Positions 1 through 64,000 of a stretch of 64,000 nucleotides of DNA are shown piece by piece (position 1 is the first letter of the stretch; each line of letters opens with the position of its first letter). Position numbers and translations under genes: made by a program. The notes under the pieces are model-generated. The model ran no database searches. It saw only the letters and a list, made by a program, of their open reading frames with translations, and had not been told where the DNA came from. Location: positions 2,108,001-2,172,000 of the forward strand of contig CM026547.1 in NCBI GenBank assembly GCA_014905635.1. Reading direction: 5' to 3'. The DNA is from Scenedesmus sp. PABB004. Its lineage: Eukaryota.

Positions 1-965
1 ATGGACGTCACGTCGGCGGCCGCCGCGCACGAGCGGCTGTGCAACGGCGCGCGGCCCGCGGCCGCGCACGCGCCGCACGCCGCCGTGGGCAGCGCGCCGC
101 CCGGCGCCGCGGGCGAGGGCGGCGCGGCGGGCCAGGCGGCGGCCCAGGCGTTTGCTGCGGCGACCGCGGCCAACGGCGGCCCGGGCGCCCTCACGGCCGC
201 GCAGCTGCTGACGATCATGCCGCCGGAGATGCAGCAGCAGCTGGCTGCGCAGCTGCTGGCGCCGGCCGGGCCGCTGCCCGAGCACGGCGGCCGCGGCGGC
301 GGCGGCGCGTCGCCGCCGCCGCACGCGCTGCTCAGGCAGCACCCGCCCGCCGCGCCGCGCCCGCCATCAGCGGCGCGCTGCCGCTGCCGGGCGGTGCGCG
401 CGGCGGCGGCGGCGGCGCCGCGGCGGCGGCGCCGGCCGTGCTGTCGGCGCTGCCGCCCGGCCTGGCGTGCCTGTCGGGCGCGCCGGCGGGCATCTCCCCC
501 GCGGCTGCCGACGTGCTCGCGCTGCTGGAGGCGGCCGAGGGCCTGACCGGCGGCGGCGGCAGCAGCACGCTCAAGTTCACGCGCAAGGCGAGCGCGGAGT
601 GGAAGAACAGCCGCGGCAACGGGCGCAAGATGAAGGGCCTGCTCGCGGCGGCGCTCAAAAAGATGCCCGGCCCGCCGCGCGGCGCGCTGGCGCCGCCGCT
701 GCCGTGCGGCGGCGACGCCCGCGACGCAGCGGCGGCGCCGCTGGCGGCAGCCGCGCTCGGCGCCGGGCCGCTGCCGGGCGGCGGCGCCGGCACGCCCGGC
801 GCGGGCGGCAGCGACGCGCTCATCCGGCGCACGCACTACCGGACCACGGGGGACGAGCCCTGGCGGCGCATCACAACCGTGCGCTGGGGCGCCTACGCGG
901 CGCCGCCGGCGCCGCCCGGCGGCGCGGCGCTGCACCAGCAGCCACCCGCCATGGCCAGCGGCTGA
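1..965 (+). CDS. 3' part of an unidentified low-complexity (Ala/Gly/Pro-rich) protein, probably truncated at the window start; apparent frameshift near 350-365
   Basis: Frame 1 reads as plausible protein (AQLLTIMPPEMQQQLAAQLL) to ~350. Frame 3 then carries the sensible sequence (STLKFTRKASAEWKNSRGNGRKMKGLL...RRTHYRTTGDEPWRRITTVRWG) to TGA 963-965. No family recognised. Confidence 0.55.
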   Translation, partial: GRHVGGRRARAAVQRRAARGRARAARRRGQRAARRRGRGRRGGPGGGPGVCCGDRGQRRPGRPHGRAAADDHAAGDAAAAGCAAAGAGRAAARARRPRRRRRVAAAARAAQAAPARRAAPAISGALPLPGGARGGGGGAAAAAPAVLSALPPGLACLSGAPAGISPAAADVLALLEAAEGLTGGGGSSTLKFTRKASAEWKNSRGNGRKMKGLLAAALKKMPGPPRGALAPPLPCGGDARDAAAAPLAAAALGAGPLPGGGAGTPGAGGSDALIRRTHYRTTGDEPWRRITTVRWGAYAAPPAPPGGAALHQQPPAMASG

Positions 966-2761
966 GGCGGCGCCGCGCGCGCGGCGGCCACCGACCGAGG
1001 GCTGGGGACGGAGCAGTTGCTCTGCGTGCGCACACCCACAGCCCGCGCCATGGAACGGCGCCGCTCTCCTGCTGCTGCGGGGCGGGGCGCTGGGGCGCGT
1101 GCGCCCCGCCGCCCGGCGGGGCGCGGGGCGCGGGGCGGACGGCGGGGCCGGACGGCGGGGCGGGCGGCTCGGTCGCCCATCTTTGGCGCGCGCGCCGCGC
1201 GCCGTGCTTTGCATCTCCATGTGTTGATCGTTTGCCGCGGCCGGCCGCGCGCCGGCGGCGGTGCTGACGAGCGGAGCGCGCGCGCCCGATGCGCGCGCGC
1301 CTGGCTGCGACGGGGATATTGCGCGCCCTCCAGAGCGGCGCCCGCGCGGCGGCAGGCAGCCTGTGCTGCTGCCGCCGCGCCGTCGCGCGGCGCCATGTGC
1401 CGCGGCGGATGCACATGGCGCCAGCTTTTTGCGGCGGCGGCGGCGGGGGGCGGCGCACGTGTGGGTGCAGCGGCGGGCCGGACCCCGGCGCGGCCGCAGC
1501 GGCGGCGGCGCGCGGCGGCACACGGTGCAGGAGGACGGCGGCACGGCACGGCCCTCGCGCGTGGGCATGCAAACGCATGCGCATGCGCACCTGTACAGGC
1601 CGTGGTTTTGAGCGGCGACAGGCCAGTTTTGGGGCGGGCGGGCGGGCGGAGCGCGCGTTGGGGGCGGCGTGTGTGCTCGCCCCTTCGCGGCGGTCGTGGC
1701 GACGACGACGATTGTGAGGTGCGGGGGGGGCGCCGGCCCTCGCCGCCGTGCTGGAGACGCAACGTAGGAGGGTTGCTTTGTTTGCGGCCTCCAGGCTGCC
1801 GCCGCCGGCCGCCTGGATGTCTGCTGTTTGTGTGGCGCGCGCGCGCGGGGCGGACAGGAGGAGGACGGACGGCGACAAGGGTAGCGGCAGGCGCGGGCGG
1901 GGCGGCGTCGGGACGGGTTGCGGGCCTGCCGCACAGGCAGCCGCCGCGCAACAGCACACGGGCACGAAGCGGCGCGGCCGGACGGCCGCGCCGCACGGTT
2001 TTGGGGCGGGGCGGGCGGCGCGGCTTCCTCCCGTCCCCAAGCGCGGGCGGGGCGGTGCCGCACCGGCGGCGGCGTGGGAGGCCGGCCAACGAACGTGCTC
2101 TCTTGTAGCTTGCATGCCGCGGGCGCGCCGGCATGGCCTCGTAGTCTGCGTGTGCGCGCGCGCCCCCGCGTGGGGGGCGCGCGTAGGTATGTCGACGCGC
2201 GGGCCTCGGCCTCGGCGCGCGTTTGCGGTGTGGGTTGTGTGCCGGCGCCATGTGCGTATGTGTGTCAGGCTGATCGAGCTGATCAAGAGAGAGGAGGAGG
2301 AGGACCCCCCATCCGTTGCGTGGCGTTGAGGACCAACGACAGGGCGAACTGTCTCCTTCTTCGTGCGGTGACGGCGACGACCGCGGTGCGCGCGAGGGCC
2401 GCCGGCCAGCAGCAGCACTCGCAGAACCGGTCGGCGCCGCGCGGCGGGCAGCCCCCAGCGCAGCCGCCCGGCCGCGCGCGCGGCAGGCCGCGCCGCCGGG
2501 CGCGCCGCCGGGCGCGCGTGCGGCGGCGGGCCCGCGCGCGCCTCTGGCCCGCGCGCTGCCCCCGGGCGCATGCACACACGCCCGCCAGGCGCGCCAGCGC
2601 GCTCCGCGCCGCACGACGCTGCGGCGGGGGACCGGGCGGCCTATGACAGGGCGCGCCTCAACTGTCGCTGGCCCCCGGCGCGCACGAGCGCAGCCGTTCG
2701 CGCGCGGCGCCGCCACACCTCAGCACACGCTCCCCCTCGCTCAACGCGGCCCCCAGGCACC

Positions 2762-3996
2762 ATGAAGGCGCTCATCCTGGTCGGTGGCTATGGCACCCGC
2801 CTCCGCCCGCTCACGCTGACGGTGCCCAAGCCGCTGGTGGAGTTCTGGTGAGCCTGCCAGCGCGCGGGGAGGCGCCGGCGTCGCGCGTGGGGCGCGGGGG
2901 CGGCGGCCACGCCGGCAGCGCGCGCATGCGGCGCTCGCGGGCGCGCCTGGGCAGCGGGGGCCCGCCGCGCCGCGCGCAGCTGCTCCGGGGCTCGGCTGAA
3001 CTCCGCGCCGCACGGTGCCGCAGCAACAAGCCCATGATTGTCCACCAGATCGAGGTGCGGCCACCCCGCGCGCAGCACATTTTGCTGCCCCCGCGCGCCG
3101 CCCGGCGCGGCCGCCCACGCCGCCCCGCGGCGTCGCATCGCAGGCGCTCAAGAGCGCGGGCGTGACCGAGGTCGTGCTGGCCATCAACTACCGCCCCGAG
3201 GTGCGCGCCGGGCGCGGCGAAATCGTTGGCAGTTGCCCCCCGCCCGCGGCGCGCCGCGCAGGGCCAGCGACCGGGGCGGCGCTCGGGTCGTGTGCCGCGC
3301 CCCGCTGAGCCACACGCGCCGGGCGCCGGGGCGGTGGTGGCTCGCGCGCTGCTGCTCACCCGCCGCCGCGGCGCGCGCCGCCAGGTGATGATGGGCTTCA
3401 TCGCCGAGTGGGAGCCCAAGCTGGGCGTCAAGATCGTGTGCTCGCAGGTGCGTGTGGCCACCGCGGCGGCCCGGGCCGGGGCGCGCACGGGGTGCCCGCG
3501 CGCCGCCGCGGTGCAGGGGCGGCACCGCTCAACGCGCCGCCGCCGCGCGGCCCCGCCGCGGCGCTCTGTCTGTCGTGCAGGAGAAGGAGCCGATGGGCAC
3601 CGCGGGCCCGCTGGCGCTCGCGCGGGAGCTGCTCGACGACGGCAGCGGGCAGCCCTTCTTCGTGCTCAACAGGTCAGCGACACCGCGCCCCTCGGCGCCG
3701 CCGCCCCGCCGCCACCGCGGCCGCACGGCCCCGCGCGCGGCCCCGCGGCCCGCGGCGCGTGTCACACGTCGCGCCGCGCCCCGCCCGCGCGCGCGCAGCG
3801 ACGTCGCGTGCGAGTACCCGCTGAAGGAGATGCTCGAGTTTCACCGCGCGCGCGGCGCAGAGGCGACCATCCTCGTCACCAAGGTGCGGCGCGCGCCCCC
3901 CGCGCCGCCGCCGCCAGCCTCGGCGGGCCGCACGCGCCGCGGCCCCGCCGCGAGGCGCGCGGGCGCTCAAGACGCGCGCGCCGCGCCCGCGCCCGT

Positions 3997-4029
<33 letters not shown>

Positions 4030-4448
4030 AGGTGGACGACCCGAGCAAGTACGGCGTGGTGATCATCAACGAGTACGGCCAGGTGCAGCAGTTTGTGGAG
4101 AAGCCCAAGGAGTTTGTGGGCGACAAGATCAACGCGGGCATCTACTGCTGCAGCCCCCGCGTGCTCGACCGCATCGAGCTCCGCCCCACGAGCATCGAGA
4201 AGGAGGTCTTCCCCCACGTCGCCGCCGACGCGCAGCTCTACGCCTTCACCCTCAGCGGCTACTGGATGGACGTGGGCCAGCCCAAGGACTACCTCAAGGG
4301 TGCGGCGCCGCGGCGGCGGCGCCGCCGCGGCGACAGCGCCGCCGGCGCGGCAGCGCGGCGACGACAGCGCCGCGCGCGGCAGCGCGGCGACAGCGCCGTG
4401 CGCGCGGACGGCCGACCCCCGCCGCCGTGCGCGCGGACGGCCGACCCC

Positions 4449-4535
<87 letters not shown>

Positions 4536-5055
4536 GCCGCGGCCGCGCAGGCCTGACGCTGCACCTCGACTCGCTCAACATCCACGCGCCCGGCGCGCTG
4601 TACAGCGCGCCGGGCGTGAGCGGCAACGTGCTCGTCGCGGGCAGCGCCAAGATCGGCCCCGGCTGCAAGATCGGGCCCGACGTCTCCATCGGCGAGGGCT
4701 GCGTCGTCGGCGCGGGCGTGCGGCTGAGCAACTGCGTGGTCATGCGGGGCGTGGAGATCGGCGACCACAGCAAGGTGCGCGCGCGCGCGGCGGCGCTGGC
4801 CGCGCGGCGGCGGGTGCTGGCGCGCCGCGCGGCGGCCGCCGACCGCGCGCGCGCCGCCCGGCGCGCCGACCTGCGCAGGTCGACAAGTGCATCGTGGGCT
4901 GGGAGAGCAAGGTCGGCAGCTGGTGCCGGCTGGAGAACCACTGCGTGCTGGGCGAGGACGTGCAGGTGCGCAGCGAGCTCTACATGAACGGCGCGGTCGT
5001 GCTGCCGCACAAGGAGATCAAGGAGTCGGTGCAGACGCCAAACATCATCCTCTAG
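2762..5055 (+). CDS. VTC1: Mannose-1-phosphate guanylyltransferase (GDP-mannose pyrophosphorylase, GMPPB/VTC1 type), about 9 exons
   Basis: [101 protein letters not shown], left-handed beta-helix repeats ([16 protein letters not shown]), VLPHKEIK...IIL-TAG. GT-AG introns, e.g. 2848-3023. Confidence 0.97.
4300..4550 (+). repeat. Intronic tandem repeats: GCGCGGCGACAGCGCC-like units, a 29-bp duplication (GTGCGCGCGGACGGCCGACCCCCGCCGCC x2) and a ~75-bp (CCG)n microsatellite
   Basis: Directly visible inside the VTC1 intron between YLK and GLTLHLDSL. Confidence 0.85.
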
Positions 5056-5839
5056 GCAGGCGGGGCCGCGGCAGGCGAGGGGACACGGGGGCACGAGACC
5101 TGACACAGACAGGGGCAGGACGGAGCCACAGCGCACGCGCACCGGCGCGCGCGCGCGCGCTCGCGGCGGGCCAGCGCTCCCGCGCGCGCGCGCGCGCGTC
5201 GGCCCCGCCCTCACTTGTGATGTCACCCGGCTGCAGCGGCGGCCGGGCCATCCACGCGCCGCCGCCGGCGCGCTCGCATTCGGCGCGGCCGGCGGCGGCG
5301 CGCACGCAAATAAAGGACGACGGGGCCCCTCGGGAGGGGCAGGAGAGGCGTGTGCGTGCGCGTGCAACAACGAATGACCCCTCGCGCCTGGGGCCCGCCG
5401 GACGCAGCGAGCGGGGGGGGGGGGGGGCGGTCGCGGCCCGCCAGCCGCGCCGACGGGCGCGGCCGCCGCGCGCGGTGCCGCGCGGGAGGGCGCGGCGCGG
5501 CCGCCGTCAAGTCAAGTCGAGCATGAGTTACCGAGCAGCCCCAGGCCCCAGCCCCAACCCCGCGGCTGCCCGCGCGCGCGCCGCCGAGGCCGGCGCTAAT
5601 CAGAGGCCGCGAGCGCTTCCGCAGCGGGCGCGGCAGGTCACGGGGAGAAAGTACAGCCAGGGTACAGCGACGGCGCGCGGCGCGCTGGCTGCTGCGCCGG
5701 CGCCCCCGGCCGCGCTGTGGCAGGGCCGGGGCGCGCCCAGCAGCGCGCACACGCGGCAGCGGCGCGCACATGCGGCCGCCCGCGCAAGCTGCAGGCCAGG
5801 CGGCCCGCCTGCGGCAGCGCGTGGCGGCGGCGCGGCTCT

Positions 5840-6858
5840 CTACTCCTCGTCCTCCTCGTCGTCCTCCTCCTCCTCCTCCTCCTCGCCGTCGTCGCCAGCC
5901 TCGCGTTTCCGCTTGTGCGCCGGCGCGGACGCCTCCTGCGCGGCGGCGCGCGGGCGGCCGCGTCAGCAGCGCGGCTCGACCGCTGCCCCCCTCCTGCTGC
6001 CGCCGCCGTGCGCGGCGGCCGGCGGCCGGCGGCCACAGCTGCGCGGCGCGCACCTCGCCCTCGTCGTCCTCGTCGTCGCCCTCGCTGTCCTCCTCTGGCT
6101 CCGCCTCGTAGTCCTCCTCGTCCTCCGGCGCCGGCTCGTCGCCCTGCCGCGGCGGCGGCGGCACGCGCGCGCGCGTCGGGCGGGGCGCGGGGCGCGGGGC
6201 GCGGGGCGCGGGGCGCGGGGCGCGGGGCGCGCGGCGCGCGGCTGCCGCGCTGCGCACCGCAATCATCTCCACGCCGGGCTCCGCCTCCTCCTCGTACGCC
6301 GAGCCTTCCTCCTCGCCCTCCTCGCCCTCGGCGTCGCCGTCGTCGTCGTCGCCGCCGCCCTGCAGGCAGGCGCGCAAGCAAAAGTCGCGCGGGGGCGGCA
6401 GCAGCGCGGCGGCGGTGAGCGGCGCCCGCAGCTCCCGCGCGGGCCGGAACAGTGTGAGGGGCGGGCCGGCCAGCGCGGCGGCGGAGTCGTGCGCGAGCAG
6501 GCGCGGGGCGGGTGCAGGGAGAGCTGCCGCTGCTGCGGCGCGCGGCACCGGCGGCGGCGCCGCTGCTCGGAGCGCGCGCGGCGCGCGGCCGCTGCGGAGC
6601 GTGCGCGCGGGTCCCGGCCGGGCCGCCCCGCCCCGCCCGCGGGCGCGCCCCCGGCACGGGCTGGCGCCGAGCAGCAGGCGGGCAGCAGCAGCGCCCTCCC
6701 CCGCCCAGGCTCACGTCGGCGCCGCCCTCCTCGCCGGCGTCAAAGTCCTCATCGTCGTCGTCCTCGTCCTCGCCGCCCTCCTCGCTCTCCGCGGCGTCCC
6801 GGGCCCACGGCTCCCGGCCCAGCACCTCGGCCTCCACGTCGTCGCGCTGGCCGATCAT
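5840..6858 (-). CDS. Small hyper-acidic disordered protein with a KRKR nuclear localisation signal (4 exons, ~140 aa)
   Basis: Exons: MIGQRDDVEAEVLG...EDEDDDDEDFDAGEEGGAD | GGGDDDDGDAEGEEGEEE...EMIA | GDEPAPEDEEDYEAEPEEDSEGDDEDDEGE | EASAPAHKRKREAGDDGEEEEEEEDDEEDEE-TAG, joined by GT-AG introns. The start codon is uncertain. Confidence 0.75.
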
Positions 6859-7318
6859 CGCGGCTCCGCTGCTGCGCTGAGGCTGGCGGGCGTCACGGCC
6901 GTCCTCCCGAACGGCGCGGCGGGGGCTGCGGGCGCCTGGGCTGCGCGGGGGGTGGCCGGTGGCTGCGGCACTGATCAGGCGCTCCCCGCGGGGGCGAGGG
7001 AGGGGCAGGGAATGCCGGGGGCGGCTGGAGCGCGGCGCGGATCGTCGGGCAGGCCGAGACGGCAGCGGCGGGGCAGCGGCGCGGCGAGGGGCGCAGCGAT
7101 GCGCTGCGGGCGGGGCTCGCGGCTGCTGGTGCGGCGCGCTGCAGTGGCCAGGGAGCAGCGGCGACGCGCTGTCGACAGCGCGCATCGACAGCCCAAGCGC
7201 CGGGGATGCGGGCGCCTGAACCTGAGCCGCAGCGCGTTTGAAAACGCAACGCGGCCGGCGCGCGGCGGCGCGGGCGTGTTGCCATCGCTGCGTCGCCCAG
7301 CGCGCTCAGCCTGATCAG

Positions 7319-7402
7319 CACGGCGTCACGCCGCCCACCGGCGGCAGGTGGGGCGAGCTCCACGGCGTCACGCCGCCCACCGGCGCAGGTGGGGCGAGAG
7401 CT
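7319..7402. repeat. Near-perfect 42-bp tandem duplication spanning the GST stop codon
   Basis: CACGGCGTCACGCCGCCCACCGGCG(G)CAGGTGGGGCGAG occurs at 7319 and again at 7361. Confidence 0.9.
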
Positions 7403-8447
7403 GGAAGGCGTCGTAGCTGTCGTAGTCGAAGAAGTCGAGGCTGCCGTGCCGCCGCAGCGCCGAGGCAAAGAGGCCCGCGTCCGGCGCCGCCAGCGCCGCC
7501 CAGGGCTGGCTGTGCAGGTGCGCCTGCGTCGGCAACGGGGCGGTCGCGGCGGCTCGCGCGGCTGTGGGCGGTCGCGGCGGCACGCGCGGCGCACGCGCAG
7601 CGGGCCGCGCACCATCCAGGCGGCCAGCGCGCCGCCGTGCAGCGCGGCCACATCCACCTCGCCGCGCAGCGCCAGCGCCCAGGCAAAGCGCTCGAAGAAG
7701 GGCAGCAGCGCGACGTCGGCCTGCCGGCGGCCCGGGGGGCGGGTGTGAGCGAGGCGCCGCAGCGCGCCGGCGCGGCCTGGCGGCAGGCCGCCGCGCCGCC
7801 CGGCCGCTCACCAGCGACGCCGTCGGCCCCGTGAGGCAGGGCCCGCCGAAGCGCTCCAGCGCCGCGGCGAGGGCGCCGCTCTGCGCCTCAAAGCGGCGCA
7901 CCTGCGCCGCGCTCGGCGCCGCGCCGACGCCCCACGCGCGCGCCGTGGTGCCCGCCACCACGTCCAGGCCTGCGGCGCGCGGGCGCGTGGGCTTGGGCCC
8001 GGGCTTGGGCGTGGGCGGGCGCTACGCGCACGCGCACGCCGCCGCGCCCGCCGCCGCACCCGCCGACACGATGCCCCCGGCCTGGCGCAGCAGCTCCTCC
8101 ATGCCCGCCGCCGCGGCCGGCGCTGCGGGCGTGAGCGACGGGCCGGCGCTCGCGCCGTCGAGCCACCTGCACACGTCCAGGCTCTCCACGTGCGCCGCGC
8201 CGCCGCCGTCGACGAGCGCCGGCACGAGGCCGGCGGGGTTGACCTGCGCCATAAACCAGGCCGGCTTGCGGGCGAGGTCCACCTGCACCAGTTCAAAGCC
8301 CTCGCCCTTGCATAGCAGCGCCAGCAGCACGCGCTGCGCGTAGGGGCACAGCGTGTGCCCGTACAGCACGGGGCGGCCGCGCGGGCACAGCGGGCCCGGC
8401 AGCTGCGCCGCGTGGTGCACGCGCAGCAGCGGCGCCGCCGGCGGCAT
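7368..8447 (-). CDS. Glutathione S-transferase, Cys-type (omega/lambda/DHAR-like)
   Basis: LYGHTLCPYAQRVLLAL active site, VDLARKPAWF, VNPAGLVPAL (cis-Pro), HVESLDVCRWLD, and C-domain TGPTASL|ADVALLPFFERF. About 3 introns. Confidence 0.9.
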
Positions 8448-8747
8448 GTCGCCGCCGCCGCCGCCGCTGCGGCGGCCGCGCTTGTAGCGGCGGCGCTGCG
8501 GCGGCGCGGCAACGGTCGGCGGTGGCGCAGCGGCGGCGCTGCTTGCGCTGCCGCGCGGCAGCGGCGGCAGCGAGTTGCGGCGCGGCGGGCGCGAAGGATG
8601 TGCGAGCGTGCAGGGCGCAAGCTGGGGGGCGGGGCGGACGCGCTGCTCAAGGCTGTGGAAAAACGCGGCGTTTTTCGGGCGCGCTGCGCCGCTGCTCAGG
8701 CGCTGCGCGTGGCGCCGCGCCGCACCACTCCCGGAGCTGCCGCTGCC

Positions 8748-9969
8748 ATGCAGATCCAACGCGCCATTTGGGGTGCGCCGGCGGCGACCGCGGCGGCGGC
8801 GGCGCCGCGCTGCGTCCGCGCCCGCCGCTGCCCGGGCGCCGAGGCCGCAGCAGACCGCCAGCAGCACCGGCAGCAGCAGACGCAGACGCAGCAGCACATG
8901 CAGACGCAGCAGCAGACTCAGCACCGGCAGCAGCACCGGCAGACGCAGACGCAGCATCGGCCGCTGGGCCGCCGGGGGACGCTGGCGGCCGCGGCGGCGG
9001 CGGGGCTGCTGCTCGCGGCGCCGCAGCGGGCGGCGCGCGCGGCGGCGGCGCGGCCGCCAGCGGTGGACCCCGCCCTGGCGGTGGCCTTCCAGGAGGCGCT
9101 GGCGGCCCGCTCCTTTGCCGACGCCGACGCCGCGTGGGGGCGCGCGATCGCGCTCGCGCCCGAGAATGCGGCGGCACGGAGCAACCGCGGCACTGTGCGG
9201 CTGCAGGCCGGCGAGTGGGCGGCGGCGTACGACGACCTCGCGGCCGCGGCGGCGCTGGAGGCGGAGCAGCGCGGCGCGGCGAGCGGCGTGCTGCTAAACA
9301 ACCTCGGCAACGCAGAGGGCGCGCTCGGGCGGTGGCCCGACGCGCTGCGACACTACCGCGCCGCGGGGGGCGACGCCGAGGTCGGGGCCATCGCGCTCGC
9401 CAACTACGCGCTCGCCGCGTGGGAGACGGGCGACGCCGGCGCCGCGGTCGCGACCGCGCGGCAGCTGCTGCGCAGGTGGGTGCGCGGGGGGGAGGGGGGG
9501 GTCGCGTTGGCACGCGGTTGGCGCGCCCCCCTGACCGCCACCCGTTTGCCGGCGCTGCCGCTGCTGGCGGTGGGGTGCAGGGACCCGGAGTTCCTGGACG
9601 CCCGCGCAGCGCTGACCGCGTTCCTGTGGGGCTCGGGGCAGCGCAGTGCGGCCGAGGGCGAGTGGGAGGCGCTGCAGCAGGCGTCGGACGGCCTCGGCGC
9701 CGCACTCTACTCCGCCACCGGCGCCGTGGAGCGCGTGCGGCACAGGTGCGCGCCGACGGCGGGGCGGCGGCGGTCGCCGGCGGGCGCCGCGGCCGCCGCG
9801 AACGGCGGCCCGACAGCTGCGCGCGCTGCGGCCGCCGCATGTCGCCGCCCGCCACAGGTGGCCGCCGCGCGCGACGGCCGCACTGGTGGCCTTTCTCAAC
9901 GTTGCAGACGAGGGCGAGGCGGAGGGCTACGACCTGGTGGTGCGCCGGTACACGTTTGGCGCTGCGTGA
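8748..9969 (+). CDS. TPR-repeat protein with a bipartite plastid/thylakoid-lumen (twin-arginine) targeting peptide
   Basis: LGRRGTLAAAAAAGLLLAAPQRAARA Tat-like signal. TPRs ADAAWGRAIALAPENAAARSNRGTVRL and LLNNLGNAEGALGRWPDALRHY. C-terminal RR|DPEFLDARAALTAFLW and RH|RWPPRATAALVAFL. 2 introns. Confidence 0.85.
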
Positions 9970-10063
9970 GCGCGCGGCGCTTGCCGGCCGTCTACGGGCG
10001 CGTGGAGCGAGCGCGGCCGCGTCCGCCGAGAGAGCGCGCGCGCGTTAACGACGACGGCCGCCC

Positions 10064-10386
10064 TCACCCCGCGGGGCGCCAGTTCTCCTCCCGCCAAAAC
10101 CCCCCGCGGGCGTCAAAGTCGAGGTTGCCGCCGCAGAGCACCACGCCCACGCGCAGCGCCGCGCCCGGGCGCGCCGTCGCGCCGCCGGCCGCCGCGGCCG
10201 CGGCAAAGCCGGGCGACAGCACCGCCGCGAGCCCCGCCGCGCCGCTGGGCTCGACCACGAGCTTCATCCGCTCCATGATGAGCCGCATCGCCGCAACAAT
10301 CTCCGCGTCGCTCACCACCACCACGCCGTCAACGCAGTCCCTTACAACGGGCCATGTCAGCTCGCCCAGCCGCGCTGCCGGCGGCC

Positions 10387-10418
<32 letters not shown>

Positions 10419-11716
10419 CGCGGCGGCGGCGGCGGCGGTCGCGGCGGCGGTCGCGGCTGAGCGCGCGCCGCGCAGTGCCGCGCGCGCCGCGCCGCTGCCA
10501 GCAGGCCGCTGCCAGCAGGCCGGCCCCGCGCGCCGCACACCCTGCAGGCCGTCCGCGATGGTGAGGGGCTTGGGCATGTCGGCCACCAGCCGCCCCGCCG
10601 CCTTTGACGCGGCGACGTCGGCCGCGCCGTTGCTGCCGGACGGCTCCGCCGCGACGACGGCGATGCCGGGGCGCAGCGCCTTGGCCGCGAGCGCCACGCC
10701 CGCGATCATGCCCCCGCCGCTCACTGGCACGACGATCACGTCCAGCTCGGGCGCCTGTCGCCGGCGGGCGCCGCCGGCGGCGGGTGCGCGTCGAAGGAGC
10801 GCGGGGCGCTGCCGCGGCCGGCGCCCCCCCCCCCCCCCCCTGCGGCGCCGCGGCGCGCCGCGCCTGCGCGAGCAGCTCCAGCGCAATGGTGCCCTGCCCC
10901 GCGATGACGGGCGCGCAGTCGTAAGGGGGTACGAAGGTGGCGCCCGTCTCCGCCGCGACGCGCGCGGCCGTGGCCTCGCGGTCGGCCAGCGTCGGCTCGC
11001 ACAGGATCAGCTCGCCTGCGGCGGCGGCGGCGCGCGGCGGTAGGCGCGCGCGCGGCGCGGCCCAGGGCCGCGCCTCCGCCACGCCTCCGCCAGCGCGGCT
11101 AGGGCCGGCGGCCCTGCCGGGCGTCTCACCTCCGTACTCCTTGACTGCCGCGAGCTTGACGGCGGGTGCATTGCGCGGGACGACGATGTAGGCCTTGCAC
11201 CCGCACACGCGCGCAGCGAGCGCGAGCGCCGACGCGTGGTTGCCCGAGCTGCGGCGCCGCGCGCGGCGTCAGCCCGCGCCGCCGCCGCGTGTGGGGCGGC
11301 GCGGCGCGGGGCAGGGGGCGGGGCTGCCGGCGCCGCGCCCGCGCGCGCGCGCCGCCCGCCACCTGTGCGTGACCACGCCCCGCGCCGCCTGCTCCGGCGA
11401 CAGCGAGCGCACCGCGTTGAGCGCGCCGCGAAACTTGAACGCGCCGCTGCTCGCGTGCGGGCGGGCGGCGGCGCGTCGGCGGGCGGGCGCGCGGCGCGCG
11501 CAGCGCCGCCGCACCACCGCGGGGGGCAGCGCCGCACCCTTTCTGGAGCGTCTCGCACTTGAACGTCAGCTCGGCGCCGGCGAGCGCGTCGAGCGTGCTG
11601 CACGTCATCACGGGCGTCACGTGCGCGTGCCCGGCGATGCGCTCCGCGGCGGCGCGGATGTCCTGCAGGCTCGCGGCGTACGCCGGCGCCGCGGCCGGCT
11701 GGGCGGCCGCCGCCAT
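10064..11716 (-). CDS. SRR: Serine racemase (PLP fold-type II)
   Basis: HVTPVMTCSTLD, FKCETLQK|GGAFKFRGA (PLP Lys), VTHS|SGNH, VPVSGGGMIAG, TIADGLQ, VEPSGAAGLAA, CGGNLD. An alternative ATG lies at 11767. Confidence 0.9.
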
Positions 11717-12153
11717 CGCCCCGCCTCCTCCCGCCGACAGGCCCGCCGCAGGCCCGCGCGACCGCATGTCTGTCTCTGGTGTGTGGTGTGTGTTTGGGGG
11801 GGGGTGCTCTGGTCAGGCAAGGCAGGCTGCAGCGGCGGCGGTGTGTGGCCGCCGGGGCCCGGCGCCGCACAAGCAGCGCAAGCGCGCCGCTAGAAGCGCG
11901 GCGCTGTCATGACAGCCGTGTCAGCGCGTCGCCCTGTATCCTGCACGTCCTCTCCTCTCACTCGATCGCCGCGCAACGGCACACGGGGGCGCTCGAGGAA
12001 CACGCCGCGCGCGAACCATCGCCGCCGCGCAACCCCTGCCGCCGCACGGGCGCGCCGGGCGTCCCAGGCCGGCCCGCGCGCTCGCTCGGTCGCCAGAAGC
12101 ACCGGTAACTGCCGACCAAGCGCCCGCAAAGGCCGTCGGGCCGGCGGCGCGGC

Positions 12154-13271
12154 ATGGCGGCTGCGCGGAGCTTGCTGCTGCTGCTGGCGAGGTGCGGTGC
12201 CTGCTCAGCGGCCGCCCGCTCCCTTCCGCTCGGCCCTCACGCGCCGCGCTGCGCCTGCCGCGCTGCCCGCAGCCTGTGCGCCGCAGCAGCGAGCATGGAG
12301 ATCAGGGGCAAAGTGGGGCTCTCGGGTGCGCAGCCGCTGCTGCGCAGCGGCCGGGCCGCGCGCGCGCGCCCCATGCGACGCCCCCGCCGTGCCGCCGCGT
12401 GCTGCGCGCAGTGGACGGCTTCACCGTCGTGCCGCTCCGGCCCGGGAGCGTCACCGAGGTCACGCTCAGCGGCCCCGACGGCGAGGCGGCGCGCACGTTT
12501 GCCGACCGCGAGGGCTGGTTCACGCTGCGCGACGTGTCGCCCGGCAGCTACGTGGTCACCACCACCAACCCCGCCTTCGTCTACCCCGACGTGGCCATCG
12601 ACGTCACCGCCAAGGCCGGCCTCGCGCGCGCTGCGTTCGTGTTCAATAAGCAGCAGGTGGGCGGCCGGGGCCGAGGCGCGCCGCGCCCGCCGCGCGGGGC
12701 CCGCCGCCGCGCCCGCGCGCGGCCGACGCGCGCCGCGCCGCGCCGCAGATCATGACCTCGGCGCTCTTCATCAGGCCCGCCCTGCAGGCGCAGTACTACG
12801 AGGTGCGCGGGCGCGCTCGGCGCGGCGCCGCACGCCCGCGCCGCGGCGCGCCGCGCCGCCCGTGTGGACACGTGCGCCGCGCCTGCTGCCCGCCCGCGCC
12901 GCCGCCCCGCCGCCGCCGCCGCCGCAGCTGCGCAAGCCTGTTGACGTGTGGTCGTTCATCAAGAGCCCCTACGGGCTGATGATCGGGTTCATGCTCTTTG
13001 GCATCTTTGTGTTCCCCATGCTCAAGGTCGACCCAGGTGACCACCGCGGCGGCGGCGGCGCAAGCCGGCGGCGGCGGCAAGCCGGCGGCGGCGGCGCAAG
13101 CCGGGGGCGGCGGCGCCCAGCTGGGCCGCGCGGCGCCAGCGCAGCCCCGCCGACCCGCCCGCCGCGCGTGCGCGCTGCGCAGAGGAGTACCGGGAGGCCA
13201 TGGCCTCGCTGCGCGGCGGCGAGGGGGAGCAGGCGCCCGCGGCGCAGCAGCAGCGCATCCGCGATCGGTGA
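12154..13271 (+). CDS. EMC7: ER membrane protein complex subunit 7 (DUF2012)
   Basis: Signal peptide MAAARSLLLLLA, REGWFTLRDVSPGSYVV...YPDVAIDV, AQYYE|LRKPVDVWSFIKSPYGLMIGF-TM-PMLKVDP|EEYREAM. 5 introns. Confidence 0.9.
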
Positions 13272-13366
13272 CCGGCGGCGACGCGCGCTGGCGGCCGGCC
13301 GGGCGTGGGAAAGCACGCCGGCGGCGTGCGGTCGCGGGCCAGCGGACCGGAGGCACGCTGCGCGTT

Positions 13367-13371
13367 TGTAA
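13367..13371 (+). terminator. TGTAA polyadenylation signal of EMC7
   Basis: Chlorophyte poly(A) signal ~95 nt after the stop; rare in this GC background. Confidence 0.6.
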
Positions 13372-13419
13372 CGCACACGTGCGCTGCGCGCGCCGCTGCC
13401 TCGCCGCGCGCCCCGCGGT

Positions 13420-14375
13420 TCAGGCACTGCCGCCGCCGCTTGCGGGCCCGAAAATGTCCCCGAGGTATGCAGCGTCCCGGTCGCCGCGCGCCTGGCCCTG
13501 CCGAGGGCGGGCGACGGGGGGCGGCGCTCGGCCGAGGCGCTGCTAGCCGCTCCTGCCGCGCGCGCGTGCGCTGCGCTGCGCGCGCCCACCTGCAGGCTCT
13601 GGCAGCTCAGCGCCAGCCCCGGGTCCCGCTCCAGCAGCTGCAGCGGCTCCGCGGCGTCGCCGAAGAGCCGCGCCAGGTCGTCCAGCACGGCCTGGAGCAC
13701 CGCCGGGTCCAGCAGCTGCGGCGCGGCGTCCAGCAGCCTGCAGGGGTCGCACGCGCCCGCCAGCAGCGCCTGCGCCTCGGCCAGGCGTTCCGTAAAGTCC
13801 CGCAGCCCGAGCAGCAGCAGCGGCCCGCACGCTGTCAGCAGGCGCGCCACGTCCGCGCGGGGAAACGCCTGCCGCAGCGCGAGCAGCTTGGCCGCAACGT
13901 CGTCCACGCGCTGCGTGAGGCGCGCCACGTCGCCGGGGCGCAACGCGGCGAGGCCGTCGATGTCTGGCAGCACCGCCGCCAGCGCCTGAACGCGGCCCAG
14001 CAGCTCGCCCTCGGCCACGCCCGCGTCGCGCGCCACGACGCGCACCGCGAGCAGCAGCTTGGCCTCGCCCGAGAACAGGTCCGCGGTGTCCGCGCCGTCG
14101 CCGCTCCGCACAAAGTTGCCGAGGCTGTCGGTCGGCCGCGCGAGCTTCTTGGTGTGGTAGCTGCCGATCGACCAGGGCTGGTCGCCGCCCGCGGCGCTCA
14201 GGAAGCGCGCCGCGGTGCCGCCGCCGCCGGGGGCGTCCGCGGCGCTGGCGGCGCCCGCGCCGGCGCCCGCGCAGCGCGGCGCGACGAGCGGGCCGGCGCT
14301 GCGCCGGCGCCCGGGGCCGGCCCCGCAGGCGGCTGGCGGGCTACCGCGCCAGGCCTGGCGCAGCATGCTGCGCAT
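13420..14375 (-). CDS. Organelle-targeted (probably plastid) helical-repeat protein, possibly mTERF-like
   Basis: Arg/Ala-rich N-terminus. Helical repeats KLLALRQAFPRADVARLLTACGPLLL, RLLDAAPQLLDP, QLLERDPGLAL. One intron, then GQARGDRDAAYLGDIFG...TGA at 13420. Confidence 0.6.
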
Positions 14376-14791
14376 CCCCCGGCTGTGTGCAAGGCGGCGG
14401 CGATGCGGCGATGCGGCAGCGGCAGCGGCAGCAGCGGCGGGAGCGGCAGCAGCGGCAGCGGCGCCGGTGGCGGCGGCAAATTTGGGAGGCGCGCGTGCGG
14501 GCGCTTCGGTGGAGGAGCTCCGTTGTGCGCCACTTGGGGCCCGCCGCGGCCGGCGGCAGGCGTAACTGAACTGACGCGGCAGCGCTCGAAGGGTTTGCCT
14601 GGTGCAGCCGGTGCCCCATCACTCCCGCGGGCCTGCGCATCGCCGTCAGTGCCCCTCCCCCTCGCCCCTCGGCGCGGCCGCTCCTCGCAGGGACCTCGCG
14701 GGCACACACCACCAAACACCAACAGCAGCGGCGCCGCCCGGCGCCCTCCCCCCGCCGCCCTCGCGCCCGCGCGCCGCTCCCGGCGGCCGCC

Positions 14792-16633
14792 ATGGCGGAG
14801 CTGGGCGCGCTGCGCACGGCCCGGGCGGCGCTGGACGAGGGGCTCATCAGCGCGCAGGACTTTGACGTCGTCAAGGTCGCCTTCCTGCGCGCGCAGCAGA
14901 TCAAGGCCGGCCTCGACGCCGGCTTCATCCGGCGCGAGGACTACGACAAGGCCGTCACGGCCTACCTGCACGCCATGGACTTCCAGCTCATCGCCGCGGT
15001 GCCGGCGCTCAGCGGCGGCGGCGCGGCGGCCGGCGGCGCGGCGCCGCCGCGCGCGCCCGCGCCCGCGCCCGCGCCGGCGCAGCAGCAGTACCAGCCGCCG
15101 CCGCCGGCGCCGTCGGCGTCGCTGGGCGGCGGTCGCGCGGTGGCGCTCGGCGGCGCCGCCGCCGCCGCCGGCGGCGCCGCGGCGTCGTCGGGCTTCACGC
15201 CGCGCAGCAGCAGCGGCGGCGGCGGGCTCGGCCCCGCGCTCGCCGGCGGCGGCGCGTCGGGCACGCTGTCGGCGCACACGTCGGTGTCGGAGGACGGCGG
15301 CGCGCTGCGCGACATCCCCGGGGACCTCCCAGATTACTGCAAGGGCGCGACCGCGGGCAAGGTGCGGCGGCGCGACGCATCGCAGCGCCCGGCCGCGCCG
15401 GGCCGCTGCCGCGCGCCGGGCCGCGCGTGTCGCCCGTGTCTGCCTCGCCCGCCAGCCGTGTCGCCGCCGCGGGGGGGCCGCCGGGTGAGTCCAGAAATCC
15501 ATGTCAGGCATCGCCGTGGACGAGGCGTGCGTGAACCTGTTCATGCACATGAAGACGCGCAAGTCGGTGAGGGACGGGGGGGGGGGGGGGGGGGGGGGGC
15601 GGGGGGGCGCGGAGCAGCAGCGGGGGAGCGGGAGCAGCAGCGACGGGACGCGGGAGCAGCGGCGGCGCGGGCGCGGGGCCGCGCCTGCGCCTGCGCCAGC
15701 AGCACGGCGCCGCGGCGGCGGCGAGCGCGGGGCCCGGGGCGCCCGCCCCGCCGTCACCGCCGCCCGCCCGCCCGCCCTCCCCCGTCTCCCCCCCCCCCCC
15801 CCCCCCCCTTAGTACAAGTGGCTCATCTTCAAGGTCGACGACAGCGGCCGCACGGTGAGAGAGGGGGGGGGGGGCAGCGCACGCACGCACAGCGCACGGA
15901 CGCGCGCGCACGCAGTGCGACGCGGCAGGCGCAGCAGGCGCGCGGGCCGAGCGCAGGCCGAGCGCAGGCCGTGCGCCCTGGCGCAGGTCGTGCCGGACAA
16001 GATCGGCGGCCAGGCGTCGTCGTACAACGACTTTGTCTGCGCGCTGCCCGACGGGCAGTGCAGATACGCGGGTGCGGCCGCGGGCGCGCCGCGGGGCCGC
16101 CGCGCCCGCGCCCGCGCCGCGCGCCGCGCGCCGCGCGCGTGCTCCCTCCCCCACCCCGCCGCTCCGCCCCCCCCCCCCTCCCCGCCTGACCTGAACGCGC
16201 AGTGTACGACTATGAGTACCGCAGCCCCGAGCGCGGGACGTTCAAGAAGCTCGTCTTCCTGCTCTGGTGGGGGGGGGGGGGGGGGACGCGGCACGGCACG
16301 GAGCCCCGCGCCCGCGCCCTCTCCGCGCGCCCCGCCCCCCTCCTCCCGTGCAGCGCGCCGCGCCCCGCCCTCCATCCCCCCCCCCCCACACACACACACG
16401 CCCGCCGCGCGCCCGCGACACGCCCGCCGCGCGCCCGCGCGCCGGCGCGTGCGCCGCCGCGCAGGGCGCCCGACGACAGCGGCGTGAAGCCCAAGATGAT
16501 GTACGCGAGCACCAAGGACTTTTTCAAGAGCTTCCTGGAGGGCATCGGCGCGGAGCTGCAGGCGACCGAGCCGAGCGAGATCAGCGAGGAGGAGATCCGG
16601 GACCGCGTCATCGGCAGCATGACGCGCAAGTGA
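14792..16633 (+). CDS. ADF/cofilin with a long N-terminal extension (two SHOCT-like helices plus a Gly/Ala/Pro linker), 6 exons
   Basis: MSGIAVDEACVNLFMHMKTRKS|YKWLIFKVDD, SYNDFVCALPDGQCRYA|VYDYEY, KLVFLLW|APDDSGVKPKMMYASTKD, ELQATEPSEI are cofilin hallmarks. Confidence 0.93.
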
Positions 16634-17143
16634 CGGGACCGCGCCACCGGCGCAGCACGACGCGCAAGTGACGGGGGCGGCGGGGCGCGCCACCGGCGAG
16701 TGGGTCGGCCGGCCGCTGACGGCCGGCGCGGTGCGCAAGTGACGGGGCGTCGGGGTGGGCGCGCGGGGCGCGCGGGGCGGGGCGGGCGGCAACCACCGCG
16801 GCGGCGGGGGGCGGCGTGCGGCTGCTGGTGCGCAGCAGCGGCGGGGCGGGCGCGGCGCATGGGCATGGGCATGGGTGGGGGGGGGGAGGCACTGTCCACG
16901 CCGCGCGTGGGGGCGTCGCCGCCGCGTTGACCGGTCGGTGCTGCGGGACTGCGCGAGAAGAATTAACTCCATGGAACTGCCCGCGCGCGCGCTCCGCAGC
17001 GCTGAAGTTCAGTGCCAGCCAGCCATCACGTCAGCGGCTCTTGTTGAGTGCAGTGCGCTGCGGCTGCAAGCCCGCCAAGCCGCTCCCCCGACAGATCAGC
17101 ACGCGCGCACCTCGCTCCTCCCCTGCTCTGCACGCGCGCGCGC

Positions 17144-17932
17144 TCACGCGGCGAGCAGGCCGCTGCTGTCGCCGCGCGCGCGCGGCGCCTTGGCCGCCGA
17201 GGCCGCGCTGCACGTCGCGGCCGTGGGCGGCGTGTGCTCGCCGGAGGAGCCCCAGCCCTCCACGCTGATGAGGGAGCCGTCGCGCAGGAACTGGCTGAGC
17301 GCCGCCTCGTGCGCGGTGAGCGCGCCCTCGCTCCAGCTCATGCGCTGACGCAGCGCGGCGTCCAGCCACTGCAGCCTGCGGGGCGCAGGCGCGGGCGGGG
17401 CCGGCCGGCGGGTCGGCGCGCCGGCAACGAGCCGCGCACCAGCCAGCGCGCGCGCCGCCGCCGCGCACCGGAACGTGTGGGACTGCCGCCACGCCGCGTC
17501 GGCGGCGCGCTCCTCGTCCTCCACCGCCTGCAGCGGCGTGCGCGCGCCCGCGGCGCTGCTGCTCGCGTCGCTGCTGCCCGGCGACGGCGCGCGGCGCCAG
17601 CCCTCCGGCGTCGCCGGCCGCGGCGGCGGCGTGCGGCCGGAGCTGCGCGCGCCGGCGGGGGCCGCGCCGTGATGAGCGCAGTGGGGCCGGAGCTGCCGCT
17701 CGACGCGGCGCCGCCGCCGCCGCCGGGCCAGCCGGTGAATGACGCGGTCGCGCACGCGGCGCCGCCGCCGCAGCACTGCCACCGCGGCGCCGCCGCCGCC
17801 GCGGCGCCGCGCGGCGACGCCGAGAGCGCGCGCAGCACCGCGGCCGCCAGCCTGGCCGCAAGGCCCGCCGGCGGCGCGCCGCCCACGCTGGCGCGCCGGC
17901 CCCGGTGGTCGGCCTGAGCCTGCTTCTGCATC
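17144..17932 (-). CDS. Hypothetical protein (orphan), one intron and an apparent frameshift near 17650
   Basis: MMQKQAQADH... start, then LQAVEDEERAADAAWRQSHTFR | LQWLDAALRQRMSWSEGALTAHEAALSQFLRDG joined by a GT-AG intron. Confidence 0.55.
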   Translation of the reverse strand, partial: DAEAGSGRPPGPARQRGRRAAGGPCGQAGGRGAARALGVAARRRGGGGAAVAVLRRRRRVRDRVIHRLARRRRRRRVERQLRPHCAHHGAAPAGARSSGRTPPPRPATPEGWRRAPSPGSSDASSSAAGARTPLQAVEDEERAADAAWRQSHTFRCAAAARALAGARLVAGAPTRRPAPPAPAPRRLQWLDAALRQRMSWSEGALTAHEAALSQFLRDGSLISVEGWGSSGEHTPPTAATCSAASAAKAPRARGDSSGLLAA

Positions 17933-18690
17933 ATGCCGCCGACGGCGCGGGTGGCCTGCGCGCGCGGCGCGCGGCCAGAGCAGCGCGGCGGCGCGGCGCG
18001 CGCCCGCTCAGCGCCGGCGCCCGCCCGCGAGCTGGAGTCAGCGCGGCCAGGCCGCCGGGGAGCTCGTCCGGGCCCCACGGACCTCACACTCCGCGCCCGA
18101 GCCGACCAGATGCCGGGTCGCTCCGTGGCGCGGCTGACCGCGGGGCGACGGCTACGGGCGCCTAAAGCTCCACGCCAGCTCTCACGAGCTCGCGCGCACT
18201 GCGCAGTCGCGCCGCCTGCACGCGCGTCGCGGCCGGCTCCCGCGCTTCGCCCAGGCGGCGCGCCGGGCGCCGCAAACGCGTGCCGCTGCCTTGCAGGACG
18301 CCCGTTTAGTGGTTCTGCACTGTCACGGCGAGCGGCGGGTCGAGCAGCGCCCCGGGCGCGAGAGGGCTCAACCTCGCAGCGACCTGCACCCTGCTCTGCC
18401 CCCCCCCCCCCGGGCGCACGAGAGGCCATCACGCCCCTCACGCCGACAACTCGGACTCGGCTGCGACGGCCGCGACGTGCGCAGGCTCGGCCCGGCGCGC
18501 CCGCGCCCACGCACGCGCCCGCAGCAGCGACAGCGGCGCGCTCGCCGCCGCGCCGCGCCGCACCTCCAGGGGGGCGCGCCCGCACCACACGAGAGCGGCG
18601 TGTGGTGAGGCAGCGACCAGCGGTGGCATGGCCGCGGCGCCGTGACCGCGCCGGCGGCGCGCCGGCGGAGTGAGCGGCAGCAGCGGCGCG

Positions 18691-21600
18691 ATGCCGGCGG
18701 CGGCGGCGCGGCCCGGGCCGCGGCGGACGCGCCAGTTTGGCGCCGTGCTGCGCAAGAACTTCATCCTCCAGACGCGCGGCCGGCGCACGCTGTTCGGCCT
18801 CGGCGGGTGGGCGGGGCTCGTGGCGCAGGTGCTGCTGCCCGTGGGCTTCTTCGCGCTCATGTGGTGCGAGCGGCGCGCCGCCGCCGCGCGCCGCCGCTGC
18901 TAGCCCGTCCGGCTGCTGGGCGTGCCGCGCTGACGCCCCCGCGCCGCCCGCGCCGCCCGCGCCGCCCGCGCCGCCCGCGCCGCCCGCGCCCCGCGGTCCG
19001 CGCCTTGCCGGTCCGCGCGCCGCGCCGCAGCATCCCCAAGCACTACATTCAGCCCTACCAGCACCCGCGCCTCCTGCAGGCGCAGGAGCACGACCTCGAC
19101 ACCAAGGCCTGGGCCGGCGCCACGCCCTACGAGGGCCCCGCGTCCGCGACCGGCGCCGCGCGCGTGGTGCTCGTGCCCGACACGCCGCCCGTCGCGGCGC
19201 TCGCGGCGCGGCTCGCGATGGCCGTGTCCTGCCCGCCCGAGCCCTACAAGCGCATCTGCAGCCCCGGCAGCATCACCACCTTTGCCTGCCTCTTTGGCGT
19301 CGCGGCGGCGCCGCGCGGCTGCGAGGCGCGCGCGGCGGGCGGCGCGCGCCTGGGCGCGCGCAGACGACAACGCAGGCGCGCGCGCGAGCGCCTGCCCGCC
19401 TGCCTCCGCCGCCACGCGCAGGACGCTGCCACATGCATGGCCACGCCCGCGTGCTACGCGCGCGCGCTTGCGGAGCACATCACGCTGCTGCCGAGCGAGG
19501 CCGCCGCGCTCGCGCTGCTCGAGGAGCGCCCGCACTCGGTGGACGCCGTCGTCGTCTTCCCCCGCGCCGCCGCTGCAGCCGCCCCCGCCGGCAACGCGTC
19601 GGCGGGCGGCGGCGGCGGCGGCGGCGGCTGCGGCGCGCTCGGCGGGGCGCCGGGGGACGGGGTGCTGCTCGAGTATGCGATCCGCATGAACGCGACAGAC
19701 GTCCCGCCCACGCAGCTGCTGCGCGACCTCTTTGACGTCTCCCCCGGCCTCATGCCCCTCCCGGGCAACCTGCTCTGGTGCGCCGCGGCCGCGGCGGTGG
19801 TGCCTCGCCCCGCCGTGCCGCAGCCGCCGCCCGCCCGCCCGAGCCTGGCCGCTCGGCGGGCGCCGCCGCGCCTTGCCACGCCGCCCCGCCGCGACGCCGC
19901 GGCGCCAGGGCGTACCGTGGGTACTGGTTCCTGGCCAACCTCCAGCTCGCGATCGACCGGTCGCTGCTGGGCGGGCGCCAAGGCAACGGCACCTTCCCCG
20001 CGAGCCTCAGCGTGCGGGTCAAGCCCTTCCCCTGTGCGGCGCGGCACACGGCACCGGCGTGGCCTGCCGCCGGCGGCGCACTCGCCGCCCACCCGCGCCG
20101 CCACCCCGCCCGCGCAGGGCCGGCCAAGCTGGAGGACCTGGGCGCCGCGTCGGCTGCTGCCTTTTTCAACCTGCTGCTCGTCTACGCCTTCCTCGCGCCC
20201 ACGCGCGCCGTGGTGGGCGCGATCGTGCGAGAGAAGGAGCTGCGCCTGCGCGAGGGCATGCGCATATTCGGCCTCTCGGTGCGCGCACCGCACGCGCGCA
20301 CGGGCGGCCGCGCCCGCGCGCGTGCGCTGCACCACCGCGGCCGCCGCACACCGCGCGCGCACCGCACCGCGCACCGCGTCCGCGGCCGCAGGAGGCCGCG
20401 TATTGGGCGTCCTGGTCACTCACCCACTGGCTCACGCTCGCGGCGTCGGGGCTGCTCTGCGCCGTGGTGCGCCCGCGGCGCCCGCCCGCCGCCCGCCGCC
20501 CGCCGCCGGTCGGCCGCCGCCGTCCACCTCTGCCCGCCCGCCGACCCCTCTCCGCCCGCGCGCGCGCGCGCCAGGTTGGGCTGTACCCCTTTGCCCACAG
20601 CAGCCTGTGGGTGATGCTGGCCTTTTACTGGCTCTTTGCCGCCGCGCTCATCGCGTTCAGCTACGCGCTCAGCACGCTCTTCGCCGCGAGCCGCGTCGCC
20701 GGCACCGCCACGCAGCTCATCTACGCGCTCTCGATGATCCCGGGGCGAGTCGCGCGCGCTGCGCGTGCTGCGTGCGCTGTGCGTGCTGCGCGTGCTGTGC
20801 AGCCCGCGGCGCGGCTCTCGCCCGTGGTGGCCCCCCTCGCACGCCGCCGCCGCCGCCGCTGCATCCGCCGCCGCGCCCGCGCAGCTTCCTGCTGCCCTTT
20901 GTGCGGCCGTACGGCGGCGCGAGCTGGTACTGGGCCTCGCTCAGCCCCACCAGCGCGGCGTCGCTCTTTGCGGCCGCGCTGGTCAACTGGGAGCGCCTCG
21001 CCGCGGGCGTGACGGTGCGCACGCTGTGGCTTCCAGTCACGCAGGGCAGCGCGTACAGCGCCGGCACCGCGCTCGCCATGCTCGCCCTGGACGTGCTGCT
21101 CTTCGGCGCCCTCGCCTGGTACGGCGACAAAGTGAGCGGCGGCGCGCGCGCGGCAGCAGCACGCCGCGCCCGGCACCGGGCGGCGGCACCGGCGGCGCCG
21201 GCGGCCAGGAGGCAGAGAGGGGGCAGGCGAGCGCTGGTGCGGCGGCGGCCGCTGACGCCCGCGCCTCGTGCCCCTCCCCCTCCCCCCGCGCCTGGCGGCC
21301 GCGCCGCGCAGGTCGTGCCCTCCACGCACGGGCAGGTGCTGCCGCCCTGGTTCCCGCTGTCTCCCTCCTACTGGCGCGCGGACGGCGGCGGCGAGGCGCG
21401 CGGCGCCGTGCCGCCAGGGGCGGAGCGGCCCGGCGGCGGCGCGCAGGACGCGCCGGGCGACGAGCCTGAGGGCCCCGGCGGCGCGCCGCCGGCCATCGAC
21501 GTCCGGGCCTGCGCCGCGTGTTTGCCGCCCCGGCGGCGGCGTGCGCGTGGCGGTGGAGGGGCTGCGCGTCGTGATGCGCAGCGGCCGCATCACCGCGCTG

Positions 21601-23118
21601 CTGGGGCACAACGGCGCGGGCAAGACGACCACCATTCACATGCTGACCGGTGCGCCGCCGCCCCGGGCCCGGGAGGAGGAGGGCGCCCGAGGCCCCGCGC
21701 GCCAGGCGCGCGCGCGGCCGCCGGCCGACCCGCCGCCGCGCCGCCGCGCCGCGCGCGCAGGCATGCTGCAGCCGAGCGGCGGCAGCGCCCGCATCAACGG
21801 CCTGGACATCGCGACGCGCATGCCGGCCATCCGGCAGAGCCTCGGCATCTGCCCCCAGTTCGACATCCTCTGGCGCGCGCCGCGCCGAGTGGGGCAAGGG
21901 GAGGGGGAGAGGCGGGGCGGGCGCGCGCGCGCGCCGAGCCGGCCGGGCGCCGGGCGCGCGCTGAGCGCTGGGCCGCGCCGCGCCGCGCGTCGCCGCGCAG
22001 GCCCGACATCACCGTCGCGGAGCACCTGGCCCTCTACGCCGCCATAAAGGGCGCGGACCGGCGCGAGGCAGAGACCGCCGCGCTGCGCGCGGCCGTGGAG
22101 GTGCGGGCGGCGCCGCCGCGGGCCGGCGCCGCCGCCCGGCGCGCGCGCCGCTGCCCCCGCCCTGCCGACCAGCGCGGCCGCCGTCGCCGCAGGTGGGGCT
22201 CGCTGACAAGCTGGGCAGCCTCGCGGGCGAGCTGTCGGGCGGGCAGCGGCGCAAGCTGTCGGTGGCGATCGCGTTCCTGGGCGACCCAGCGGGTGCGTGC
22301 TTCTGTGTGTGTGGTCGTGTTTGTTGCCCGTGTGGGCGTGGAGCGGGGGAGCAACCGCCCGCACCGCTCAGCCGTCTGCGCCGAGCGCCGTGCTGCGTGC
22401 GGCCCGCATCATGCGCCCCGGCTCACGATGCCGCCCGCTCCCCTGTTTTTCTTTCGCCCTGCCGCCGCGCACAGTGGTGTTCCTGGACGAGCCCACCAGC
22501 GGCATGGACCCGTTCAGCCGGCGCGCCACGTGGGAGGTCATCCGCCGCCGGCGCGGCCGCGCCGCGATCGTGCTGACCACCCACTCCATGGAGGAGGCGG
22601 ACTGCCTCGCCGATGACATCCACATCCTCGCCGAGGGGCGCCTCGTCGCCTCGGGCAGCCCGCTGGAGCTCAAGGCGCGCTACGGCGTGGGCTACACGCT
22701 CACCGCCGTGCTGGCGCACCCCGGCGCGCAGCCGGGCGGCGCGCGGCCCGGGCCGGGCGCCGCGCCCGGCGGCGGCGCGGACGGCGGCGCGGCGGCGCTC
22801 GGGGGCGCGGCGGCGCGCCTCGCGGCGCTCGTGCGCGCGCACGTGCCGGCGGCGGTGCTGCTCAGCGCGGCGGGCGGGGAGGTCGCGCTGCGGCTGCCCA
22901 AGGAGGCGGCCGGCGCGTTCCCCGCGCTGCTGCGCGAGCTCGAGGCGCGGGCGGCCGCCCTCGGCGTCTCCAGTTACGGCCTGTCGGTGACAACGCTGGA
23001 AGAGGTCTTCCTGGCCGTCGCGGACCACGCCGTCACGCTGCACGGCGGCGGCGACGGTGGGAGCGGCGTCGACGGCGGCAGCGGCGGCGGCGGCGGCGGC
23101 GACAGCGGCAGCGGCGGC

Positions 23119-23152
<34 letters not shown>

Positions 23153-23632
23153 GGCGGCGGCGGCGGCGGCGGCGGCGCTGGCGGCGGCGGCGCGGCGGCG
23201 GCGCGGCGGCGGCAAGACGAGCGCCGCCCCGCCGCCGCCGCCGCGCGCCGGCGCGGCCGTCGCGGCCGGCGGCTACGCTGCTCTGCCCGGCGGCGACCCC
23301 GACGACGCGCCCGGCCCCGGCCGCGGCGGCGCCGCGCCGCGCCTGGCCACGGCGCTGCGCTGTACTGGCAGCAGCTCGGCGCGCTCTTCACGAAGCGCCT
23401 CCTCTGCGCGCGGCGCGACCGCCTCGCGTTTGTCACGCAGCTCCTGGTCCCGCTCGGCCTCGTCGCCGCGGCGATGGGCGTGGCGAGCATGCAGGCGTCG
23501 ACGCCCGCGCAGCCGGCGCTGCCGCTCACGCGCGGGCGCTGCCTCGGCGGCACGCCCGCGCTGCTCGCGGCCGCGCCGGCGGTGCGGCAGCAGGTGGAGT
23601 TCAGGGGCCTGCTGGACAGCTACCCCCGGTGA

Positions 23633-23678
<46 letters not shown>

Positions 23679-26600
23679 GCTGTGCCAGCTCCGCTGCGGC
23701 CGCGCCGGCCGCGCCCGGGGCGCTGCCCGACCCGCCGCCCGACCAGCCGCGCCTGCCGTGCCCGCCCAACCCGCCGCGCCCGCCGCCCCCGTGCGGCGCC
23801 AGGTCTGACCTGGTTGACACGCGGTACACGCAGCTCTACCGCGGCAGCGCGGGCCCGCCGCTCAACCTCACGCTCGAGGGCCAGCTGCTGGCGCAGTGGG
23901 CGTCCGGCGCGCCGCGCTTCGACGCCCTCTACGTCGCCGCGCTGCCCCGCCTCGAGGCGCTGCTCGCGCCGCTCGGCGGCGCGCCGGCGCTCACGCTGCT
24001 GCTCAACCAGAGCGCCCCGGCGGCGCTGCCCGCCGCGCTGGGCCAGGCGACCAGCGCGCTGCTGCGCCTCATGGTCGCCGCCGGCGGCGGCGGGCCCAAC
24101 GTGGCGCCGCGCGGCCGCGGCGGCGGCGGCGGCGGCGACGACGGGGGAGGACGGCAGCACCGCGGGGGCGCCCGGCCGCGCGAGCCGCCGCGCGCTGCGC
24201 GGCCAGGGCGGCGGCGCGCCGGCGCGCGGCGCCGCGGCGCGGGCGCCTGCCCTCCTGCCTGCCCGAGATCCGGGCGAGCAGCGCGCCGCTGCCGCTCGTG
24301 CGCGGCGAGGCGGCGGCGCGCGTGCGCGCGGACGCGGGCGCGCTGATGCTGGTGCTGTGCATGACGCTCGCGGTCAGCGTGCTGTCGGCGTCGTTCGTCG
24401 TCTTCCTCGTGCGGTGAGGGCGTGCGGCAGGCCCCGCGGCGGGTCTCGGCGCGCGGCCGGCCGCCTGGCGCGCGCGCGTGGCGCCGCGGCCTGGCCACGG
24501 CCGACGCGGCCCGGCCGCCGCCGCCCGACTCGCGCGCCCACAGGGAGACCGAGAACGGCTCTAAGCACCTCCAGCTCGTGTCGGGCGCGCCGCCGACCGC
24601 GTTCTGGGCGGCCAACTTTGCGTGGGACGCGATCAGCTTTGCGCTCTCCGCGTGCGGCATGCTCGCGCTGGTCGCCTGGTTCAACGCGCCCCAGCTCGCG
24701 GGGCGCCGCCTCGCCGCGCTCGCCGTGCTGCTCGCCGGGTTTGGCCCCGCGGGCATTGGGCTGACCTACCTGTCCCACTCTGCCTTCCGAGTGCGCGCGC
24801 GCCGCACCCCTGGGCCCTCCTCCCACCTGCCCGGCCGTGGCCCCGCCGCCGCCGCGCCGCCCGGCCCGCCGCGTCCGGGTCGCGCGCGCGCGCGCGTCCA
24901 GCTCGCAGCGCCGACCCGCGCCCGCCCCCGCGCCGCCCCGCTTGCAGGACGAGATGCGCGCGCTGCAGCGCCTCAACACAGCCTACTTCCTGCCCGGCTA
25001 CCTGGGCTTCACCGCCACATGGGTGCTCGGCCTCGTCGCGCGCGTGCTCGGGCGCCCGGGGCTCGCCGCCGCGGCCGCGCGCGCGCGCGCGGCCTGCTGC
25101 GCGCGGCGTCGCCGCACTACGGCTTTGCGCAGGCGCTCTACGATATCAGCGCCACCGCGCCAGACGGCGGTGCGGCGCCGCGCCGCGCCACGGGGCACCG
25201 TCGGCGGCCTGCGGGCGCGCGGCCGCCGCGTGAGCGCGCCGCCCCGCGCGCCCCGCGCGCGCAGGCGGCCTGCCCGTGCCGGGGCTGCAGCCGGAGGGCC
25301 CGACCGACCCGTTTGCCTGGGAGGTGCTGGGCACCGCGCTCGCGCACCTCGCCGCGCAGGCCGTGGTGTTTGGCGGCGCCGCCGTGCTGCTCGACGTCGG
25401 CGTCGGCCAGCTGCTGCGGCGCTGGCGGCGGCCGGCGCGGCCGCCGCCGGCGCGGCCGCGCCGCGGCGCGCCCGGGCTGGCGGAGGACGCGGGCGTCGCC
25501 GCGGAGCGGCGCGCGGTGCAGGCGGGCGAGCGCCTGGACGAGGCCATGGTGCGGCGCGCGCGGGGGCGGCAGCGCGCCGCACGCCGGGCGGCCGGCGGCC
25601 GGCGGCCGGGCGCGCGCGCCCGCCGAGCCCGGCGCCGCGCCCACGCGGCTGCGCATGCGCGCCTCTGCGCCGCGCAGGTCGTGCTGGACGGCGTGACCAA
25701 GTCGTACCCCCAGGGCCCGGGCGAGCCGCGGCTGCTGGCGGTGGCGGGCCTCTGGCTGCGCGTGTGGCCGGGCGAGTGCTTTGGCCTGCTCGGCGTCAAC
25801 GGCGCGGGCAAGACAACCACCTTTAAACTTCTCACCGGCGAGGCGGCGCCCGACGCGGGCAACGCGACGATCGCGGGGCGCTCGGTGCTCACGCAGCTCG
25901 CGGCGGCGCGGTGCGCGGCGCCCCCCGCGCGCACCCGCCGCCGCAGCGCGCGCGCCTGCGCCCGCGCCCCGCCCGCCGCCCCGCGCCCACGGGGCCCCGC
26001 GCGCGCCGCCGCGGCGCGGCGCGGCGCCGCCCGCGCAGGCGCTGCCTGGGGTACTGCCCCCAGTTTGAGGCGCTGCCGGGCGCGATGACGGGGCGCGAGG
26101 TGCTGGCCCTCTACGCGCGCCTGCGCGGCGTGGCGGCGGCGGCCGACGTGTCGGCCATGGCCGACGCGCTGCTGGCGCGGCTCGGCCTGTCGGCCTACGG
26201 CGACACGCCGTGCGGCGCGCTCAGCGGCGGCAGCAAGCGCAAGCTCAGCGTCGCCGTCGCGCTCGTGGGCGGGCCGCCGCTCGTGCTGCTCGACGAGCCG
26301 TCCACGGGGATGGACCCCTCTGCGCGCCGCTTCCTCTGGCGCGTGCTGCAGGTGCGCGCCCCGCTCCGCCCCGCCCCGCCCGTGCCGGGCCGGCGCGCGT
26401 CGCGCGCCGCGCGCGCCGCGGCGGCAGGCCGCGCACCCGGCGCGGCCGCCGCGCCGCCGACGCCCCCCCCCCCCCCCCGGCGCAGTCCGAGGTGCTGGGC
26501 GCGGGGCGGACCATCATCCTCACCAGCCACTCCATGGAGGAGGTCGACGCGCTCGCGAGCCGCCTCGCCATTCTAGCGGCCGGGCGCGCGCGGTGCTGCG

Positions 26601-27097
26601 GCACGCCGCAGCGCCTCAAGGGCGCCTACGGCGACGGCTACACGCTCGAGCTGCGCCTGCGCCCGCGCCCGCCCGGGGCCGCGGGGCAGCAGGGCGCGGC
26701 GGGGCAGGAGGGCGCGGAGCAGCAGCAGCAGGGCGCGGAACAGGCGCAGGGCGTGGGGCAGCGGGAGCTGCCCGAGCCGGCGGCCGCGGCGGCGGCCGCC
26801 GCCGCCGACGCCGCGACGGCCGCGGCCGAGCGCCACTTCCTCGCGGCGCTGCCGGGCGCGGTGGTGCTCGAGCGCGAGCCGGGGCGGCTGCTGCTGCGCC
26901 TGCCGATCGCCTCGCCGGGCGCCGGCACCGGCGGCGGCGCGGGGCGGGGCGGTCTGTCGCTCGCGGACGCGTTTGAGGCGGTCGAGCGCGGCCGCGCTGC
27001 TCTGGGCGTAAGCGAGTTCAGCCTGAGCCAGAGCAGCCTGGAGCGCGTGTTCCTGGCGCTCGCGGCGGCCGCGGCCGCCCCTGCCGACGGCGAGTGA
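18691..27097 (+). CDS. ABCA: Full-size ABC transporter, subfamily A (TMD-NBD-TMD-NBD), ~20 exons, with apparent frameshifts in this assembly
   Basis: [36 protein letters not shown]1: [56 protein letters not shown]2: [57 protein letters not shown]. Confidence 0.96.
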
Positions 27098-27152
27098 GCG
27101 CGCGGTGCGGGCGGGGGCGGAGGTGTGGAACGCTCTCGCTCTCGACTTAGTC

Positions 27153-27157
27153 TTACA
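27153..27157 (-). terminator. TGTAA polyadenylation signal, probably of the small CxxC gene
   Basis: TTACA on the + strand, ~350 nt downstream of the stop at 27510. Confidence 0.5.
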
Positions 27158-27509
27158 ACGGCGGCCGGCGGCCGCGAGCGAGCCCGCGGCCCGCCGCCGT
27201 GGCCAGCCTGAACAGCCACACAAGCGCCAATCCTGTGCAGCAGCAGCGCGGGGCGCGCCCACGCACCGGCGATGCGCGCTGCGCGGTGGTGATGATGATA
27301 CAGCGGGCCAGCGGCCGCGCACACGTGTCTCAGTGCCCGCGCCGACCCGGCGTTCTGACTCTGCACGCACACCTGCACCTGACCTGGCGCACACGCGCCG
27401 CCCGCGGCCGACGCACGCTGCCCCCCCCCCCCCCCCCCTCGCGCCGCCGGAGGGCGGCGCCGGGCGGGCTGCCGGGCTCCTAGCGAGCCCCCGCGCCTGC
27501 TTCAGAGCT

Positions 27510-27866
27510 TCACTCCTCGAAGCTCCGCAGTGCGCTGGGCGCGCGGCCGGCCGCGGGCGGCGCGTGCGCGCCGCCGGCCTGTGCGCCGCGCGCCTCGGGC
27601 CCGGCCCGGGGCGCCTGGTGGTGGTCGTCCTGCGCCGCGAGGCGGGCCACGGCCAGCCCGCCAAGCGTGGCGCCGAGAGCGCCGCCGATGGCGGGCGCCG
27701 CGCCGATGACGGCCGCGGTGATGCACATCGGGCAGAACGCTGCCTTGACGCTGCCACGTGGCGCCGGCGCGGGCGGGCGCACGCCGCCGCCTCCGCGCGG
27801 CGCCGCGCGCAGCACCGGCGCAGCCGGCGCGGCGGCGGCGCGCGAGGCCTTGACGATCGTGGCCAT
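27510..27866 (-). CDS. Small plastid-targeted single-pass membrane protein with an N-terminal CPMC motif
   Basis: [17 protein letters not shown]...RGSVKA transit-like peptide, then AFCPMCITAAVIGAAPAIGGALGATLGGLAVARL hydrophobic segment. ATG in CC-ATG-G context; a TATA-like CATAAA lies near 28112-28117. Confidence 0.7.
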   Translation of the reverse strand: MATIVKASRAAAAPAAPVLRAAPRGGGGVRPPAPAPRGSVKAAFCPMCITAAVIGAAPAIGGALGATLGGLAVARLAAQDDHHQAPRAGPEARGAQAGGAHAPPAAGRAPSALRSFEE

Positions 27867-28363
27867 GGGTGCAGGCCGGGGAGGCGGGGCCGGCAGCTGG
27901 CGGCTGCGAGCGTGACCGCTGCCGCAAGTTGTTGAGCGTGCTCGGCCCGGCGTCGCCTGCTGGCTGCGCGCTCAGTGGCTGCGCTCAGACGGTCGATCAG
28001 GGGGGCGCGGCACGGCTGGGCGGCGGCGCTCGCGCGGAGGGCGTGGCAGCTGCTGCGCGGGAGCTGTCGCGTGCTCGGCGGTGCGTGGCGAGCGGCCCAG
28101 GGTCGCCGGGCTTTATGCGGGCAGCCGGGAAACAGCCGCGGGGCAGGTGCGGGCCCAGCTTTGGGCGGCCAGGTGCCCGCCAGCGGCGGCGCCGCGCCGG
28201 CGAGGTACTCTGGACCGCGCATGACCGGCGGTAAAGCAGGACGCCAGCCGTGAAGCCGTACGCGCGTCACGACGCCACGCAAACGCCGCCGCTGCAGTCA
28301 CAGCGCGCGGCGCTCCCCGCCCGCGCTCAGAGCCAGCCGCACTGCGCTGCCGCCGTCGCACGC

Positions 28364-30389
28364 TCACAGCCCGGTCAGCCACACCGGGCGGTGCAGCACG
28401 ACCTCCAGCTCCACGCCAAACTGCGCCGCGCAGCGCACGGCGTTGCCGTTGGCCGTCAGCGTGACCGCGCGCGCGGCGTCGCCGAGGGCAAACACGGCGC
28501 GCTGCTGCGCGCTGAGCTTGGCGATGCGCGCGATGCGCGGCGGCTCGGCGTAGAACGGCAGCGGCGCCGCCGGCCCCTCGCCCTCCTCCGGCGCCGCGGG
28601 CGCCGCGCAGCCGGCAGCTGCCACGACCGCGACGCCCCCGCCGCGCAGGCCCGCGCCGCCGCGCCGGCGCCGGCGCCGTGGAGCCCGACGCCGCAGTCGC
28701 AGCAGGCGCCGCCCGGCGCGTCGCAGCGGTGGTGCACGCGCACGCGCGCCTGGAGCTCCGCCCAGCGCGTGCGCTCGCGCGGCCCCCCAAAGCGCATGAG
28801 CTTGCCAAACTGCGCCACCGCGGCGCAGCTCGCGATCAGCGCCTGGCCGTCGGCCAGGCATGCGCTGAGCTTGTGCTGCAGCAGGGGGCTCGCGCGCTGC
28901 GCGGTGAGGCAGTCCTGCGGAGGCGCGCGGGGCGGGGGCGGGGCGCGCCGCGGTCACGGTCGGGCCTGCCGCCGAGCACGGCGCCGTGCCCGCGCGGCGG
29001 GCGGCGAGCTGCGTCGCGCGCCCGCGCGGCTGCCCCGCGGCGCACCGTCCAGTGGGTGGTGCGCGCGGCCCACGCGGCGAGCTGTGGGGAGTCTGGGTCG
29101 GCCCAGGAGACCTCCGACACCAGCGCGCACATGGCCGTCACGTCGAGGTTCACAGCTGACCCGGCGGCGTGATCCCCGGGCACCGGCAGCGCGGCCAGCG
29201 AGCCTGAGCAGCGACGGCCCGCGCAGGGGCGGCAGCTCAGCCGGCGCGGCGCGTGTGGCGCCGCAGGGCCAGCTGCCGGCGCGCGCCGCCGGCGGCGCGC
29301 CGCACCTGGCCCGTCCGCCACGGCCGCGCCGAGCGCGCGCACCGCGTCCGCGACCTCCTGCGACACGCCCGAGGGAAAGAACACCACCACCGCGGGCCGC
29401 TGCCAGCGGCGGCTGTTCACGGGCGCCGCCGCCACGGCGAGCAGGTCGGCCACCTGCTGCTGCAGGCCGCGGCCGTGCCCCGGCGCGCCGCGCCAGTGGG
29501 CCGAGTCGAGCCCGAAGCGGCGCTGGTTCTTGACCTCAATCCAGGCCAGGCCGCCAGCAGCGACCACGTCCACCTCCACCGTCACCGCGCCGCCCCCCGG
29601 CGGCGGCTGCGGCGCCTCGCCGGGCTCCACGGGCGAGTCGGGCAGGGCGTACGTGTTGCGGCCCCGCACCGCCGCGCCCGCGGGGCGCCGGCACCGCTCC
29701 GCCCCGCCGCCGCCAGCGCTGCTGGCGCTGCTGGCGCTGCTGGCGCTGCTGGCGTGGCTGCTGCCGGCGCTGCTGCCGGTGCTGGTGCTGCTGTCGCTGC
29801 TGTCACTGCCGTCACTGCTGCCGTCGGACGGCCGCTGCGACAGGCGGCAGCTCGGCGCCCAGATTCTCGGCGGCAAGCTGCTGAACTTGCGGCAGACGGC
29901 GACCACGCCGGGCGCCTCGTGCAGCGCCAGCAGCTCGCCTTGAAAGCCGACTAAATTGTTGACCACGCCCTGCAGGCGCCGCCGGCTCGCCTCCGCAGCG
30001 CCGACGCTGCCGGCGGCGGCCTCCTCCGCGGCGGCCGTCTGGCAGAAGGCCAGCTCGCGCCGGATGCGGGACGCGAGCTTGCCGAGGTTGGAGACCTCAG
30101 GCCGAGCGCTGCCAAAGGCCTCGACCGCGGCGGCGCGCTCGGCCAGGAGCGCGGCGAGCTGCGCCAGCGTGGGCCGCCCTGCGCCAGCGTCCAGCTCGCC
30201 CACATTTCCTTGAAACGGCAGCGGCGACAGAGGGCACAGCTGCGCCGTGGATGCCAGCCCGTGGTGCTGCTGCGACTGCATCGCCAACGCCACCAGCGCG
30301 CGCCGATGGTGCAGCAGCGCCGCGTGCGGCCTCGCGTGGAGCGCGAACGCAGCGTTCGTGACTCGTCGGTGCGCGGAGAGGGACTGCAT
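28364..30389 (-). CDS. UPF0415/C7orf25-like protein (DUF1308)
   Basis: VEVDVVAAGGLAWIEVK, VVVFFPSGVS, VNLDVTAMCALVSEVS, FGGPRERTRW, TLTANG...VLHRPVWLTG. The start could be the in-frame ATG at 30521 or the one at 30389. Confidence 0.85.
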
Positions 30390-30602
30390 CGAGCGGAGCT
30401 GCGCGCTTGTTCGTTCAGCAGCGGCGGCGGCAGCAGCCGCAGCAGCCCCAGCAACTCGGGCGCGCCGCGCGCGCGCACGCACTGACACAGTGGCCGCCGA
30501 CGGAGCAGCGGGGGCATGCATGCCGCGCGCGCGCAAAGCTCTGAACCCCGCCCGAGCAAGCTGCGGCGCGGCGCCGCTGCGCCGCGCCCGCGCGCCGCGG
30601 CG

Positions 30603-31543
30603 TCAGGCCTTCTTGCCGCCGCCAAAGCCGCCAAAGCCCATGAGCGCCATCATGTCCTCGTCCGCCCCGCCCAGGCCGCCGTCGTCGTCGCCGTCGCGCG
30701 CGGCGCGCTTGGCGGCGCGCTTGGCCTCCTTCTTCTCCGCCTTGAGCCGCTCCTCCTCCGCCTCGCGCTCCGCGAGGCGGCGGTCGATGCCGTCCGGCAG
30801 GTAGTCGTCCGGCCGCGCCGCCGCCGCCTTCTCCTTGTGCAGCTGCAGCCGGTTCTTGACCTGCGGCGCGGCGCGGCCGTGGCGGACGCGGAGCCGTCAG
30901 CCGCGCCGCCGCCGGCGGCGCTGCGGCGCGCGCGCGCGGGCTGCCGGCGCAGCAACCGCCGCCGCCGCGGCGCCGGCTGCCGCCCCTGCACCGCCCGGCG
31001 CCCCGCTGCGCCGCCCCGCTGCGCCGCCGCCGCGCGTCCGCGCGTCCGCGCGTTCGCCGCCGCCGCCCCCGCCGCCGCGCCGCGCCGCGCCGCGCCGCGC
31101 CGCGCCGCGCCGCGCCGCCGCGCCTGCTCCACGGTCGAGGCCTCGACCTTCATGCTCATCCCGAGCGCGCGGTTGTGGTACTTGCCGTTGATGTGGTCCA
31201 GGTAGGACTGGCTGTCGCGGAGCACGCAGTCGCACACGCTGCAGTAGTAGCCCGCCTGCTGCGAGAGCGGCGTGTTGAGGCCGATGACCTGGCTCTTGCC
31301 CAGGCGCTCGCCGAGGTTGACCTCGTAGCTGCGCATCTGCAGGCTGCTGCGCGCGACGATGAGGCCCTGGTGCAGCGGGTCGCGCTCGAGGCGCTTGCGC
31401 TTACGCACGGCGAGCGCGGTCTCGTCGTCATCGTGCGCCGCCGCCTTCTTCTCGCGCTCCGCCGCCTTCTCGACAAACTCCTCGCGGTCCCACGTGCGGC
31501 GCGCGGTGTTGTCCACGCCCGACTTGCCGCCGCGCTTGGACAT
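30603..31543 (-). CDS. ZMAT2: U4/U6.U5 tri-snRNP zinc-finger protein ZMAT2/Snu23
   Basis: GVDNTARRTWDREEF, QQAGYYCSVCDCVLRDSQSYLDHINGKYHNRALGMSMKVE, C-terminal MMALMGFGGFGG. One GC-AG intron. Confidence 0.95.
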
Positions 31544-32052
31544 CGCGGCCGCCGGCGCCGCGCGCGCGGCGGGGCGGCCGGCCGACCGCGCGCCGCCGCC
31601 GCTGCTGCCTGCCCGCCGCGCTGCCGCGCCGCGCGCGCGCTGCCGCCGCCGCGCGCCGCACGGGGCGGAAGGGGGCTCCCGGGCGTGAGGGGCCGCCCGT
31701 GCGCGGGCTGCAGGCCCGGCCGGGCGCGCCTGGCTGCGGGGGAGGGGCTGCGACAGCGCTGCTGTGCGGCCACGAGTCGCGGTGTCGCGCGGTGTTGTTG
31801 TTGCCCCGGTGAGGGCTGCACGGGCCCTGTGCCGCTGTGTGGACGGGGCAAGGCGATGTGAGCCCTGCGCGACCGACCGCCAGACTCCCCCGGCTGCGCG
31901 CCCCTCTCCTGCGGCGCTCGCCGATCGCCGGCGCCCACACACGCGGCGCCGTGACCTCCACCGCACCTCGCTCACGCCGCAGACCGGCACGCCTCACCGC
32001 CCGCGCCCGCGCACGCGTCGATCACCGGCGCGCGAAGCTTCCAGCGCGCGCC

Positions 32053-32891
32053 ATGGCGCTCATCCCCACCGTCAAGTGGGCGCAGCGCGAGGCGGTGGTG
32101 TACCTGACCATCGACGTGCAGGACTCCAAGGGTGCGCCGCGCCGGCGGCCGCGCCGGCGACCGCGGAGCAGCGGCGGCGCGCCGCGCGGCGCCCCGCGCG
32201 CGCCGCGCGCCCGTGCGCCCGCGCGGCGCGCCGATCCGCGGCGGCCGCGCGCACGCCGCGCCCTGGTCGGCGGCGCGCTGTGTGCGGCGGCGCGGGGGGA
32301 GGGCTCACGCGCGGGCGCCGCCGCTGCGCACGCGCGCGCCCTCGCGGCGCAGAGCCCAAGCTCGAGGTCACCAACAGCGAGGACGGCAAGAACGGGCACC
32401 TCACCTACCGCGCCACGGCGAGCGGCGGCGTGGAGGACCAGGAGTACGCGCTGGACCTGATGCTCTACGGCGGCGTGGACAAGGAGAAGTCGCGCATCAC
32501 GATCAGCCCGCGCAGCGTCTTCCTCGTGCTCGAGAAGAGCGAGGCGGGGACGTGGCCGCGCCTGACCAAGGACACGGGGCGGCACCTGAGCCACATCAAG
32601 GTCGACTGGGACAAGTGGGTCGACAGCGACGACGAGGGCGACGACGCGTTTGACCCCTCCGCGATGGGCGACTTCAGCAGCCTAGGCGGCATGGGCGGCG
32701 GCCTGGGCGGCATGATGGGCGGCGGCATGGGCGGCCTGGCCGGCATGATGGGCGGCGGCATGGGCGGCCTGGACGGCATCGACTTCAGCGCGCTCGGCGG
32801 CGGCGGCGGCGGCGACGGCGAGCCGGGCGGCGCGGGCGACGCCGCGGGCGCCGACAGCGACGACGAGGACCTGCCCGAGCTACAGGCCTGA
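32053..32891 (+). CDS. p23: Hsp90 co-chaperone p23 (CS domain, GM-rich acidic tail)
   Basis: PTVKWAQREAVVYLTIDV, WPRLTK, IKVDWDKWVDSDDE, GGMGG repeats, DSDDEDLPEL. One intron. Confidence 0.95.
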
Positions 32892-33252
32892 GCGCACGCG
32901 CGGCGCCGCCGGCCGGCCGGCCGGCGCTGCTGCAGGCGCAGCAGCCGCCGCGCGCGGGGCGGGCGGGCGGGGCGGGCGGGTGCACTGCGCATGCCGCGCT
33001 GCAGGCCGTTGCATCGCCGTTGCGGTGCAGGGCGCGGCTGGGCTGTTGGCGTTGCTGAGAGCGGCGCGCGCGCGGGTCGCAGAGTTCAGTAATCGCTGCT
33101 GCCACCTCGCGGCGGGGGCCGCCGCGCCGCCGGCGCGCCGCGCCGCCACGCGCCGCCACGCGCCCAGGGCCGAGGCGGCGCCGCCGTGCAGCAGTGCCCC
33201 CAGCCCCGGCTCGGCAGCGTGCCGCGCACCGCCCAAGGGTCCGCCCCGGGCC

Positions 33253-34240
33253 TCACGAGCGCTGCAGCTTTGCGCGCACGCGCTCCTGCACGTCGCGCGG
33301 CAGCGCGCGCAGGCCATCCCAGTCGAGCCACGCCTCGAGGTCGGTCGCGGCGCCGCGCAGCGCGGCGATCGCGACGACCATGCCGCACAGCAGCGCCGCG
33401 ACCGCGAGCGCGAGCAGCGCGCTGCTCGCGCCGAGGCTGCGGCGCGGGGCGCCGGCGCCGGCGTTGCGGTGCAGGCGGTCGATGCGCGCCTGCAGCTCGG
33501 CCATGTGGCGCTCCTGCGCCGCCGCCCAGAGGGGCATGTCAAACACCTCGTCCGCGGTGTGCTCCGGGCTGCTGCCCCTGCCCCGCGCGGCCGCCGCCGC
33601 GGCGCGGCGCGGGGCGCGCGCGCGCGCGCCTGGCGGCGCCGCCGCCGCCGGCGTGTCGTCGGCGGCGGGCGCGCCGCGTGCCGCGCGCGCGCGCGGGCTG
33701 GCCGGCGTCGCCGCCGGCGGCGGCGAGAGCGGCACCGCCTCCACGCCCGCCCACTTGAGCACGTCGCCCAGCGGGAACCAGTACTGCGGCGGTGGCCGGG
33801 CGCGAGCGCGGGGGCCGGGCGGCTCGCGCCGCGCGGGCGCGCGCGGCGGGTGCTCAGCCCCGGCGCGCAGCGCCCCCGGCACGCACACCTTCTCCCCGTT
33901 GTCCTCCATCCTGACGACGACCTGATCGGTCCGGCGGTTGTTCCAGCCCGTCACCGCCGCGGCGTACGCGGCGCCGGGCTCGTCAAAGATCGCGCCCGGC
34001 ACCTGCAGTTCCAGGCCCTGCAAAGGGCCACGGCACGCGCGCGCGTGCGGCGGCGGCGGCAGCGGCGGCGGTGCCGATCGCAGCGCGTGGGCGGCAGCGG
34101 CAGTGCCGGCGGATGCAGCGGCCCCCGAGTGACGGCGCGCCCAGGCCGCCCGGCTGCGCCTGTGTTGTTGGGATCGCTGTGCGGTGCCACACCTTGTAGG
34201 GGCAGGGGCCCGGGCCGCGCGTGGGCGTGCGCGGCGGCAT
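33253..34240 (-). CDS. Hypothetical protein: small N-terminal beta-barrel-like domain, disordered linker, coiled coil, C-terminal TM helix
   Basis: Exons MPPRTPTRGPGPCPYK | GLELQVPGAIFDEPG...VVVRMEDNGEK | YWFPLGDVLKW...QERHMAELQARID...ALLALAVAALLCGMVVAIAAL with GT-AG introns. Confidence 0.7.
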
Positions 34241-34529
34241 CTGAGCGCTCAGCAGTCCCGGACGGGCGCAGCCGGCTGCGGCGAAGCCCCGCGAGCCTCC
34301 CTGAACACGGCCTCGTGCCAGTTGATGCAGCGCAGAAGACCGCGCGCACGCCACGGGCGTGATCGAGCAGCAGCGCGTTTTCAAACGGGCTCGCCTGCTG
34401 CGGCGCTTCTCGGTCCAGCGCTTCTCGGTCCAGCGATCGGCGCGGTGAGGTCGCGTGCTGCTGAGGTCGGGTCGAAGCACTGAAGAGCTGGCAGCGCGTC
34501 AACAGGCATAACACTCGGACCGCCGCCGC

Positions 34530-35180
34530 TCAGCAAGCTCGCGCCGGCGGCGCCCGCGGCGGCGGCAGGCTGCGGTGGCGCGCGTGCATGAGCAGGCCGT
34601 GCTCGGGGCGCAGCGTGACGGCCTGGCGCAGCGGCGGGGCGGCGGCGGCGTCAGCCGGCCGGCGCGCGCGGCGGTGCCTGCGGCGGCGGCCGCACCTGGC
34701 GCGCATCGGCGGCGACGCCGGCCATGCCGCCCATCGCGGCATCGAGCTCGAACACGAAATTTCCCAGCAGCTGGGCAAGCACGGTCTTGAGCTCGACGAC
34801 CGCCAGCGTCGAGCCAGCACAGCTCCTGGTACCCGCGGAAAATGGAAGGAAGCCACGCCGCGCGGCGCCGGCGTCCTGCGCGCAGCGGCGGCTCTCAGGG
34901 CGCAGGCCGGCGGGCCCGCTCGCTGCCCCTGCTCGCCCGCGGCGCCCCACCTTGATCTCCAGCCCGCTGCTCGGCTTGGCGGGCGCCGCCAGCGCGCCGC
35001 CGGCCCTGTCGGCGGCTCGCTTGGCGCCCTGGTCGCTGCGCGCGTGCACGTCGGCGTCGGCGTCGGCCGCGACGTCGACGTAGCCGCCACCGAGCAGGCC
35101 GTCGTCGCCGCCGGCCTGCTGCAGCCAGCGCTCGGGCCGGAACGCGTCGGGCTCGTCCCAGAGCGCGGGGCTGCGTGGCC

Positions 35181-35211
<31 letters not shown>

Positions 35212-37008
35212 GCACGGGTCGGCCAGCGCCGCGCCGGCGCGCGGGACAGCAGCCGGGCCGCGCCTGCGGTGGATGGCGTATGTGGGGATGAGGATGGGCT
35301 GCCCCGGCGGCACCGCCAGGCTGCCGAGGCGCATGGGCGCGTGCGTGACGCGGATCGTGCCGGAGGAAACCACCGGGTACAGCCGCATCGACTCGTTGAT
35401 CACCGCGCTGAGGTACCGCAGCTGCGAGAGCTGCTCCCACGCGAGCGGCGGCGGGCGCGGGCGCTCGGGCGACGCGAGCAGCCCCAGCGCGCCCAGCTCC
35501 GCCGCCACGCGCGCCTCGACGCCCGGCGTCGTCGCGACGAGCGCCAGCGTCCAGCAGATCGTGTGCGCGGTCGTCTCAAAGGCCGCGCCCCAGAAGAGCC
35601 CCAGCTCCGCAAGGATCTGCTCGCGCTCCAGCGGCGCCCCTACGACCAGCGGGCGGCACGGCGGCGCGGCGCGGCGCGTCGGGCCCCCGCGCGCGGCTGC
35701 GGCGAGGCCCGACCGGGCGGCGGCGCGCGCCGCAGCCGCACCCGTGTCGTCGCGGCAGGCGAGCAGGTGCGCAGCGAGCGTGTGCGGCGGCGGCGGCTCC
35801 GCCTCCAGGTCGGCCAGCAGCTCCTCCACCAGCGCGCTCATGCGCCCGCCCCAGAAGACCAGGTCGCGGGCCGCCTGCGGCGCGCAGCTCGGCGGCGGCG
35901 CGGAGCGGCGGTCGGCGCGCAGCGGCGGCCGGCGCGCAGCGGCGCGGCGCCGGCGCCGCCGCCGCCCCCGCAGCCACGCCGGCAGCCGGCGCAGCTGCTG
36001 CGCGCGCTGCGCGCGGTCCTGACCTTGCGCCAGGAGAACCAGCGGTTGAGGGGGTTGTTGCGCGCCTGCATGGCCACGACCAGGTGCCGCATGGTCTCCA
36101 CCACCGCGGGCCCGCACGCGAGCACGCGGCACCCCGCGTCCACGCCCGCGCCCGCGCCGCCGCCGCCCGTGGCCCGCAGGTCGCGATCAAACGCGGCGAG
36201 GCCGACGACGTCGACCGTCACGCGCTGCGCGGCGGCGTCCAGGTCCTGCGCCGCGTCGGGCCCCGCCGCCGCGAGCTCGGCGACGAGGCGCTCCGTCGCG
36301 ACGTTGATGTGGGGCAGCGCGGCGCGCAGGTGGGACATCGTCAGGGCGGACGCCGCCGCGCGGCGCACGGAGCGCCACGTGGGGCTGGTCTCGAGGGACG
36401 ACAGGATGTTGGCGCGCGGGGGGCGCGCAAAGACGTTGAACTGCGGCGGCGGCCAGCCGCCGGCGGCGCGGCGGCGGCCAGGTCGGGCGCGCGCCGCCGG
36501 CACACACAAGAACAACGTGCGCGGCGCGGCGCGGCGCGGCGCACCATCGCGTACGGCGGCAGGTGCTTGTGGAGCTTGTGCGGGCCGGGGCGCAGCAGGG
36601 GCTGGTAGAGGGCGGGCGCCGTCACGACGAGCACCTGCGGGGCGGCGCAGAGGGGCGGCGGGGGCGAGGTTGCTTGCTCAGGCGGCGCGGCGCCCCGGGG
36701 GTGCGTGGCGCCCAGGCGCCTGGCCAGCCCCCTCGCTGCTGCACGTGGCGGCTCACCGGGCGCAGGAGGAAGCGGATGCGGTACACGGGCCCCAGGTCGC
36801 GCGCCCACTGCTGGAACAGGAGGTACGAGCACCCCGGGCGCTCAAGGAGCACAAGCAAGTGCCCCAGCAGCCAGTGGCCGCCGGGCTCTGGAACCCCCCG
36901 CGTCGCCCACCGGCGAGACAGCACGGAGGACGGCTGCAGCTGCTGCACCAGGAGCCAGCACAGCGCCGCCGCGAGCGCGGCGCCCGCCGCCCCGAGCGCC
37001 GACAGCAT
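34530..37008 (-). CDS. Cytochrome P450 (ER-anchored), ~8 exons
   Basis: N-terminal anchor plus PEPGGHWLLGHL, I-helix GAAFETTAHT, K-helix ESMR, FRPERW, haem motif FLPFSAGTRSCAG. Confidence 0.95.
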
Positions 37009-37023
37009 CGCCGGCAGGCGGCG

Positions 37024-37098
37024 CCCTGCTGGCGCACCTGCTGGCGCACCTGCTGGCGGCACCTGCTGGCGCACCTGCTGGCGGCACCTGCTGGCGGC
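37024..37098. repeat. Six tandem 12-13 bp units GCACCTGCTGGC(G) just upstream of the P450 ATG
   Basis: Directly visible; five units contain CACCTG. Confidence 0.9.
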
Positions 37099-37632
37099 GC
37101 CGCGGGCTGCCTGCGCGCACCACCGCGCCCGGGCCGGGCAGGCGCGAAAGGCAGACAGAGCTGCGGCACGTGTCCAGACCAGGCGCCGCCGCCGGCAGGT
37201 GCCGCGCGGCGTCGGCGGGGCGTCGCCGCCGCGGAGCAGCAGCGCTGTGCCGACCGCTGGGCCCGCGCGTGGCCGCCGCTGAGTGCCGGAACGGGAGTGC
37301 GTGGGGATGCGCCTGGCGGCGTGCCGGGCGGTCCGGGAGGTCGCGCGAGAGCCGTGCGGGCAGTCGCGCGGGCTTTGGCACGGCGCCGCGTGTAACACAG
37401 CGCGAGGAGCACGCTGAGGCCCTCTCTCGACGTCTAGCCCAACTCTTTCGACCGTGCGCTGTGCCGCCGCGAGGCGATCACCCGCGCGCGCGGTCTGGCT
37501 GAGCCATCAGCAGCAGCGCCGCTCTCGCACCGCCGCACAGGCCCGCCCGCCGCCGCGCAAGGCCGCAGCAGCAGCAGCAGGAGAAGCAGCAGCAGCATGC
37601 GCCTGCGCCATGCCGCCGCCTAGCAGCGGCGC

Positions 37633-40600
37633 ATGCGCAGCGGCGCGGGCGCGCTCGCCGCTGCGGCGCGTGTCATGCTGAGCCGCTGCCGGCACGGCGG
37701 CGGCGGCGCGGGGGCGGGCGCGCCGGCGGCCAGCCGACCGCTGCGGCTGCTGAGCGCGTCAGCGGCGGGGCCGGGCGGCGCCGCGGACGCCGGCGCCGCC
37801 GGCCCGGCCGCTGGCCGCCCGGCCGCCCGGCCGGCGCCGTCGCCGTCGCCGCGCCCGCGGCCGCGCACAGCCGCCAGCCCGCGCCCGGGGCCGCCGCGGC
37901 GGGCGGCGGGGCCGCCTGTGCTGGCGCGCCGCTCGCTCGCCGTGAGCGGCCCGCCGAGGCAGGGCGCCGCCGCCGGCAGGGCCGGCGGCAGCGGCGGCGG
38001 CAGCGGAAGCGGCGGCGGCAGCGGCAGCGGCAGCGACGGCGGCCAGCCCCGGCCGCGCGCGCCAGACGTCAACGTTACGGTGCGCGGCACGGTGCGCACC
38101 ATCACGTTTGAGAGCGGCGACACCGGCTTCAAGATCGTGAAGCTGCAGGTGTGCGGCAGCAGCGCAGCAGCGCTTGCGCGCGTCCAGCCGCGCGTCCAGC
38201 CGCGCGCCGGCGGCAGCCGACCCGCCCGCCCGCGCGCGCCCGGCAGGTGGCGGAGGGCGAGACGCTGCCGTCGGCGGACGCCGCGACCGCGCAGGCGGGC
38301 GCCGCGGTGCTCGCTGCGGCGAGCACGGGCGTGCCGCGCAGCGGGCGCAGGAGCGAGCTGCTCGCGGCGGTGGGGACCATGCCGGACGTCACGGTCGGCG
38401 CTGAGCTGGAGCTGGGCGGGCGCTGGGAGAAGCACAGCCAGTACAACTGGCAGGTCCGGTGAGGCCGCCGCGCGGGGCGCGGGGCAGGCGCGCAGGGCTC
38501 TGCTGCCTGCGCGAGCAACGCACAGCGAGGTGGGGCGTGAGCCGCCGCCGCCGCCGCCGCCGCCCGGCGCGCTCTGGCCGGCCCGCGCAGCGTTCTGGAG
38601 TACCGGCAGCTGCCGCCGAGCGACCCTGCCGCCTACCTGGTGGGCGCCATCCGGGGCGTGGGGCCGAAGACCGCGGCCGACATTGTGGCCGCGCTGGGCG
38701 GCGAGCGCGTCAAGGCGGTGCTCAGCAGCGACGCGGCGACCGCCGTCGCGGCGCTCTCGGCGGTGCGGGGCATCGGCCCCGCCAAGGCCGCCGACATCAA
38801 GCGCCAGTGGGACGAGAGCACGGGTCCGTGCGCCCCGGCGCGTCAGAGCGCGCGCATGCGCACGAGGGGCGGCGAGCACCGACACCCTGACTCGCCGCGC
38901 CCTCTGCTGCGCGCTGCGGCGCGCTCCCGCCCGCCCGCGCGCCGGCGGCGCAGGCTCGCACGACGCGTACGCCTGGCTGCAGGAGCTGGGCGTGCCGCCG
39001 TCGGCCGCCAAGAGCGTGTCGCTGTGGTGGGGCGAGCGCACGCGGGAGCAGGCGTCGCGCAACCCGTGGGCGTTTGTGCGCTGCCGCGGCTTCAAGCTGG
39101 CGCACGCCGAGGCGGTCGCGGCGATGCTGGGGCTCGACCCCGGCTCGCTGCACCGCGCGGCCGCGGTGCTGCGGCAGGTGCTGCTGGCCGCCGCGCGCAA
39201 CGACAGCGCGCAGGGCCTGCCGTGGCACGAGCTCGAGCGCCGCGCGCTCGAAACCCTGCGCGGCGCGGGGCGCAGCGCGGCGGCGCTGACGGGCCGCCGC
39301 GGCGGCGCCCTGCGGCCGTGGCCCGCGGGCGCGGGCCTGCGCCCGGGCGCGGAGCTGCTGGTGGCGGAGGGTGACGTGATGGTCGAAGAGGCGGCGCGCG
39401 TCTCGCAGCCGCGCACGGCGCACGGCGCGGCGCCGCCGCCGGCGCTGTTTGACTTTCGCGCCGTGGACGCGGGCTGGTCGGACGACGCGTTTGTGCTGCT
39501 GGCGGAGCTGCACAAGGCGGAGTGCCGCGTGGTCGACTCGCTCGTCGCCGCGGCGGCCGACTGCCACAAGGCCCTCGCGCGCCTGCACAGGGCGCACGCG
39601 GGCGCCGCGGCTGGCGGCGACGGTGCGAGCAGCGGCGAGGGCGGCAGCAGGAGAGGCAGGAGCAGAGGGAGCAGCCGGAGCAGCAGCGCCAGCGGCGGCG
39701 AGCAGCAGCAGGCGCTGCCGTACCCGCTGCTGCCGCTGGGCGCGGACGACCATGCCTGGCTGCGGCGGTGCGAGGTGGAGCTCAGCGCCGAGCTGGGGCG
39801 GCCCGTGGCGTTGAACGACGGCCAGCGCCACGCGCTGGTGCTGGCGGCGCAGCTGCCGGCGATGGTGCTGACGGGCGGGCCGGGGTGCGGCAAGACGCTT
39901 GCGAGCCAGGCGTTTGCGCGGCACGCGCTCAGCCAGGGGGAGGGGCTCGCCATGGCGGCGCCGACAGGTGGGCCGGCGCGGGGGGGTGGGGGGGGCACAG
40001 CGGGCGGCGTCGCACGCGCCGGCCGCAGCGCGCGCGGCGCTGCTAGCTCAGCGCCGCCGCCCACCGGCGCCGCTGCAGGCCGCGCCGCGCAGCGGCTGCA
40101 GGAGGTGGTGTGCGGCGCCTCGCAGGACGCGCCCGCGTCGACCATCCACCGCCTGCTCGGCTACCGCGGCCAGCGGGCGCCGTCGTCGGCCGCCGCGGCG
40201 CAGACGCGGCGCGGCACGGAGGGCGCCGCCGGCGCGGACGCCGCCCGGGGCCCGGACGGCGTCGCCTTGCCGGCATGGCCCGCCGACGAGCTCGCGCTGG
40301 GGCGGCTGTGCGAGCACAACGCTGGCAACCCGCTGCCGCACCGGCGCCTGCTGTTGGATGAGGTCAGCATGATGGACCTGCCCCTCTCCGCGGCGCTGCT
40401 GGCGGCGATCGAGTGAGGGCCGCGGCCACCGCGGGGAGAGGGGGGAGGCAGGGCGGGGCGGGGCTGGGGCGGGCCGCGGCCACGGCCGCGGCGCTGGCCA
40501 CGCCCGCCGCCCTCACCGCGCGCGCCACGCGCTGCGGCGTCGTCCCCGCAGCGAGCGCCGCAGCTCGCTGCTGCTCGTGGGCGACCCCGACCAGCTGCCG

Positions 40601-42054
40601 CCGGTCGGCCCTGGGCGGCCGCTCGTGTGCGCGCTGGCGGCGGGCCTGCTGCCCTGCGTTGACCTGCGCCAGATCTACCGCAGCGCCGCCAGCAGCGCCA
40701 TCGTCAACGCAGCGCACGCCATCAACCGCGGTGCGCACCGCCTCGTTGCGCCGCGCGCCGCGCTGGGGGCGCGCCCCTCCCCGCCCCGCCCCTCCCCGCC
40801 CCGCTGCACCGGCGCCGACGCGCCGCCCGCGCCGCGCCGCGCCGCGCCGACGCGCCCCGCCAGGCGCGACGCCGGTCATCACGACCTGGGACCTCATGCC
40901 CGGCGGCGTGCACGACGACCCGGCCGCGCTCGAGGCGGCCCTGGCGGCGCGGCTGGCGGCGGTGCCGACCGACCCCGACAGCGGGCAGCTGGCGCTGCCG
41001 AGCAACGCGCTGCTGCTGCGCCTCCCAGACGACGCCGCGGCGCACCACGTCGCCGACGCGGCGCTCGCGGCGCTGCGGGTGCTGCTGCCGCGCCTCGGCG
41101 GCGACGCGGCGCTGGACGTGCAGGTGCTGAGCCCCACCAAGCGCGGCCCCGCGGGCACTGGCCAGCTCAACGCGCACCTGCAGGCGCTGCTCAACCCGCG
41201 CGCGCCGGGCAAGGCCGAGCTGCCCGCGCACCCGCACGCGCATGCGCACGCCGGCGCGGGCGGGGGCGCGTCCGGCGCGGCGGCGGGCTCCGCTGTGGCC
41301 GCGCCGGCCGCGGCGTCGTTGGCGCCGGTGTGGCGCGTGGGCGACCGTGTGGTGCACCTGGTGAACGACCCCGAGCGCGACGTCTACAACGGCGACCTGG
41401 GCTACGTCGAGGGCGCCGACGCCGCCCGCCGGCGCCTGGTCGTGCGCTACCCGCCGCGCGGCGGCGGCGCCAGCGCCGGCGGCGCGCCGCGCTTCCACCG
41501 CGTTGCGTACGAGGGCGGCGCGGTCAACGACGAGCTGCAGCTCGCGTGGGCCGTCACCGTGCACAAGGCACGTGCGCGCCCGCGTGGGCTCGGCAGTGGG
41601 CTCGGCAGTGGCGGCGAGCCGCGCGTGCCGGCGCGTGCGCACGCGCGCCGACCGCGCCGCGCCCGCCCCCGCCCGCCGCCCGCAGGCGCAGGGCGGCGAG
41701 TTTCCGCTCGCGCTGCTGCCGCTGCACCAGTCGCAGGGCGCGCTGCTGCTGCAGCGGTCGCTGCTGTACACGGCGGTGAGCCGCGCCAAGCAGCTGCTGC
41801 TGGTGGTGGGCACCCAGGCCGCGCTGCAGCAGTGCATCGACAACCCCGGACCCAGCGCGGCGGCCGCGGTCGCCGGCGCGGCGGCTGGCGCGCCCGGCAG
41901 CGGCGGCGGCGGCTGGCAGGCCCCGGGCGCGGCGGCGGCGGCGGCGGACGTGCGGCTGGTGCAGAAGCTGCGCGCCGCGGCGGCCGCGCGGGGGCTGCGG
42001 CCCTTCCCGCGCCTCGTGTACGGCGCGGACAGGTGGAGCGCGGCGCCCGGCTAG
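37633..42054 (+). CDS. recD2: Bacterial-type RecD2 (SF1B 5'-3' DNA helicase, RecD/TraA family) with an organellar targeting peptide, ~8 exons
   Basis: N-terminal OB-like GTVRTITFESGDTGFKIVKL, HhH motifs AIRGVGPKTAADIV and VRGIGPAKA, NPW..GFKLA. Helicase motifs LTGGPGCGKT, APT|GRAAQRL, STIHRLL, LDEVSMMD, VGDPDQLPPVGPG, LRQIYR, VYNGDLG, AVTVHK|AQGGEF, RSLLYTAVSRAK. Confidence 0.93.
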
Positions 42055-42108
42055 CCAGGCTAGGCGGAGGGGAGGGGAGGGGCCGGCGCGCGAGGGTGCG
42101 TCCATTTC

Positions 42109-42113
42109 TGTAA
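42109..42113 (+). terminator. TGTAA polyadenylation signal of recD2
   Basis: 55 nt after the TAG at 42054. Confidence 0.65.
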
Positions 42114-42333
42114 GCCCACGCACGCGCTAGCGCAACACCCGTGCAAGTCAGCCCGCTCCCCAGACAAGCCCCCCTCCCTGCAACCTCCGCTCGCCTAAAA
42201 GCGCAGAGCGGTCAGTGCTCACACCTCCGCTTTGGACGCGAGAGAAGAGCATGCTTCAAGGCGCCGACCAAGGCCCCGGCCGCCCGCCGCGGTCAAGGCG
42301 AGCGCGCGCAAAGCTGTGTGCATCTGTTTGTGA

Positions 42334-42456
42334 CCGGCAACCGACGCGTTCTCCAGCAACCGCCGTTTCTCCAGCAACCGCCAGTCTTTTTCCAGCAACG
42401 GTCGGGGACCGGCGGTTCTCCGGCAAGCGGCGGTTCTCTAGCAACAGCCGGTTCTC
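42334..42456. repeat. Degenerate ~18-bp minisatellite (about 6 copies, consensus TTCTCCAGCAACCGCCGG) in a lower-GC convergent spacer
   Basis: CCGGCAACCGAC, GTTCTCCAGCAACCGCC, TTTCTCCAGCAACCGCC, TTTTCCAGCAACGG, GTTCTCCGGCAAGCGGC, GTTCTCTAGCAACAGCC, GGTTCTC. Confidence 0.85.
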
Positions 42457-42588
42457 ATAGTGCCCGCTGGCGCCACACTCAATTCGATACGTTGGAAACC
42501 ACGACACCGCAAATCAACACACGTCGGACGCCGACGACCGCCTGGCAGCTGGCCGCTGCGCACTCACAGCGCAACCGCGCGCGCCCGC

Positions 42589-45500
42589 TCACGCGGCGGA
42601 CGCAAACGCCGCGGCGGCGGCGCTGCAGTTCTTCTCCTCCTCCTTGGAGCACTTGTGCTTGCTGTAGTAGGTGCAGTCCGACCTGCACACCGCGAGCTTG
42701 CACTTGCCGCTGCTGCAGCGGCAGCCGGGGCAGCAGTCGGCGTCAGCGCGGCACTGGGCGTCGGCCTTGGCGCAGGGCCAGGCCTCCGGCGCGCGGCAGT
42801 AGCCGACGCGGCTGGCGTGGTCCCACTTGCAGATGAGGCCGTCGCAGCACGTGGCGCCGCCATAGCTGCGCGCGGGCGGCGCGGGCGGGGCGGGGCGGGG
42901 TGGCGCAGGCGGCGGATTCGCCGCCAGCCACGGCAATGGGCGGGCAGGGCGGGCACGCGGCCGCCGCGCCGCCGTCGCGCGGCGCGTCCGCACCAGTTGC
43001 CGCAGACCTCGCCCTCCTTGCCGCACTGGCGCGTGGGCAGGCAGCGGAAGCTGGGGCTGTAGTACGTGTGCGGCCGGGCCTTGGCCAGCGCCTGGCAGGA
43101 GGAGCCCGCGCAGCAGGGGTCCTTGCAGCCCGCGCCGGTGCAGGGCGTGCACTCGAGCCACGCGCCCGTGCATGTCGCGCAGGTGTCGGGCGCGCAGGCC
43201 GCGCCAAACTGCCAGCGCGTGGCGCCGGAGCAGCCCGAGGCGAGGGTCTGCACGCACGTGCCGCTCTGCGTGCAGCACGCGCCGACGCTGTGGCGGCAGG
43301 AGGGCACGCGGGCGGGCGCGCGAGCTCAGCAGCGGCCCGGCGCAACAACCGCTGCCCGGCGAGCTGCACCGCGGCAGGCGAGCAGCGCGGCTGCTCACCA
43401 GACGCCCTTCTGCCCGCAGGTGCCTCCCGCGCTCCACGTGCTCGGCGCCGGGCACTGGGCGAGGCTGTGTCTGTTGGTGCACGCGCCGGTCGTGGGGTTG
43501 CAGCACGCGCCGGTGGCCTGCGGGCGGCGGGCGCGGGGTGAGGCAGGTGCGCGCCGCGCGCCGCGTGCCGGCGGCGGCGGCGGTGGGCTGCGCACCAGGG
43601 CTTTGACGGTGGCGCTGGCGCTGCTGGTTGACACGATGCTGCCGGGCGCGAGCACGGAGGCCACGTTGATGATCTCGCCCTCCTGCGTGACCCGTGCGGC
43701 GATCACCACGCGCCGGCTCTGGCCCGCGGGGATGCTGGCAAAAAGGCAGCTCACGACCGACCCGCCGCCCTCGAGCGCGCACTCCTTGGCCGGCAAGACC
43801 GACACAAAGTCGAGGCCGGCCGGCAGCGGGTCCCGGACAACGACGCCCGTCGCCACGCCGTTGCTCGACGCGGCGATGATGGTGTAGCGCACGACGCCGC
43901 CCACGGTGGGCCGCGTGGGCGCGCCGGCCTTGCTGAGCGTCACCGTGGGGGCCGCGGCCACGCGCACGCAGCAGTCGGCCGCGGTCAGACTGTTGCTGGG
44001 GGAGGTGACCTTGACCGCGCTCGCATTGAAGTAGCTCCCCGCGGGGCAGCTGAACCGGCTGTTGTCCCAGTTGAACGCGCCGCAGCTCGGGACAAACTGG
44101 CGGGCGCGCCGCGCGCGGGCAGGCGGGCGGCGTCAGGCGGGGCGTGGCAGGGCGCGGCACGCGCGAGCCCCGCGCCGCCCGCAGTGGGCGCGCGCCGCCG
44201 GCCGGGCGCGCACCGCGAGCGACATGGTGGCGTCGCCGCCGGCGGCCCGCACGAGGGTGCCGGCGGCCAGCACGCCGTTGCCGGCGGCGGTGGCAAAGTT
44301 ATTGAGCGCGCCGGGGCCGGTCGCGACGGCGGTGAGCGTGGCGGTGCGCGTCTCGCCCTCCTTCAGCGTGCCCCAGTCGCACGTCATCGTCTGACCGGAC
44401 AGGGAGCACTCTGCGCGCGCCGCGCAGTGGGCGACGGGCGCGCACGGGGGTGGGCTCGTGCGCGCGCGCCTGCGCGGCGCCGCGCGCCGTGGCGGCCCCG
44501 CGGCAGGGCGCGGCGCGCACCCTTGGGGCTGACGGCCGTGGGCTTGAGCGGCGCGATGAGGGCGTCGACGAGCTTCACGCTGCGCACCTCACCAAGGCCC
44601 GCGTTGCGCACCTGCGCGCAGCGGGCGGCGGGCGGGCGCGCCCTCGGCCCGCGCGCCCCGCGCCCGCGGCGCCGGCCGCCGCGGCGCGCGGCAGCAGGTT
44701 GGCTGCGCCGCGCCGTGTGGGCCGGGCGGGGCGCGCCCGCACCGTCATGGTGAAGTTGCACGGCTCGTTGATGCGGATGGCTGCCCCGGGGCCGACCTTG
44801 GTGACCGTGATGTCGGGCGCGCCGGCGGGCGTGAGGTCGATGGTGCAGCACTTGGCAACCGACGCCTCGGTGCTCGCGATGTTGGCGGTGTCGAGCACCA
44901 GGCCCAGCGGGCAGGGGAAGCGCCCGCCCGTCGGCGTGAACGCGCCGCACGTGGGCGTGTACTGCGGGCGGGCGGGCGCGGCGCGGGGTCTGCGGCGCCG
45001 GCCGGCGGCGGGGGGGGCTGCGCTGGGCCGGCGCGCGCGCGTGCGCGCACCACAAAGGTGTTGATCGCGTCGCTGTTGTCGCCCTCAAAAACGTCATCGT
45101 CGGCGGTCACAAACACCGCGTTGCCGACCACGCCCGACGACAGCGCCTTGACCCGGATCGTGCCCTCAACCGCGGCGCCGGCGGGGACGGTGCCGACGGT
45201 GCACGTCACGACCTGCCTGCCCGCGGACGGCGTCATCACGCAGTCTGCAGGGCGAGTGCGGGGCCGGGCGGCAGGGCAGGGCGGCGGGGTTGGGCGGCGC
45301 CGGCGCGGGCGGGCGCGGCGCGGCCTGGCGGCCGGCCCAGCTGGCGGAGCTCGCGCGCGGCCGGCGCTCACTCAGGGAGGCGGGCGACACGGCCACAAAC
45401 TGCACGCTGGCGGGGAGGGCGTCGGTGGCGACCACGTTGCGCGCCTCGCCCGTCCCACGGTTGGTCAGGGTGATGGTGTAGTCAAACTCAGACCCCGCGG

Positions 45501-48500
45501 CGACGGGCAGGGTCGGGCCTGTGCGGCGCGGCGCGGCGCGGCGCGGCGCGCGGGCAGGCGGGGGTGGGCGCGGGCAGGCGGCGGCGCGTCCCGCGCGGCC
45601 GCGCGCCGAGCCTGCGGCGCGTGTCACGGCGGGCCGGTAGCTCTCACCCGACTTGACCACCTCCATGTCAGGGCGGGGGCGGTCGAGCTTGATGCAGCAG
45701 GCGACGTCCGAGGGCGACGAGACGTCCCGCGTCGCGGCGTTGGACACGGCGTCCGCGGGGCAGGGCCACTTGGCGCCGTCGGGCGAGAACCGGCCGCACG
45801 TCGGCGTGTACTGCGCGGGGCGGCGGGGCGGCGGGGCGGGCGGTCGGCACCCGCGCGGTGCGGCACGGCGCGGCGCTGGGCGGGGGTCTGGCCACAGCGG
45901 CTGGTGCGGCCCCGGCGGCTCACCACGTTGGTCCAGACGTAGTCGTTGTTGTTGCTCAGGTCAGCGTCGGCGTCGGCGGTCGCGCGGACGGCGTTGGACC
46001 ACGACCCCGCCTCGCTCGCGGCGGCGGCGATGGTGATGTTGAGCGCGGCGCCCCCGGCGAGGGTGCCGAGGTTGCAGGTGACCGTGCGGCCGGCGATGCT
46101 GCACTTGGGGTGGTCCACGCTCAGCGGGCGGAGCGGCGGCGTCATCGCGTCCACGACGACCACGTTGGCCGCGGCGAGCTGCCCCCGCGACGCGAGCGCT
46201 ATGGTGTAGGCAAAGGGCTCGCCCACCGGCACCAGCGCGCTGGGGCCGTACTTGGCAACCTCCAGGTCCACCACGCCCGCGGGCCCGCAGCACGCCGCGT
46301 CGCTGGGCGAGGTGCTCGCGGCCGCGCTGGCGTTGAAGACCGAGCCTGCGGCGCAGGGCCACTTGGCGCCGTCGGGGGAGTACGAGCCGCACGTCGGCGT
46401 GTACTGCGCGGCGCGGCGGGGCGGGGCGGGTGAGCGCGGGGTGACTGGGGGCGGCCGGCGCGCCGGGCCGGTTCGGGGCGGGGCGGGGCGCTGGGCCCCG
46501 GGCCGGCGCCTGCCGGCTCACCGTGGTGACGGTGGCGGTGGCCCTGTTGTTGGCCTTCTTGTCGGCGGGCTCGTTGTCGGCGTCGGCAGACGCGGTGTTG
46601 CCGAGGCTGCCCGCCGCGAGCACGGTGACGGTGATCTTGACCACCGCGCTGCTGCCTGCCGCCAGGCTCGCCCAGCCGCACGAGACGCGCTGCCCGGCGA
46701 TGGCGCACGCGCCTGCGTGGCCGCGGCGCAGGCGGGCCCGCGGGCGTAAGGCGGGCAGCACAGGCGGCGCGCGCGCTCGCTGCGCGCCCCGCTGGAGCTC
46801 GGCCCGCACGGCCGCCCGCGCGCGGCGGCGGCGCACCCGCGGGGCTGACGGCCACGGGCCTGAGCGCCGCGATGATGTCGTCAGTCAGACTGACGCCCGT
46901 GGCGGCGCCGTCGCCAATGGACGTCACGCGCAGGGAGTAATCAAAGCGGCTGCCCACGGGCTGGCGGTCGGTGGGGCCGACCTTGACCAGGGCCATGTCC
47001 GCGCCGGGCGCGGCAGGCAGGCGATACTGCACGAGCGGACGGGGCGGCGGGCTAGGCGTGGAGCGGCAGGTGCAGGGGGGGGGGTGCCCTGCCCCGGGGC
47101 GGCCCGCTGCGCGGGCGTGCGCCGCGCCGACTCACGCAGCACGTCTCTTGGCTGGGCGAGTCGGCCTGGGTTGCGCTGGCATTGAACAGGGACCCTGCGG
47201 CGCAGGGGAAGGGCTTGCCCAGCTGGAACAGGCCGCACGTGGGGTCCAGCTGCGCGCACACAGGCGGGAGGCAGGCACGCGTCAGCGGCGGCGTCCGCCG
47301 CCGCGCCCCGGGCGAGGCAGGGGCCGCCCGGCCGGCGCGTGCCCGCCGCCGGCTGGCTCACCACGCGCACGATCGCGCTGTCGGCGTGGGTGTAGAGCTG
47401 GTCGCCGCTGGTGACACTCGCATAGTTGAAGAACGTGCCGGCCGCGCTCGCCGTGCAGCGCAGCAGCACGGTCCTGCTCGCGCCGACGGCCAGGTCGCCG
47501 AGGGCGCACTTGAGCGTGTTGCCCGACACGGAGCAGCCCGCGGTGGGGGTCGACACGACGACAAACGGCGCGGTCAGCGTGTCGATGAGCTGCGCCGCGG
47601 CGGCGGTCTTGTTGCCCACGTTGCTGATGAGGAACCTGCGCGTGGCATCGGCGGCGTGAGCGGCCGGCGACCATGGCGGCGGCGGCGCCCTTGCCCCATC
47701 CCACGCGCAGCGCGCGGCGCACCTGAAGTCAAACTCCTGGCCCACCTCGACGGCCGCGTCGGGCCCGATCTTGGCGACGTCCAGCTCCGGCGGCGGCGCG
47801 CGGCGGCAGCACTCCTTGGCGCTCGGCGGCGGGCTGCTCTGGTCGAGCTTGGCGGGGTCGATCTCGAGGCCGTCCCCGCAGTCGATGGGCTTGGCGGCTG
47901 GCGTGAATGCGCCGCACGTGGAGCGGTACATGTAGGTGTTGGCGCCGGCCGTGTTGTCCGACAGCAGCGTCTCGCCCACCGCGCTGACGCTCGCATAGTT
48001 GGCAACCGCCCCCGGCGCGTCGGAGCGCAGCGTGAGCGTGTACGTGCGGCTGCTGCCCGCGGGCATGGCGCCGATGGCGCACGTCACGACGCTGCCCGCT
48101 GCGGGGCGCGCGCGCCGGCGGCGCGCGCAGGCTGCGGGGCGGCGGCGGCGGCGGCAGCGTGGGCTCTCGCACGGCGCGCGCGGGTCCGCGCCGGCCCTGC
48201 CGGGCCGCCTGGGCAGCTCGTCTCACCCGGGGAGATCACGACGAAGCTCATCCCATTGGGCAGCACGTCGGTCAGCACCACGCCCGCGGCGTCCGCGGGG
48301 CCCAGGCTCCTGACCGTGAGTGTGTAGTTGAACGTGTCACCCACGCGCACCGCGTCAGACGGGCCTGCGGCGACGAGCGACAGCGCGGGGTCGAGCGCCT
48401 GTCGGCCGCGGCGGCGCGTGCGCGCGCCAGCCAGCCTTCCCGGGGGCCCCACCGCGCGGCGCGCGCGCGCCGGCCCCTCGGGCACCGGGCGCCGGGCGCA

Positions 48501-51500
48501 CCCGTCTTTGTGAGCGCGACGTCGGGCTGCGGCACGGGCACGAGGACGCAGCACACGGCCTGCGTGGGCGGCGTGGCCTGCAGCGCGCCGCCGTCAAAGC
48601 TGTAGCCCGTGGGGCAGGCAAACTTGTCGCCCGCGGCGTTGATGAAGCCGCAGCGGGGCAGGAAGACCGAGGCCGAGGCGCTGTCGGCGTTGTTTGAGAG
48701 GTCGATGTCCTGCGCCGAGCTCACGGTCGCGACGTTGTTGAATGTGCCCTGCGCGCCACCGGCAAAAGGGGTGTGGGTGCGTGTGTGTGTTTGTGGTTTT
48801 GGGGGGGGGGGAGACAAGTCACGCGGCCTGACCGCGGGCCGGCGCGCGCGCACCTGCGTGCTCGAGCGGGTGGTGACCCGGACCGTCACCGAGCTGCCCG
48901 CGCTCATGTTGCCCAGGTTGCACGTCACGGTCTGGCCGGCGATGCCGCACGCCGGCGACGGCGTGACCGACACCGGCACGAGCGGCGCCTGCAGCGTGTC
49001 GACGAGCTGCACGGCGGTGGAGGGGTCGGCGCCGCGCGCGTCTACGCGCAGCACGAAGTCAAAGTTGGTGTCTACCGCCACCGCGGTCGCGGGCGCGGTC
49101 TTGGTGAGCGCCAGGTCTGGGAAGAGCACGCGGTTGCAGCAGGTCGCGAGGCCCGGCGAGGTGCTGCTCGCGGCGCCGGCGTTCACGGTGTAGTTGGCCG
49201 GGCAGGTAAACGCGGCGCCGGCGGTCGTAAAGACGGCGCAGGTGGGCACGTACTGCGTGGCGCGGCGGCGGCGGGGCCGGCGGGGACGTCGGCGGCTCGG
49301 TGCCGCCCGCGCATCACAACGCCGCACGCCGGCCGCTCGCGCTGCTGCCGCCCCAGCTCCGGCCCTGCCAGGCAGTGCGCTGCCTGGCGGGCTCACCAAG
49401 GTGACGCTGACCTGCGGGCGGCAGCGGCGGGCGGGCGCTCAGCGATGCGCCTGCCGCGCCTCAGCCCGGCCGCGGCGGCGGCCGCCGCGCCCCGCACCGT
49501 GTCGGTGTTGTCGGCCAGGTTTGCGTCGAGCAGGGCGGCCGCGTCCACGCGGTTGGCGACCGCGCCGAGGGTCGGGCCGACCGCCTGGGTCGTGACGGTG
49601 ATGTTGTAGGTGGTGCCGACCGGCACCGTGCCAAAGTCACACGACAGGACCTGGGCGCTGATCGTGCACACTGCGCGCATGCGACGGCGGCGGTGGCGGC
49701 GGCGTTGGCGCGCCGGCGGGCGCGCGCGCGCGCGCTTGCATGGGCGCGCGCGCACCAGTGGCGCCGGGGCTGGGCGTGACGGCGACGCTGAGGGGGGTGA
49801 GCCCCGCGGGAAAGGTGTCTGCCAGTGTGACGTTCTTGGCCTTGAATGTCCCGCGCGAGCTGAGCTGGATGCGAAAGTCAAACGTCGAGGTGAGCGGGAT
49901 CAGCGTGGCGGGGCCGTACTTGCGGACCTGCGCGCCGCGTGTGGGGGCGAGGGCAGGCCGCGCGGCGGGCCCTCGGCGCGTGCGGGGCCGGGGCTGCGGC
50001 GGGCTCTCCGCGCGCGGCGCGGGCCGCGGCGGCGGCGTGCGGGCTGGGCGGGCCACGCGCGGCGCGCGCCTCCAGGTCTGCCCCCGGGGTCTCCTTGCAG
50101 CAGGTGGCGGCGCTGGGCGGTGCGAGCAGGGCGGAGGTGGCGTTGTAGACGAGGTCGCCGGTGCAGACGTACGTCGCGCCGTTGCCGTCGGTGGAGCCGC
50201 ACGCGGGGACATACTGCGCGCGCGCCGCGGCCGCGGGGCGCGGCTGAGGCGCAGCGCGCGCGCGGCCTGGTCGCTCGCCGGCAGCGCGCGGAGCGTGGGC
50301 AGCGCGCTGCGCGTGCCGCGCGCGCACCGTGGTCACGGAGACGGTGTTGGAGGGCACCGCTGCGCCGGCGCCGATGTAGGCGTTGGCCGTGTTGGCAAAC
50401 GTGTTGGCGGTGCTGGCCTGGGCCGTGATGGTGATGGTCACGGCCGTGTCCTCGGGCACGTCGCCCAGGCTGCACCTCACGCGCTGGCCAGTGACGGTGC
50501 AGGCGCCGCCTGGCGGCGGGGGGCGCGGCGGCGCAGCGGCAGGCGCGTCGGGCGCGCTGTGGCACGACTGCTGCCGTGCGGGGCGCACGCGCGGCGGGTG
50601 CCGGGAGGCAGCGGGCGGGCGCCAGGAGGCACGCGCTGCGGCGCTCACTGCTGGCCGACGCGGACTGCGGCACGACGTTGGTTGGCAGGTCGTCGATCAC
50701 TGTCACGTTCACGGCCGCGATGGTGCCCGTGGAGTTGAGGATGAGGCTGAAGTTAAACGGAGCGCCAACCTGGATCAGGGACGCGGGCCCCGCCTTGGCG
50801 ATGGCGACCGAGGCCGTGCCCAGCACCACGATCTGCGGCGCGCGAGCGCGACGGGGGCGGCACAGAGACGGAGGCGCGTGGCGGGCGCGCGCGGCGGGGA
50901 CCGGCCGGCGGGAGCGCGGCGGCAGCGCCGGCCGGCCGCGGTGGCCCCGCGCGCTGCGCGCGCGCCGCGCGCGCCGCACCCTGCAGCAGGTCGCGGCGTC
51001 GGTGGTGGTGGAGTTGACGTTTGCGGCATCGAGCACGCTCGACCCGGTGCAGGGGTACTCCTGGGCCCCCGCGGGCGCGGTCGGGTCGTAGAGGCCGCAT
51101 GTGGGAGTGAAGACGATGACGCTCGCGCTGTCCGTGTTGTCGCCTAAGATGAGATCGTTTGTGGCCGTGGACGTGCCGCTGATGGGGTACGACCCGCCCG
51201 CGCTCGCCTGGCAGGTCAGCGTCACTGCGGCGCGGCCGGGCGGCGGTGCGGGGGCGCGTGGCGCGGGCGTGCGAGGGGCGGGCGAGCTGGGCCGCGCTGC
51301 TGCGGAGTGGCGGTGGCGGTGCGCAGCCGCCGCTGGCCCCGCCCGCGCGCGCACACCCGTGATGCTGCTGCCCGCCGTCATGTTGCCAAAGTTGCAGGAG
51401 AGCGCCGTGCTGCTCGTCAAGGAGCACGCGGGAGTGGGCGTCACCGCCGAGCAGGTCACGCCGGCGGGCAGCGTGCTGGTCAGCGCCGCGCTCTCCGCGG

Positions 51501-52930
51501 TGGAGTCTCCGACCGACTCTACCAGCAGCGCGACGTTAAAGTTGGTGCTCGGCAGCACCGAGCCAGCGGGACCTGATGCCGTCGTCCTGAGGTTTGCCGT
51601 GTTAGCCGGGGTGTAGCAGCACGTGGCCTGGGCCTTCGTGGCGGTCTCAATGTTCTGGTAAGTTCCGTTGCGGGAGGTGTTGAAAAACGTGCCCGTGGCG
51701 CAGGCGAACGACGCGTTGTACTGCGCGGCGGGCGGCGCAGCGGTGGCGACGGCTGCGGCGCGGGCGGGGGCCGCCAGGGCGTGGCGGTGGGCTGCTAGGA
51801 GGCGCGCGCACCATGTAGAGGCCGCACGTGGGCACAAAGGTCTGCACGTTGATTGGCAGCACGCCGCTGCTGCATTTGCTCGACGTCGCGGGGCCGCTGA
51901 CCATCCAGTGGCTTGGCGTGCTGTTCGTCGCGGCGCACGCTGAGCCCGTAAGGCTCTGGCTCCTGCGGGTGAGGCGGCGGCGTCGTCGGCGCCTGCCGGC
52001 GCTGCGCCGCCCGCGCGCAGCGCCCCAGCGCAGTGCGCGCGCCGGCAGCCCGGCCGTCGCCGGCCCCGGCGGCTGCGGCGAGCGCGCACCACCCGATCGC
52101 CCAGTCCAGGGGCTGGCCGCCGCAGGGCCGGGTCGACACGTTCAGGGCGGGCATGACGCAGTCCACCACAAAGCCGGGCACGCTCACGTTCACGTTCCCG
52201 GAAGCCACGTCCCCTGCACCGCGGCGGCGCGCCGCGCTGGCGCAGCGCGCGGGGCGCGCCGCCGCCGCGCCGGGCCTCCCGGGTGCCGCCGCGCGCGCTG
52301 CGCCAGCGCCCGCCTCGCCCGCACCGCAGCAGTCGTTGTCGCTCTGTGCGGTGACGGTCGGGTCCAGCGCAATCTTGGTGCACTTGCCGTTGGCCTGCCT
52401 CGCATAGATGCCGATGTCGTACCGGTTCGTGCTGGCCGACAAGGTGACGACGAGCGTGCCCGCCATGCGCTGGCCGCTGTAGCACACCGCGCACGTCTTG
52501 CCCGCGAGCGCGGGGTCACAGCACGGGGCGCCCGGCAGCGACGCGCCGGCGGTGACAGCCGGGGCGAGGATGCTGGCGCCGATGATCCTGAGGTCGTTCG
52601 CGGTGCAGCCGGTGCCGCCGTCGGCGGCGATGCAGTTGGAGTCAAACGCGGGGCCGTAGTCCGCGGCGCTGCAGTTGGTCTGCGGCGGCCGGCGGCGGCG
52701 GCGTCGGCCGGAGCGCGCCGCGCGCTCTCCGCGCCCAGCCCGCGCCGCGCCGCGCGCACCTGCAGGAGCCGGCGCCGCAGCGCGCCCAGCGTCGTGCCGT
52801 AGCTCCCCCGTGTGCTGCTGACGGTGGCCGGCGCGTCGTCGCGCATGAGGGGGGTGAAGAGGTCGACGTCCAGCGCCACCGCGCGCGCCAGGCCCGCCAC
52901 CACCAGCAGGAGCGCGTACGCGCGCCTCAT
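42589..52930 (-). CDS. Giant secreted Cys-rich protein: signal peptide, RRLL propeptide, N-terminal Cys domain, 11 x [4-Cys module + DUF11/TIGR01451-like Ig domain], C-terminal Cys-rich repeats; ~30 introns
   Basis: MRRAYALLLVVAGLARAVA...RRRLLQ. Repeated DLxVxK.GP...VG..F.YT..V.N.G...A..V..TD.LP.G...VS...C......V.C.LG.L.AG......N.A.......N signature, each preceded by xPTCG...C...CC. Stop at 42589. Confidence 0.9.
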
Positions 52931-53810
52931 GCCTGCTCGTTGACCAGCCGCGCAACGGGTCTGCGGGCGGAGCGGGCGCGCAGCGTCACCGCGGCGTCGC
53001 TGCCCGCCGGTGAGGGCCGCCGCCGACGCCACCGCCGCCGCCTCCGCCGCGCCGTGCGGGGGCTGCGCCTGGTGTTGGGGGCCACGCAGGAGCTGGTAAG
53101 CCGCGCGCGCGATCCAGGGGCGCTGAACGGCCCGCGGCAGTCGCGCCCGCCAGCCCAGGCCCCGGGCCCGCCCGCCCGCCGGCCGCCAAGCCGCACGCCG
53201 CCCGCGAAAATGCATGGCACCGATCAGCCAGTCACAGCGCTCACCTTGCTGCGGAGGCCGCCGGCGGGTGCCGCAGGCGCACCGCGGTCTCCTCGAGCTT
53301 CGCGGAGAAGCGCAGCTTCGATTGCCGGCCTTGCCACGCGTCTGTGGCTCTGTATGCGCGCGTGGCGTACGGCTCAGCGGCACAGGAGCACGTCCAGCCC
53401 GGGAGAAGCCGGCCGGCAAACAGCTGGCCGGAGAGGTCAACAGCAGCTTGTCCACCGGGGACGGGACTCGCGTGTGCTGAAAAATCGCGGCTGCTTCGCA
53501 AGCCAATACAATGAACGTCGCACCCTGAACATTCTCAGGCGTCTTTGAGCCGCGCGGGTTGCAGATCGGCGCCGGCCGCAGGGGCAGTGCGCAGGGATGC
53601 GAGGGCCGCTCGCGCACGGCGACCCGCACGGCCGCGCGTGCACCGCCCAGCGTCTAGGGATCGCGCATCGAGCTCGATGCCACGTCGCGCGCGCCCCTCG
53701 GGGCGGGCGGCGGCGGCCGGTTACCTTGCGGCACCCGGCACTGCGCGGCGCGCGAGCCGCAAGCGGCCGCGGCGGCGCTCGGGCCCGGCGGCGCCAGCTG
53801 CCGCCCCAGC

Positions 53811-56088
53811 TCAGAAGGGCGCGAATGCCTTGTCTCGTATGACCATGAACTTGAGCCGCCCGTCGCCCGTGTTCCAAATGCGGCGCTTGCTCCGTGGGCC
53901 GAGGCCCTGCGGGTTGATGGTGCTCTCGATTGGCTGGTCCAGATGCGCTGGCAGTACGTAGTAGCCCAAGAGAACGTCGCCCGCGGCCTGCGCCCGGCTG
54001 AGCACGCGCCACAGGCTGATCGCCTCGCCGCGGGCGCAGTACTCGGAGGCGTCGACGATGCTCCAGTCCGAGCGCTGGCCGACGCCGGTGATGACCAGCA
54101 TGGCGAGCGGGTTGACCGCCACCTGGGCCAGCAGCTTGGCGGACATGGAGTTGATCTGCCGCGGCGGCGGCGGCGGCGGCGGCGCCCGGCGTCAGGGCGC
54201 GCGCGCCTCGCCGCGCCGCAGCGTGGCGTGCCCCGACCGCCCGGCCGGCTCACGTTGACGCTGATGCCGAGCGGCAGCCGCCGGCGGTCCTCGAAGCGGG
54301 TCAGGCCCTGCGTGGCGACCTTCTGGCAGATGATGTTGATCGGCGGCAGCCGCAGCTCCTCCAGCAGCTTGCGAATGTTGAGCTGCGCGGCCGCGGCGGC
54401 GGTCGCGGCGGTGGGGGTGCGGCGGTGGGCGCGCCGGCACGGCCCGCCCGCCCGCCCGCCCGCCCGCGGCGCACACCAGCAGCCGCGCGCCGCGGCCCCC
54501 GCGCCCCGTGCGCCGCGCACCTGGACCGTGACCATGAGCGCGTCCTGGCGCAGCACGCTGGGCTGGTCGATCGCATCAATGCCGTTGGTGTCATCGCCGT
54601 CGGGGTCGGACCAGCGCGAGTCGGCCAGCACCAGCGCCGCGCGGAAGCGGGCGAGCGGCAGCGCCGCGAGCTGCGAGCGCTGCAGCGGGTCCGCGAGCAC
54701 GTGCGACACCTGGGCGCGGGGGGCGGGCGCCGCCGCGGCGGCGGCGGCGCGAGTTCAGCACGCGCCGCGCGGCCGGGCCAGCAGCCGCCCTGGCGCCAGG
54801 CCGGGCCCTGCCTGCGCCGCGCCTTGATGTTGCTGTCCTGCCCGACGCGGCGCAGCGCGCGCATGAGGTCGTCGGCCGGGTGTGTGTTGACGCACACCAC
54901 CTCGCTGCCCGGCGGGAGGAAGCCACCCTCCAGCGCCGACATAAGCTCACGCATCAGCCCCGGCTCCGCCATGCCGCACACCAGCACGGCCTGCGGCGAG
55001 CTGCGGCGCGGCACGCGGCGGCAGGCCAGAGGGCAGGCCGCGCGGCGTCGGGCATCTCAGCCGGCATCCCTGTCTCGGGTTTTGGGGGACCCACCCGCTG
55101 GCCCCCGGAGCCCGCGCGGCCCTGCCGCAGCGCGGCGCAGTGTCACCTGTCCACCGCCAGGTACTCCCGCGGCACGTAGCTCCAGCTCGACTGATCGTCG
55201 CTGCCGACCCAGGCGTGGCGGCTCAGGTCGGGCGCGCCCGTCGGTGGGGCGCCGCCGGCCGCGAGCCGCCCCGCGCGCGGCGCCGGCTGGCCCGCCCCGC
55301 CCCCGGCGCCCGGCGGCACCGTCGGCAGGCCGTCCATGCTGCTCGCGCTGTCGCGCCCGACGGTGGGCACGGCGTCCCGGGGCAGGGCGTCCATGCTGTC
55401 CAGCGTGCTCTCCAGCACCGACCCGCTGCTCCACCCCGACGCGCCGCTGTAGCGCGCGCTCGCCAGGTCGTCAGCGCTGCCCGCTGCCGAGCCCGGCGCG
55501 TCCAGAGCGTCCAGAGCGTCGTCGCCCTCATAGTCGATGCCGCCGTAGCCGGCGCCGTAGTCGGCGTCCAGCGACGAGCCCGTCGCCATGGCCAGCCCTG
55601 CGCGCGCCTGCAGCCCCGGCTGGTCCCAGTCGCCGGGGTCGGGCGACGGCGCGTCGTCGTCGCCCCCGGGCATCAGGTCCTCGTCAGACTCCAGCGCCGT
55701 GCGCATCGTCGCGCCGCGCCGGCTTCCGGCGGCGGCGGCGGCGCCCAGGCCGCCCGCCAGCTCCTCCTCGCAGCTGCTCAGCACGGCAGACGCAAACGTT
55801 GCCGCGGGAGCGCGAGCGCGGCGGCCGTTGCTGGCAGCGATGCTGGCGCTGGCCAGCGGCCCTGCAGCTGCAGGGCCTGCCATCCCAGGCTGCACGCCGC
55901 CGCTGCCACCTCCGCCAGCGGCGCGCGGCAGCTGCGTCTGCTCCTGGTCGATGGAAGACTGCGCCAGGGAGCTGCCCGGGCTCCTGTCGTCCACCATCGC
56001 CGCCGAGAAGGGCACGCCCAGGCTGTCCCCCGAGCTGTCGCTGCTGCTGCCGGTCCTGCTGGTCGCCGCTGGCCGCGCCACCACCTGT

Positions 56089-56139
<51 letters not shown>

Positions 56140-58895
56140 GCCGCCGGCGCCGGCGCCGGCGGCGGCAGGTCCAGCTGCTGCGTCTGCCGCTGCGCCTGGC
56201 GGCTGGCTGCTGCTGCGCTGCGCGCCGGCGGTGGCTCCTCGCCCAGCTCTGTCTCTGCGCCGACGTACGACGGGCGCTGCTGGGCCATGACGCCGGCAGG
56301 CTCCGCCGTCGCCGCTGCCTGGCCGCCCGGCGCGGCCGCTGCCGAGCCCTGCTGCTCCTGCCAGGCGCTGCCGGCCAGGAGGTCCACCAGCTTCCCCTGC
56401 CAGCCCCGCGCCTGCGCCGCCGCCTCGCGCTGCTGCTGCTGCAGCAGTGCCTGCCCCTGCTGCTCGAGCTCGCCGATGCTGAGCAGCCGCGGCAGCGGCC
56501 GGAAGTCGGCCGCCGCGATCGACGTGGGGCGGCAGAAGACCAGCTCGTCGTCGGGGCGCACGCAGTAGTCGGCGGGCAGGCTCAGGCTCACGCGCCCGCT
56601 GCCCAGGTGCGCCACGCCGAGCACGATGGCGTCGGGGAAGAGGCGCGCGAGGCTGCGGAACGGCGTGCCCGTGAGCTCGGGCATCGCCTGGATGTGGAGC
56701 CCACTGCGAGAGTCGAACGCAAACAGGCGCTGGCTGATCCAGGAGACAAAGGGGCGCTTGATCATGCGCGCGAGCCTGGAGGGCGGGGAGCAGGGAAGAG
56801 GGGGGACGGCACGCGCGGCGTGGGGTCGCCGCCGGCTGGCCGCGCGCGGCGGAGGGCCGGCTGGCCCCGTCGCCTCCGCCGCCGGCGGCCGCGCGCACGC
56901 ACCGGTGCGCGTTGAGCGCGCCCGTCGGCAGCGGTATCACGCGGCGGCTGCAGCTGAAGCGCAGGAGCGGCACCGCGTTGGCGGTGCGCGTCTCGACCAC
57001 GATGTGCCCGAGCTGCCGCCCCCGGCGCAGGCCGCGGTAGTCGTCCAGCTCGTCCAGCAGGATGGCGCACCTGCGCGCGGGCGAGAGCGTGTGCGCGCGT
57101 GTTTGTGTGGGGCTTGGCGTGTGTGGTGTGTTGTGTGTGTGTGTGTGTGCGCCTGAGGGTGCGGCACCGGCGGCGCGCGCGCCGCCGCCCGCCCGCCCGC
57201 CCGGGGGGTCCAGGCAGCGCGGCGCGGCCGCACCGGAGGCTCTGCGCGTCCGCCTCGTCGCGGCCGCGGCTCTGGTCGCTGAGGATGATGACGCTGCGCG
57301 CGCGGCTGGCCGCCACGTTGCTCAGGTCGCTGGGCAGCAGCGGGCTGCCCTGCCGGAACACCAGCCGGCAGCCCGCACGCGTCGCGGGGGGCAGCGCGTT
57401 CCTGCGGGCGCGCGCGCGGGCCGGCGGCGCGCTCGGCGGCGGGCGGCCGCCGCCGCGGCGCCGCGCCTGCCTGGCTGGCGCGCCCGCTGGCCTGGCCGCC
57501 GCCGTGGCGCAGGGCCGCCGGGGGCGAGGCGCCCCACTGCATTCCTCTCCCATCTCTCACCTCCTCCCTCCTCGCCCTCAACCCTAAACCCTCTCCGCCC
57601 ACCTGAAGATCTCCTCCATCTCCAGCTTTTCCCGCTGACTCAGCACCACGATCGTCGCGCCGCCCTCCGCCGCGGCGGCGGCGCAGAGCTGGCCCACGAG
57701 CTTGATCAGCACCTCCAGGTCGCGCTGGCTCACCGCCCAGGACAGCACCAGGAACTGCGGCGGCGGAGAGCGGCGCGCGGGCGCGTCAGCTGCGCGCGCG
57801 CGCACGCGCGGCCGGCGGCGGCGCGGTGGCGCGGCCGGGGCGGGCTCACGTGGCCGGACTCGAAGACCTGGCTGCCCTTCTTGACGTTTGCCAGGTTGGC
57901 CTCCAGCACCAGCTGCTCCACAATGGCCAGCGCGAGCGCAAAGCCCGCGAGGCCCACGAGCGCGACGAGCACGCTGAACACCTGCCGGCGCGGCGAGGAG
58001 CGGCGCGGCGCAGACCCTCGGCGGCCGCCGGCGGGGGCGCCGCGCCGCGCCGCGCCGCGCCGCGCCGCGCCTGCTCCACGGGCGTCGCGGGGCCGTCTGT
58101 GCCTGGGAAGCTCTCGCCGAAGCTGAGGACCATGACCTGGTACACGTCACCCCACAGCGCGGCCAGCCAGCTGCCAGCGCCACCCGACGCCGCGGCGGGG
58201 GCGCCAGCCGCCGCCGCGCCGGGCGCGCCCGCCGCCGATGCCGCCGCGGCCGCCGACGCGGCCGCGGCGGCGGCCGCCGCGTCGGCGGCGGGGTCGATTG
58301 CGATCCGTTTGAGCAGCGCCGCGGCGAGCAGGAGGAGGGAGGAGGCGCCGGAGATGAGCAGGAGGTCTGACACGCCGTCGGTGCGCCAGTTGTAGTACTC
58401 GTACAGTGCGCGCTTGGGCAGCTCGCGCAGCGCGCGCAGCCAGCGCCGCCGGCTGCGCGGGCGCGGCCGCGCCGGCGGCGCGGGCGCGCCGGCGGCGGCG
58501 CGCGCCGCCTGGCCCCGGAAGCGCGCGACGTCCGCGGCCGCCCCGTTCACCAGGTCCCAGTCCGGCCCGCCCCCGACGTGCGGCCTGGCCGTGGAGGCGC
58601 TCCAGCTGCTGTCCGGCAGGGGCCCGGTGAAGCTGTAGGGCTGGTCGAGCGTGCGCCTGGAGGGTTGGTCGGCCGCGCGGTCGGCCGTGCGGTCGGCCGA
58701 CGGCGCGCTGGGCGGCTCGCCGCCGCCGCCCGAGGCGCCGCCGCCCGAGGCGCCGCTGGCGCAGCGCACGCGCCGGCAGGCTGGCCGGGCCGGCGGGGAC
58801 CTGGAGGGCACCTGGCAGGCGCCCCGCCGACGCGCCGGCGCCGGCGCCGGCAGCGGCGCCGGCGCTGCCGGCGCATGGTGCAGCGCGGAGCTCAT
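53811..58895 (-). CDS. CASTOR/POLLUX/DMI1-family cation channel-like protein with a plastid transit peptide and two RCK-like domains
   Basis: Transit-like ...RRVRCA. TM segments, then VKKGSQVFESGH|FLVLSW, VVLSQREKLEME, FRQGSPLLPSDLSNVAASRARSVIILSDQSRGRDEADAQSLR, GHIVVE, PELTGTPF...FPDAIVLG, VLVCG, RRIWN.GD...KFMVI. Confidence 0.88.
56091..56139 (-). repeat. Coding (CAG)16 polyglutamine tract within the channel gene
   Basis: (CTG)n on the + strand; Q16 in ORF 55143..56765. Confidence 0.9.
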
Positions 58896-59936
58896 GATCG
58901 CGGCCCCATGCGACCGACGGTCACGCGGGAGCTGGGCGCGGGGGCTGGGCGTCGTCGGCGGCTCGGGATGCTGCGCGAGCAGGCGCGATACTGAGCCGAA
59001 CCGAAAGCCCTAGCCGGCGTTTCCAGGGTGAGCAAAGCGCAGTTCTGGGGCCCTCGTGGGCGAGGACGAATCATGGCGGGAAAAGCAACAGGGCGCGCCG
59101 ACCTACGGAAGGAGTGCAGGTGGAGCCGACCCGCACGGGCGGCCGGCGGGCAGCAAACGGCCCGTGTTGCACAGGGTGGCGATGGGAGGAGGGGGGCGAC
59201 GGTGTGCCCAATCTTTCGGCTGCGCAGCCGTGCACAGCAGAGCAACGCGCGCGCGCGCGTAAACTCCCGCCAGCGCCGCAGCCAGCAAGGACGCCGCCTT
59301 GCGTTTGGCGGTTATCGACAAATGTTCAGTGTCAGGCGACGCGCCCGGTGGCGGCAGCCGGGCCGCGCGGCGCAGGCTGCGCACACGCGCACCATGGCTG
59401 CGGTGCAGGCTCCTGCGCCACAGCGGCGCCGCCGCACGCCGGTGCGCGCGCGGCACGTGCAGCAGCGCTCTGGCAACCGCCACACACACACACCAAGCCC
59501 TGCCGCTGCCAGCTTGTTTAAAGCTGGCGCGCATTAGGCAGCAGACAAATGCGCCTGGCACGACGACGACGGTCGCGTGTAACGGCACGCAAGAGGAACC
59601 AGAGGACAAGGCGCGGGCCGTGGCGCGGGACACCACGCGGCCCCCAAGCCAGCGACGCCGTCGAGCCCGTTCAATCCCTGGCGCCGCCATCGAGCGGCCA
59701 AAACCAAAGCGGCCGCGTTGAGGTCAAGCAAGTCAGATGTGCGCGCTGACGCGCAGGGCACACCTCGGCGCGGCGCGCGCGCCGAGGCCCCCGGGTTCGC
59801 GCGGCAGGCGCCGCCGCGCGGGCGCCCCCTCCGTGAGGGCGACGCGAGGGCGACGCGAGCCCCCAATCCCGCCCCCCGCCCCCCAGTCGAGTCGGGGCCC
59901 CCCTCCGCCGCGACGGCCCTCGTTTGCCCGCCGCGG

Positions 59937-60691
59937 TCACCGGCGCGCGCAGAGGGCGCGGAGCAGGCGCGCCAGCCAGCCGGGGCGGGCGGCGGCCTCC
60001 CCCTCCCCGGCGGCGCCCGAGCCGCCGCCCTTGCGGCCGGGCCCCCGCGCCGCGCCGCCGCCCCGCTCGAGCAGCACTGCGCCGTCGAAGCTGCCGCCGG
60101 GCGGCGGGAACATCTGGCGCAGCGGCTGCAGGCGCGCCTGCACCAGCGTCAGGTTGGCCTCCTCCGCGCCGTTGGTGCGCATCGCGCTGAGCAGGTAGCC
60201 CATCTGGCACGCGCGCGGCGCGGTGGGGCGGCGGGGCGGGGCGCGGCACGGCGGAGGTGGGCGCGCGCGCGGCGCGGCTGCGCAACCGCCCTCGCGGCGC
60301 GGCCACCGCCGCCGACCGGCCCCCGTGCCCCCCCGCCCCCGGGCGCACCATGATGTCGTAGTGGCGCTGCGTGACGGCGTGGGCCTTGATGACGGGCACG
60401 TGCACGCGGCGCAGGTACTCGATCTGGCGCTCCGTCATCGCGGCGTCAAAGAGCGTGAGCTGGTGCAGGAAGTAGCTCACGTGCGTGCGCAGCACCACCA
60501 TGTTGACGCCCCGGAACAGCGGGCCCAGGTCCGGGTCGGCGTAGATGTCCCTGCGGGCGCAGGGGCGCGCTCGCGCGGCGGCGGGCGAGGCGGGCGCGGC
60601 GGGCGCGCGCCGCGTGACGCAGCAGCCGCGCGCACCGGTAGTAGTCGTTGGTCGCCTCCTGGATCAGCGGCATGTCCAGGGCCGCGGCCAT
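59937..60691 (-). CDS. Divergent group I truncated (2/2) haemoglobin-like protein, 3 exons
   Basis: MAAALDMPLIQEATNDYY|RDIYADPDLGPLFRGVNMVVLRTHVSYFL...YLRRVHVPVIKAHAVTQRHYDIM|MGYLLSAM...LQPLRQMF. B10 Tyr, DPxL, CD1 Phe, proximal F8 His and HYD are recognisable. Confidence 0.8.
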
Positions 60692-61393
60692 GGCTGCGCG
60701 CGGCGGCCCGCGCGGCGGCGCGGCGCGGGCGACTCGCGCTGCTGCTCGCTGCGCCGGCGGCGCCGGCCGGCGGGCCCGCAACCCGCGCCTCCACAGAGCA
60801 GCCCCGGAGCGCGCCTCCCTCCCGGAACCCCGCGCCGCAGCGCGGACCCGCCCCAGGCACCGCGGCGGGCGCTGGCCCCCGCCTCTCCCGCGAGCCGCCC
60901 CCGCGTCGCGCCCACCTGCCGGCATGGTGCCCGCAATCACCGGAGAGGTCACAGACGCTCTAGGCAGGCGGGGGCACCATCGAGCGGGCGCCGCGCGCGC
61001 GTGAGCGCGCCGGGAGCGGCTCTTGCCGGGCGTGAGCTGGCGCGGAGGGGCGGGTCGGCGATCGATCGCGCTGCAGCCCGGGGATGTGTGAGCGGGCGGC
61101 AAGCGGCGCGCCCAGGAGCTCACACCGCCGCACGACGCCGGGGCGGCCGTCGTTTCGCCGTTCTGTGCGGCTCAGCGGCTCAGCGGCGGCCCGACCGCCG
61201 CGGGTGCGTCTGCGCACCGCGCAGGGCCGCATGCGCCTGCACTGCCGCCAAAAGCGCCCGCTCAACGCGCCCGCCGCCGCCGGACGCCGCCGCTCGCGCG
61301 GCGCGTGGCAGCAGCGCGCGCGCACACCCCCGCGCGCCGGGGCTTTTTTGGCCCTGCTGCGCTGCGCTGCGGCGCCCCGGAGCTGCGGGCGTG

Positions 61394-64000
61394 ATGGCGT
61401 GCCGGCGGGCGCTCGCCGCGGCGGCAGCGCTCGGGCAGCAGCAGGCGGCGGCGACCGCCGCGCTGCCCGCCGCTGCGGCGCCGGAGGCGGCGGCGCTGCT
61501 GGGCCGGCTGGTGGCGCACGAAGCGGAGCAGGGCGCCGCGCTGGGTGCCGCGACGACGCGGCGGCGCCCTCCATCGCTGCTGTGCTCGCCGCCGCCGCTC
61601 GCGCAGGCGGCGGCGCGGCCGTGGGCGCAGGAGAGCGGCGAGAGTGGAAGCAGCGGCAGCGGCAGCGGCAGCAGCGGCAGCGGCAGCGGCAGCGGCAGCG
61701 CGGCGCACGCGAGCCGGGCCGACGACGATCCTGGGGACGCGCCGCCCCCGGGCGACTCGCTCACGGCGGCGCTGGCGGCGCTTCGCAGCAGCTCGCGCGC
61801 CGGCAAGCTCACGCCGGCGGCCATCACGCAGCAGCTGGACAGGCACATCGTCGGCCAGGCGGTGCGCGGCGCGGCGCGGCGCGGCGCCTCTCCCTGCCCG
61901 CGCGGCGCACGGCGCGCGGCGCGCCAACACCGCCGCGGCCCCGCCCGCCCGCCAGGCCGCCAAGCGCGCCGTGGCGGTGGCGCTGCGCAACCGCTGGCGC
62001 CGGCACCGGCTGCCGCAGCACATCGCCGAGGAGGTGCGGCGCGGCGCGCGCTCCGCCGCCGCCGCCCGCGCCTGCCGCCGGGCGGGCGGCCCACCCCGCC
62101 CCGCCGCCCCCGCTCTCGACTCCCCGCCCCGGCCCGCCAGATCACGCCCAAAAACATCCTCATGGTGGGCGGCCCGCGCCGTCACCCGGGCTGGGGGGGG
62201 GGGGCGCGCCGCGCGCGCGCACGCCGCGCGCCCGCACCCGCGCTGCGCCCAGCTGCCCCCCCCCCCCCTGCCGCAGGTTGGGCCGACCGGGTGCGGCAAG
62301 ACCGAGATCGCGCGCCGCCTGGCCAAGCTCGTGGACGCGCCGTTCGTCAAGGTGCGCCGGCGCTGGTTGTGGCTGGCACGGCTGGCGCGCTGCGCGCCGC
62401 GGCCGAGGCCGGCCGCTGCTGGTCTCGGGGGCGCGCAGGTTGAGGCCACCAAGTTCACGGAGCTGGGCTTTGTGGGGCGCGACGTCGACGAGGTGGGGGA
62501 CGGGCGGCGTGCGGCCGCGGGAGGGGGCGCGCGCGGCGCGGCAGCTGTTGCCGGCGCGGCGCCGGGCGACGCGCGCCCCGCCCCTACACCCCGCACCGCG
62601 CTCCCCTTGCCGTCTCGCCCCGCTCAGATCGTGAAGGACTTGGCCGACGCGGCGCTCGCGCTCACGCGCGCGCGCCTGGCCGAGGGCCTGCGCGCCGCGG
62701 CGGGCGGCGTCGTGGAGGCGCTGCTGCTGCGCGAGCTCTGCGGCGACAGCCCGGGCATGGTCGAGGCGTTCACGCCCCTCTACCGTGCGGGCGAGCTCGA
62801 CGACCGCCTCGTGACGGTGGACCTGGACGCCCTCGGCGACGCGACGGCCGCGGGCCCGGGTGGCCTCGCGAGCCTGGGCGGCCCGGGCGGCCCGCTCGGC
62901 GGCGGCGGCGCGCCGCCCGGGGGCGCGCCGGGCGAGGGGCCCGGCGGCGCCGGCGCCGGCGGCGCGGGCGCGGCGGGGCACCCGCTGGGCGCGCTCGCGA
63001 GCGTGATGGAGGCGATGGCGCGCCGTGGCGGCGGCGACGGCGGGCACCGCGGCGGCGGGCACCGCGGCGCGCGGCGGCAGCGCATGCCCATCGCCGAGGC
63101 GCGGCGGCTGCTGCTCGACGCCGAGGTGGAGCGCTGCCTCGCGAGCGACCGCGTGGTGCGCGGCGCGGCGCGGCGCCGCGCGGGCAGCCCGCCAGCCAGC
63201 CGCCGCGGCACGGCGCGGCGCGCGAGCCCTGCCCTGTCCCACGCCGCGCCTGCCGTGCAGGTGCGCGAGGCGCTGCGGTGCGCGGGCGAGGACGGCATCG
63301 TGTTCATTGACGAGATTGTGAGCGGCACCGAGGGGCGCGAGCGGGGGCCGAGGGGCGGGCACGGCCAGGGAGGAGGGGGGCCCTGGCGAACGAGGGGACG
63401 CGGGCAGCCCGGCGCGGCGATGACGCCCCGCGGGGCGTGACCGCGCGCCCCGCCCGCGCCGCGCGCAGGACAAGATCGTCGACGCGAGCCGCGGCGCGGC
63501 GGGCGCGACGAGTGAGGCGGCGCGCGCCGGGCGACGCGCGTGCGCCCCGCGCGCGCCCTCGCCGACGCGCCTCGCCCTCCCCCGCGCGCGCGCGCGCGCG
63601 CAGGCAGCAACGTGAGCAGCGAGGGCGTGCAGCGCGACCTGCTGCCCATCCTGGAGGGCAGCGTCGTGACGACCAAGCACGGCCCCGTGTCGACCGACCA
63701 CGTGCTCTTCATCTGCAGCGGCGCCTTCCACTCGACCAAGCCAGGCGACATGCTCGCCGAGCTGCAGGCGCGCGCGCCAGGCGCCGCGCCGCGCCGCGCA
63801 GCGCGCCGGCCGCGCGCGCGGCGCCGGCGAGACGCGCGGCCGCCGCGCGGCTCACCCGCTGCCGTCGCATGCAGGGGCGGCTGCCGGTGCGCGTCGAGCT
63901 GGCGGGCCTGACGGCGGACGACTTTTTCCGCATCCTCACCGAGCCGGCGCACAACATGCTGCGCCAGGCGGCGGCGCTGCTCGACACGGAGGGCGTCGCG
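61394..64000 (+). CDS. hslU: HslU/ClpY ATPase subunit of the HslUV protease, mitochondrial-type presequence; runs off the window end
   Basis: [125 protein letters not shown]. Confidence 0.96.

Follow-up and report, generated by a model that had tools for sequence, protein, structure and literature searches.

GC-AG introns with exon-side compensation make up about one in eleven introns in a GC-rich window of green algal nuclear DNA

Introduction

Reported shares of GC-AG introns are 0.37-0.86% in five model species (PMC1557818) and 1.2% on average in plants (PMC6310983), and such introns are described as compensating at other donor positions (Sheth et al. 2006, PMC1557818). The reported figures are higher in GC-rich algae. 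In the haptophyte Emiliania huxleyi, GC is the majority donor, at ~60% with a genomic G+C of 65%, and GT-biased gene predictors produced wrong models (Feldmesser et al. 2014, PMC4028052). For the pelagophytes Aureococcus anophagefferens and Pelagomonas calceolata, ~14-17% of introns are predicted to be GC-AG, which the authors credit to high G+C, and the share is 0.32% in a lower-GC pelagophyte relative (bioRxiv 10.1101/2024.10.30.620910). Our literature search turned up no paper on how frequent GC-AG introns are in Sphaeropleales or in green algae more generally.

Here we analyzed a window of 64,000 nt of intron-rich nuclear DNA with 79% G+C, whose closest protein matches come from Sphaeropleales green algae. 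Its GC-AG introns resemble the U2-type GC-AG introns described in animals and plants (PMC1557818; Pucker and Brockington 2018, PMC6310983) in their GC start, their AG acceptor, a remainder of the donor that is nearer the consensus than in GT donors, and a donor type that alternates between GT and GC from one relative to another. However, they reach ~9% in the window, their consensus is GCGCG rather than GCAAG, and the compensation lies mainly in the exon-side AG. With E. huxleyi as described (PMC4028052), the window shares its origin in a GC-rich alga, many GC-AG introns and canonical AG acceptors, but it belongs to a green alga and has only ~9% GC donors at 79% G+C, and thus the T at +2 is far better kept here. 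The GC-AG share is of the same order of magnitude as in the pelagophytes, although these are stramenopiles with genome-wide figures, whereas ours come from one window and lower-G+C relatives still carry GC-AG introns. Because other GC-rich algae are already known to show the phenomenon, the window contributes a further case rather than a principle.

Results

Gene model and intron counts

The base composition of the window is strongly skewed: codon position 3 has 95.5% G+C, intron interiors contain 6.5% T and 47.7% C, and GC starts at 20.8% of positions as compared with 3.8% for GT. An ORF listing was uninformative at this G+C content, giving 292 ORFs with a length of 150 aa or more over the six frames, and the Pfam input consisted of 134 stop-free ORFs selected by codon periodicity. 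A gene model self-trained on the window alone and read out by Viterbi decoding, for which GT-only alternatives were also derived, gave 146 introns (114 GT and 32 GC), including all 11 GC donors proposed in the initial annotation. The GT intron set used below is that of our own model and includes some errors (e.g., 21501-21558 and 34792-34950). Because GC-AG pairs abound in DNA of 79% G+C, aligners that freely allow GC will invent introns; spliced alignment with cheap GC introns indeed placed spurious ones across lineage-specific insertions, and we counted the junctions that recurred across homologs. The assembly itself may hold small errors, as apparent 1-nt frame slips occur at ~21506 and ~21531.

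None of the 21 extra GC introns of the gene model was accepted. Three bridge separate genes (30159-30608, 34241-34583, and 59398-59972), one leaves a first exon of a single codon before the GC intron (8496-8764), and two are accompanied by micro-exon artefacts (15938-15986 and 19376-19421). A GT donor fits better at 24109, judged by homologs, and at 47180, judged by paralogous repeats. Those at 305, 14299, 17603, 21396, 25077, 28586, 56184, and 63018 are 35-71 nt long and lie in low-complexity or poorly conserved stretches. The initial annotation had counted 11 GC donors among roughly 120 introns, or about 1 in 11; our count of 11 in ~125 (114 GT and 11 GC; 8.8%) agrees with it, as a rate for one 64-kb window with the total taken from our own gene model rather than a genome-wide figure. 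It would become 16/130 if the five remaining candidates of the 21 were real (23149, 33578, 37666, 55774, and 61514).

Eleven GC-AG introns placed by protein homology

The 11 introns are listed below, with a slash marking the splice junction here and in the peptides that follow.

10755-10863, minus strand: GC-AG intron, 109 nt, phase 0, serine racemase-like PALP gene (SRR); donor CAG/GCGCGG
19326-19421, plus strand: GC-AG intron, 96 nt, phase 0, ABCA gene; donor GAG/GCGCGC
20745-20884, plus strand: GC-AG intron, 140 nt, phase 2, ABCA gene; donor GGG/GCGAGT
21873-22000, plus strand: GC-AG intron, 128 nt, phase 2, ABCA NBD1; donor CTG/GCGCGC
30861-31123, minus strand: GC-AG intron, 263 nt, phase 0, ZMAT2/Snu23-like gene; donor CAG/GCGCGG
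35171-35263, minus strand: GC-AG intron, 93 nt, phase 2, cytochrome P450 gene; donor CAG/GCGCGG
41568-41685, plus strand: GC-AG intron, 118 nt, phase 0, RecD2-like helicase gene; donor AAG/GCACGT
49928-50069, minus strand: GC-AG intron, 142 nt, phase 0, DUF11-repeat gene; donor GAG/GCGCGC
54710-54822, minus strand: GC-AG intron, 113 nt, phase 0, Castor/Pollux-type channel gene; donor AAG/GCGCGG
57982-58070, minus strand: GC-AG intron, 89 nt, phase 0, channel gene; donor CAG/GCGCGG
63768-63874, plus strand: GC-AG intron, 107 nt, phase 0, HslU gene; donor CAG/GCGCGC

At all 11 coordinates the coding strand reads G/GC, with a G preceding each donor, and the gene model starts an intron at each of them. 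The observation of 11 GC donors is confirmed at the level of protein homology, while splicing at these exact bases is what we infer from protein collinearity.

In a donor-blind test, every donor dinucleotide was permitted and protein homology alone decided the junction. All eight claimed sites that could be tested in this way were the single best junction. The donor-blind set comprised 56 introns in four genes, of which 37 reached a homolog score of 1.3 or more per residue; the optima among these 37 began with GT in 25 cases, with GC in seven (six claimed sites and 21396), and with another dinucleotide in five. Taken alone, the GC share of 7/37 is close to the background frequency of the GC dinucleotide (20.8%), and the case for GC donors is carried by the margins, by the motif, and by the absence of usable GTs rather than by this share.

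The junctions at 10863, 31123, and 35263 are backed by alignments with solved structures, judged by eye. At 10863, the exons join as ELLAQ/APELD, collinear with residues ~176-185 of 5cvc_A, and the closest GTs on either side are 45 nt upstream and 124 nt downstream. At 31123, STVEQ/VKNRLQ is collinear with human STLDQVKKRFE (5o9z_N), while the alternative GT 9 nt upstream would produce an in-frame deletion of three residues with loss of VEQ. In the P450 gene, residues 382 and 383 of CYP3A5 (5veu_A) are contiguous, and the read-through frame carries a 31-residue insert exactly there.

Three of the introns fall in the ABCA gene. The donor at 21873, which is the donor-blind optimum (173.1 vs 162.4), outscores every GT option with 30 of 30 homologs. 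At 20745, MIPG/FLLPF is collinear with MMPGFLLPV of ortholog P0002; this junction, also the donor-blind optimum (108.6 vs 105.7), scores above the best GT option for 17 of 30 homologs and equals it for three. The donor at 19326 is the top junction against P0002 (156 vs 145) and the donor-blind optimum; the gene model cut this intron with a spurious 12-nt exon, whereas P0002 shows one intron from 19326 to 19421. Of all 11 it is the least secure, because conservation in this stretch is weak and the intron length is divisible by 3.

Among the remaining genes, the RecD2-like donor at 41568 was picked in 12 of 12 spliced alignments, and for 40 of 40 homologs TVHK/AQGGEFP scores above the best GT option; the second-best junction, 6 nt downstream, is likewise GC-AG. 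At 50069, DLE/VRKYGP matches an unbroken DLEVAKYGP in the paralogous repeat at 45924-46403, and the junction is better with five of five paralogous repeats and is the donor-blind optimum. The channel gene donor at 54822 was picked in seven of eight spliced alignments and is the donor-blind optimum (198.6 vs 188.0). In the same gene, PVEQ/VFSV at 58070 matches PVEELFS in Tetradesmus homologs; this junction was picked in five of eight spliced alignments and, among 14 homologs, was better with 11, tied with two, and worse with one. A GT 9 nt upstream, which would delete three residues in frame, was favoured there by two of the eight alignments and one of the 14 homologs. Finally, 63768 was picked with 15 of 15 HslU homologs (14 with acceptor 63874 and one with 63967), and the same junction is used in the genome's own annotated HslU protein, P0316. 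Upstream, the closest GT is 66 nt away; downstream, it is 96 nt away and only 10 nt before the acceptor.

Donor motif and exon-side compensation

All 11 introns begin with GC and end with AG. Their donors read GCGCGG in five cases, GCGCGC in four, GCGAGT at 20745, and GCACGT at 41568, so that nine of 11 carry GCGCG; the GT donors are GTGCG in 67 of 114 and GTGAG in 26, together 93 of 114. Both motifs thus stand as first described in the initial annotation. The deviation at +4 that it attributed to GC donors is present as C, but it characterizes the donors of the window in general: the GT consensus GTGCG departs from GTRAGT at this position in 61% of GT donors. The GC donors have G at +3 in 10 of 11 and at +5 in all 11, and the U12-type motif GCATCC (PMC1557818) occurs in none of them.

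The earlier suggestion of reliance on the exon side fits the upstream bases. AG occupies positions -2/-1 in 9/11 GC donors vs 35/114 GT donors (Fisher p = 0.0014), a comparison that is approximate because the model-derived GT set includes errors. By upstream context, GC accounts for 9 of 44 donors behind AG and for 2 of 81 others. The string AG/GCGCG makes up 87 of the 26,649 GC sites of the window (0.33%) as compared with 8 of the 11 GC donors, an enrichment that rules out chance. Whereas intron interiors have 6.5% T, ~91% of donors retain T at +2, implying that recognition of +2 is not relaxed.

The GC introns are 89-263 nt long (median 113, against 120 for GT introns), and their acceptor is CAG in 11/11, as compared with 109/114 GT introns. 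The lengths of nine of the 11 are not multiples of 3; these segments must therefore be removed.

Switching between GT and GC in relatives

A metagenome scan with alignment A1 gave three loci (L001, L002, and L003) carrying a homolog of the Castor/Pollux channel, and no relative was recovered when a 63-aa exon served as the query. On these lower-G+C loci, two GC-AG introns were found in L002 (53% G+C) among the 12 introns on which both alignments agree and one among four in L003 (66% G+C), while L001 (54% G+C) had none in two; pooled, this is 3 of 18 introns of one gene. Each of the three is the donor-blind optimum by at least 10 points. L002 and L003 share an intron at AKLLTQ/VA, both in position and in the donor CAG/GCAAGG. 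At the shared position 54822, the GC of the window corresponds to GT in L001, and at 56902 the reverse holds, with CAG/GCAAGC in L002 and GT in the window.

Discussion

The GC-AG introns of the window are most probably ordinary introns of the major (U2-type) spliceosome with C at +2, amounting to ~9% of introns here and held by mutation-selection balance with exon-side compensation. The GC donors differ from GTGCG, the local GT consensus, by a C in place of the T. Such a C would lose one base pair with the 5' end of U1 and would be tolerated mainly where the exon-side AG, the +3 G, and the +5 G preserve sufficient pairing. Mutation or gene conversion biased towards GC may supply T-to-C changes at +2, most of which selection would purge, and the outcome would be a balance well over the ~1% of most eukaryotes, with the same intron positions interchanging GT and GC forms over evolutionary time.

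The standard U1 5' end is ACUUACCUG and the standard U6 box is ACAGAG. A spliceosome altered in either, so as to accept C at +2 and +4, would accommodate the departure of GTGCG from GTRAGT in most GT donors and GC donors ~10× commoner than in model species. We consider it very improbable: with T kept at +2 far above its level inside introns, this base is still read as U, and a need of GC donors for extra exon-side matches is the pattern expected from an unchanged U1 (PMC1557818). Since ordinary GC-AG introns are reported to show the same compensation (PMC1557818), a variant U1 or U6 is unnecessary. An snRNA search of the 64-kb window gave no Rfam match. If snRNAs and splice sites had co-evolved, with a changed U1 or U6 tolerating a C at +4 in the majority of donors and at +2 in one-tenth of them, this alga would be a natural case of such co-evolution under extreme GC pressure, but we give that proposal very little credence.

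It is equally hard to believe that the GC donors are artefacts, either chance GC-AG pairs with true GT donors nearby or assembly errors in which T was read as C. GC does start far more positions than GT, both the aligner and the gene model often placed spurious GC "introns" where the sequence is variable or of low complexity (the 21 extra ones of the model and many from single homologs), and the apparent slips at ~21506 and ~21531 may be small assembly errors. However, the 11 junctions are the single homology optimum, and the closest GTs are out of frame or delete conserved residues; the scarcity of AG/GCGCG among GC sites at large counts against chance, the nine segments with lengths that are not multiples of 3 must be removed, and eleven T-to-C errors all landing at +2 are not a credible pattern.

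The relatives bear on a further reading, namely that the raised GC-AG share is an inherited trait of the clade (Sphaeropleales/Chlorophyceae), conserved or switched intron by intron and not derived from extreme G+C. The GC-AG introns of L002 and L003, their common donor at AKLLTQ/VA, and the GC in L002 against GT in the window at 56902 speak for it. The comparison, however, covers one gene and 18 introns, the donors of the relatives are GCAAG, unlike GCGCG, the reported plant-wide average is 1.2% (PMC6310983), our literature search gave no paper on a raised share in green algae, and GC content and GC-AG share are described as varying together in other GC-rich algae; we regard this reading as rather unlikely. 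The same relatives weaken the claim of the initial annotation that splice-site recognition has adapted to extreme GC. Because loci of 53% and 66% G+C have GC-AG introns and GT and GC swap in both directions, extreme GC does not appear to be the whole cause. Under mutation-selection balance, the T kept at +2 against its scarce background, together with a C found mostly behind exon-side AG, would offer a clean picture of mutation pressure set against U1 pairing.

For annotation, tools that are GT-only or penalise GC heavily will misplace ~1 junction in 11 here, shifting the frame or dropping conserved residues in about half of the multi-intron genes of the window. That GT-only modelling misplaces junctions, as the initial annotation had anticipated, is borne out in the ABCA gene, where restricting the spliced alignment to GT lowered its score from 3822 to 3492 and shifted donors to 20772 and 21889.

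Composition and gene content of the window

With 79% G+C over 64 kb (25,610 G and 24,769 C), the window has an extreme composition for a eukaryote, and in the predicted exons G+C amounts to 95.5% at codon position 3 and 56.5% at position 2. On the sense strand, the introns contain only 6.5% T and 6.6% A and show an excess of C over G (47.7% versus 39.3%). Because 292 stop-free frames of at least 150 residues are spread over all six frames, plain ORFs are uninformative. A scan for three-base periodicity found that both strands contain short stretches of coding sequence with aperiodic gaps between them. Pfam analysis of 134 ORFs picked by periodicity revealed pieces of genes for GMPPB, a GST, a TPR protein, a PALP/serine-racemase-like enzyme (SRR), EMC7, cofilin, a full ABCA transporter, a DUF1308 protein, a ZMAT2/Snu23-type zinc finger, a P450, a RecD2-type helicase, a long DUF11-repeat protein, a Castor/Pollux channel, and HslU. 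Each of these genes is distributed over several frames, in agreement with the initial annotation, which had described the window as split-gene eukaryotic DNA. The top protein matches come from Tetradesmus, Scenedesmus, and Monoraphidium, which places the organism among the chlorophycean green algae, near the Sphaeropleales.

DUF11 is mostly a bacterial and archaeal domain. The gene carrying it here (42589-52930, minus strand) is about 10 kb long, with roughly 35 exons and at least 10 repeats of one module, in which the motif Y-x-P-x-C-G is followed by a Cys-rich linker ending in CC and then by the DUF11 domain. A Cys-rich tail lies at its end, and several repeats have introns at the same position (...CAG/TAC; slashes mark exon boundaries).

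A self-trained gene model recovers the GC donors

The initial annotation had placed GC donors of GC-AG introns at 11 positions.

10863, SRR
19326, 20745 and 21873, plus strand, ABCA transporter
31123, ZMAT2
35263, minus strand, P450
41568, plus strand, RecD2
50069, minus strand, DUF11-repeat gene
54822 and 58070, Castor/Pollux channel
63768, plus strand, HslU

On the two strands of the window, GC begins at 20.8% of positions (26,649 sites) as opposed to 3.8% for GT (4,869 sites), so that a GC-AG pair fits almost anywhere. When GC and GT were equally costed, a spliced aligner produced false GC introns at every lineage-specific insertion, and these varied with the homolog. As such chance fits are common, each of the 11 sites needed a test free of donor type.

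We built a generalised hidden Markov model of gene structure, in which coding states are periodic and of second order, intron phase is tracked, donors may be GT or GC, and acceptors are AG. It was trained on the window alone from equal initial priors for GT and GC. The converged model contains 146 introns, 114 with GT and 32 with GC donors, and recovers all 11 sites. Disallowing GC shifted these donors by 9-81 nt or forced a local rebuild of the structure, and each 5-kb neighbourhood lost 4-53 log units.

Donor-blind tests and homology support GC at all 11 sites

For 56 model introns of the ABCA, channel, RecD2, and HslU genes, all frame-compatible junctions up to 30 nt on either side were ranked by mean alignment score to homologs, with AG required at the acceptor and the donor dinucleotide left free; a cut-off of at least 1.3 per residue on the flanks left 37 introns. 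The optimum was GT in 25, GC in seven, and another dinucleotide in five. The seven GC optima comprise six of the sites in these genes and 21396, which only ties with the second-ranked junction and is in a doubtful region. Four of the five others are at most 3 nt from a consensus GT, and the fifth comes from model intron 63018, itself doubtful. Tested against their own references, introns 19326-19421 and 50069-49928 are also optimal. As GC dinucleotides are about as frequent in the background, the share of 7 in 37 itself proves nothing; as far as the sequence can tell, the proof for the GC donors is in the margins (3-11 points), the lack of usable GTs, and the motif.

In HslU, the frame ahead of the intron follows solved HslU as far as ...ELQ, and the next exon begins with GRLPVRVEL after TGCAG. 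The closest GTs are 66 nt upstream and 96 nt downstream, the latter merely 10 nt ahead of the acceptor. Donor 63768 was picked with all 15 homologs (acceptor 63874 in 14, 63967 in one), and the HslU protein annotated in the same genome (P0316) aligns to the window without gaps over 566 matches and uses this GC-AG intron. The sequences ...GQGTIALELLAQ and APELDVIVVPVSGGG on either side of the SRR intron are collinear with 5cvc_A, a serine racemase, across residue 180. Likewise, ...MSMKVEASTVEQ and VKNRLQLHKEK flanking the ZMAT2 intron are collinear with human ZMAT2 (...MSMRVERSTLDQVKKRFEVNKKK), and using the GT 9 nt upstream would lose VEQ. Both P450 exons are in the same frame, and reading through gives a 31-residue insert between residues 382 and 383 of the CYP3A5 chain, which is exactly the 93-nt segment of the intron at 35263.

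A search of 1.84 billion representatives yielded 150 ABCA homologs; one of these, the ortholog P0002, aligns along the whole gene with a score of 4254. Its spliced alignment uses the GC-AG introns 19326-19421, 20745-20884, and 21873-22000, and restriction to GT lowers the score from 3822 to 3492. Compared with the best GT option, 21873 wins with 30 of 30 homologs and 20745 with 17 (tied with three); the comparison does not separate GC from GT at 19326, where 24 of 30 tie. RecD2 donor 41568 was picked in 12 of 12 spliced alignments and outscores every GT option with each of 40 homologs; the second-best junction, 6 nt downstream, is GC-AG too. For the DUF11 gene, uninterrupted repeats of the same gene served as references: DLE/VRKYGP matches DLEVAKYGP, and the GC junction is better with all five repeats. 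Channel donor 54822 was picked in seven of eight spliced alignments. At 58070, five of eight chose the GC donor, two a GT 9 nt upstream, and one another structure, while the junction test with 14 homologs gave 11 better, two tied, and one worse for GC; Tetradesmus homologs read PVEE/LFS here. Homology and the gene model together thus confirm GC donors at all 11 positions, with 19326 having the weakest support. At 31123 and 58070 an in-frame GT lies close by as an alternative, and homology disfavours it.

Frequency of GC-AG introns

Eleven of the 32 model GC introns were accepted. Among the 21 others, three are gene-joining artefacts, one has a one-codon first exon, two are micro-exon artefacts, two fit better as GT, and eight are short introns in low-complexity or poorly conserved sequence; the remaining five are candidates and were not counted. 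The earlier estimate of 11 in roughly 120 introns therefore holds for the self-trained model with homology, at 11 of 125 (8.8%) in this one window, where the 114 GT introns include a few wrong ones and the genes tested most closely are those with the 11 sites. The share rises to 16 of 130 (12%) if all five candidates are real.

Donor motif and exon-side compensation

The GT donors read mainly GTGCG (67 of 114) or GTGAG (26 of 114), and the 11 GC donors read GCGCGG (five), GCGCGC (four), GCGAGT (one), and GCACGT (one); the GC donors follow the local consensus except for C at +2. AG/GCGCG occurs at eight of the 11 but at only 87 of the 26,649 GC sites in the window (0.33%). AG precedes nine of 11 GC donors compared with 35 of 114 GT donors (Fisher p = 0.0014), so GC accounts for 9 of the 44 donors that follow AG and for 2 of the 81 others, and the two GC donors lacking AG include GCGAGT, the best intron-side match. 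With +2 excluded, and counted against the standard U1 5' end, GC donors have 5.6 pairable positions and GT donors 5.0 (one-sided Mann-Whitney p = 0.007). The U2-type GC-AG introns of model species show the same pattern, in which the remaining donor positions make up for the mismatch at +2 (PMC1557818). The GC introns are 89-263 nt long (median 113, versus 120 for GT), and nine of 11 lengths are not multiples of three. CAG acceptors end 11 of 11 GC and 109 of 114 GT introns, and the U12-type donor GCATCC was found at none of the 11 GC introns.

GC-AG introns in relatives of lower G+C

A first metagenome scan found no relative; a second, with an alignment of channel-exon fragments as query, found three loci, L001, L002, and L003, with 54%, 53%, and 66% G+C, respectively. 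Aligning the channel protein gave 18 introns consistent between two references, of which three are GC-AG.

GC-AG introns in Castor/Pollux homologs of relatives
L002, 2891-3151, donor CAG/GCAAGC
L002, 6148-6518, donor CAG/GCAAGG, AKLLTQ/VA
L003, 1234-1452, donor CAG/GCAAGG, AKLLTQ/VA

Each is the donor-blind optimum by at least 10 points, and the last two occupy the same position. All three carry the classic CAG/GCAAG. At AKLLTQ/VA the window has no intron, but a GT intron (54156-54253) lies 11 codons upstream. Two intron positions are common to the window and the relatives: the position of GC intron 54822 has GT in L001, and that of GT intron 56902 has GC in L002. GC-AG introns thus occur outside the extreme-GC genome as well, and exchange between GT and GC goes both ways. 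Switching between GT and GC subtypes has been described in vertebrates (PMC1557818).

The initial annotation had proposed that 5' splice-site recognition adapted to extreme G+C through a variant U1 or U6 or reliance on the exon side. Exon-side compensation is borne out by the excess of AG at -2/-1, but adaptation to extreme G+C is too strong a reading, because T at +2 is strongly kept and relatives of lower G+C have GC-AG introns. A hypothetical altered U1 or U6 is not needed to account for the GC donors.

The window adds one more case to a phenomenon that is already known. GC-AG introns make up 0.37-0.86% of U2-type introns in five model species (PMC1557818) and on average 1.2% in 121 plant genomes (PMC6310983), and the G+C of splice sites correlates with genomic G+C in plants (r about 0.40; PMC7072748). 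Much higher shares have been published for GC-rich algae: about 60% in E. huxleyi at 65% G+C, where GT-biased gene models were proven wrong (PMC4028052), and about 14-17% in Aureococcus and Pelagomonas (bioRxiv 10.1101/2024.10.30.620910). Mychonastes homosphaera, of the Sphaeropleales, had the highest G+C reported by 2020 (72.4%; PMC7354681); that paper's passages on GC content, introns, and splicing gave no donor statistics, and literature searches listed no paper giving GC-AG rates for green algae. The finding helps the annotation of this genome and has modest value for splice-site evolution under GC pressure.

Irregularities in individual genes

In ABCA NBD1 (21490-21560, plus strand), similarity to P0002 (PPAVQLVNLRKVFRSTDGGTKVAVDGISVSM) crosses three frames within about 60 nt, in the order PPAIDVR, GLRRVFAAP, and a 15-letter stretch. 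The one-base slips lie near 21506 (G run) and near 21531 (C/G run); they may reflect two separate one-base deletions in the assembly or genuine frameshifts. In the gene model, this stretch is bridged by a doubtful GT intron of 58 nt (21501-21558). In HslU, P0316 omits a 24-nt micro-exon (62141-62164, plus strand) supported by 14 of 15 homologs and retains a 105-nt GT intron (63156-63260, plus strand) removed by 14 of 15; the deposited model is thus also wrong in places that have nothing to do with GC donors.

The RecD2 gene (37633-42054, plus strand) encodes a bacterial-type helicase with OB, HHH, SH3, and UvrD_C_2 domains, spliceosomal introns, and long low-complexity inserts. Its 914-residue homolog P0203 scores 919, compared with 474-701 for homologs of about 735 residues, and the enzyme is possibly organelle-targeted. 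In the P450 gene, the heme-binding stretch FLPFSAGTRSCAGS... (34747-34851, minus strand) matches CYP3A5 residues 410-444 and lies partly inside model intron 34792-34950, which is therefore misplaced; the true acceptor must be upstream of 34851.

What the first reader, a model, noticed from the sequence alone, without database searches (positions are those of the whole stretch)
37633..42054. Complete bacterial RecD2 helicase domesticated as an intron-containing, organelle-targeted algal gene
Seen: the RecD2-specific N-terminus (OB-like strand, two HhH motifs, NPW...GF) and all SF1B motifs are intact, split by ~7 spliceosomal introns. It has host-like GC, a TGTAA signal and a ~140-aa Arg/Ala/Ser/Gly-rich N-terminal extension, so contamination is unlikely. 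Established: RecD2 acts without RecBC in Deinococcus, Bacillus and others in fork rescue and RecA modulation. Eukaryotic SF1B helicases are normally Pif1/HELB, and the known plant organellar toolkit centres on RecA, RecG, RadA and Twinkle. Inference: a little-described organellar DNA repair/replication component acquired from bacteria.
Basis: partly seen in the sequence, partly recalled or inferred. Interest (0 to 1): 0.75.

Follow-up and report, generated by a model that had tools for sequence, protein, structure and literature searches.

The report
Intron-split RecD2 helicase gene of green algae
A very GC-rich green alga carries an intact, intron-interrupted nuclear gene for a bacterial-type RecD2 DNA helicase that is shared by many green algae, probably works in an organelle, and has apparently never been studied.

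Summary
Window 37633-42054 (+) reads as an 8-exon, 7-intron gene (six GT-AG introns, one GC-AG). It encodes a 1186-aa RecD2-type SF1B helicase. Every exon piece but the first matches NCBIfam TIGR01448 in collinear order. Pfam finds the RecD2-specific OB_YrrC, HhH, HHH_RecD2 and SH3_13 domains. The model keeps 95 of 114 columns that are near-invariant in bacterial RecD2. It is not Pif1/HELB and not a contaminant.

The interpretation needs correcting. This is not a lineage-specific domestication. The protein sits in a 47-row clade (SH-aLRT 100) with hypothetical proteins of Picochlorum, Nannochloris, Parachlorella, Auxenochlorella, Chlamydomonas eustigma, Chara, Mesotaenium and Spirogloea, and the clade's branching mirrors the chlorophyte/streptophyte split. 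Relatives' ORF fragments break at this gene's exon 4 and 5 borders, so those introns are old.

The nearest bacterial group contains cyanobacterial RecD2. A cyanobacterial sister is not rejected (p-AU 0.595); a chlamydial one is (p 0.0012). This fits endosymbiotic gene transfer without proving it.

Organelle targeting is inferred only. The evidence is an acid-poor 145-aa N-terminal extension, and 29 of 39 clade members also carry an extension. No searched paper describes an algal RecD2. Verdict: a new member of a known kind, moderately interesting.

The parts
37633..38148 (+). Exon 1: ATG, N-terminal extension (aa 1-145 = 37633-38067) and the first strands of the OB fold (VNVTVRGTVRTITFESGDTGFKIVKLQ)
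   Evidence: An in-frame stop lies 3 codons upstream of the ATG. No family hit for this piece alone. Extension composition.
38149..38246 (+). Intron 1 (98 nt, GT-AG, phase 0)
38247..38458 (+). Exon 2: rest of the OB fold (Pfam OB_YrrC match about 38349-38453)
   Evidence: PF23139, E 2e-6, 28.1 bits, cut-off 27; TIGR01448 positions 27-59
38459..38590 (+). Intron 2 (132 nt, GTGAGG...CAG, phase 2)
38591..38823 (+). Exon 3: tandem helix-hairpin-helix (HHH_5 match about 38649-38810)
   Evidence: PF14520, E 3.7e-7; TIGR01448 positions 78-136
38824..38953 (+). Intron 3 (130 nt, GT-AG, phase 1). Its position is shared by relatives' ORF fragments.
38954..39967 (+). Exon 4: HHH_RecD2 domain (38962-39195, with the NPW...GF motif), a lineage-specific linker with low-complexity inserts, and the start of helicase domain 1A with Walker A TGGPGCGKT (39871-39897) and AAPTG
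   Evidence: PF14490, E 7.6e-9; AAA_19/AAA_30; TIGR01448, 60.3 bits; K634 kept
39968..40078 (+). Intron 4 (111 nt, GT-AG, phase 1), directly after APTG. Homology of 9 of 10 aligned fragment relatives breaks here.
40079..40412 (+). Exon 5: motif Ia (GRAAQRL), a lineage-specific insert, and motif II LLLDEVSMMD (D752-E753 = 40357-40362)
   Evidence: Eight short fragments from other genomes span exactly model residues about 654-772.
40413..40551 (+). Intron 5 (139 nt, GTGAGG...CAG, phase 2)
40552..40730 (+). Exon 6: motif III (LLLVGDPDQLPPVGPG) and motif IV (LRQIYRS; the near-invariant Q is S here)
   Evidence: TIGR01448 positions 434-488, 53 bits; Q814 to S
40731..40863 (+). Intron 6 (133 nt, GT-AG, phase 1)
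40864..41567 (+). Exon 7: domain 2A, motif V (VLSPTKRGPAGTGQLN), the SH3_13/2B domain (about 41328-41450) and the start of motif VI (TVHK)
   Evidence: PF18335, E 1.5e-15, 57.2 bits; 74 bits; PDB 3e1s
41568..41685 (+). Intron 7 (118 nt, GC-AG: AAG|GCACGT...CGCAG). No GT donor keeps the frame and the VHKAQGGEF motif.
   Evidence: comparison with P0014. Inferred, with no RNA evidence.
41686..42054 (+). Exon 8: motif VI (AQGGEF ... LLYTAVSRAK), the UvrD_C_2 match (41686-41808), a low-complexity C-terminal tail and the TAG stop (42052-42054)
42109..42113 (+). TGTAA, the polyadenylation signal typical of chlorophyte algae (role recalled, not tested)
   Evidence: sequence read

Best explanation
SHOWN. 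Window 37633-42054 (+) is an intact nuclear gene of a very GC-rich green alga, with 8 exons and 7 spliceosomal-type introns. It encodes a 1186-aa RecD2-type SF1B helicase with the full RecD2 architecture: N-terminal OB fold, HhH pair, HHH_RecD2 domain, RecA-like domains 1A/2A, and an SH3-like 2B domain. The ATPase and translocation motifs are preserved.

The protein belongs to one well-supported clade of eukaryotic proteins found in chlorophytes and streptophyte algae. The clade's internal branching follows the organisms, and its members share intron positions. The gene was therefore already present in an early green-lineage ancestor. Its nearest bacterial relatives are a group that contains cyanobacterial RecD2.

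INFERRED.
- The gene probably came from the cyanobacterial plastid ancestor by endosymbiotic gene transfer.
- The acid-poor, Ala/Gly/Pro/Arg/Ser-rich 145-aa N-terminal extension is an organellar presequence. The mature enzyme would then be imported into the plastid and/or the mitochondrion.
- There it would act as bacterial RecD2 does. It would load on 5' single-stranded tails, use ATP hydrolysis (Walker A K634, D752-E753, arginines of motifs IV and VI) to move 5'->3' and unwind duplex or branch-migrate D-loops. This would help replication forks through obstacles and restrain or dismantle RecA-type recombination intermediates in the multicopy, recombination-dependent organelle genome.
For: Gene model and signals.

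Family:
- TIGR01448 is the best NCBIfam hit for 7 of 8 exon pieces, in collinear order.
- Six Pfam domain types typical of RecD2 were found.
- The model keeps 95 of 114 columns that are >=90% identical among 45 bacterial rows. Algal relatives keep 85-103; RecD-like outgroup rows keep 68-73.
- For the closest full-length relative P0014 (42% identical to the model), the top PDB hit is D. radiodurans RecD2 3e1s at E 5.7e-51. RecD scores 1e-20 and Pif1 1e-9.
- Of the 12 eukaryote-clade proteins scanned, 9 pass the 500-bit TIGR01448 cut-off.

Clade:
- 39 of 86 rows, SH-aLRT 100 (FastTree 99).
- Still 39 rows after adding 10 IMG/VR rows.
- 47 of 124 rows, SH-aLRT 100, with a streptophyte subclade at 92.

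Intron conservation: relatives' ORF fragments start or stop at model residues about 318-333, 660-664 and 654-658/769-772. The exon borders are at 321, 658 and 770. In the alignment, 9 of 10 fragments lose homology right after APTG.

Donor:
- With Chara as query, the named bacterial hits in the list are almost all cyanobacteria.
- In the LG+C20+F+G4 tree of 54 rows, the algal clade is sister to a 14-row group of cyanobacteria plus an Aureispira/Bacteriovoracaceae/Desulfobacteraceae/Legionella set, with SH-aLRT 95.
- The AU test does not reject algae+cyanobacteria (p 0.595; the constrained tree is 6.59 lnL better). It rejects algae+Chlamydiota (89.26 lnL worse, p 0.0012).

Presequence:
- D+E is 1.4% in the first 140 aa against 9.0% in the rest.
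- 29 of 39 clade rows carry 29-277 residues before the OB fold. The stop-to-stop bacterial frames have a median of 18, which is an upper bound.

Activity: the 5'->3' helicase and D-loop branch-migration activity of RecD2 is taken from a passage of PMC10804225.
Against: - No RNA evidence for expression or for any splice junction, including the GC-AG intron. No run was listed.
- The spliced protein could not be scored against TIGR01448. The exon pieces sum to about 313 bits, under the 500-bit cut-off.
- Three of the 12 clade members scanned also fall below the cut-off: Chara 497, C. eustigma 432, P0021 482.
- One near-invariant motif IV residue is changed (Q814 to S), and 19 of 114 conserved columns differ.
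- In an 80% GC genome any low-complexity stretch is Ala/Gly/Pro/Arg-rich, so the extension's composition is weak evidence. No targeting predictor was available.
- Ten of the 39 clade rows show no extension. They look like truncated gene calls, but this was not shown.
- The cyanobacterial sister relation is not resolved under LG+G4. In the mixture-model tree the algae are sister to cyanobacteria plus a mixed bacterial group, not to cyanobacteria alone. The algae+cyanobacteria grouping was named after the hit list was seen.
- The window row has deviant amino-acid composition (tree warnings).
Confidence: 0.7

Rival explanations
1. The helicase acts in the nucleus. On this reading the N-terminal extension is only GC-driven low-complexity sequence or a disordered regulatory tail, and the protein supplements Pif1-type SF1B helicases on nuclear DNA.
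For: No localisation predictor or experiment was available. Low-complexity Ala/Gly/Arg/Ser inserts also occur inside the protein. Extension sequences are not conserved between relatives.
Against: An extension before the OB fold recurs in 29 of 39 clade rows despite lacking sequence conservation. Many extensions start with Arg/Ser/Leu-rich, acid-poor stretches. The internal inserts do contain Asp/Glu, whereas the first 140 residues have only 2 acidic residues. The gene's nearest bacterial relatives include cyanobacteria. From established knowledge, bacterial-type recombination proteins in plants and algae (RecA, RecG, RadA) are organellar.
Confidence: 0.2
2. The gene is a recent, lineage-specific horizontal transfer from a bacterium or virus into this alga.
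For: The protein is unmistakably bacterial in type. RecD2-like genes do occur on IMG/VR viral contigs: 407 of 560 pattern-matching stretches encode a relative (tblastn E <= 1e-3), at 31-40% identity among the 80 kept.
Against: - The window protein sits inside a 47-row eukaryote clade (SH-aLRT 100) with chlorophyte and streptophyte members.
- None of 10 viral rows enters that clade.
- Seven introns, with three positions shared by relatives.
- GC3 of 0.96 matches the host.
- The best bacterial or viral identities (31-40%) are lower than those to algal fragments (40-51%).
Confidence: 0.03
3. The locus is bacterial contamination or an expressed-looking pseudogene, with no function in the alga.
For: Extreme GC and long open frames on all six frames make spurious ORFs common in this window. 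No RNA data exist.
Against: The coding signal jumps frame exactly at GT/GC...AG borders, which a bacterial gene would not do. The spliced frame is open for 1186 codons with 95 of 114 conserved positions kept. Composition equals that of the surrounding window. A TGTAA signal follows the stop.
Confidence: 0.03

Closest known systems
Bacterial RecD2 (NCBIfam TIGR01448; Deinococcus radiodurans RecD2, PDB 3e1s/3gp8; Bacillus subtilis RecD2/YrrC)
   Same: Same domain order (OB_YrrC, HhH, HHH_RecD2, 1A, 2A with SH3-like 2B, UvrD_C_2). Collinear TIGR01448 matches. Walker A, Ia, II, III, V and VI motifs kept. 3e1s is the best PDB relative.
   Different: - Nuclear and split by 7 introns.
- About 145-aa N-terminal extension.
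- Several low-complexity inserts, so 1186 aa against about 720-770 aa.
- Q814 to S in motif IV.
- Exon pieces sum to about 313 bits, under the 500-bit equivalog cut-off.
Cyanobacterial RecD2 (e.g. records named Leptolyngbya sp. PCC 7375, Acaryochloris sp. CCMEE 5410, Symploca, Trichocoleus; annotated 'SF1B family DNA helicase RecD2')
   Same: Nearest named bacterial group by hit ranking with the Chara orthologue, and in the mixture-model tree. The algae+cyanobacteria grouping is not rejected.
   Different: About 31-36% identity to the Chara query. No introns, extension or inserts. An exclusive sister relation is not demonstrated.
Uncharacterised green-algal 'hypothetical proteins' (Chara braunii CBR_g34284, Chlamydomonas eustigma CEUSTIGMA_g6165.t1, Parachlorella kessleri N2152v2_008909, Nannochloris Ndes2437B_g06050, Auxenochlorella ACKKBG_A20460, Picochlorum Picsp_1/1232)
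   Same: Same clade (SH-aLRT 100), same architecture, N-terminal extensions.
   Different: At most 42% identical to the window protein among the rows compared. The trebouxiophyte-type members carry a second HhH module in the linker that the window protein lacks. Their closest unnamed relative to the window is P0014.
RecD of RecBCD (TIGR01447) and eukaryotic SF1B helicases Pif1/HELB
   Same: Shared SF1B motor core and 5'->3' polarity class (established knowledge).
   Different: TIGR01447 scores lower than TIGR01448 on every exon piece. RecD1 lacks the N-terminal OB/HhH module (PMC1193525 passage). Pif1 chains reach only E about 1e-9 against 5.7e-51 for RecD2. No PIF1 Pfam hit on any exon piece at E <= 0.01.

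Membership tests
RecD2 (TIGR01448, SF1B helicase) | N-terminal OB fold of the YrrC/RecD2 type | tested here: met
   PF23139 OB_YrrC on the exon 2 piece: E 2e-6, 28.1 bits against cut-off 27. TIGR01448 positions 27-59.
RecD2 (TIGR01448, SF1B helicase) | HhH pair plus RecD2-specific HHH domain, absent from RecD1 | tested here: met
   PF14520 HHH_5: 31 bits (cut-off 27). PF14490 HHH_RecD2: 35.8 bits (cut-off 27).
RecD2 (TIGR01448, SF1B helicase) | Intact SF1B motor motifs (Walker A, Ia, II DE, III, IV, V, VI) | tested here: met
   95 of 114 columns that are >=90% identical in 45 bacterial rows are kept. These include TGGPGxGK, PTGRAAxR, DE, GDxDQLPxVGxG, H/Q/G/E of motif VI and YT..R. Exception: Q814 to S in motif IV.
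RecD2 (TIGR01448, SF1B helicase) | SH3-like 2B domain inserted in 2A | tested here: met
   PF18335 SH3_13: E 1.5e-15, 57.2 bits against cut-off 41.
RecD2 (TIGR01448, SF1B helicase) | Whole-protein score over the curated 500-bit equivalog cut-off | tested here: inconclusive
   Only exon pieces could be submitted: 14.8+26.9+60.3+33.7+53+74+50.3, about 313 bits. The spliced protein was not scored. Of the 12 eukaryote-clade proteins scanned, 9 pass (519-626 bits) and 3 fail (432-497).
RecD2 (TIGR01448, SF1B helicase) | ATP-dependent 5'->3' DNA unwinding, acting without RecBC | not testable with these tools
   Needs biochemistry. No whole genome is held for the window, so absence of RecB/RecC could not be checked.
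Pif1 / HELB (eukaryotic SF1B) | Best match to Pif1 or HELB models or structures | tested here: not met
   No PIF1 Pfam hit on any of 8 exon pieces at E <= 0.01. Pif1 PDB chains score E about 1e-9 against RecD2 at 5.7e-51 for the closest full-length relative.
Organelle-targeted nuclear gene product | N-terminal extension relative to bacterial homologues, acid-poor and rich in Arg/Ala/Ser | tested here: met
   145-151 aa before the OB fold, with D+E 1.4-2% and R+K 14%. 29 of 39 clade rows have 29-277-aa extensions.
Organelle-targeted nuclear gene product | Positive call by a targeting predictor, or experimental localisation | not testable with these tools
   No TargetP/PredAlgo-type tool and no proteome data were available here.
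Endosymbiotic gene transfer from the plastid ancestor | Eukaryote sequences monophyletic and branching like their hosts | tested here: met
   47-row clade with SH-aLRT 100. Streptophyte subclade (Chara, Mesotaenium, Spirogloea) at 92; the rest are chlorophyte-named or unnamed.
Endosymbiotic gene transfer from the plastid ancestor | Sister to, or nested in, cyanobacteria | tested here: inconclusive
   Sister to cyanobacteria plus a 4-row mixed bacterial group (SH-aLRT 95) under LG+C20+F+G4. Unresolved under LG+G4. AU does not reject algae+cyanobacteria (p 0.595) and rejects algae+Chlamydiota (p 0.0012).

The most novel reading that the evidence does not exclude
RecD2 is an unrecognised, cyanobacterium-derived component of the organelle (most likely plastid) genome-maintenance machinery. 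On this reading it has been kept from the common ancestor of green algae through chlorophytes and streptophyte algae (Chara, Zygnematophyceae) but lost in land plants. It would supply the 5'->3' helicase and anti-recombinase activity that RecBCD-less organelles otherwise lack. Its loss would have coincided with the rewiring of the plant organellar toolkit around RecA, RecG, RadA and Twinkle.
Probability: 0.35. Interest if true: 0.65.

Novelty: new member of a known kind. Interest (0 to 1): 0.42.

Why it matters
Organelle genomes of algae replicate and repair largely by recombination, yet the helicases involved are poorly known. The textbook list comes from land plants.

A conserved, intact RecD2 in chlorophytes and streptophyte algae is everywhere annotated only as 'hypothetical' or 'RecD/TraA family'. 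It was not mentioned in any paper found here. It is therefore a concrete, testable candidate for fork rescue or RecA control in plastids or mitochondria.

No land-plant protein appeared among the 120 listed hits of the Chara query. Its apparent absence there would be a clean case of toolkit turnover at the water-to-land transition.

For this window alone, the result is ordinary: a good gene model for a member of that family.

Tried and rejected
- Whole-genome search of the window's assembly: no genome is held.
- First word-indexed protein search with the frame-1 read-through: 1 hit only, because low-complexity words swamped the candidates.
- Sequencing runs: none was listed, and no RNA holder was listed.
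- Earlier scan notes: nothing relevant by sequence, words or genome.
- ESM Atlas on exon 4: only bacterial RecD2-fragment clusters, which added nothing on taxa.
- Attempt to sample Cyanobacteriota through the record titled 'Candidatus Melainabacteria' (L078/G001):
  - 50 of 201 genomes of its phylum have a TIGR01448 match over the cut-off.
  - 0 of 201 have Photo_RC (PF00124), and L078 sits among Actinomycetota in the trees.
  - The sample was therefore not cyanobacterial and the test is void.
  - Two genomes in those tallies (G002, G049) are flagged unpublished.
- cluster-member look-ups: they gave sources but no organism names for 20 proteins.
- MAFFT --auto in a script timed out. The first IQ-TREE run did not finish.
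- AU test under the mixture model did not finish in three calls. It was replaced by LG+G4.
- Fetching algal DNA to see the relatives' splice sites directly:
  - P0003 found nothing.
  - A3 used the generic pattern GGPGCGKT and returned bacterial-type loci. The three with the widest coverage (L236, L238, L259) showed bacterial-type matches: unbroken in one frame in L236, two segments in one frame in L259, two segments in different frames in L238.
  - Intron conservation therefore rests on protein-fragment boundaries only.
- The guess that the divergent upstream neighbour is a P450 got no Pfam support.
- Structure prediction and complex prediction were not run. Sequence evidence for the fold was already decisive, and the spliced protein could not be submitted.

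Full report
**1. What is there**

The window is uniformly very GC-rich, at 0.73-0.82 in 2-kb windows, so long open frames occur on all six frames. A three-frame reading of 37400-42300 shows RecD2-like peptide blocks that jump frame. Inspection of the borders and assembly in a script give eight exons:
- 37633-38148
- 38247-38458
- 38591-38823
- 38954-39967
- 40079-40412
- 40552-40730
- 40864-41567
- 41686-42054

Together these make 3561 nt: 1186 codons plus TAG at 42052-42054. The seven introns are 98-139 nt long with GC 0.83-0.90. Six are GT-AG.

Intron 7 has no GT donor that keeps both the frame and motif VI. The donor AAG|GCACGT (GC-AG) restores VHKAQGGEF exactly as in the closest relative P0014.

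An in-frame stop lies three codons before the ATG at 37633. TGTAA lies at 42109-42113. CDS GC is 0.79 and GC3 0.96, so the composition is host-like. No RNA data could be obtained. The model therefore rests on homology and splice consensus. Further introns hidden in the low-complexity parts of exons 4, 5 and 7 cannot be excluded.

**2. Family**

Seven of eight exon pieces have NCBIfam TIGR01448 (RecD2) as best hit, at collinear profile positions 27-59, 78-136, 315-369, 399-432, 434-488, 580-647 and 648-700. RecD (TIGR01447) always scores lower. The exon-1 piece alone has no hit.

Pfam gives OB_YrrC, HHH_5, HHH_RecD2, AAA_19/AAA_30, SH3_13 and UvrD_C_2, and no PIF1.

In an 86-row alignment, 114 columns are >=90% identical among 45 bacterial rows.
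- The model keeps 95 of them, including Walker A (K634), PTGRAAxR, D752-E753, GDxDQLPxVGxG, and motifs V and VI.
- Q814 of motif IV is S in the model.
- Algal relatives keep 85-103; two RecD-like outgroup rows keep 68 and 73.

PDB comparison of P0014 puts D. radiodurans RecD2 (3e1s) first at E 5.7e-51, then RecD at 1e-20 and Pif1 at about 1e-9. Exon 7 alone also finds only 3e1s.

The exon pieces sum to about 313 bits, below the 500-bit equivalog cut-off. The spliced protein could not be handed to the family tool. Of the 12 eukaryote-clade proteins scanned, 9 pass and 3 fall at 432-497 bits.

**3. Relatives**

A full HMMER scan of 1.84 billion representatives with exons 4-5 gave 818 hits at E <= 0.001. 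The top ten are 200-550-aa fragments, 40-51% identical, that cover exon 4. Next come 900-1450-aa proteins, then about 720-770-aa bacterial RecD2.

A profile search and a search with the Chara protein attach names:
- Picochlorum
- Nannochloris
- Parachlorella kessleri
- Auxenochlorella
- Chlamydomonas eustigma
- Chara braunii
- eukprot entries I read, from memory of the prefixes, as Spirogloea (three copies) and Mesotaenium

All are 'hypothetical protein' or generic helicase labels. Two large unnamed clusters (155 and 188 members, one with a Tara record and contigs up to 1 Mb) look like marine picoalgae. That reading is inference. No land-plant protein is among the 120 rows listed for the Chara query. 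Only the 8000 candidates sharing most words were scored, so this means 'not found', not 'absent'.

**4. Trees**

| Rows | Method | Result |
|---|---|---|
| 86 rows, 740 columns | FastTree | 39-row clade with all six then-named algae and the window model, support 99 |
| 86 | IQ-TREE quick, LG+G4 | Same 39-row clade, SH-aLRT 100; window + P0014 at 97 |
| 96 (adds 10 of the 80 IMG/VR loci) | IQ-TREE quick, LG+G4 | Clade still 39 rows, SH-aLRT 100; viral rows sit with bacteria |
| 124 (adds 12 named cyanobacteria, 4 streptophyte-alga rows and others) | IQ-TREE quick, LG+G4 | Clade grows to 47 rows, SH-aLRT 100; streptophyte subclade at 92 against the rest at 86 |

The branching follows the organisms. 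One eukprot transcript (P0326) falls with the RecD-like outgroup and is a different protein.

For the donor question I reduced the set to 54 of the 124 rows. This dropped the long-branch rows P0103 and P0084 and redundant close relatives.
- Under LG+C20+F+G4 (PMSF, quick), the 14 algal rows (100) are sister to a 14-row group, jointly at SH-aLRT 95. That group holds 7 named cyanobacteria, their unnamed kin P0181, P0031 and P0186, and an Aureispira/Bacteriovoracaceae/Desulfobacteraceae/Legionella set.
- Under LG+G4 the free quick search does not recover this. However, the tree constrained to algae+cyanobacteria is 6.59 lnL better, with p-AU 0.595.
- Algae + the Chlamydiota row is 89.26 lnL worse, with p-AU 0.0012.

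The cyanobacterial grouping was named after I had seen. The chlamydial alternative came from recalled literature on chlamydial genes in plants. Supports are SH-aLRT from short searches. The window row and others have deviant composition.

**5. Intron age**

In phmmer alignments of the model to fragment relatives:
- Homology ends at model residues 660-664 in 9 fragments. Several of them read on for 15-194 residues of unrelated sequence. Exon 4 ends at 658.
- Homology starts at 318-333 in 6 fragments. Exon 4 starts at 321.
- Eight 105-148-aa fragments span about 654-772. Exon 5 is 659-770.

In alignment A2, 9 of 10 relatives lose homology immediately after APTG. Introns 3, 4 and 5 therefore predate the divergence of these algae. 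I could not fetch the relatives' DNA to see the splice sites themselves.

**6. Targeting**

The model has 145-151 residues before the OB fold: A 24%, G 23%, P 14%, R 14%, S 11%, and D+E 1.4%, against 9.0% D+E in the rest. Twenty-nine of 39 clade rows have 29-277 residues there. The other ten start inside or after the OB fold and look like truncated calls. Bacterial stop-to-stop frames have a median of 18. The extensions are not conserved in sequence, as expected of presequences. In this genome, however, composition alone is weak evidence. Which organelle is involved is open; a cyanobacterial origin would favour the plastid.

**7. Mechanism (inferred)**

After import and cleavage, the enzyme would act like bacterial RecD2. 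That enzyme is a 5'->3' helicase with branch-migration activity on D-loops (passage of PMC10804225). The RecD2 lineage is distinguished from RecBCD-associated RecD1 by its N-terminal extension (passage of PMC1193525). In recombination-driven organelle genomes, this activity would aid fork progression and limit RecA-type intermediates.

**8. Literature**

| Search terms | Papers |
|---|---|
| RecD2 + Chlamydomonas | 0 |
| RecD2 + algae | 3 |
| RecD2 + Arabidopsis | 5 |
| RecD + green algae + helicase + chloroplast | 3 |
| exodeoxyribonuclease V + Chlamydomonas | 2 |
| RecD + helicase + plastid + nuclear-encoded | 1 |

By their listings none concerns an algal or plant RecD2. I saw listings and abstracts only, except for the passages of the two papers cited above. 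Subscription journals and supplements were not searched.

**9. Verdict**

The gene is a real, intact member of an old green-lineage RecD2 clade, probably derived from the cyanobacterial endosymbiont and probably organellar. It is uncharacterised but present in public databases. It is a new member of a known kind, of moderate interest.

Noticed in passing
window 43395-44132 (-) and 49900-52515 (-): Open frames downstream of the helicase gene carry DUF11 (PF01345) repeats (E 7e-13 and 1.4e-6), a domain mostly known from prokaryotic surface proteins. The adjacent frames are Cys-rich.
   Followed up: partly
window 41568-41685: Intron 7 appears to be a GC-AG intron (AAG|GCACGT...CGCAG). No GT donor keeps the frame and motif VI.
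   Followed up: partly
L078 / G001 (genome contigs record titled 'Candidatus Melainabacteria bacterium'): Its RecD2 sits inside Actinomycetota next to Saccharothrix (branch lengths about 0.1). The genome is 8.1 Mb, and 0 of 201 genomes of its GTDB phylum have Photo_RC. The record title looks wrong.
   Followed up: partly
P0013, P0017, P0024, P0030 and alignment A1: Trebouxiophyte-type orthologues carry a second HhH module (consensus IGPKTA......WD) in the linker between the HHH_RecD2 domain and domain 1A. The window protein and its chlorophycean-like relatives lack it and instead share RPWP / SGWSDDA / LHxAE blocks.
   Followed up: no
L118 (IMG/VR contig, 43.9 kb): A RecD2 on a contig classed as viral nests inside the cyanobacterial RecD2 clade. 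It may be a cyanophage or a prophage-flanking host gene.
   Followed up: no
P0326 (eukprot TRINITY transcript, 1589 aa): A second eukaryotic RecD-like protein groups with the RecD-like outgroup rather than with the algal RecD2 clade.
   Followed up: no
window 36622-37506 (-): A divergently oriented open frame starts about 130-400 nt upstream of the helicase ATG. My guess that it is a P450 N-terminus got no Pfam support.
   Followed up: partly
P0325, P0327, P0328: Three near-identical copies of the orthologue occur in one streptophyte-alga gene set (branch lengths 0.016-0.029). This is consistent with recent duplication or polyploidy in that species.
   Followed up: no

Follow-up and report, generated by a model that had tools for sequence, protein, structure and literature searches.

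DUF11 is overwhelmingly a prokaryotic domain, and to our knowledge isopeptide domains are regarded as a prokaryotic invention. The wall proteins of the Scenedesmaceae are, as far as we know, essentially uncharacterised, although these algae are in industrial use. DUF11/CLIPPER domains have been shown to form isopeptide bonds and to build adhesin stalks, and the structure 9IFR is one such stalk domain, from Acinetobacter silvestris B9T28_05395; in the same paper, a 2025 global survey, eukaryotic DUF11 matches were judged to be likely contaminants (PMC12617251).

Here we analyse a gene in a 64,000-nucleotide stretch of DNA (the window) in which DUF11 domains alternate with a four-cysteine module. 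In the literature covered, which did not extend to subscription journals, no description of an alternating DUF11/Cys-module family was found. Among the papers listed, DUF11 and an alga occurred together in one, a Phaeodactylum promoter table that contains a 'DUF11 domain-containing' gene, and TIGR01451 occurred together with an alga in none. The word 'cysteine' does not occur in a review of the green-algal extracellular matrix, where Scenedesmus appears in genome lists only.

Gene structure

The gene was modelled in silico by dynamic programming on codon bias and splice signals. The model agrees with the coordinates and strand given in the original prediction, and its 2,293 aa lie within the predicted length of about 2,200-2,400 aa.

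42589..52930, minus strand: whole gene; ATG at 52930, TGA ending at 42589; 31 exons, 2,293 codons plus stop
Exons 1-8 (high to low, minus strand): 52930-52760, 52679-52325, 52213-52090, 51962-51812, 51720-51357, 51224-50980, 50832-50649, 50509-50328
Exons 9-16 (high to low, minus strand): 50213-50070, 49927-49756, 49670-49498, 49411-49397, 49252-48854, 48748-48502, 48364-48227, 48098-47723
Exons 17-24 (high to low, minus strand): 47635-47371 (alternative donor 47362), 47249-47136, 47026-46837, 46712-46522, 46403-45924, 45810-45648, 45518-45372, 45244-45051
Exons 25-31 (high to low, minus strand): 44961-44743, 44611-44521, 44410-44214, 44096-43596, 43517-43399, 43287-42994, 42865-42589

In the 31-exon model the frame is kept across all 30 introns with one uniform splice consensus, the donors reading GTG[C/A/T]G and the acceptors (G)CAG, with a single GC donor at 50069. 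The micro-exon 49397-49411 (15 nt) supplies the final beta-strand motif known from other units. Introns recur in phase 0 directly before the module (7 of 11 units) and in phase 1 after the 'SP' of the DUF11 domain (6 of 11). In support of the model, an intron-less homologue, P0032, aligns collinearly at 37% identity over six of the predicted junctions; two predicted junctions, in D5 and D9, look imperfect. No RNA run was listed as containing the locus, a blank that speaks neither for nor against expression, and one freshwater-metagenome DNA run contained 7% of the sequence words. No TGTAA poly(A) signal was found within 690 nt 3' of the stop codon. The GC content of the gene, 0.73-0.78, is similar to that of the window. 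On both sides of the gene, exon fragments hit parts of the P450, NTP_transferase, Castor_Poll_mid and AAA_2 domains, the pattern that split eukaryotic genes are expected to give.

Architecture of the predicted protein

The predicted protein comprises two Cys-rich terminal regions and exactly 11 units, the number originally predicted, in which a four-Cys module and a DUF11 domain strictly alternate. Each unit opens with the Cys module, and the units are spaced by 157-169 aa.

52760..52930, minus strand: exon 1; signal-peptide-like N-terminus, MRR plus hydrophobic core, with RRRLLQ at the exon end
51839..52679, minus strand: N-terminal region rich in Cys, about 200 aa over exons 2-4, without a known family
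51112..51838, minus strand: unit 1; intron-split module and D1, Pfam 18.8 bits, the sole domain without the triad (A/S/I)
50214..51111, minus strand: unit 2; module and D2, two exon halves at 22.3 and 20.4 bits
49253..50213, minus strand: unit 3; module and D3, 23.2 bits; holds the GC-AG intron (donor 50069) and the micro-exon
48665..49252, minus strand: unit 4; module and D4, 44.5 bits
47929..48664, minus strand: unit 5; module and D5, 42.5 bits; junction 48227/48098 uncertain
47250..47928, minus strand: unit 6; module and D6, 41.0 bits
46404..47249, minus strand: unit 7; module and D7, 22.1 and 32.5 bits
45811..46403, minus strand: unit 8; module and D8, complete in the single exon 45924-46403, 55.2 bits; the modelled unit
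44962..45810, minus strand: unit 9; module and D9, 38.5 bits
44097..44961, minus strand: unit 10; module and D10, 18.3 bits only; tree partner, domain 2 of P0032
43596..44096, minus strand: unit 11; module and D11 in a single exon, 50.9 bits; TIGR01451, 33.7 bits; tree partner, domain 3 of P0032 (SH-aLRT 96)
42589..43517, minus strand: Cys-rich C-terminal region, exons 29-31; GACC-type repeats, a terminal knot CCDGLxCKWDH... and a short Ala-rich tail

The repeats share 35-38% identity, yet all retain four plus two cysteines, D5 excepted in the model. A Cys pair within each DUF11 domain had been predicted; it is present in 10 of the 11 domains and incomplete in D5, where the first Cys is missing in the model and the splice junction is uncertain. 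Retention of the cysteines, and of the triad described below in 10 of 11 domains, at this level of identity indicates long purifying selection.

The highest-scoring 19-residue hydropathy window of the whole protein is the N-terminal stretch (KD 1.98). Together with the motif that ends exon 1, this is in keeping with the predicted signal peptide followed by RRRLLQ. No second hydrophobic segment above KD 1.75 occurs in the whole protein. The tail has only 11 small or hydrophobic residues and so offers no convincing transmembrane or GPI signal. The sequence holds 25 NxS/T sequons, 121 Cys and 2 short Pro runs, in keeping with the expectation of many sequons and no transmembrane segment or obvious GPI anchor.

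The N-terminal region had no match in Pfam, NCBIfam, PDB sequences or the Protein Atlas and was absent from 107 proteins that bear the module. Since not even the other family members contain anything recognisably related to this head, to see in it an adhesive tip would be pure analogy. No Pfam family matched the C-terminal region above threshold (best, Dickkopf_N at 16.5 bits versus 25), and a protein homologue search with the C-terminal exon returned none.

A family of related proteins

The alternating DUF11/module design and the C-terminal knot are present in two GenBank hypothetical proteins of Scenedesmus sp. PABB004 (S. glucoliberatum), KAF8055670.1 (P0023) and KAF8058311.1 (P0021). Since the same architecture is already in GenBank, the locus is a member of an unnamed family and not a unique system. 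What was originally proposed as a candidate undescribed system is thus one member of an algal family that is itself undescribed, and no one-off. The same module, DUF11 domain and knot are found in KAF8061406.1 (P0017) of that alga and in EP00775_P012044 of Hariotina reticulata (P0036). The knot is common to P0036 (56% over 55 aa) and P0021 (47% over 78 aa) and was seen by eye in P0023 and P0017. Judged by their sequences, these four proteins are true family relatives; none is characterised. Two annotated homologues, 1,777 and 2,344 aa long, are laid out from N- to C-terminus in the same way as the window protein.

In P0021 and P0023 the two kinds of unit alternate as in the window protein. Their starts differ from that of the window protein and look VWA-like by eye. 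Both also have another type of Cys linker besides the module, and their repeats are nearly identical and recently duplicated; the 11 units of the window protein, by contrast, are old and diverged.

A tree was built from 92 DUF11 rows, with bacterial proteins limited to four domains each and an arbitrary root. All 40 algal, metagenomic and window rows fell on one side, together with four bacterial rows. The branch that sets them apart is short (0.025; SH-aLRT 88), and the tree is as compatible with a single transfer as with none. A horizontal origin of DUF11 in this gene is plausible.

DUF11 fold and the isopeptide triad

Exon pieces were scored against PF01345 (gathering score 24.6 bits). The profile check proposed for the DUF11 assignment bore it out: at least one piece exceeded the threshold in 7 of the 11 units (D4, D5, D6, D7, D8, D9 and D11; 32.5-55.2 bits), and D1, D2, D3 and D10 gave only partial, sub-threshold matches, at the correct profile positions (18.3-23.2 bits; E 9e-5 to 3e-3). 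With TIGR01451 (NCBIfam cut-off 24 bits) one of the three units scored was above the cut-off (33.7, 17.6 and 18.8 bits).

Unit 8 alone was modelled with AF2. With 49 alignment rows the model reached pLDDT 95.5 and pTM 0.78, compared to pLDDT 45.8 from single-sequence input. The model matched 9IFR (VIA Z 14.4, rmsd 2.0, 115 aligned residues; Foldseek E 6.8e-6, TM 0.75 on the target). The next matches were CARDB, integrin calf/thigh and pilin domains, and all structural matches spanned residues 42-160. The only PDB sequence matched by the window's DUF11 profile was 9ifr_A (E 8.9e-7); the single sequence of unit 8 gave only chance pectate-lyase matches among PDB sequences (E 0.29). The DUF11/CLIPPER domains of the gene are genuine, and the model of unit 8 predicts a CnaA-like Ig beta-sandwich fold. 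Chlamydial OmcB (Chlam_OMP6, PF03504) was rejected as a candidate, its best score being 18.5 bits, in one exon of unit 9, versus a gathering score of 34.1.

A homologue search with unit 8 against longer proteins retrieved 14 DUF11 repeat proteins at 29-38% identity over 53-74% of the query. Four of them carry names, two of which indicate bacterial MAGs; the three inspected look bacterial and have no Cys module. A metagenome scan with unit 8 found a single distant locus (L003; 35% identity), which matched in the DUF11 part only.

In the DUF11 profile of the window, the conserved K, D and N columns fall on K10, D44 and N101 of 9ifr_A. The triad Asp is number 749 in the alignment (offset 705) and 748 in the table of PMC12617251. 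The K-D-N triad is kept in 10 of the 11 window domains, in 8 of 9 domains of P0023 and in 44 of 52 bacterial rows. None of the 11 domains of P0021 has the full triad; K and D remain in two and D alone in two. The absence of any intact triad from P0021 suggests that the bond is dispensable in the family. Conservation of the triad goes beyond the original prediction and points to a probable autocatalytic Lys-Asn isopeptide bond in the stalk domains.

The four-cysteine module

The module is about 42 aa long. Across 10 aligned modules C5, C17, C38 and C39 do not vary, and for P3 and G6 conservation is 90% or higher. It had no match in Pfam, and a module profile gave no PDB sequence match. A search with this profile, built from the window's own copies, matched 107 representative proteins; a local re-scan found the module in 101 of them and in none of the other six. 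The named carriers are mainly Scenedesmaceae (Scenedesmus, Tetradesmus and Hariotina), with homologues in at least four Scenedesmaceae assemblies or transcriptomes. Five module proteins, P0015 among them, belong to a single Bdellovibrionales MAG and lie on its chromosome. In 83 of the 101 the modules form pure arrays and DUF11 is absent. Some relatives have signal peptides, and P0018 and P0028 join the module to (SP)n Hyp-type stretches. No usable Protein Atlas match was found for P0019 (best 0.77). The search across databases that had been suggested for the module thus led mostly to Scenedesmaceae proteins of extracellular-matrix type. The module had been called unrecognised; this holds in that no Pfam model covers it, but not in view of the 107 database representatives and a partial match to the CBM14 profile.

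Two other kinds of protein among the 107 were set aside: arthropod-type CBM_14 arrays (5 of 10 scanned; two insect-named, P0044 from Anabrus simplex and P0054 from Periplaneta americana) and BNR_4 proteins (2 of 10 scanned, one from a Caldisericia MAG). In hhalign, 286 module copies aligned to 58 CBM14 copies with a probability of 91.7% (27 columns, module 12-38 against CBM14 26-52), a score inflated by the choice of CBM14 copies for having matched the module profile. The reversed control gave 0.5% and 20 column shuffles gave at most 3.6%. Pfam CBM_14 matched neither the module (E up to 10) nor module arrays (E up to 1). The module appears to be weakly related to the C-terminal half of CBM14.

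Interpretation of the locus

Our preferred reading, in which we place somewhat better than even confidence, is that the locus forms a single nuclear gene, rich in introns, of a very GC-rich green alga that is related, to judge by the relatives of this gene, to the Scenedesmaceae, and that it encodes a secreted, N-glycosylated, non-membrane fibre protein of the wall or matrix. The predicted giant secreted repeat protein in an algal, eukaryotic context is supported, and so is a rod-like, heavily cross-linked design.

By analogy, the protein would work as though a fibrillar adhesin or stalk protein of bacteria had been moved into the extracellular matrix of an alga. A Cys-rich N-terminal head of unknown fold would precede a rod of 11 Ig-like DUF11/CLIPPER beta-sandwiches, and the conserved C-terminal cysteine knot would anchor the rod in the wall or link it to partner proteins. 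Each stalk unit could be locked in three ways: by the probable autocatalytic Lys-Asn isopeptide bond, by the intradomain disulfide, and by the preceding four-Cys mini-domain acting as a rigid linker. The mini-domain may also bind glycans weakly, as it distantly resembles the C-terminal half of CBM14. What the analysis shows is the gene structure in silico, the identity and predicted fold of the domains, the conservation of the triad and the spread of the family; we infer secretion, bond formation and a role in wall, matrix or ornament structure or in cell-cell adhesion.

The 83 pure module arrays, which are most of the family, also fit a different division of labour, in which the four-Cys modules are the working parts, multivalent CBM14-like glycan binders held apart by inert Ig spacers. 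That would make the product a wall lectin, or a cross-linker of chitin-like or other polysaccharide, and not a projecting adhesin. The module profile drew in five arthropod CBM_14 arrays, and the hhalign probability lies far above the reversed and shuffled controls. However, that score is inflated by pre-selection, Pfam CBM_14 matches no module or module array, and the module spans half of CBM14 only, with four Cys instead of six; we regard this reading as rather unlikely. At the GC content of the window, open frames are long in all six frames, and the model needs one non-canonical GC donor and one 15-nt micro-exon. The locus might on these grounds comprise two or more genes, or be a repeat array in decay and without expression, its frame kept open with the help of a GC content of about 78%. 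Against this, all 30 introns restore the frame with one splice consensus, the micro-exon brings back a strand motif of other units, the diverged repeats keep their Cys set and, in 10 of 11, the triad, and annotated homologues share the N-to-C layout; we regard a compound or decaying locus as somewhat less probable still.

Bacterial contamination, or a recent bacterial insertion misread as an algal gene, would accord with the mostly prokaryotic distribution of DUF11, with the bacterial origin of the best full-unit database matches (29-38% identity) and with the treatment of eukaryotic matches as likely contaminants in PMC12617251. This we find scarcely credible: 30 spliceosomal-type introns lie inside domains, the base composition is that of the flanks, split eukaryotic genes stand on both sides, at least four assemblies or transcriptomes of Scenedesmaceae contain homologues, and the highest local identity of any retrieved protein to the window is 57%.

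Beyond the preferred reading of an algal wall or matrix fibre protein lies a bolder proposal, which we advance tentatively and with appreciable doubt. The gene would belong to the first credible eukaryotic CLIPPER stalk family, in which a stalk domain taken over from bacteria long ago would have been invaded by introns and, in Scenedesmaceae-like algae, fused to a CBM14-derived four-Cys module and a knot anchor. The outcome would be an extracellular fibre triply locked by isopeptide bond, disulfide and knotted linker (for example, the protein core of wall ornaments, of bristles or of coenobial adhesion). The module would later have moved between algae and algae-associated Bdellovibrionales. 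If true, there would be a eukaryotic family of intramolecular-isopeptide stalk proteins. The catalytic triad is kept in an intron-rich algal gene family with relatives in several genera, and whether spontaneous isopeptide bonds serve in the matrix of eukaryotes becomes testable on one 160-residue exon. The work also defines a widespread, unnamed Cys module of Scenedesmaceae matrix proteins, whose presence in a Bdellovibrionales MAG is a possible cross-kingdom domain transfer in either direction.

Comparison with known systems

The window protein shares with bacterial and archaeal CLIPPER adhesin stalks the Pfam family, the predicted CnaA-type Ig fold and the Lys/Asp/Asn triad, as well as a signal-peptide-like start, tandem stalk domains in a long secreted protein and frequent extra disulfides. 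In contrast to these adhesins, it is encoded by a eukaryotic, intron-split gene, and a four-Cys module stands between its domains, which are not directly in tandem. It has a Cys-knot C-terminus instead of an OmpA, LPXTG or sortase-type anchor. In the N- and C-terminal exons Pfam and NCBIfam gave no family, neither a recognised adhesive domain nor an envelope anchor such as LPXTG, OmpA-like or PEP-CTERM. By analogy the protein may work like a fibrillar adhesin, and we do not class it as a member of that group.

The module and CBM14/peritrophin-A (PF01607) have a common core, F-x-C-P-x-G-x-x-F-N ... P ... C, and both occur in long extracellular arrays. Unlike CBM14, the module corresponds to the C-terminal half only, has four Cys rather than six and ends in an invariant CC; chitin binding is putative.

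Pherophorin (PF12499) matched none of the ORFs or exons scanned, and the UniRef name of the module relative P0028 is 'Pherophorin domain-containing'. Like the volvocine HRGPs and pherophorins, the window protein would be a secreted building block of a green-algal extracellular matrix, but one whose rod is predicted to consist of folded Ig domains in place of a Hyp-type rod.

Gene model and protein architecture

GC content is 73-82% across the whole window, and open frames therefore occur in all six frames. Between 52930 and 42589 on the minus strand, each segment has a single frame whose composition is of coding type, with abundant T, S, N, V, I, F and Y, and this frame switches every 100-500 nt. 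Codon log-odds were trained on seven coordinate-defined blocks and used in a dynamic programme that permitted introns of 45-900 nt with GT-AG, and later also GC-AG, ends between the ATG at 52930 and the TGA ending at 42589. The resulting model comprises 2,293 codons in 31 exons, in agreement with the original prediction of a single giant gene encoding roughly 2,200-2,400 aa. The donor consensus GTG[C/A/T]G was present in 29 introns. The single GC-AG intron has the donor GCGCGC at 50069 (-), the others being GTGCGC-like, and was needed because it keeps the third Cys module and joins '...GADLE' to 'VRKYGP...' as in unit 8. The model also needed a micro-exon of 15 nt (49411-49397, -), which encodes VSVTL, recovers the final beta-strand motif ahead of module 4 and leaves the repeat pattern intact. 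The junction in the fifth DUF11 domain (D5) is weak, with the first Cys of the intradomain pair lost in the model, as is that in D9, where a 5-residue insertion is seen relative to a homologue. An alternative donor at 47362 is a further ambiguity. Downstream of the stop codon, about five imperfect tandem copies of an 18-20-nt motif (CGG-TTGCTGGAGAAC-like) were noted by eye at ~42333-42453 (-), in the presumed 3' UTR; no TGTAA signal was found within 690 nt of the stop.

Residues 1-57 include the most hydrophobic stretch of the predicted protein and end in RRRLLQ. A hydropathy scan revealed no second hydrophobic segment, as expected from the proposal of a signal peptide without a transmembrane segment. 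The following Cys-rich region of ~200 residues had no match in Pfam, NCBIfam, PDB or Atlas. There are exactly 11 repeat units of 157-169 aa, the number and alternation originally proposed, each opening with a ~42-aa module that runs directly on into a DUF11 domain. Across the 10 copies alignable as single-exon references, none of the four module Cys residues varies. Over the C-terminal 230 residues, which are made up of Cys-rich repeats and a knot at the very end, no Pfam family exceeded its threshold. In total, the predicted protein has 121 Cys, 25 sequons and two short Pro runs. An 11-residue Ala/Val/Ser-rich tail follows the knot (window 42589-42640), and a similar short tail ends the relatives P0017 (KAF8061406.1), P0021 (KAF8058311.1) and P0023 (KAF8055670.1) of Scenedesmus sp. 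PABB004 and P0036 of Hariotina reticulata. The tail falls short of the length of a classical GPI signal and may have a conserved role in sorting or processing.

The repeat domains are genuine DUF11

PF01345 scored above the gathering threshold in 7 of the 11 units, the other four being sub-threshold at the correct profile positions, and one of the three units tested passed the TIGR01451 cut-off. A profile of the window DUF11 pieces had a single match among PDB sequences, 9ifr_A (E 8.9e-7). AF2 modelling of unit 8, which lies in a single exon of 160 codons (45924-46403), gave a pLDDT of 45.8 from the single sequence, and a pLDDT of 95.5 with a pTM of 0.78 from a 49-row alignment. Residues 42-160 of the unit 8 model best matched 9IFR (VIA Z 14.4, rmsd 2.0, 115 residues), followed by CARDB (Z 13.2), integrin, alpha-2-macroglobulin/C3 and Gram-positive pilin domains. 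The window domains are therefore genuine DUF11, as originally claimed, and DUF11 is now a characterised domain. PMC12617251 describes its renaming as CLIPPER, with 9IFR as a CLIPPER domain, and an intramolecular Lys-Asn isopeptide bond that confers thermal and protease stability. In that paper's survey, eukaryotic DUF11 matches were regarded as probable contaminants or false positives. One table row in PMC12113381 lists Phatr3_J48356, annotated as 'DUF11 domain-containing', among the Phaeodactylum genes induced at low salinity, so diatoms may also possess true DUF11.

The conserved K, D and N columns of the profile aligned to K10, D44 and N101 of the 9IFR chain (HMMER). An offset of 705 places these at residues 715, 749 and 806; the table in PMC12617251 gives the triad as Lys715, Asp748 and Asn806, leaving Asp off by one. 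Triad columns were scored across 92 domain rows. K-D-N was retained in 10/11 window domains, the exception being D1 (A-S-I), which has lost all three residues together, in 8/9 domains of P0023 and in 44/52 bacterial rows. P0021 has the full triad in 0/11 domains and a partial one in four (K and D in two, D alone in two), yet has the Cys pair in all domains. A functional triad would be expected to persist as it does in 10 of the 11 diverged window domains, and from this residue conservation we infer that the Lys-Asn bond may form in them. P0021 and its sister P0023 provide a natural contrast for the contribution of the isopeptide bond.

The Cys module defines a family

A profile of 10 module copies was searched against 1.84 billion representatives and matched 107 proteins at E <=1e-3, 30 at <=1e-10 and 3 at <=1e-30. 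The module, originally described as unrecognised, is thus a family and not a singleton. On local re-scanning, the module was present in 101/107 proteins, and together with window-type DUF11 in 18/107. DUF11 and module alternate in P0021, P0023, P0032, P0038, P0057 and P0068, and the C-terminal knot is common to P0021, P0023 and P0036. Sources were looked up for 29 distinct matches: three were from Scenedesmus sp. PABB004, one each from Scenedesmus sp. NREL 46B-D3, Tetradesmus obliquus, Hariotina reticulata and a Caldisericia MAG, two from insects, and five from one 1,824,586-bp contig; the remaining 15 included two from eukaryote transcriptome sets. GenBank relatives are annotated as 'hypothetical proteins', and no description of the family was found in the literature outside subscription journals on DUF11/TIGR01451, algae and Scenedesmus wall proteins.

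The top match, P0015, is encoded on the chromosome of a Bdellovibrionales MAG (OZ220494.1; L001:3001-6669, L001 being the stretch around the gene). This uninterrupted ORF of 1,223 aa has 13 modules and EGF-like spacers. Its GC content is 47%, against 33-39% in the flanks, an AbiEi antitoxin gene adjoins it upstream, and a 77%-identical paralogue (on stretch L002) lies ~10 kb away. Four further module proteins are assigned to this chromosome by the matching length of their contig alone. The locus looks like a foreign island, transferred from alga to bacterium or the reverse.

Of 10 matches scanned, five (the insect and related ones) were CBM_14 arrays and two others were BNR_4 proteins. Because of the CBM_14 arrays, we compared the module with CBM14 profile to profile. 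Alignments of 286 module and 58 CBM14 copies matched with a probability of 91.7% over 27 columns (module 12-38 to CBM14 26-52), compared to 0.5% for the reversed alignment and <=3.6% for 20 column shuffles. Since the CBM14 copies had themselves been chosen for their likeness to the module, and the Pfam CBM_14 model did not match the module, kinship with CBM14 is a lead only.

Genomic context and origin

Flanking exon fragments gave partial Pfam matches to P450, NTP_transferase, Castor_Poll_mid, zf-met and AAA_2.

Features flanking the DUF11 gene
~3990-5052, +, NTP_transferase, consistent with GDP-mannose pyrophosphorylase (partial Pfam match)
~18.7-27 kb, +, ABCA-like transporter gene including the ABC-type exon (by eye only)
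22417-22734, +, ABC-type ATPase exon (partial Pfam match as AAA_21)
31091-31549, -, zf-met/U1-type zinc finger (partial Pfam match)
~34.6-37 kb, -, P450 (partial Pfam match)
~38-42 kb, +, RecD-like helicase (by eye only)
~54-58.5 kb, -, Castor_Poll_mid channel (partial Pfam match)
63576-63794, +, AAA_2 (partial Pfam match)

Judged by these matches, the rest of the window (1-42000 and 53800-64000) contains split eukaryotic genes. Contamination as the source of the gene is unlikely given these flanks and the intron positions that recur between repeat units. It is also unlikely that the locus comprises several genes or a pseudogene. P0032, an uninterrupted 460-aa metagenomic ORF, is collinear with model residues 1609-2048 (37% identity, 14 gap positions in 444 columns) across six predicted junctions, with a gap coinciding only with the D9 junction. 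At the sequence level, this collinearity is independent support for the predicted splicing of one giant gene.

Identity to the window did not exceed 57% for any fetched protein, and no further module or DUF11 was found elsewhere in the window. Each window DUF11 domain shares only 35-38% identity with its closest paralogue, and in the DUF11 tree D10 and D11 group with P0032 domains 2 and 3, respectively (SH-aLRT 92 and 96), indicating that the array is old and positionally conserved. The same tree places every algal row on one side, alongside four bacterial rows, the branch being short and weakly supported. From the distribution of the domain, horizontal acquisition of DUF11 is plausible.

Discussion

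The locus encodes a putative CLIPPER-stalk surface protein in an unexpected kingdom and belongs to a family of the Scenedesmaceae that has no name yet. What the original prediction had observed was confirmed; its interpretation is partly supported. The main functional rival is that the modules serve as a lectin-like cross-linker. In contrast to P0021 and P0023, whose repeats are near-identical, the window array is old and diverged. By analogy, the best reading is a secreted wall or matrix fibre that would work like the stalk of a fibrillar adhesin and be cross-linked at three levels.
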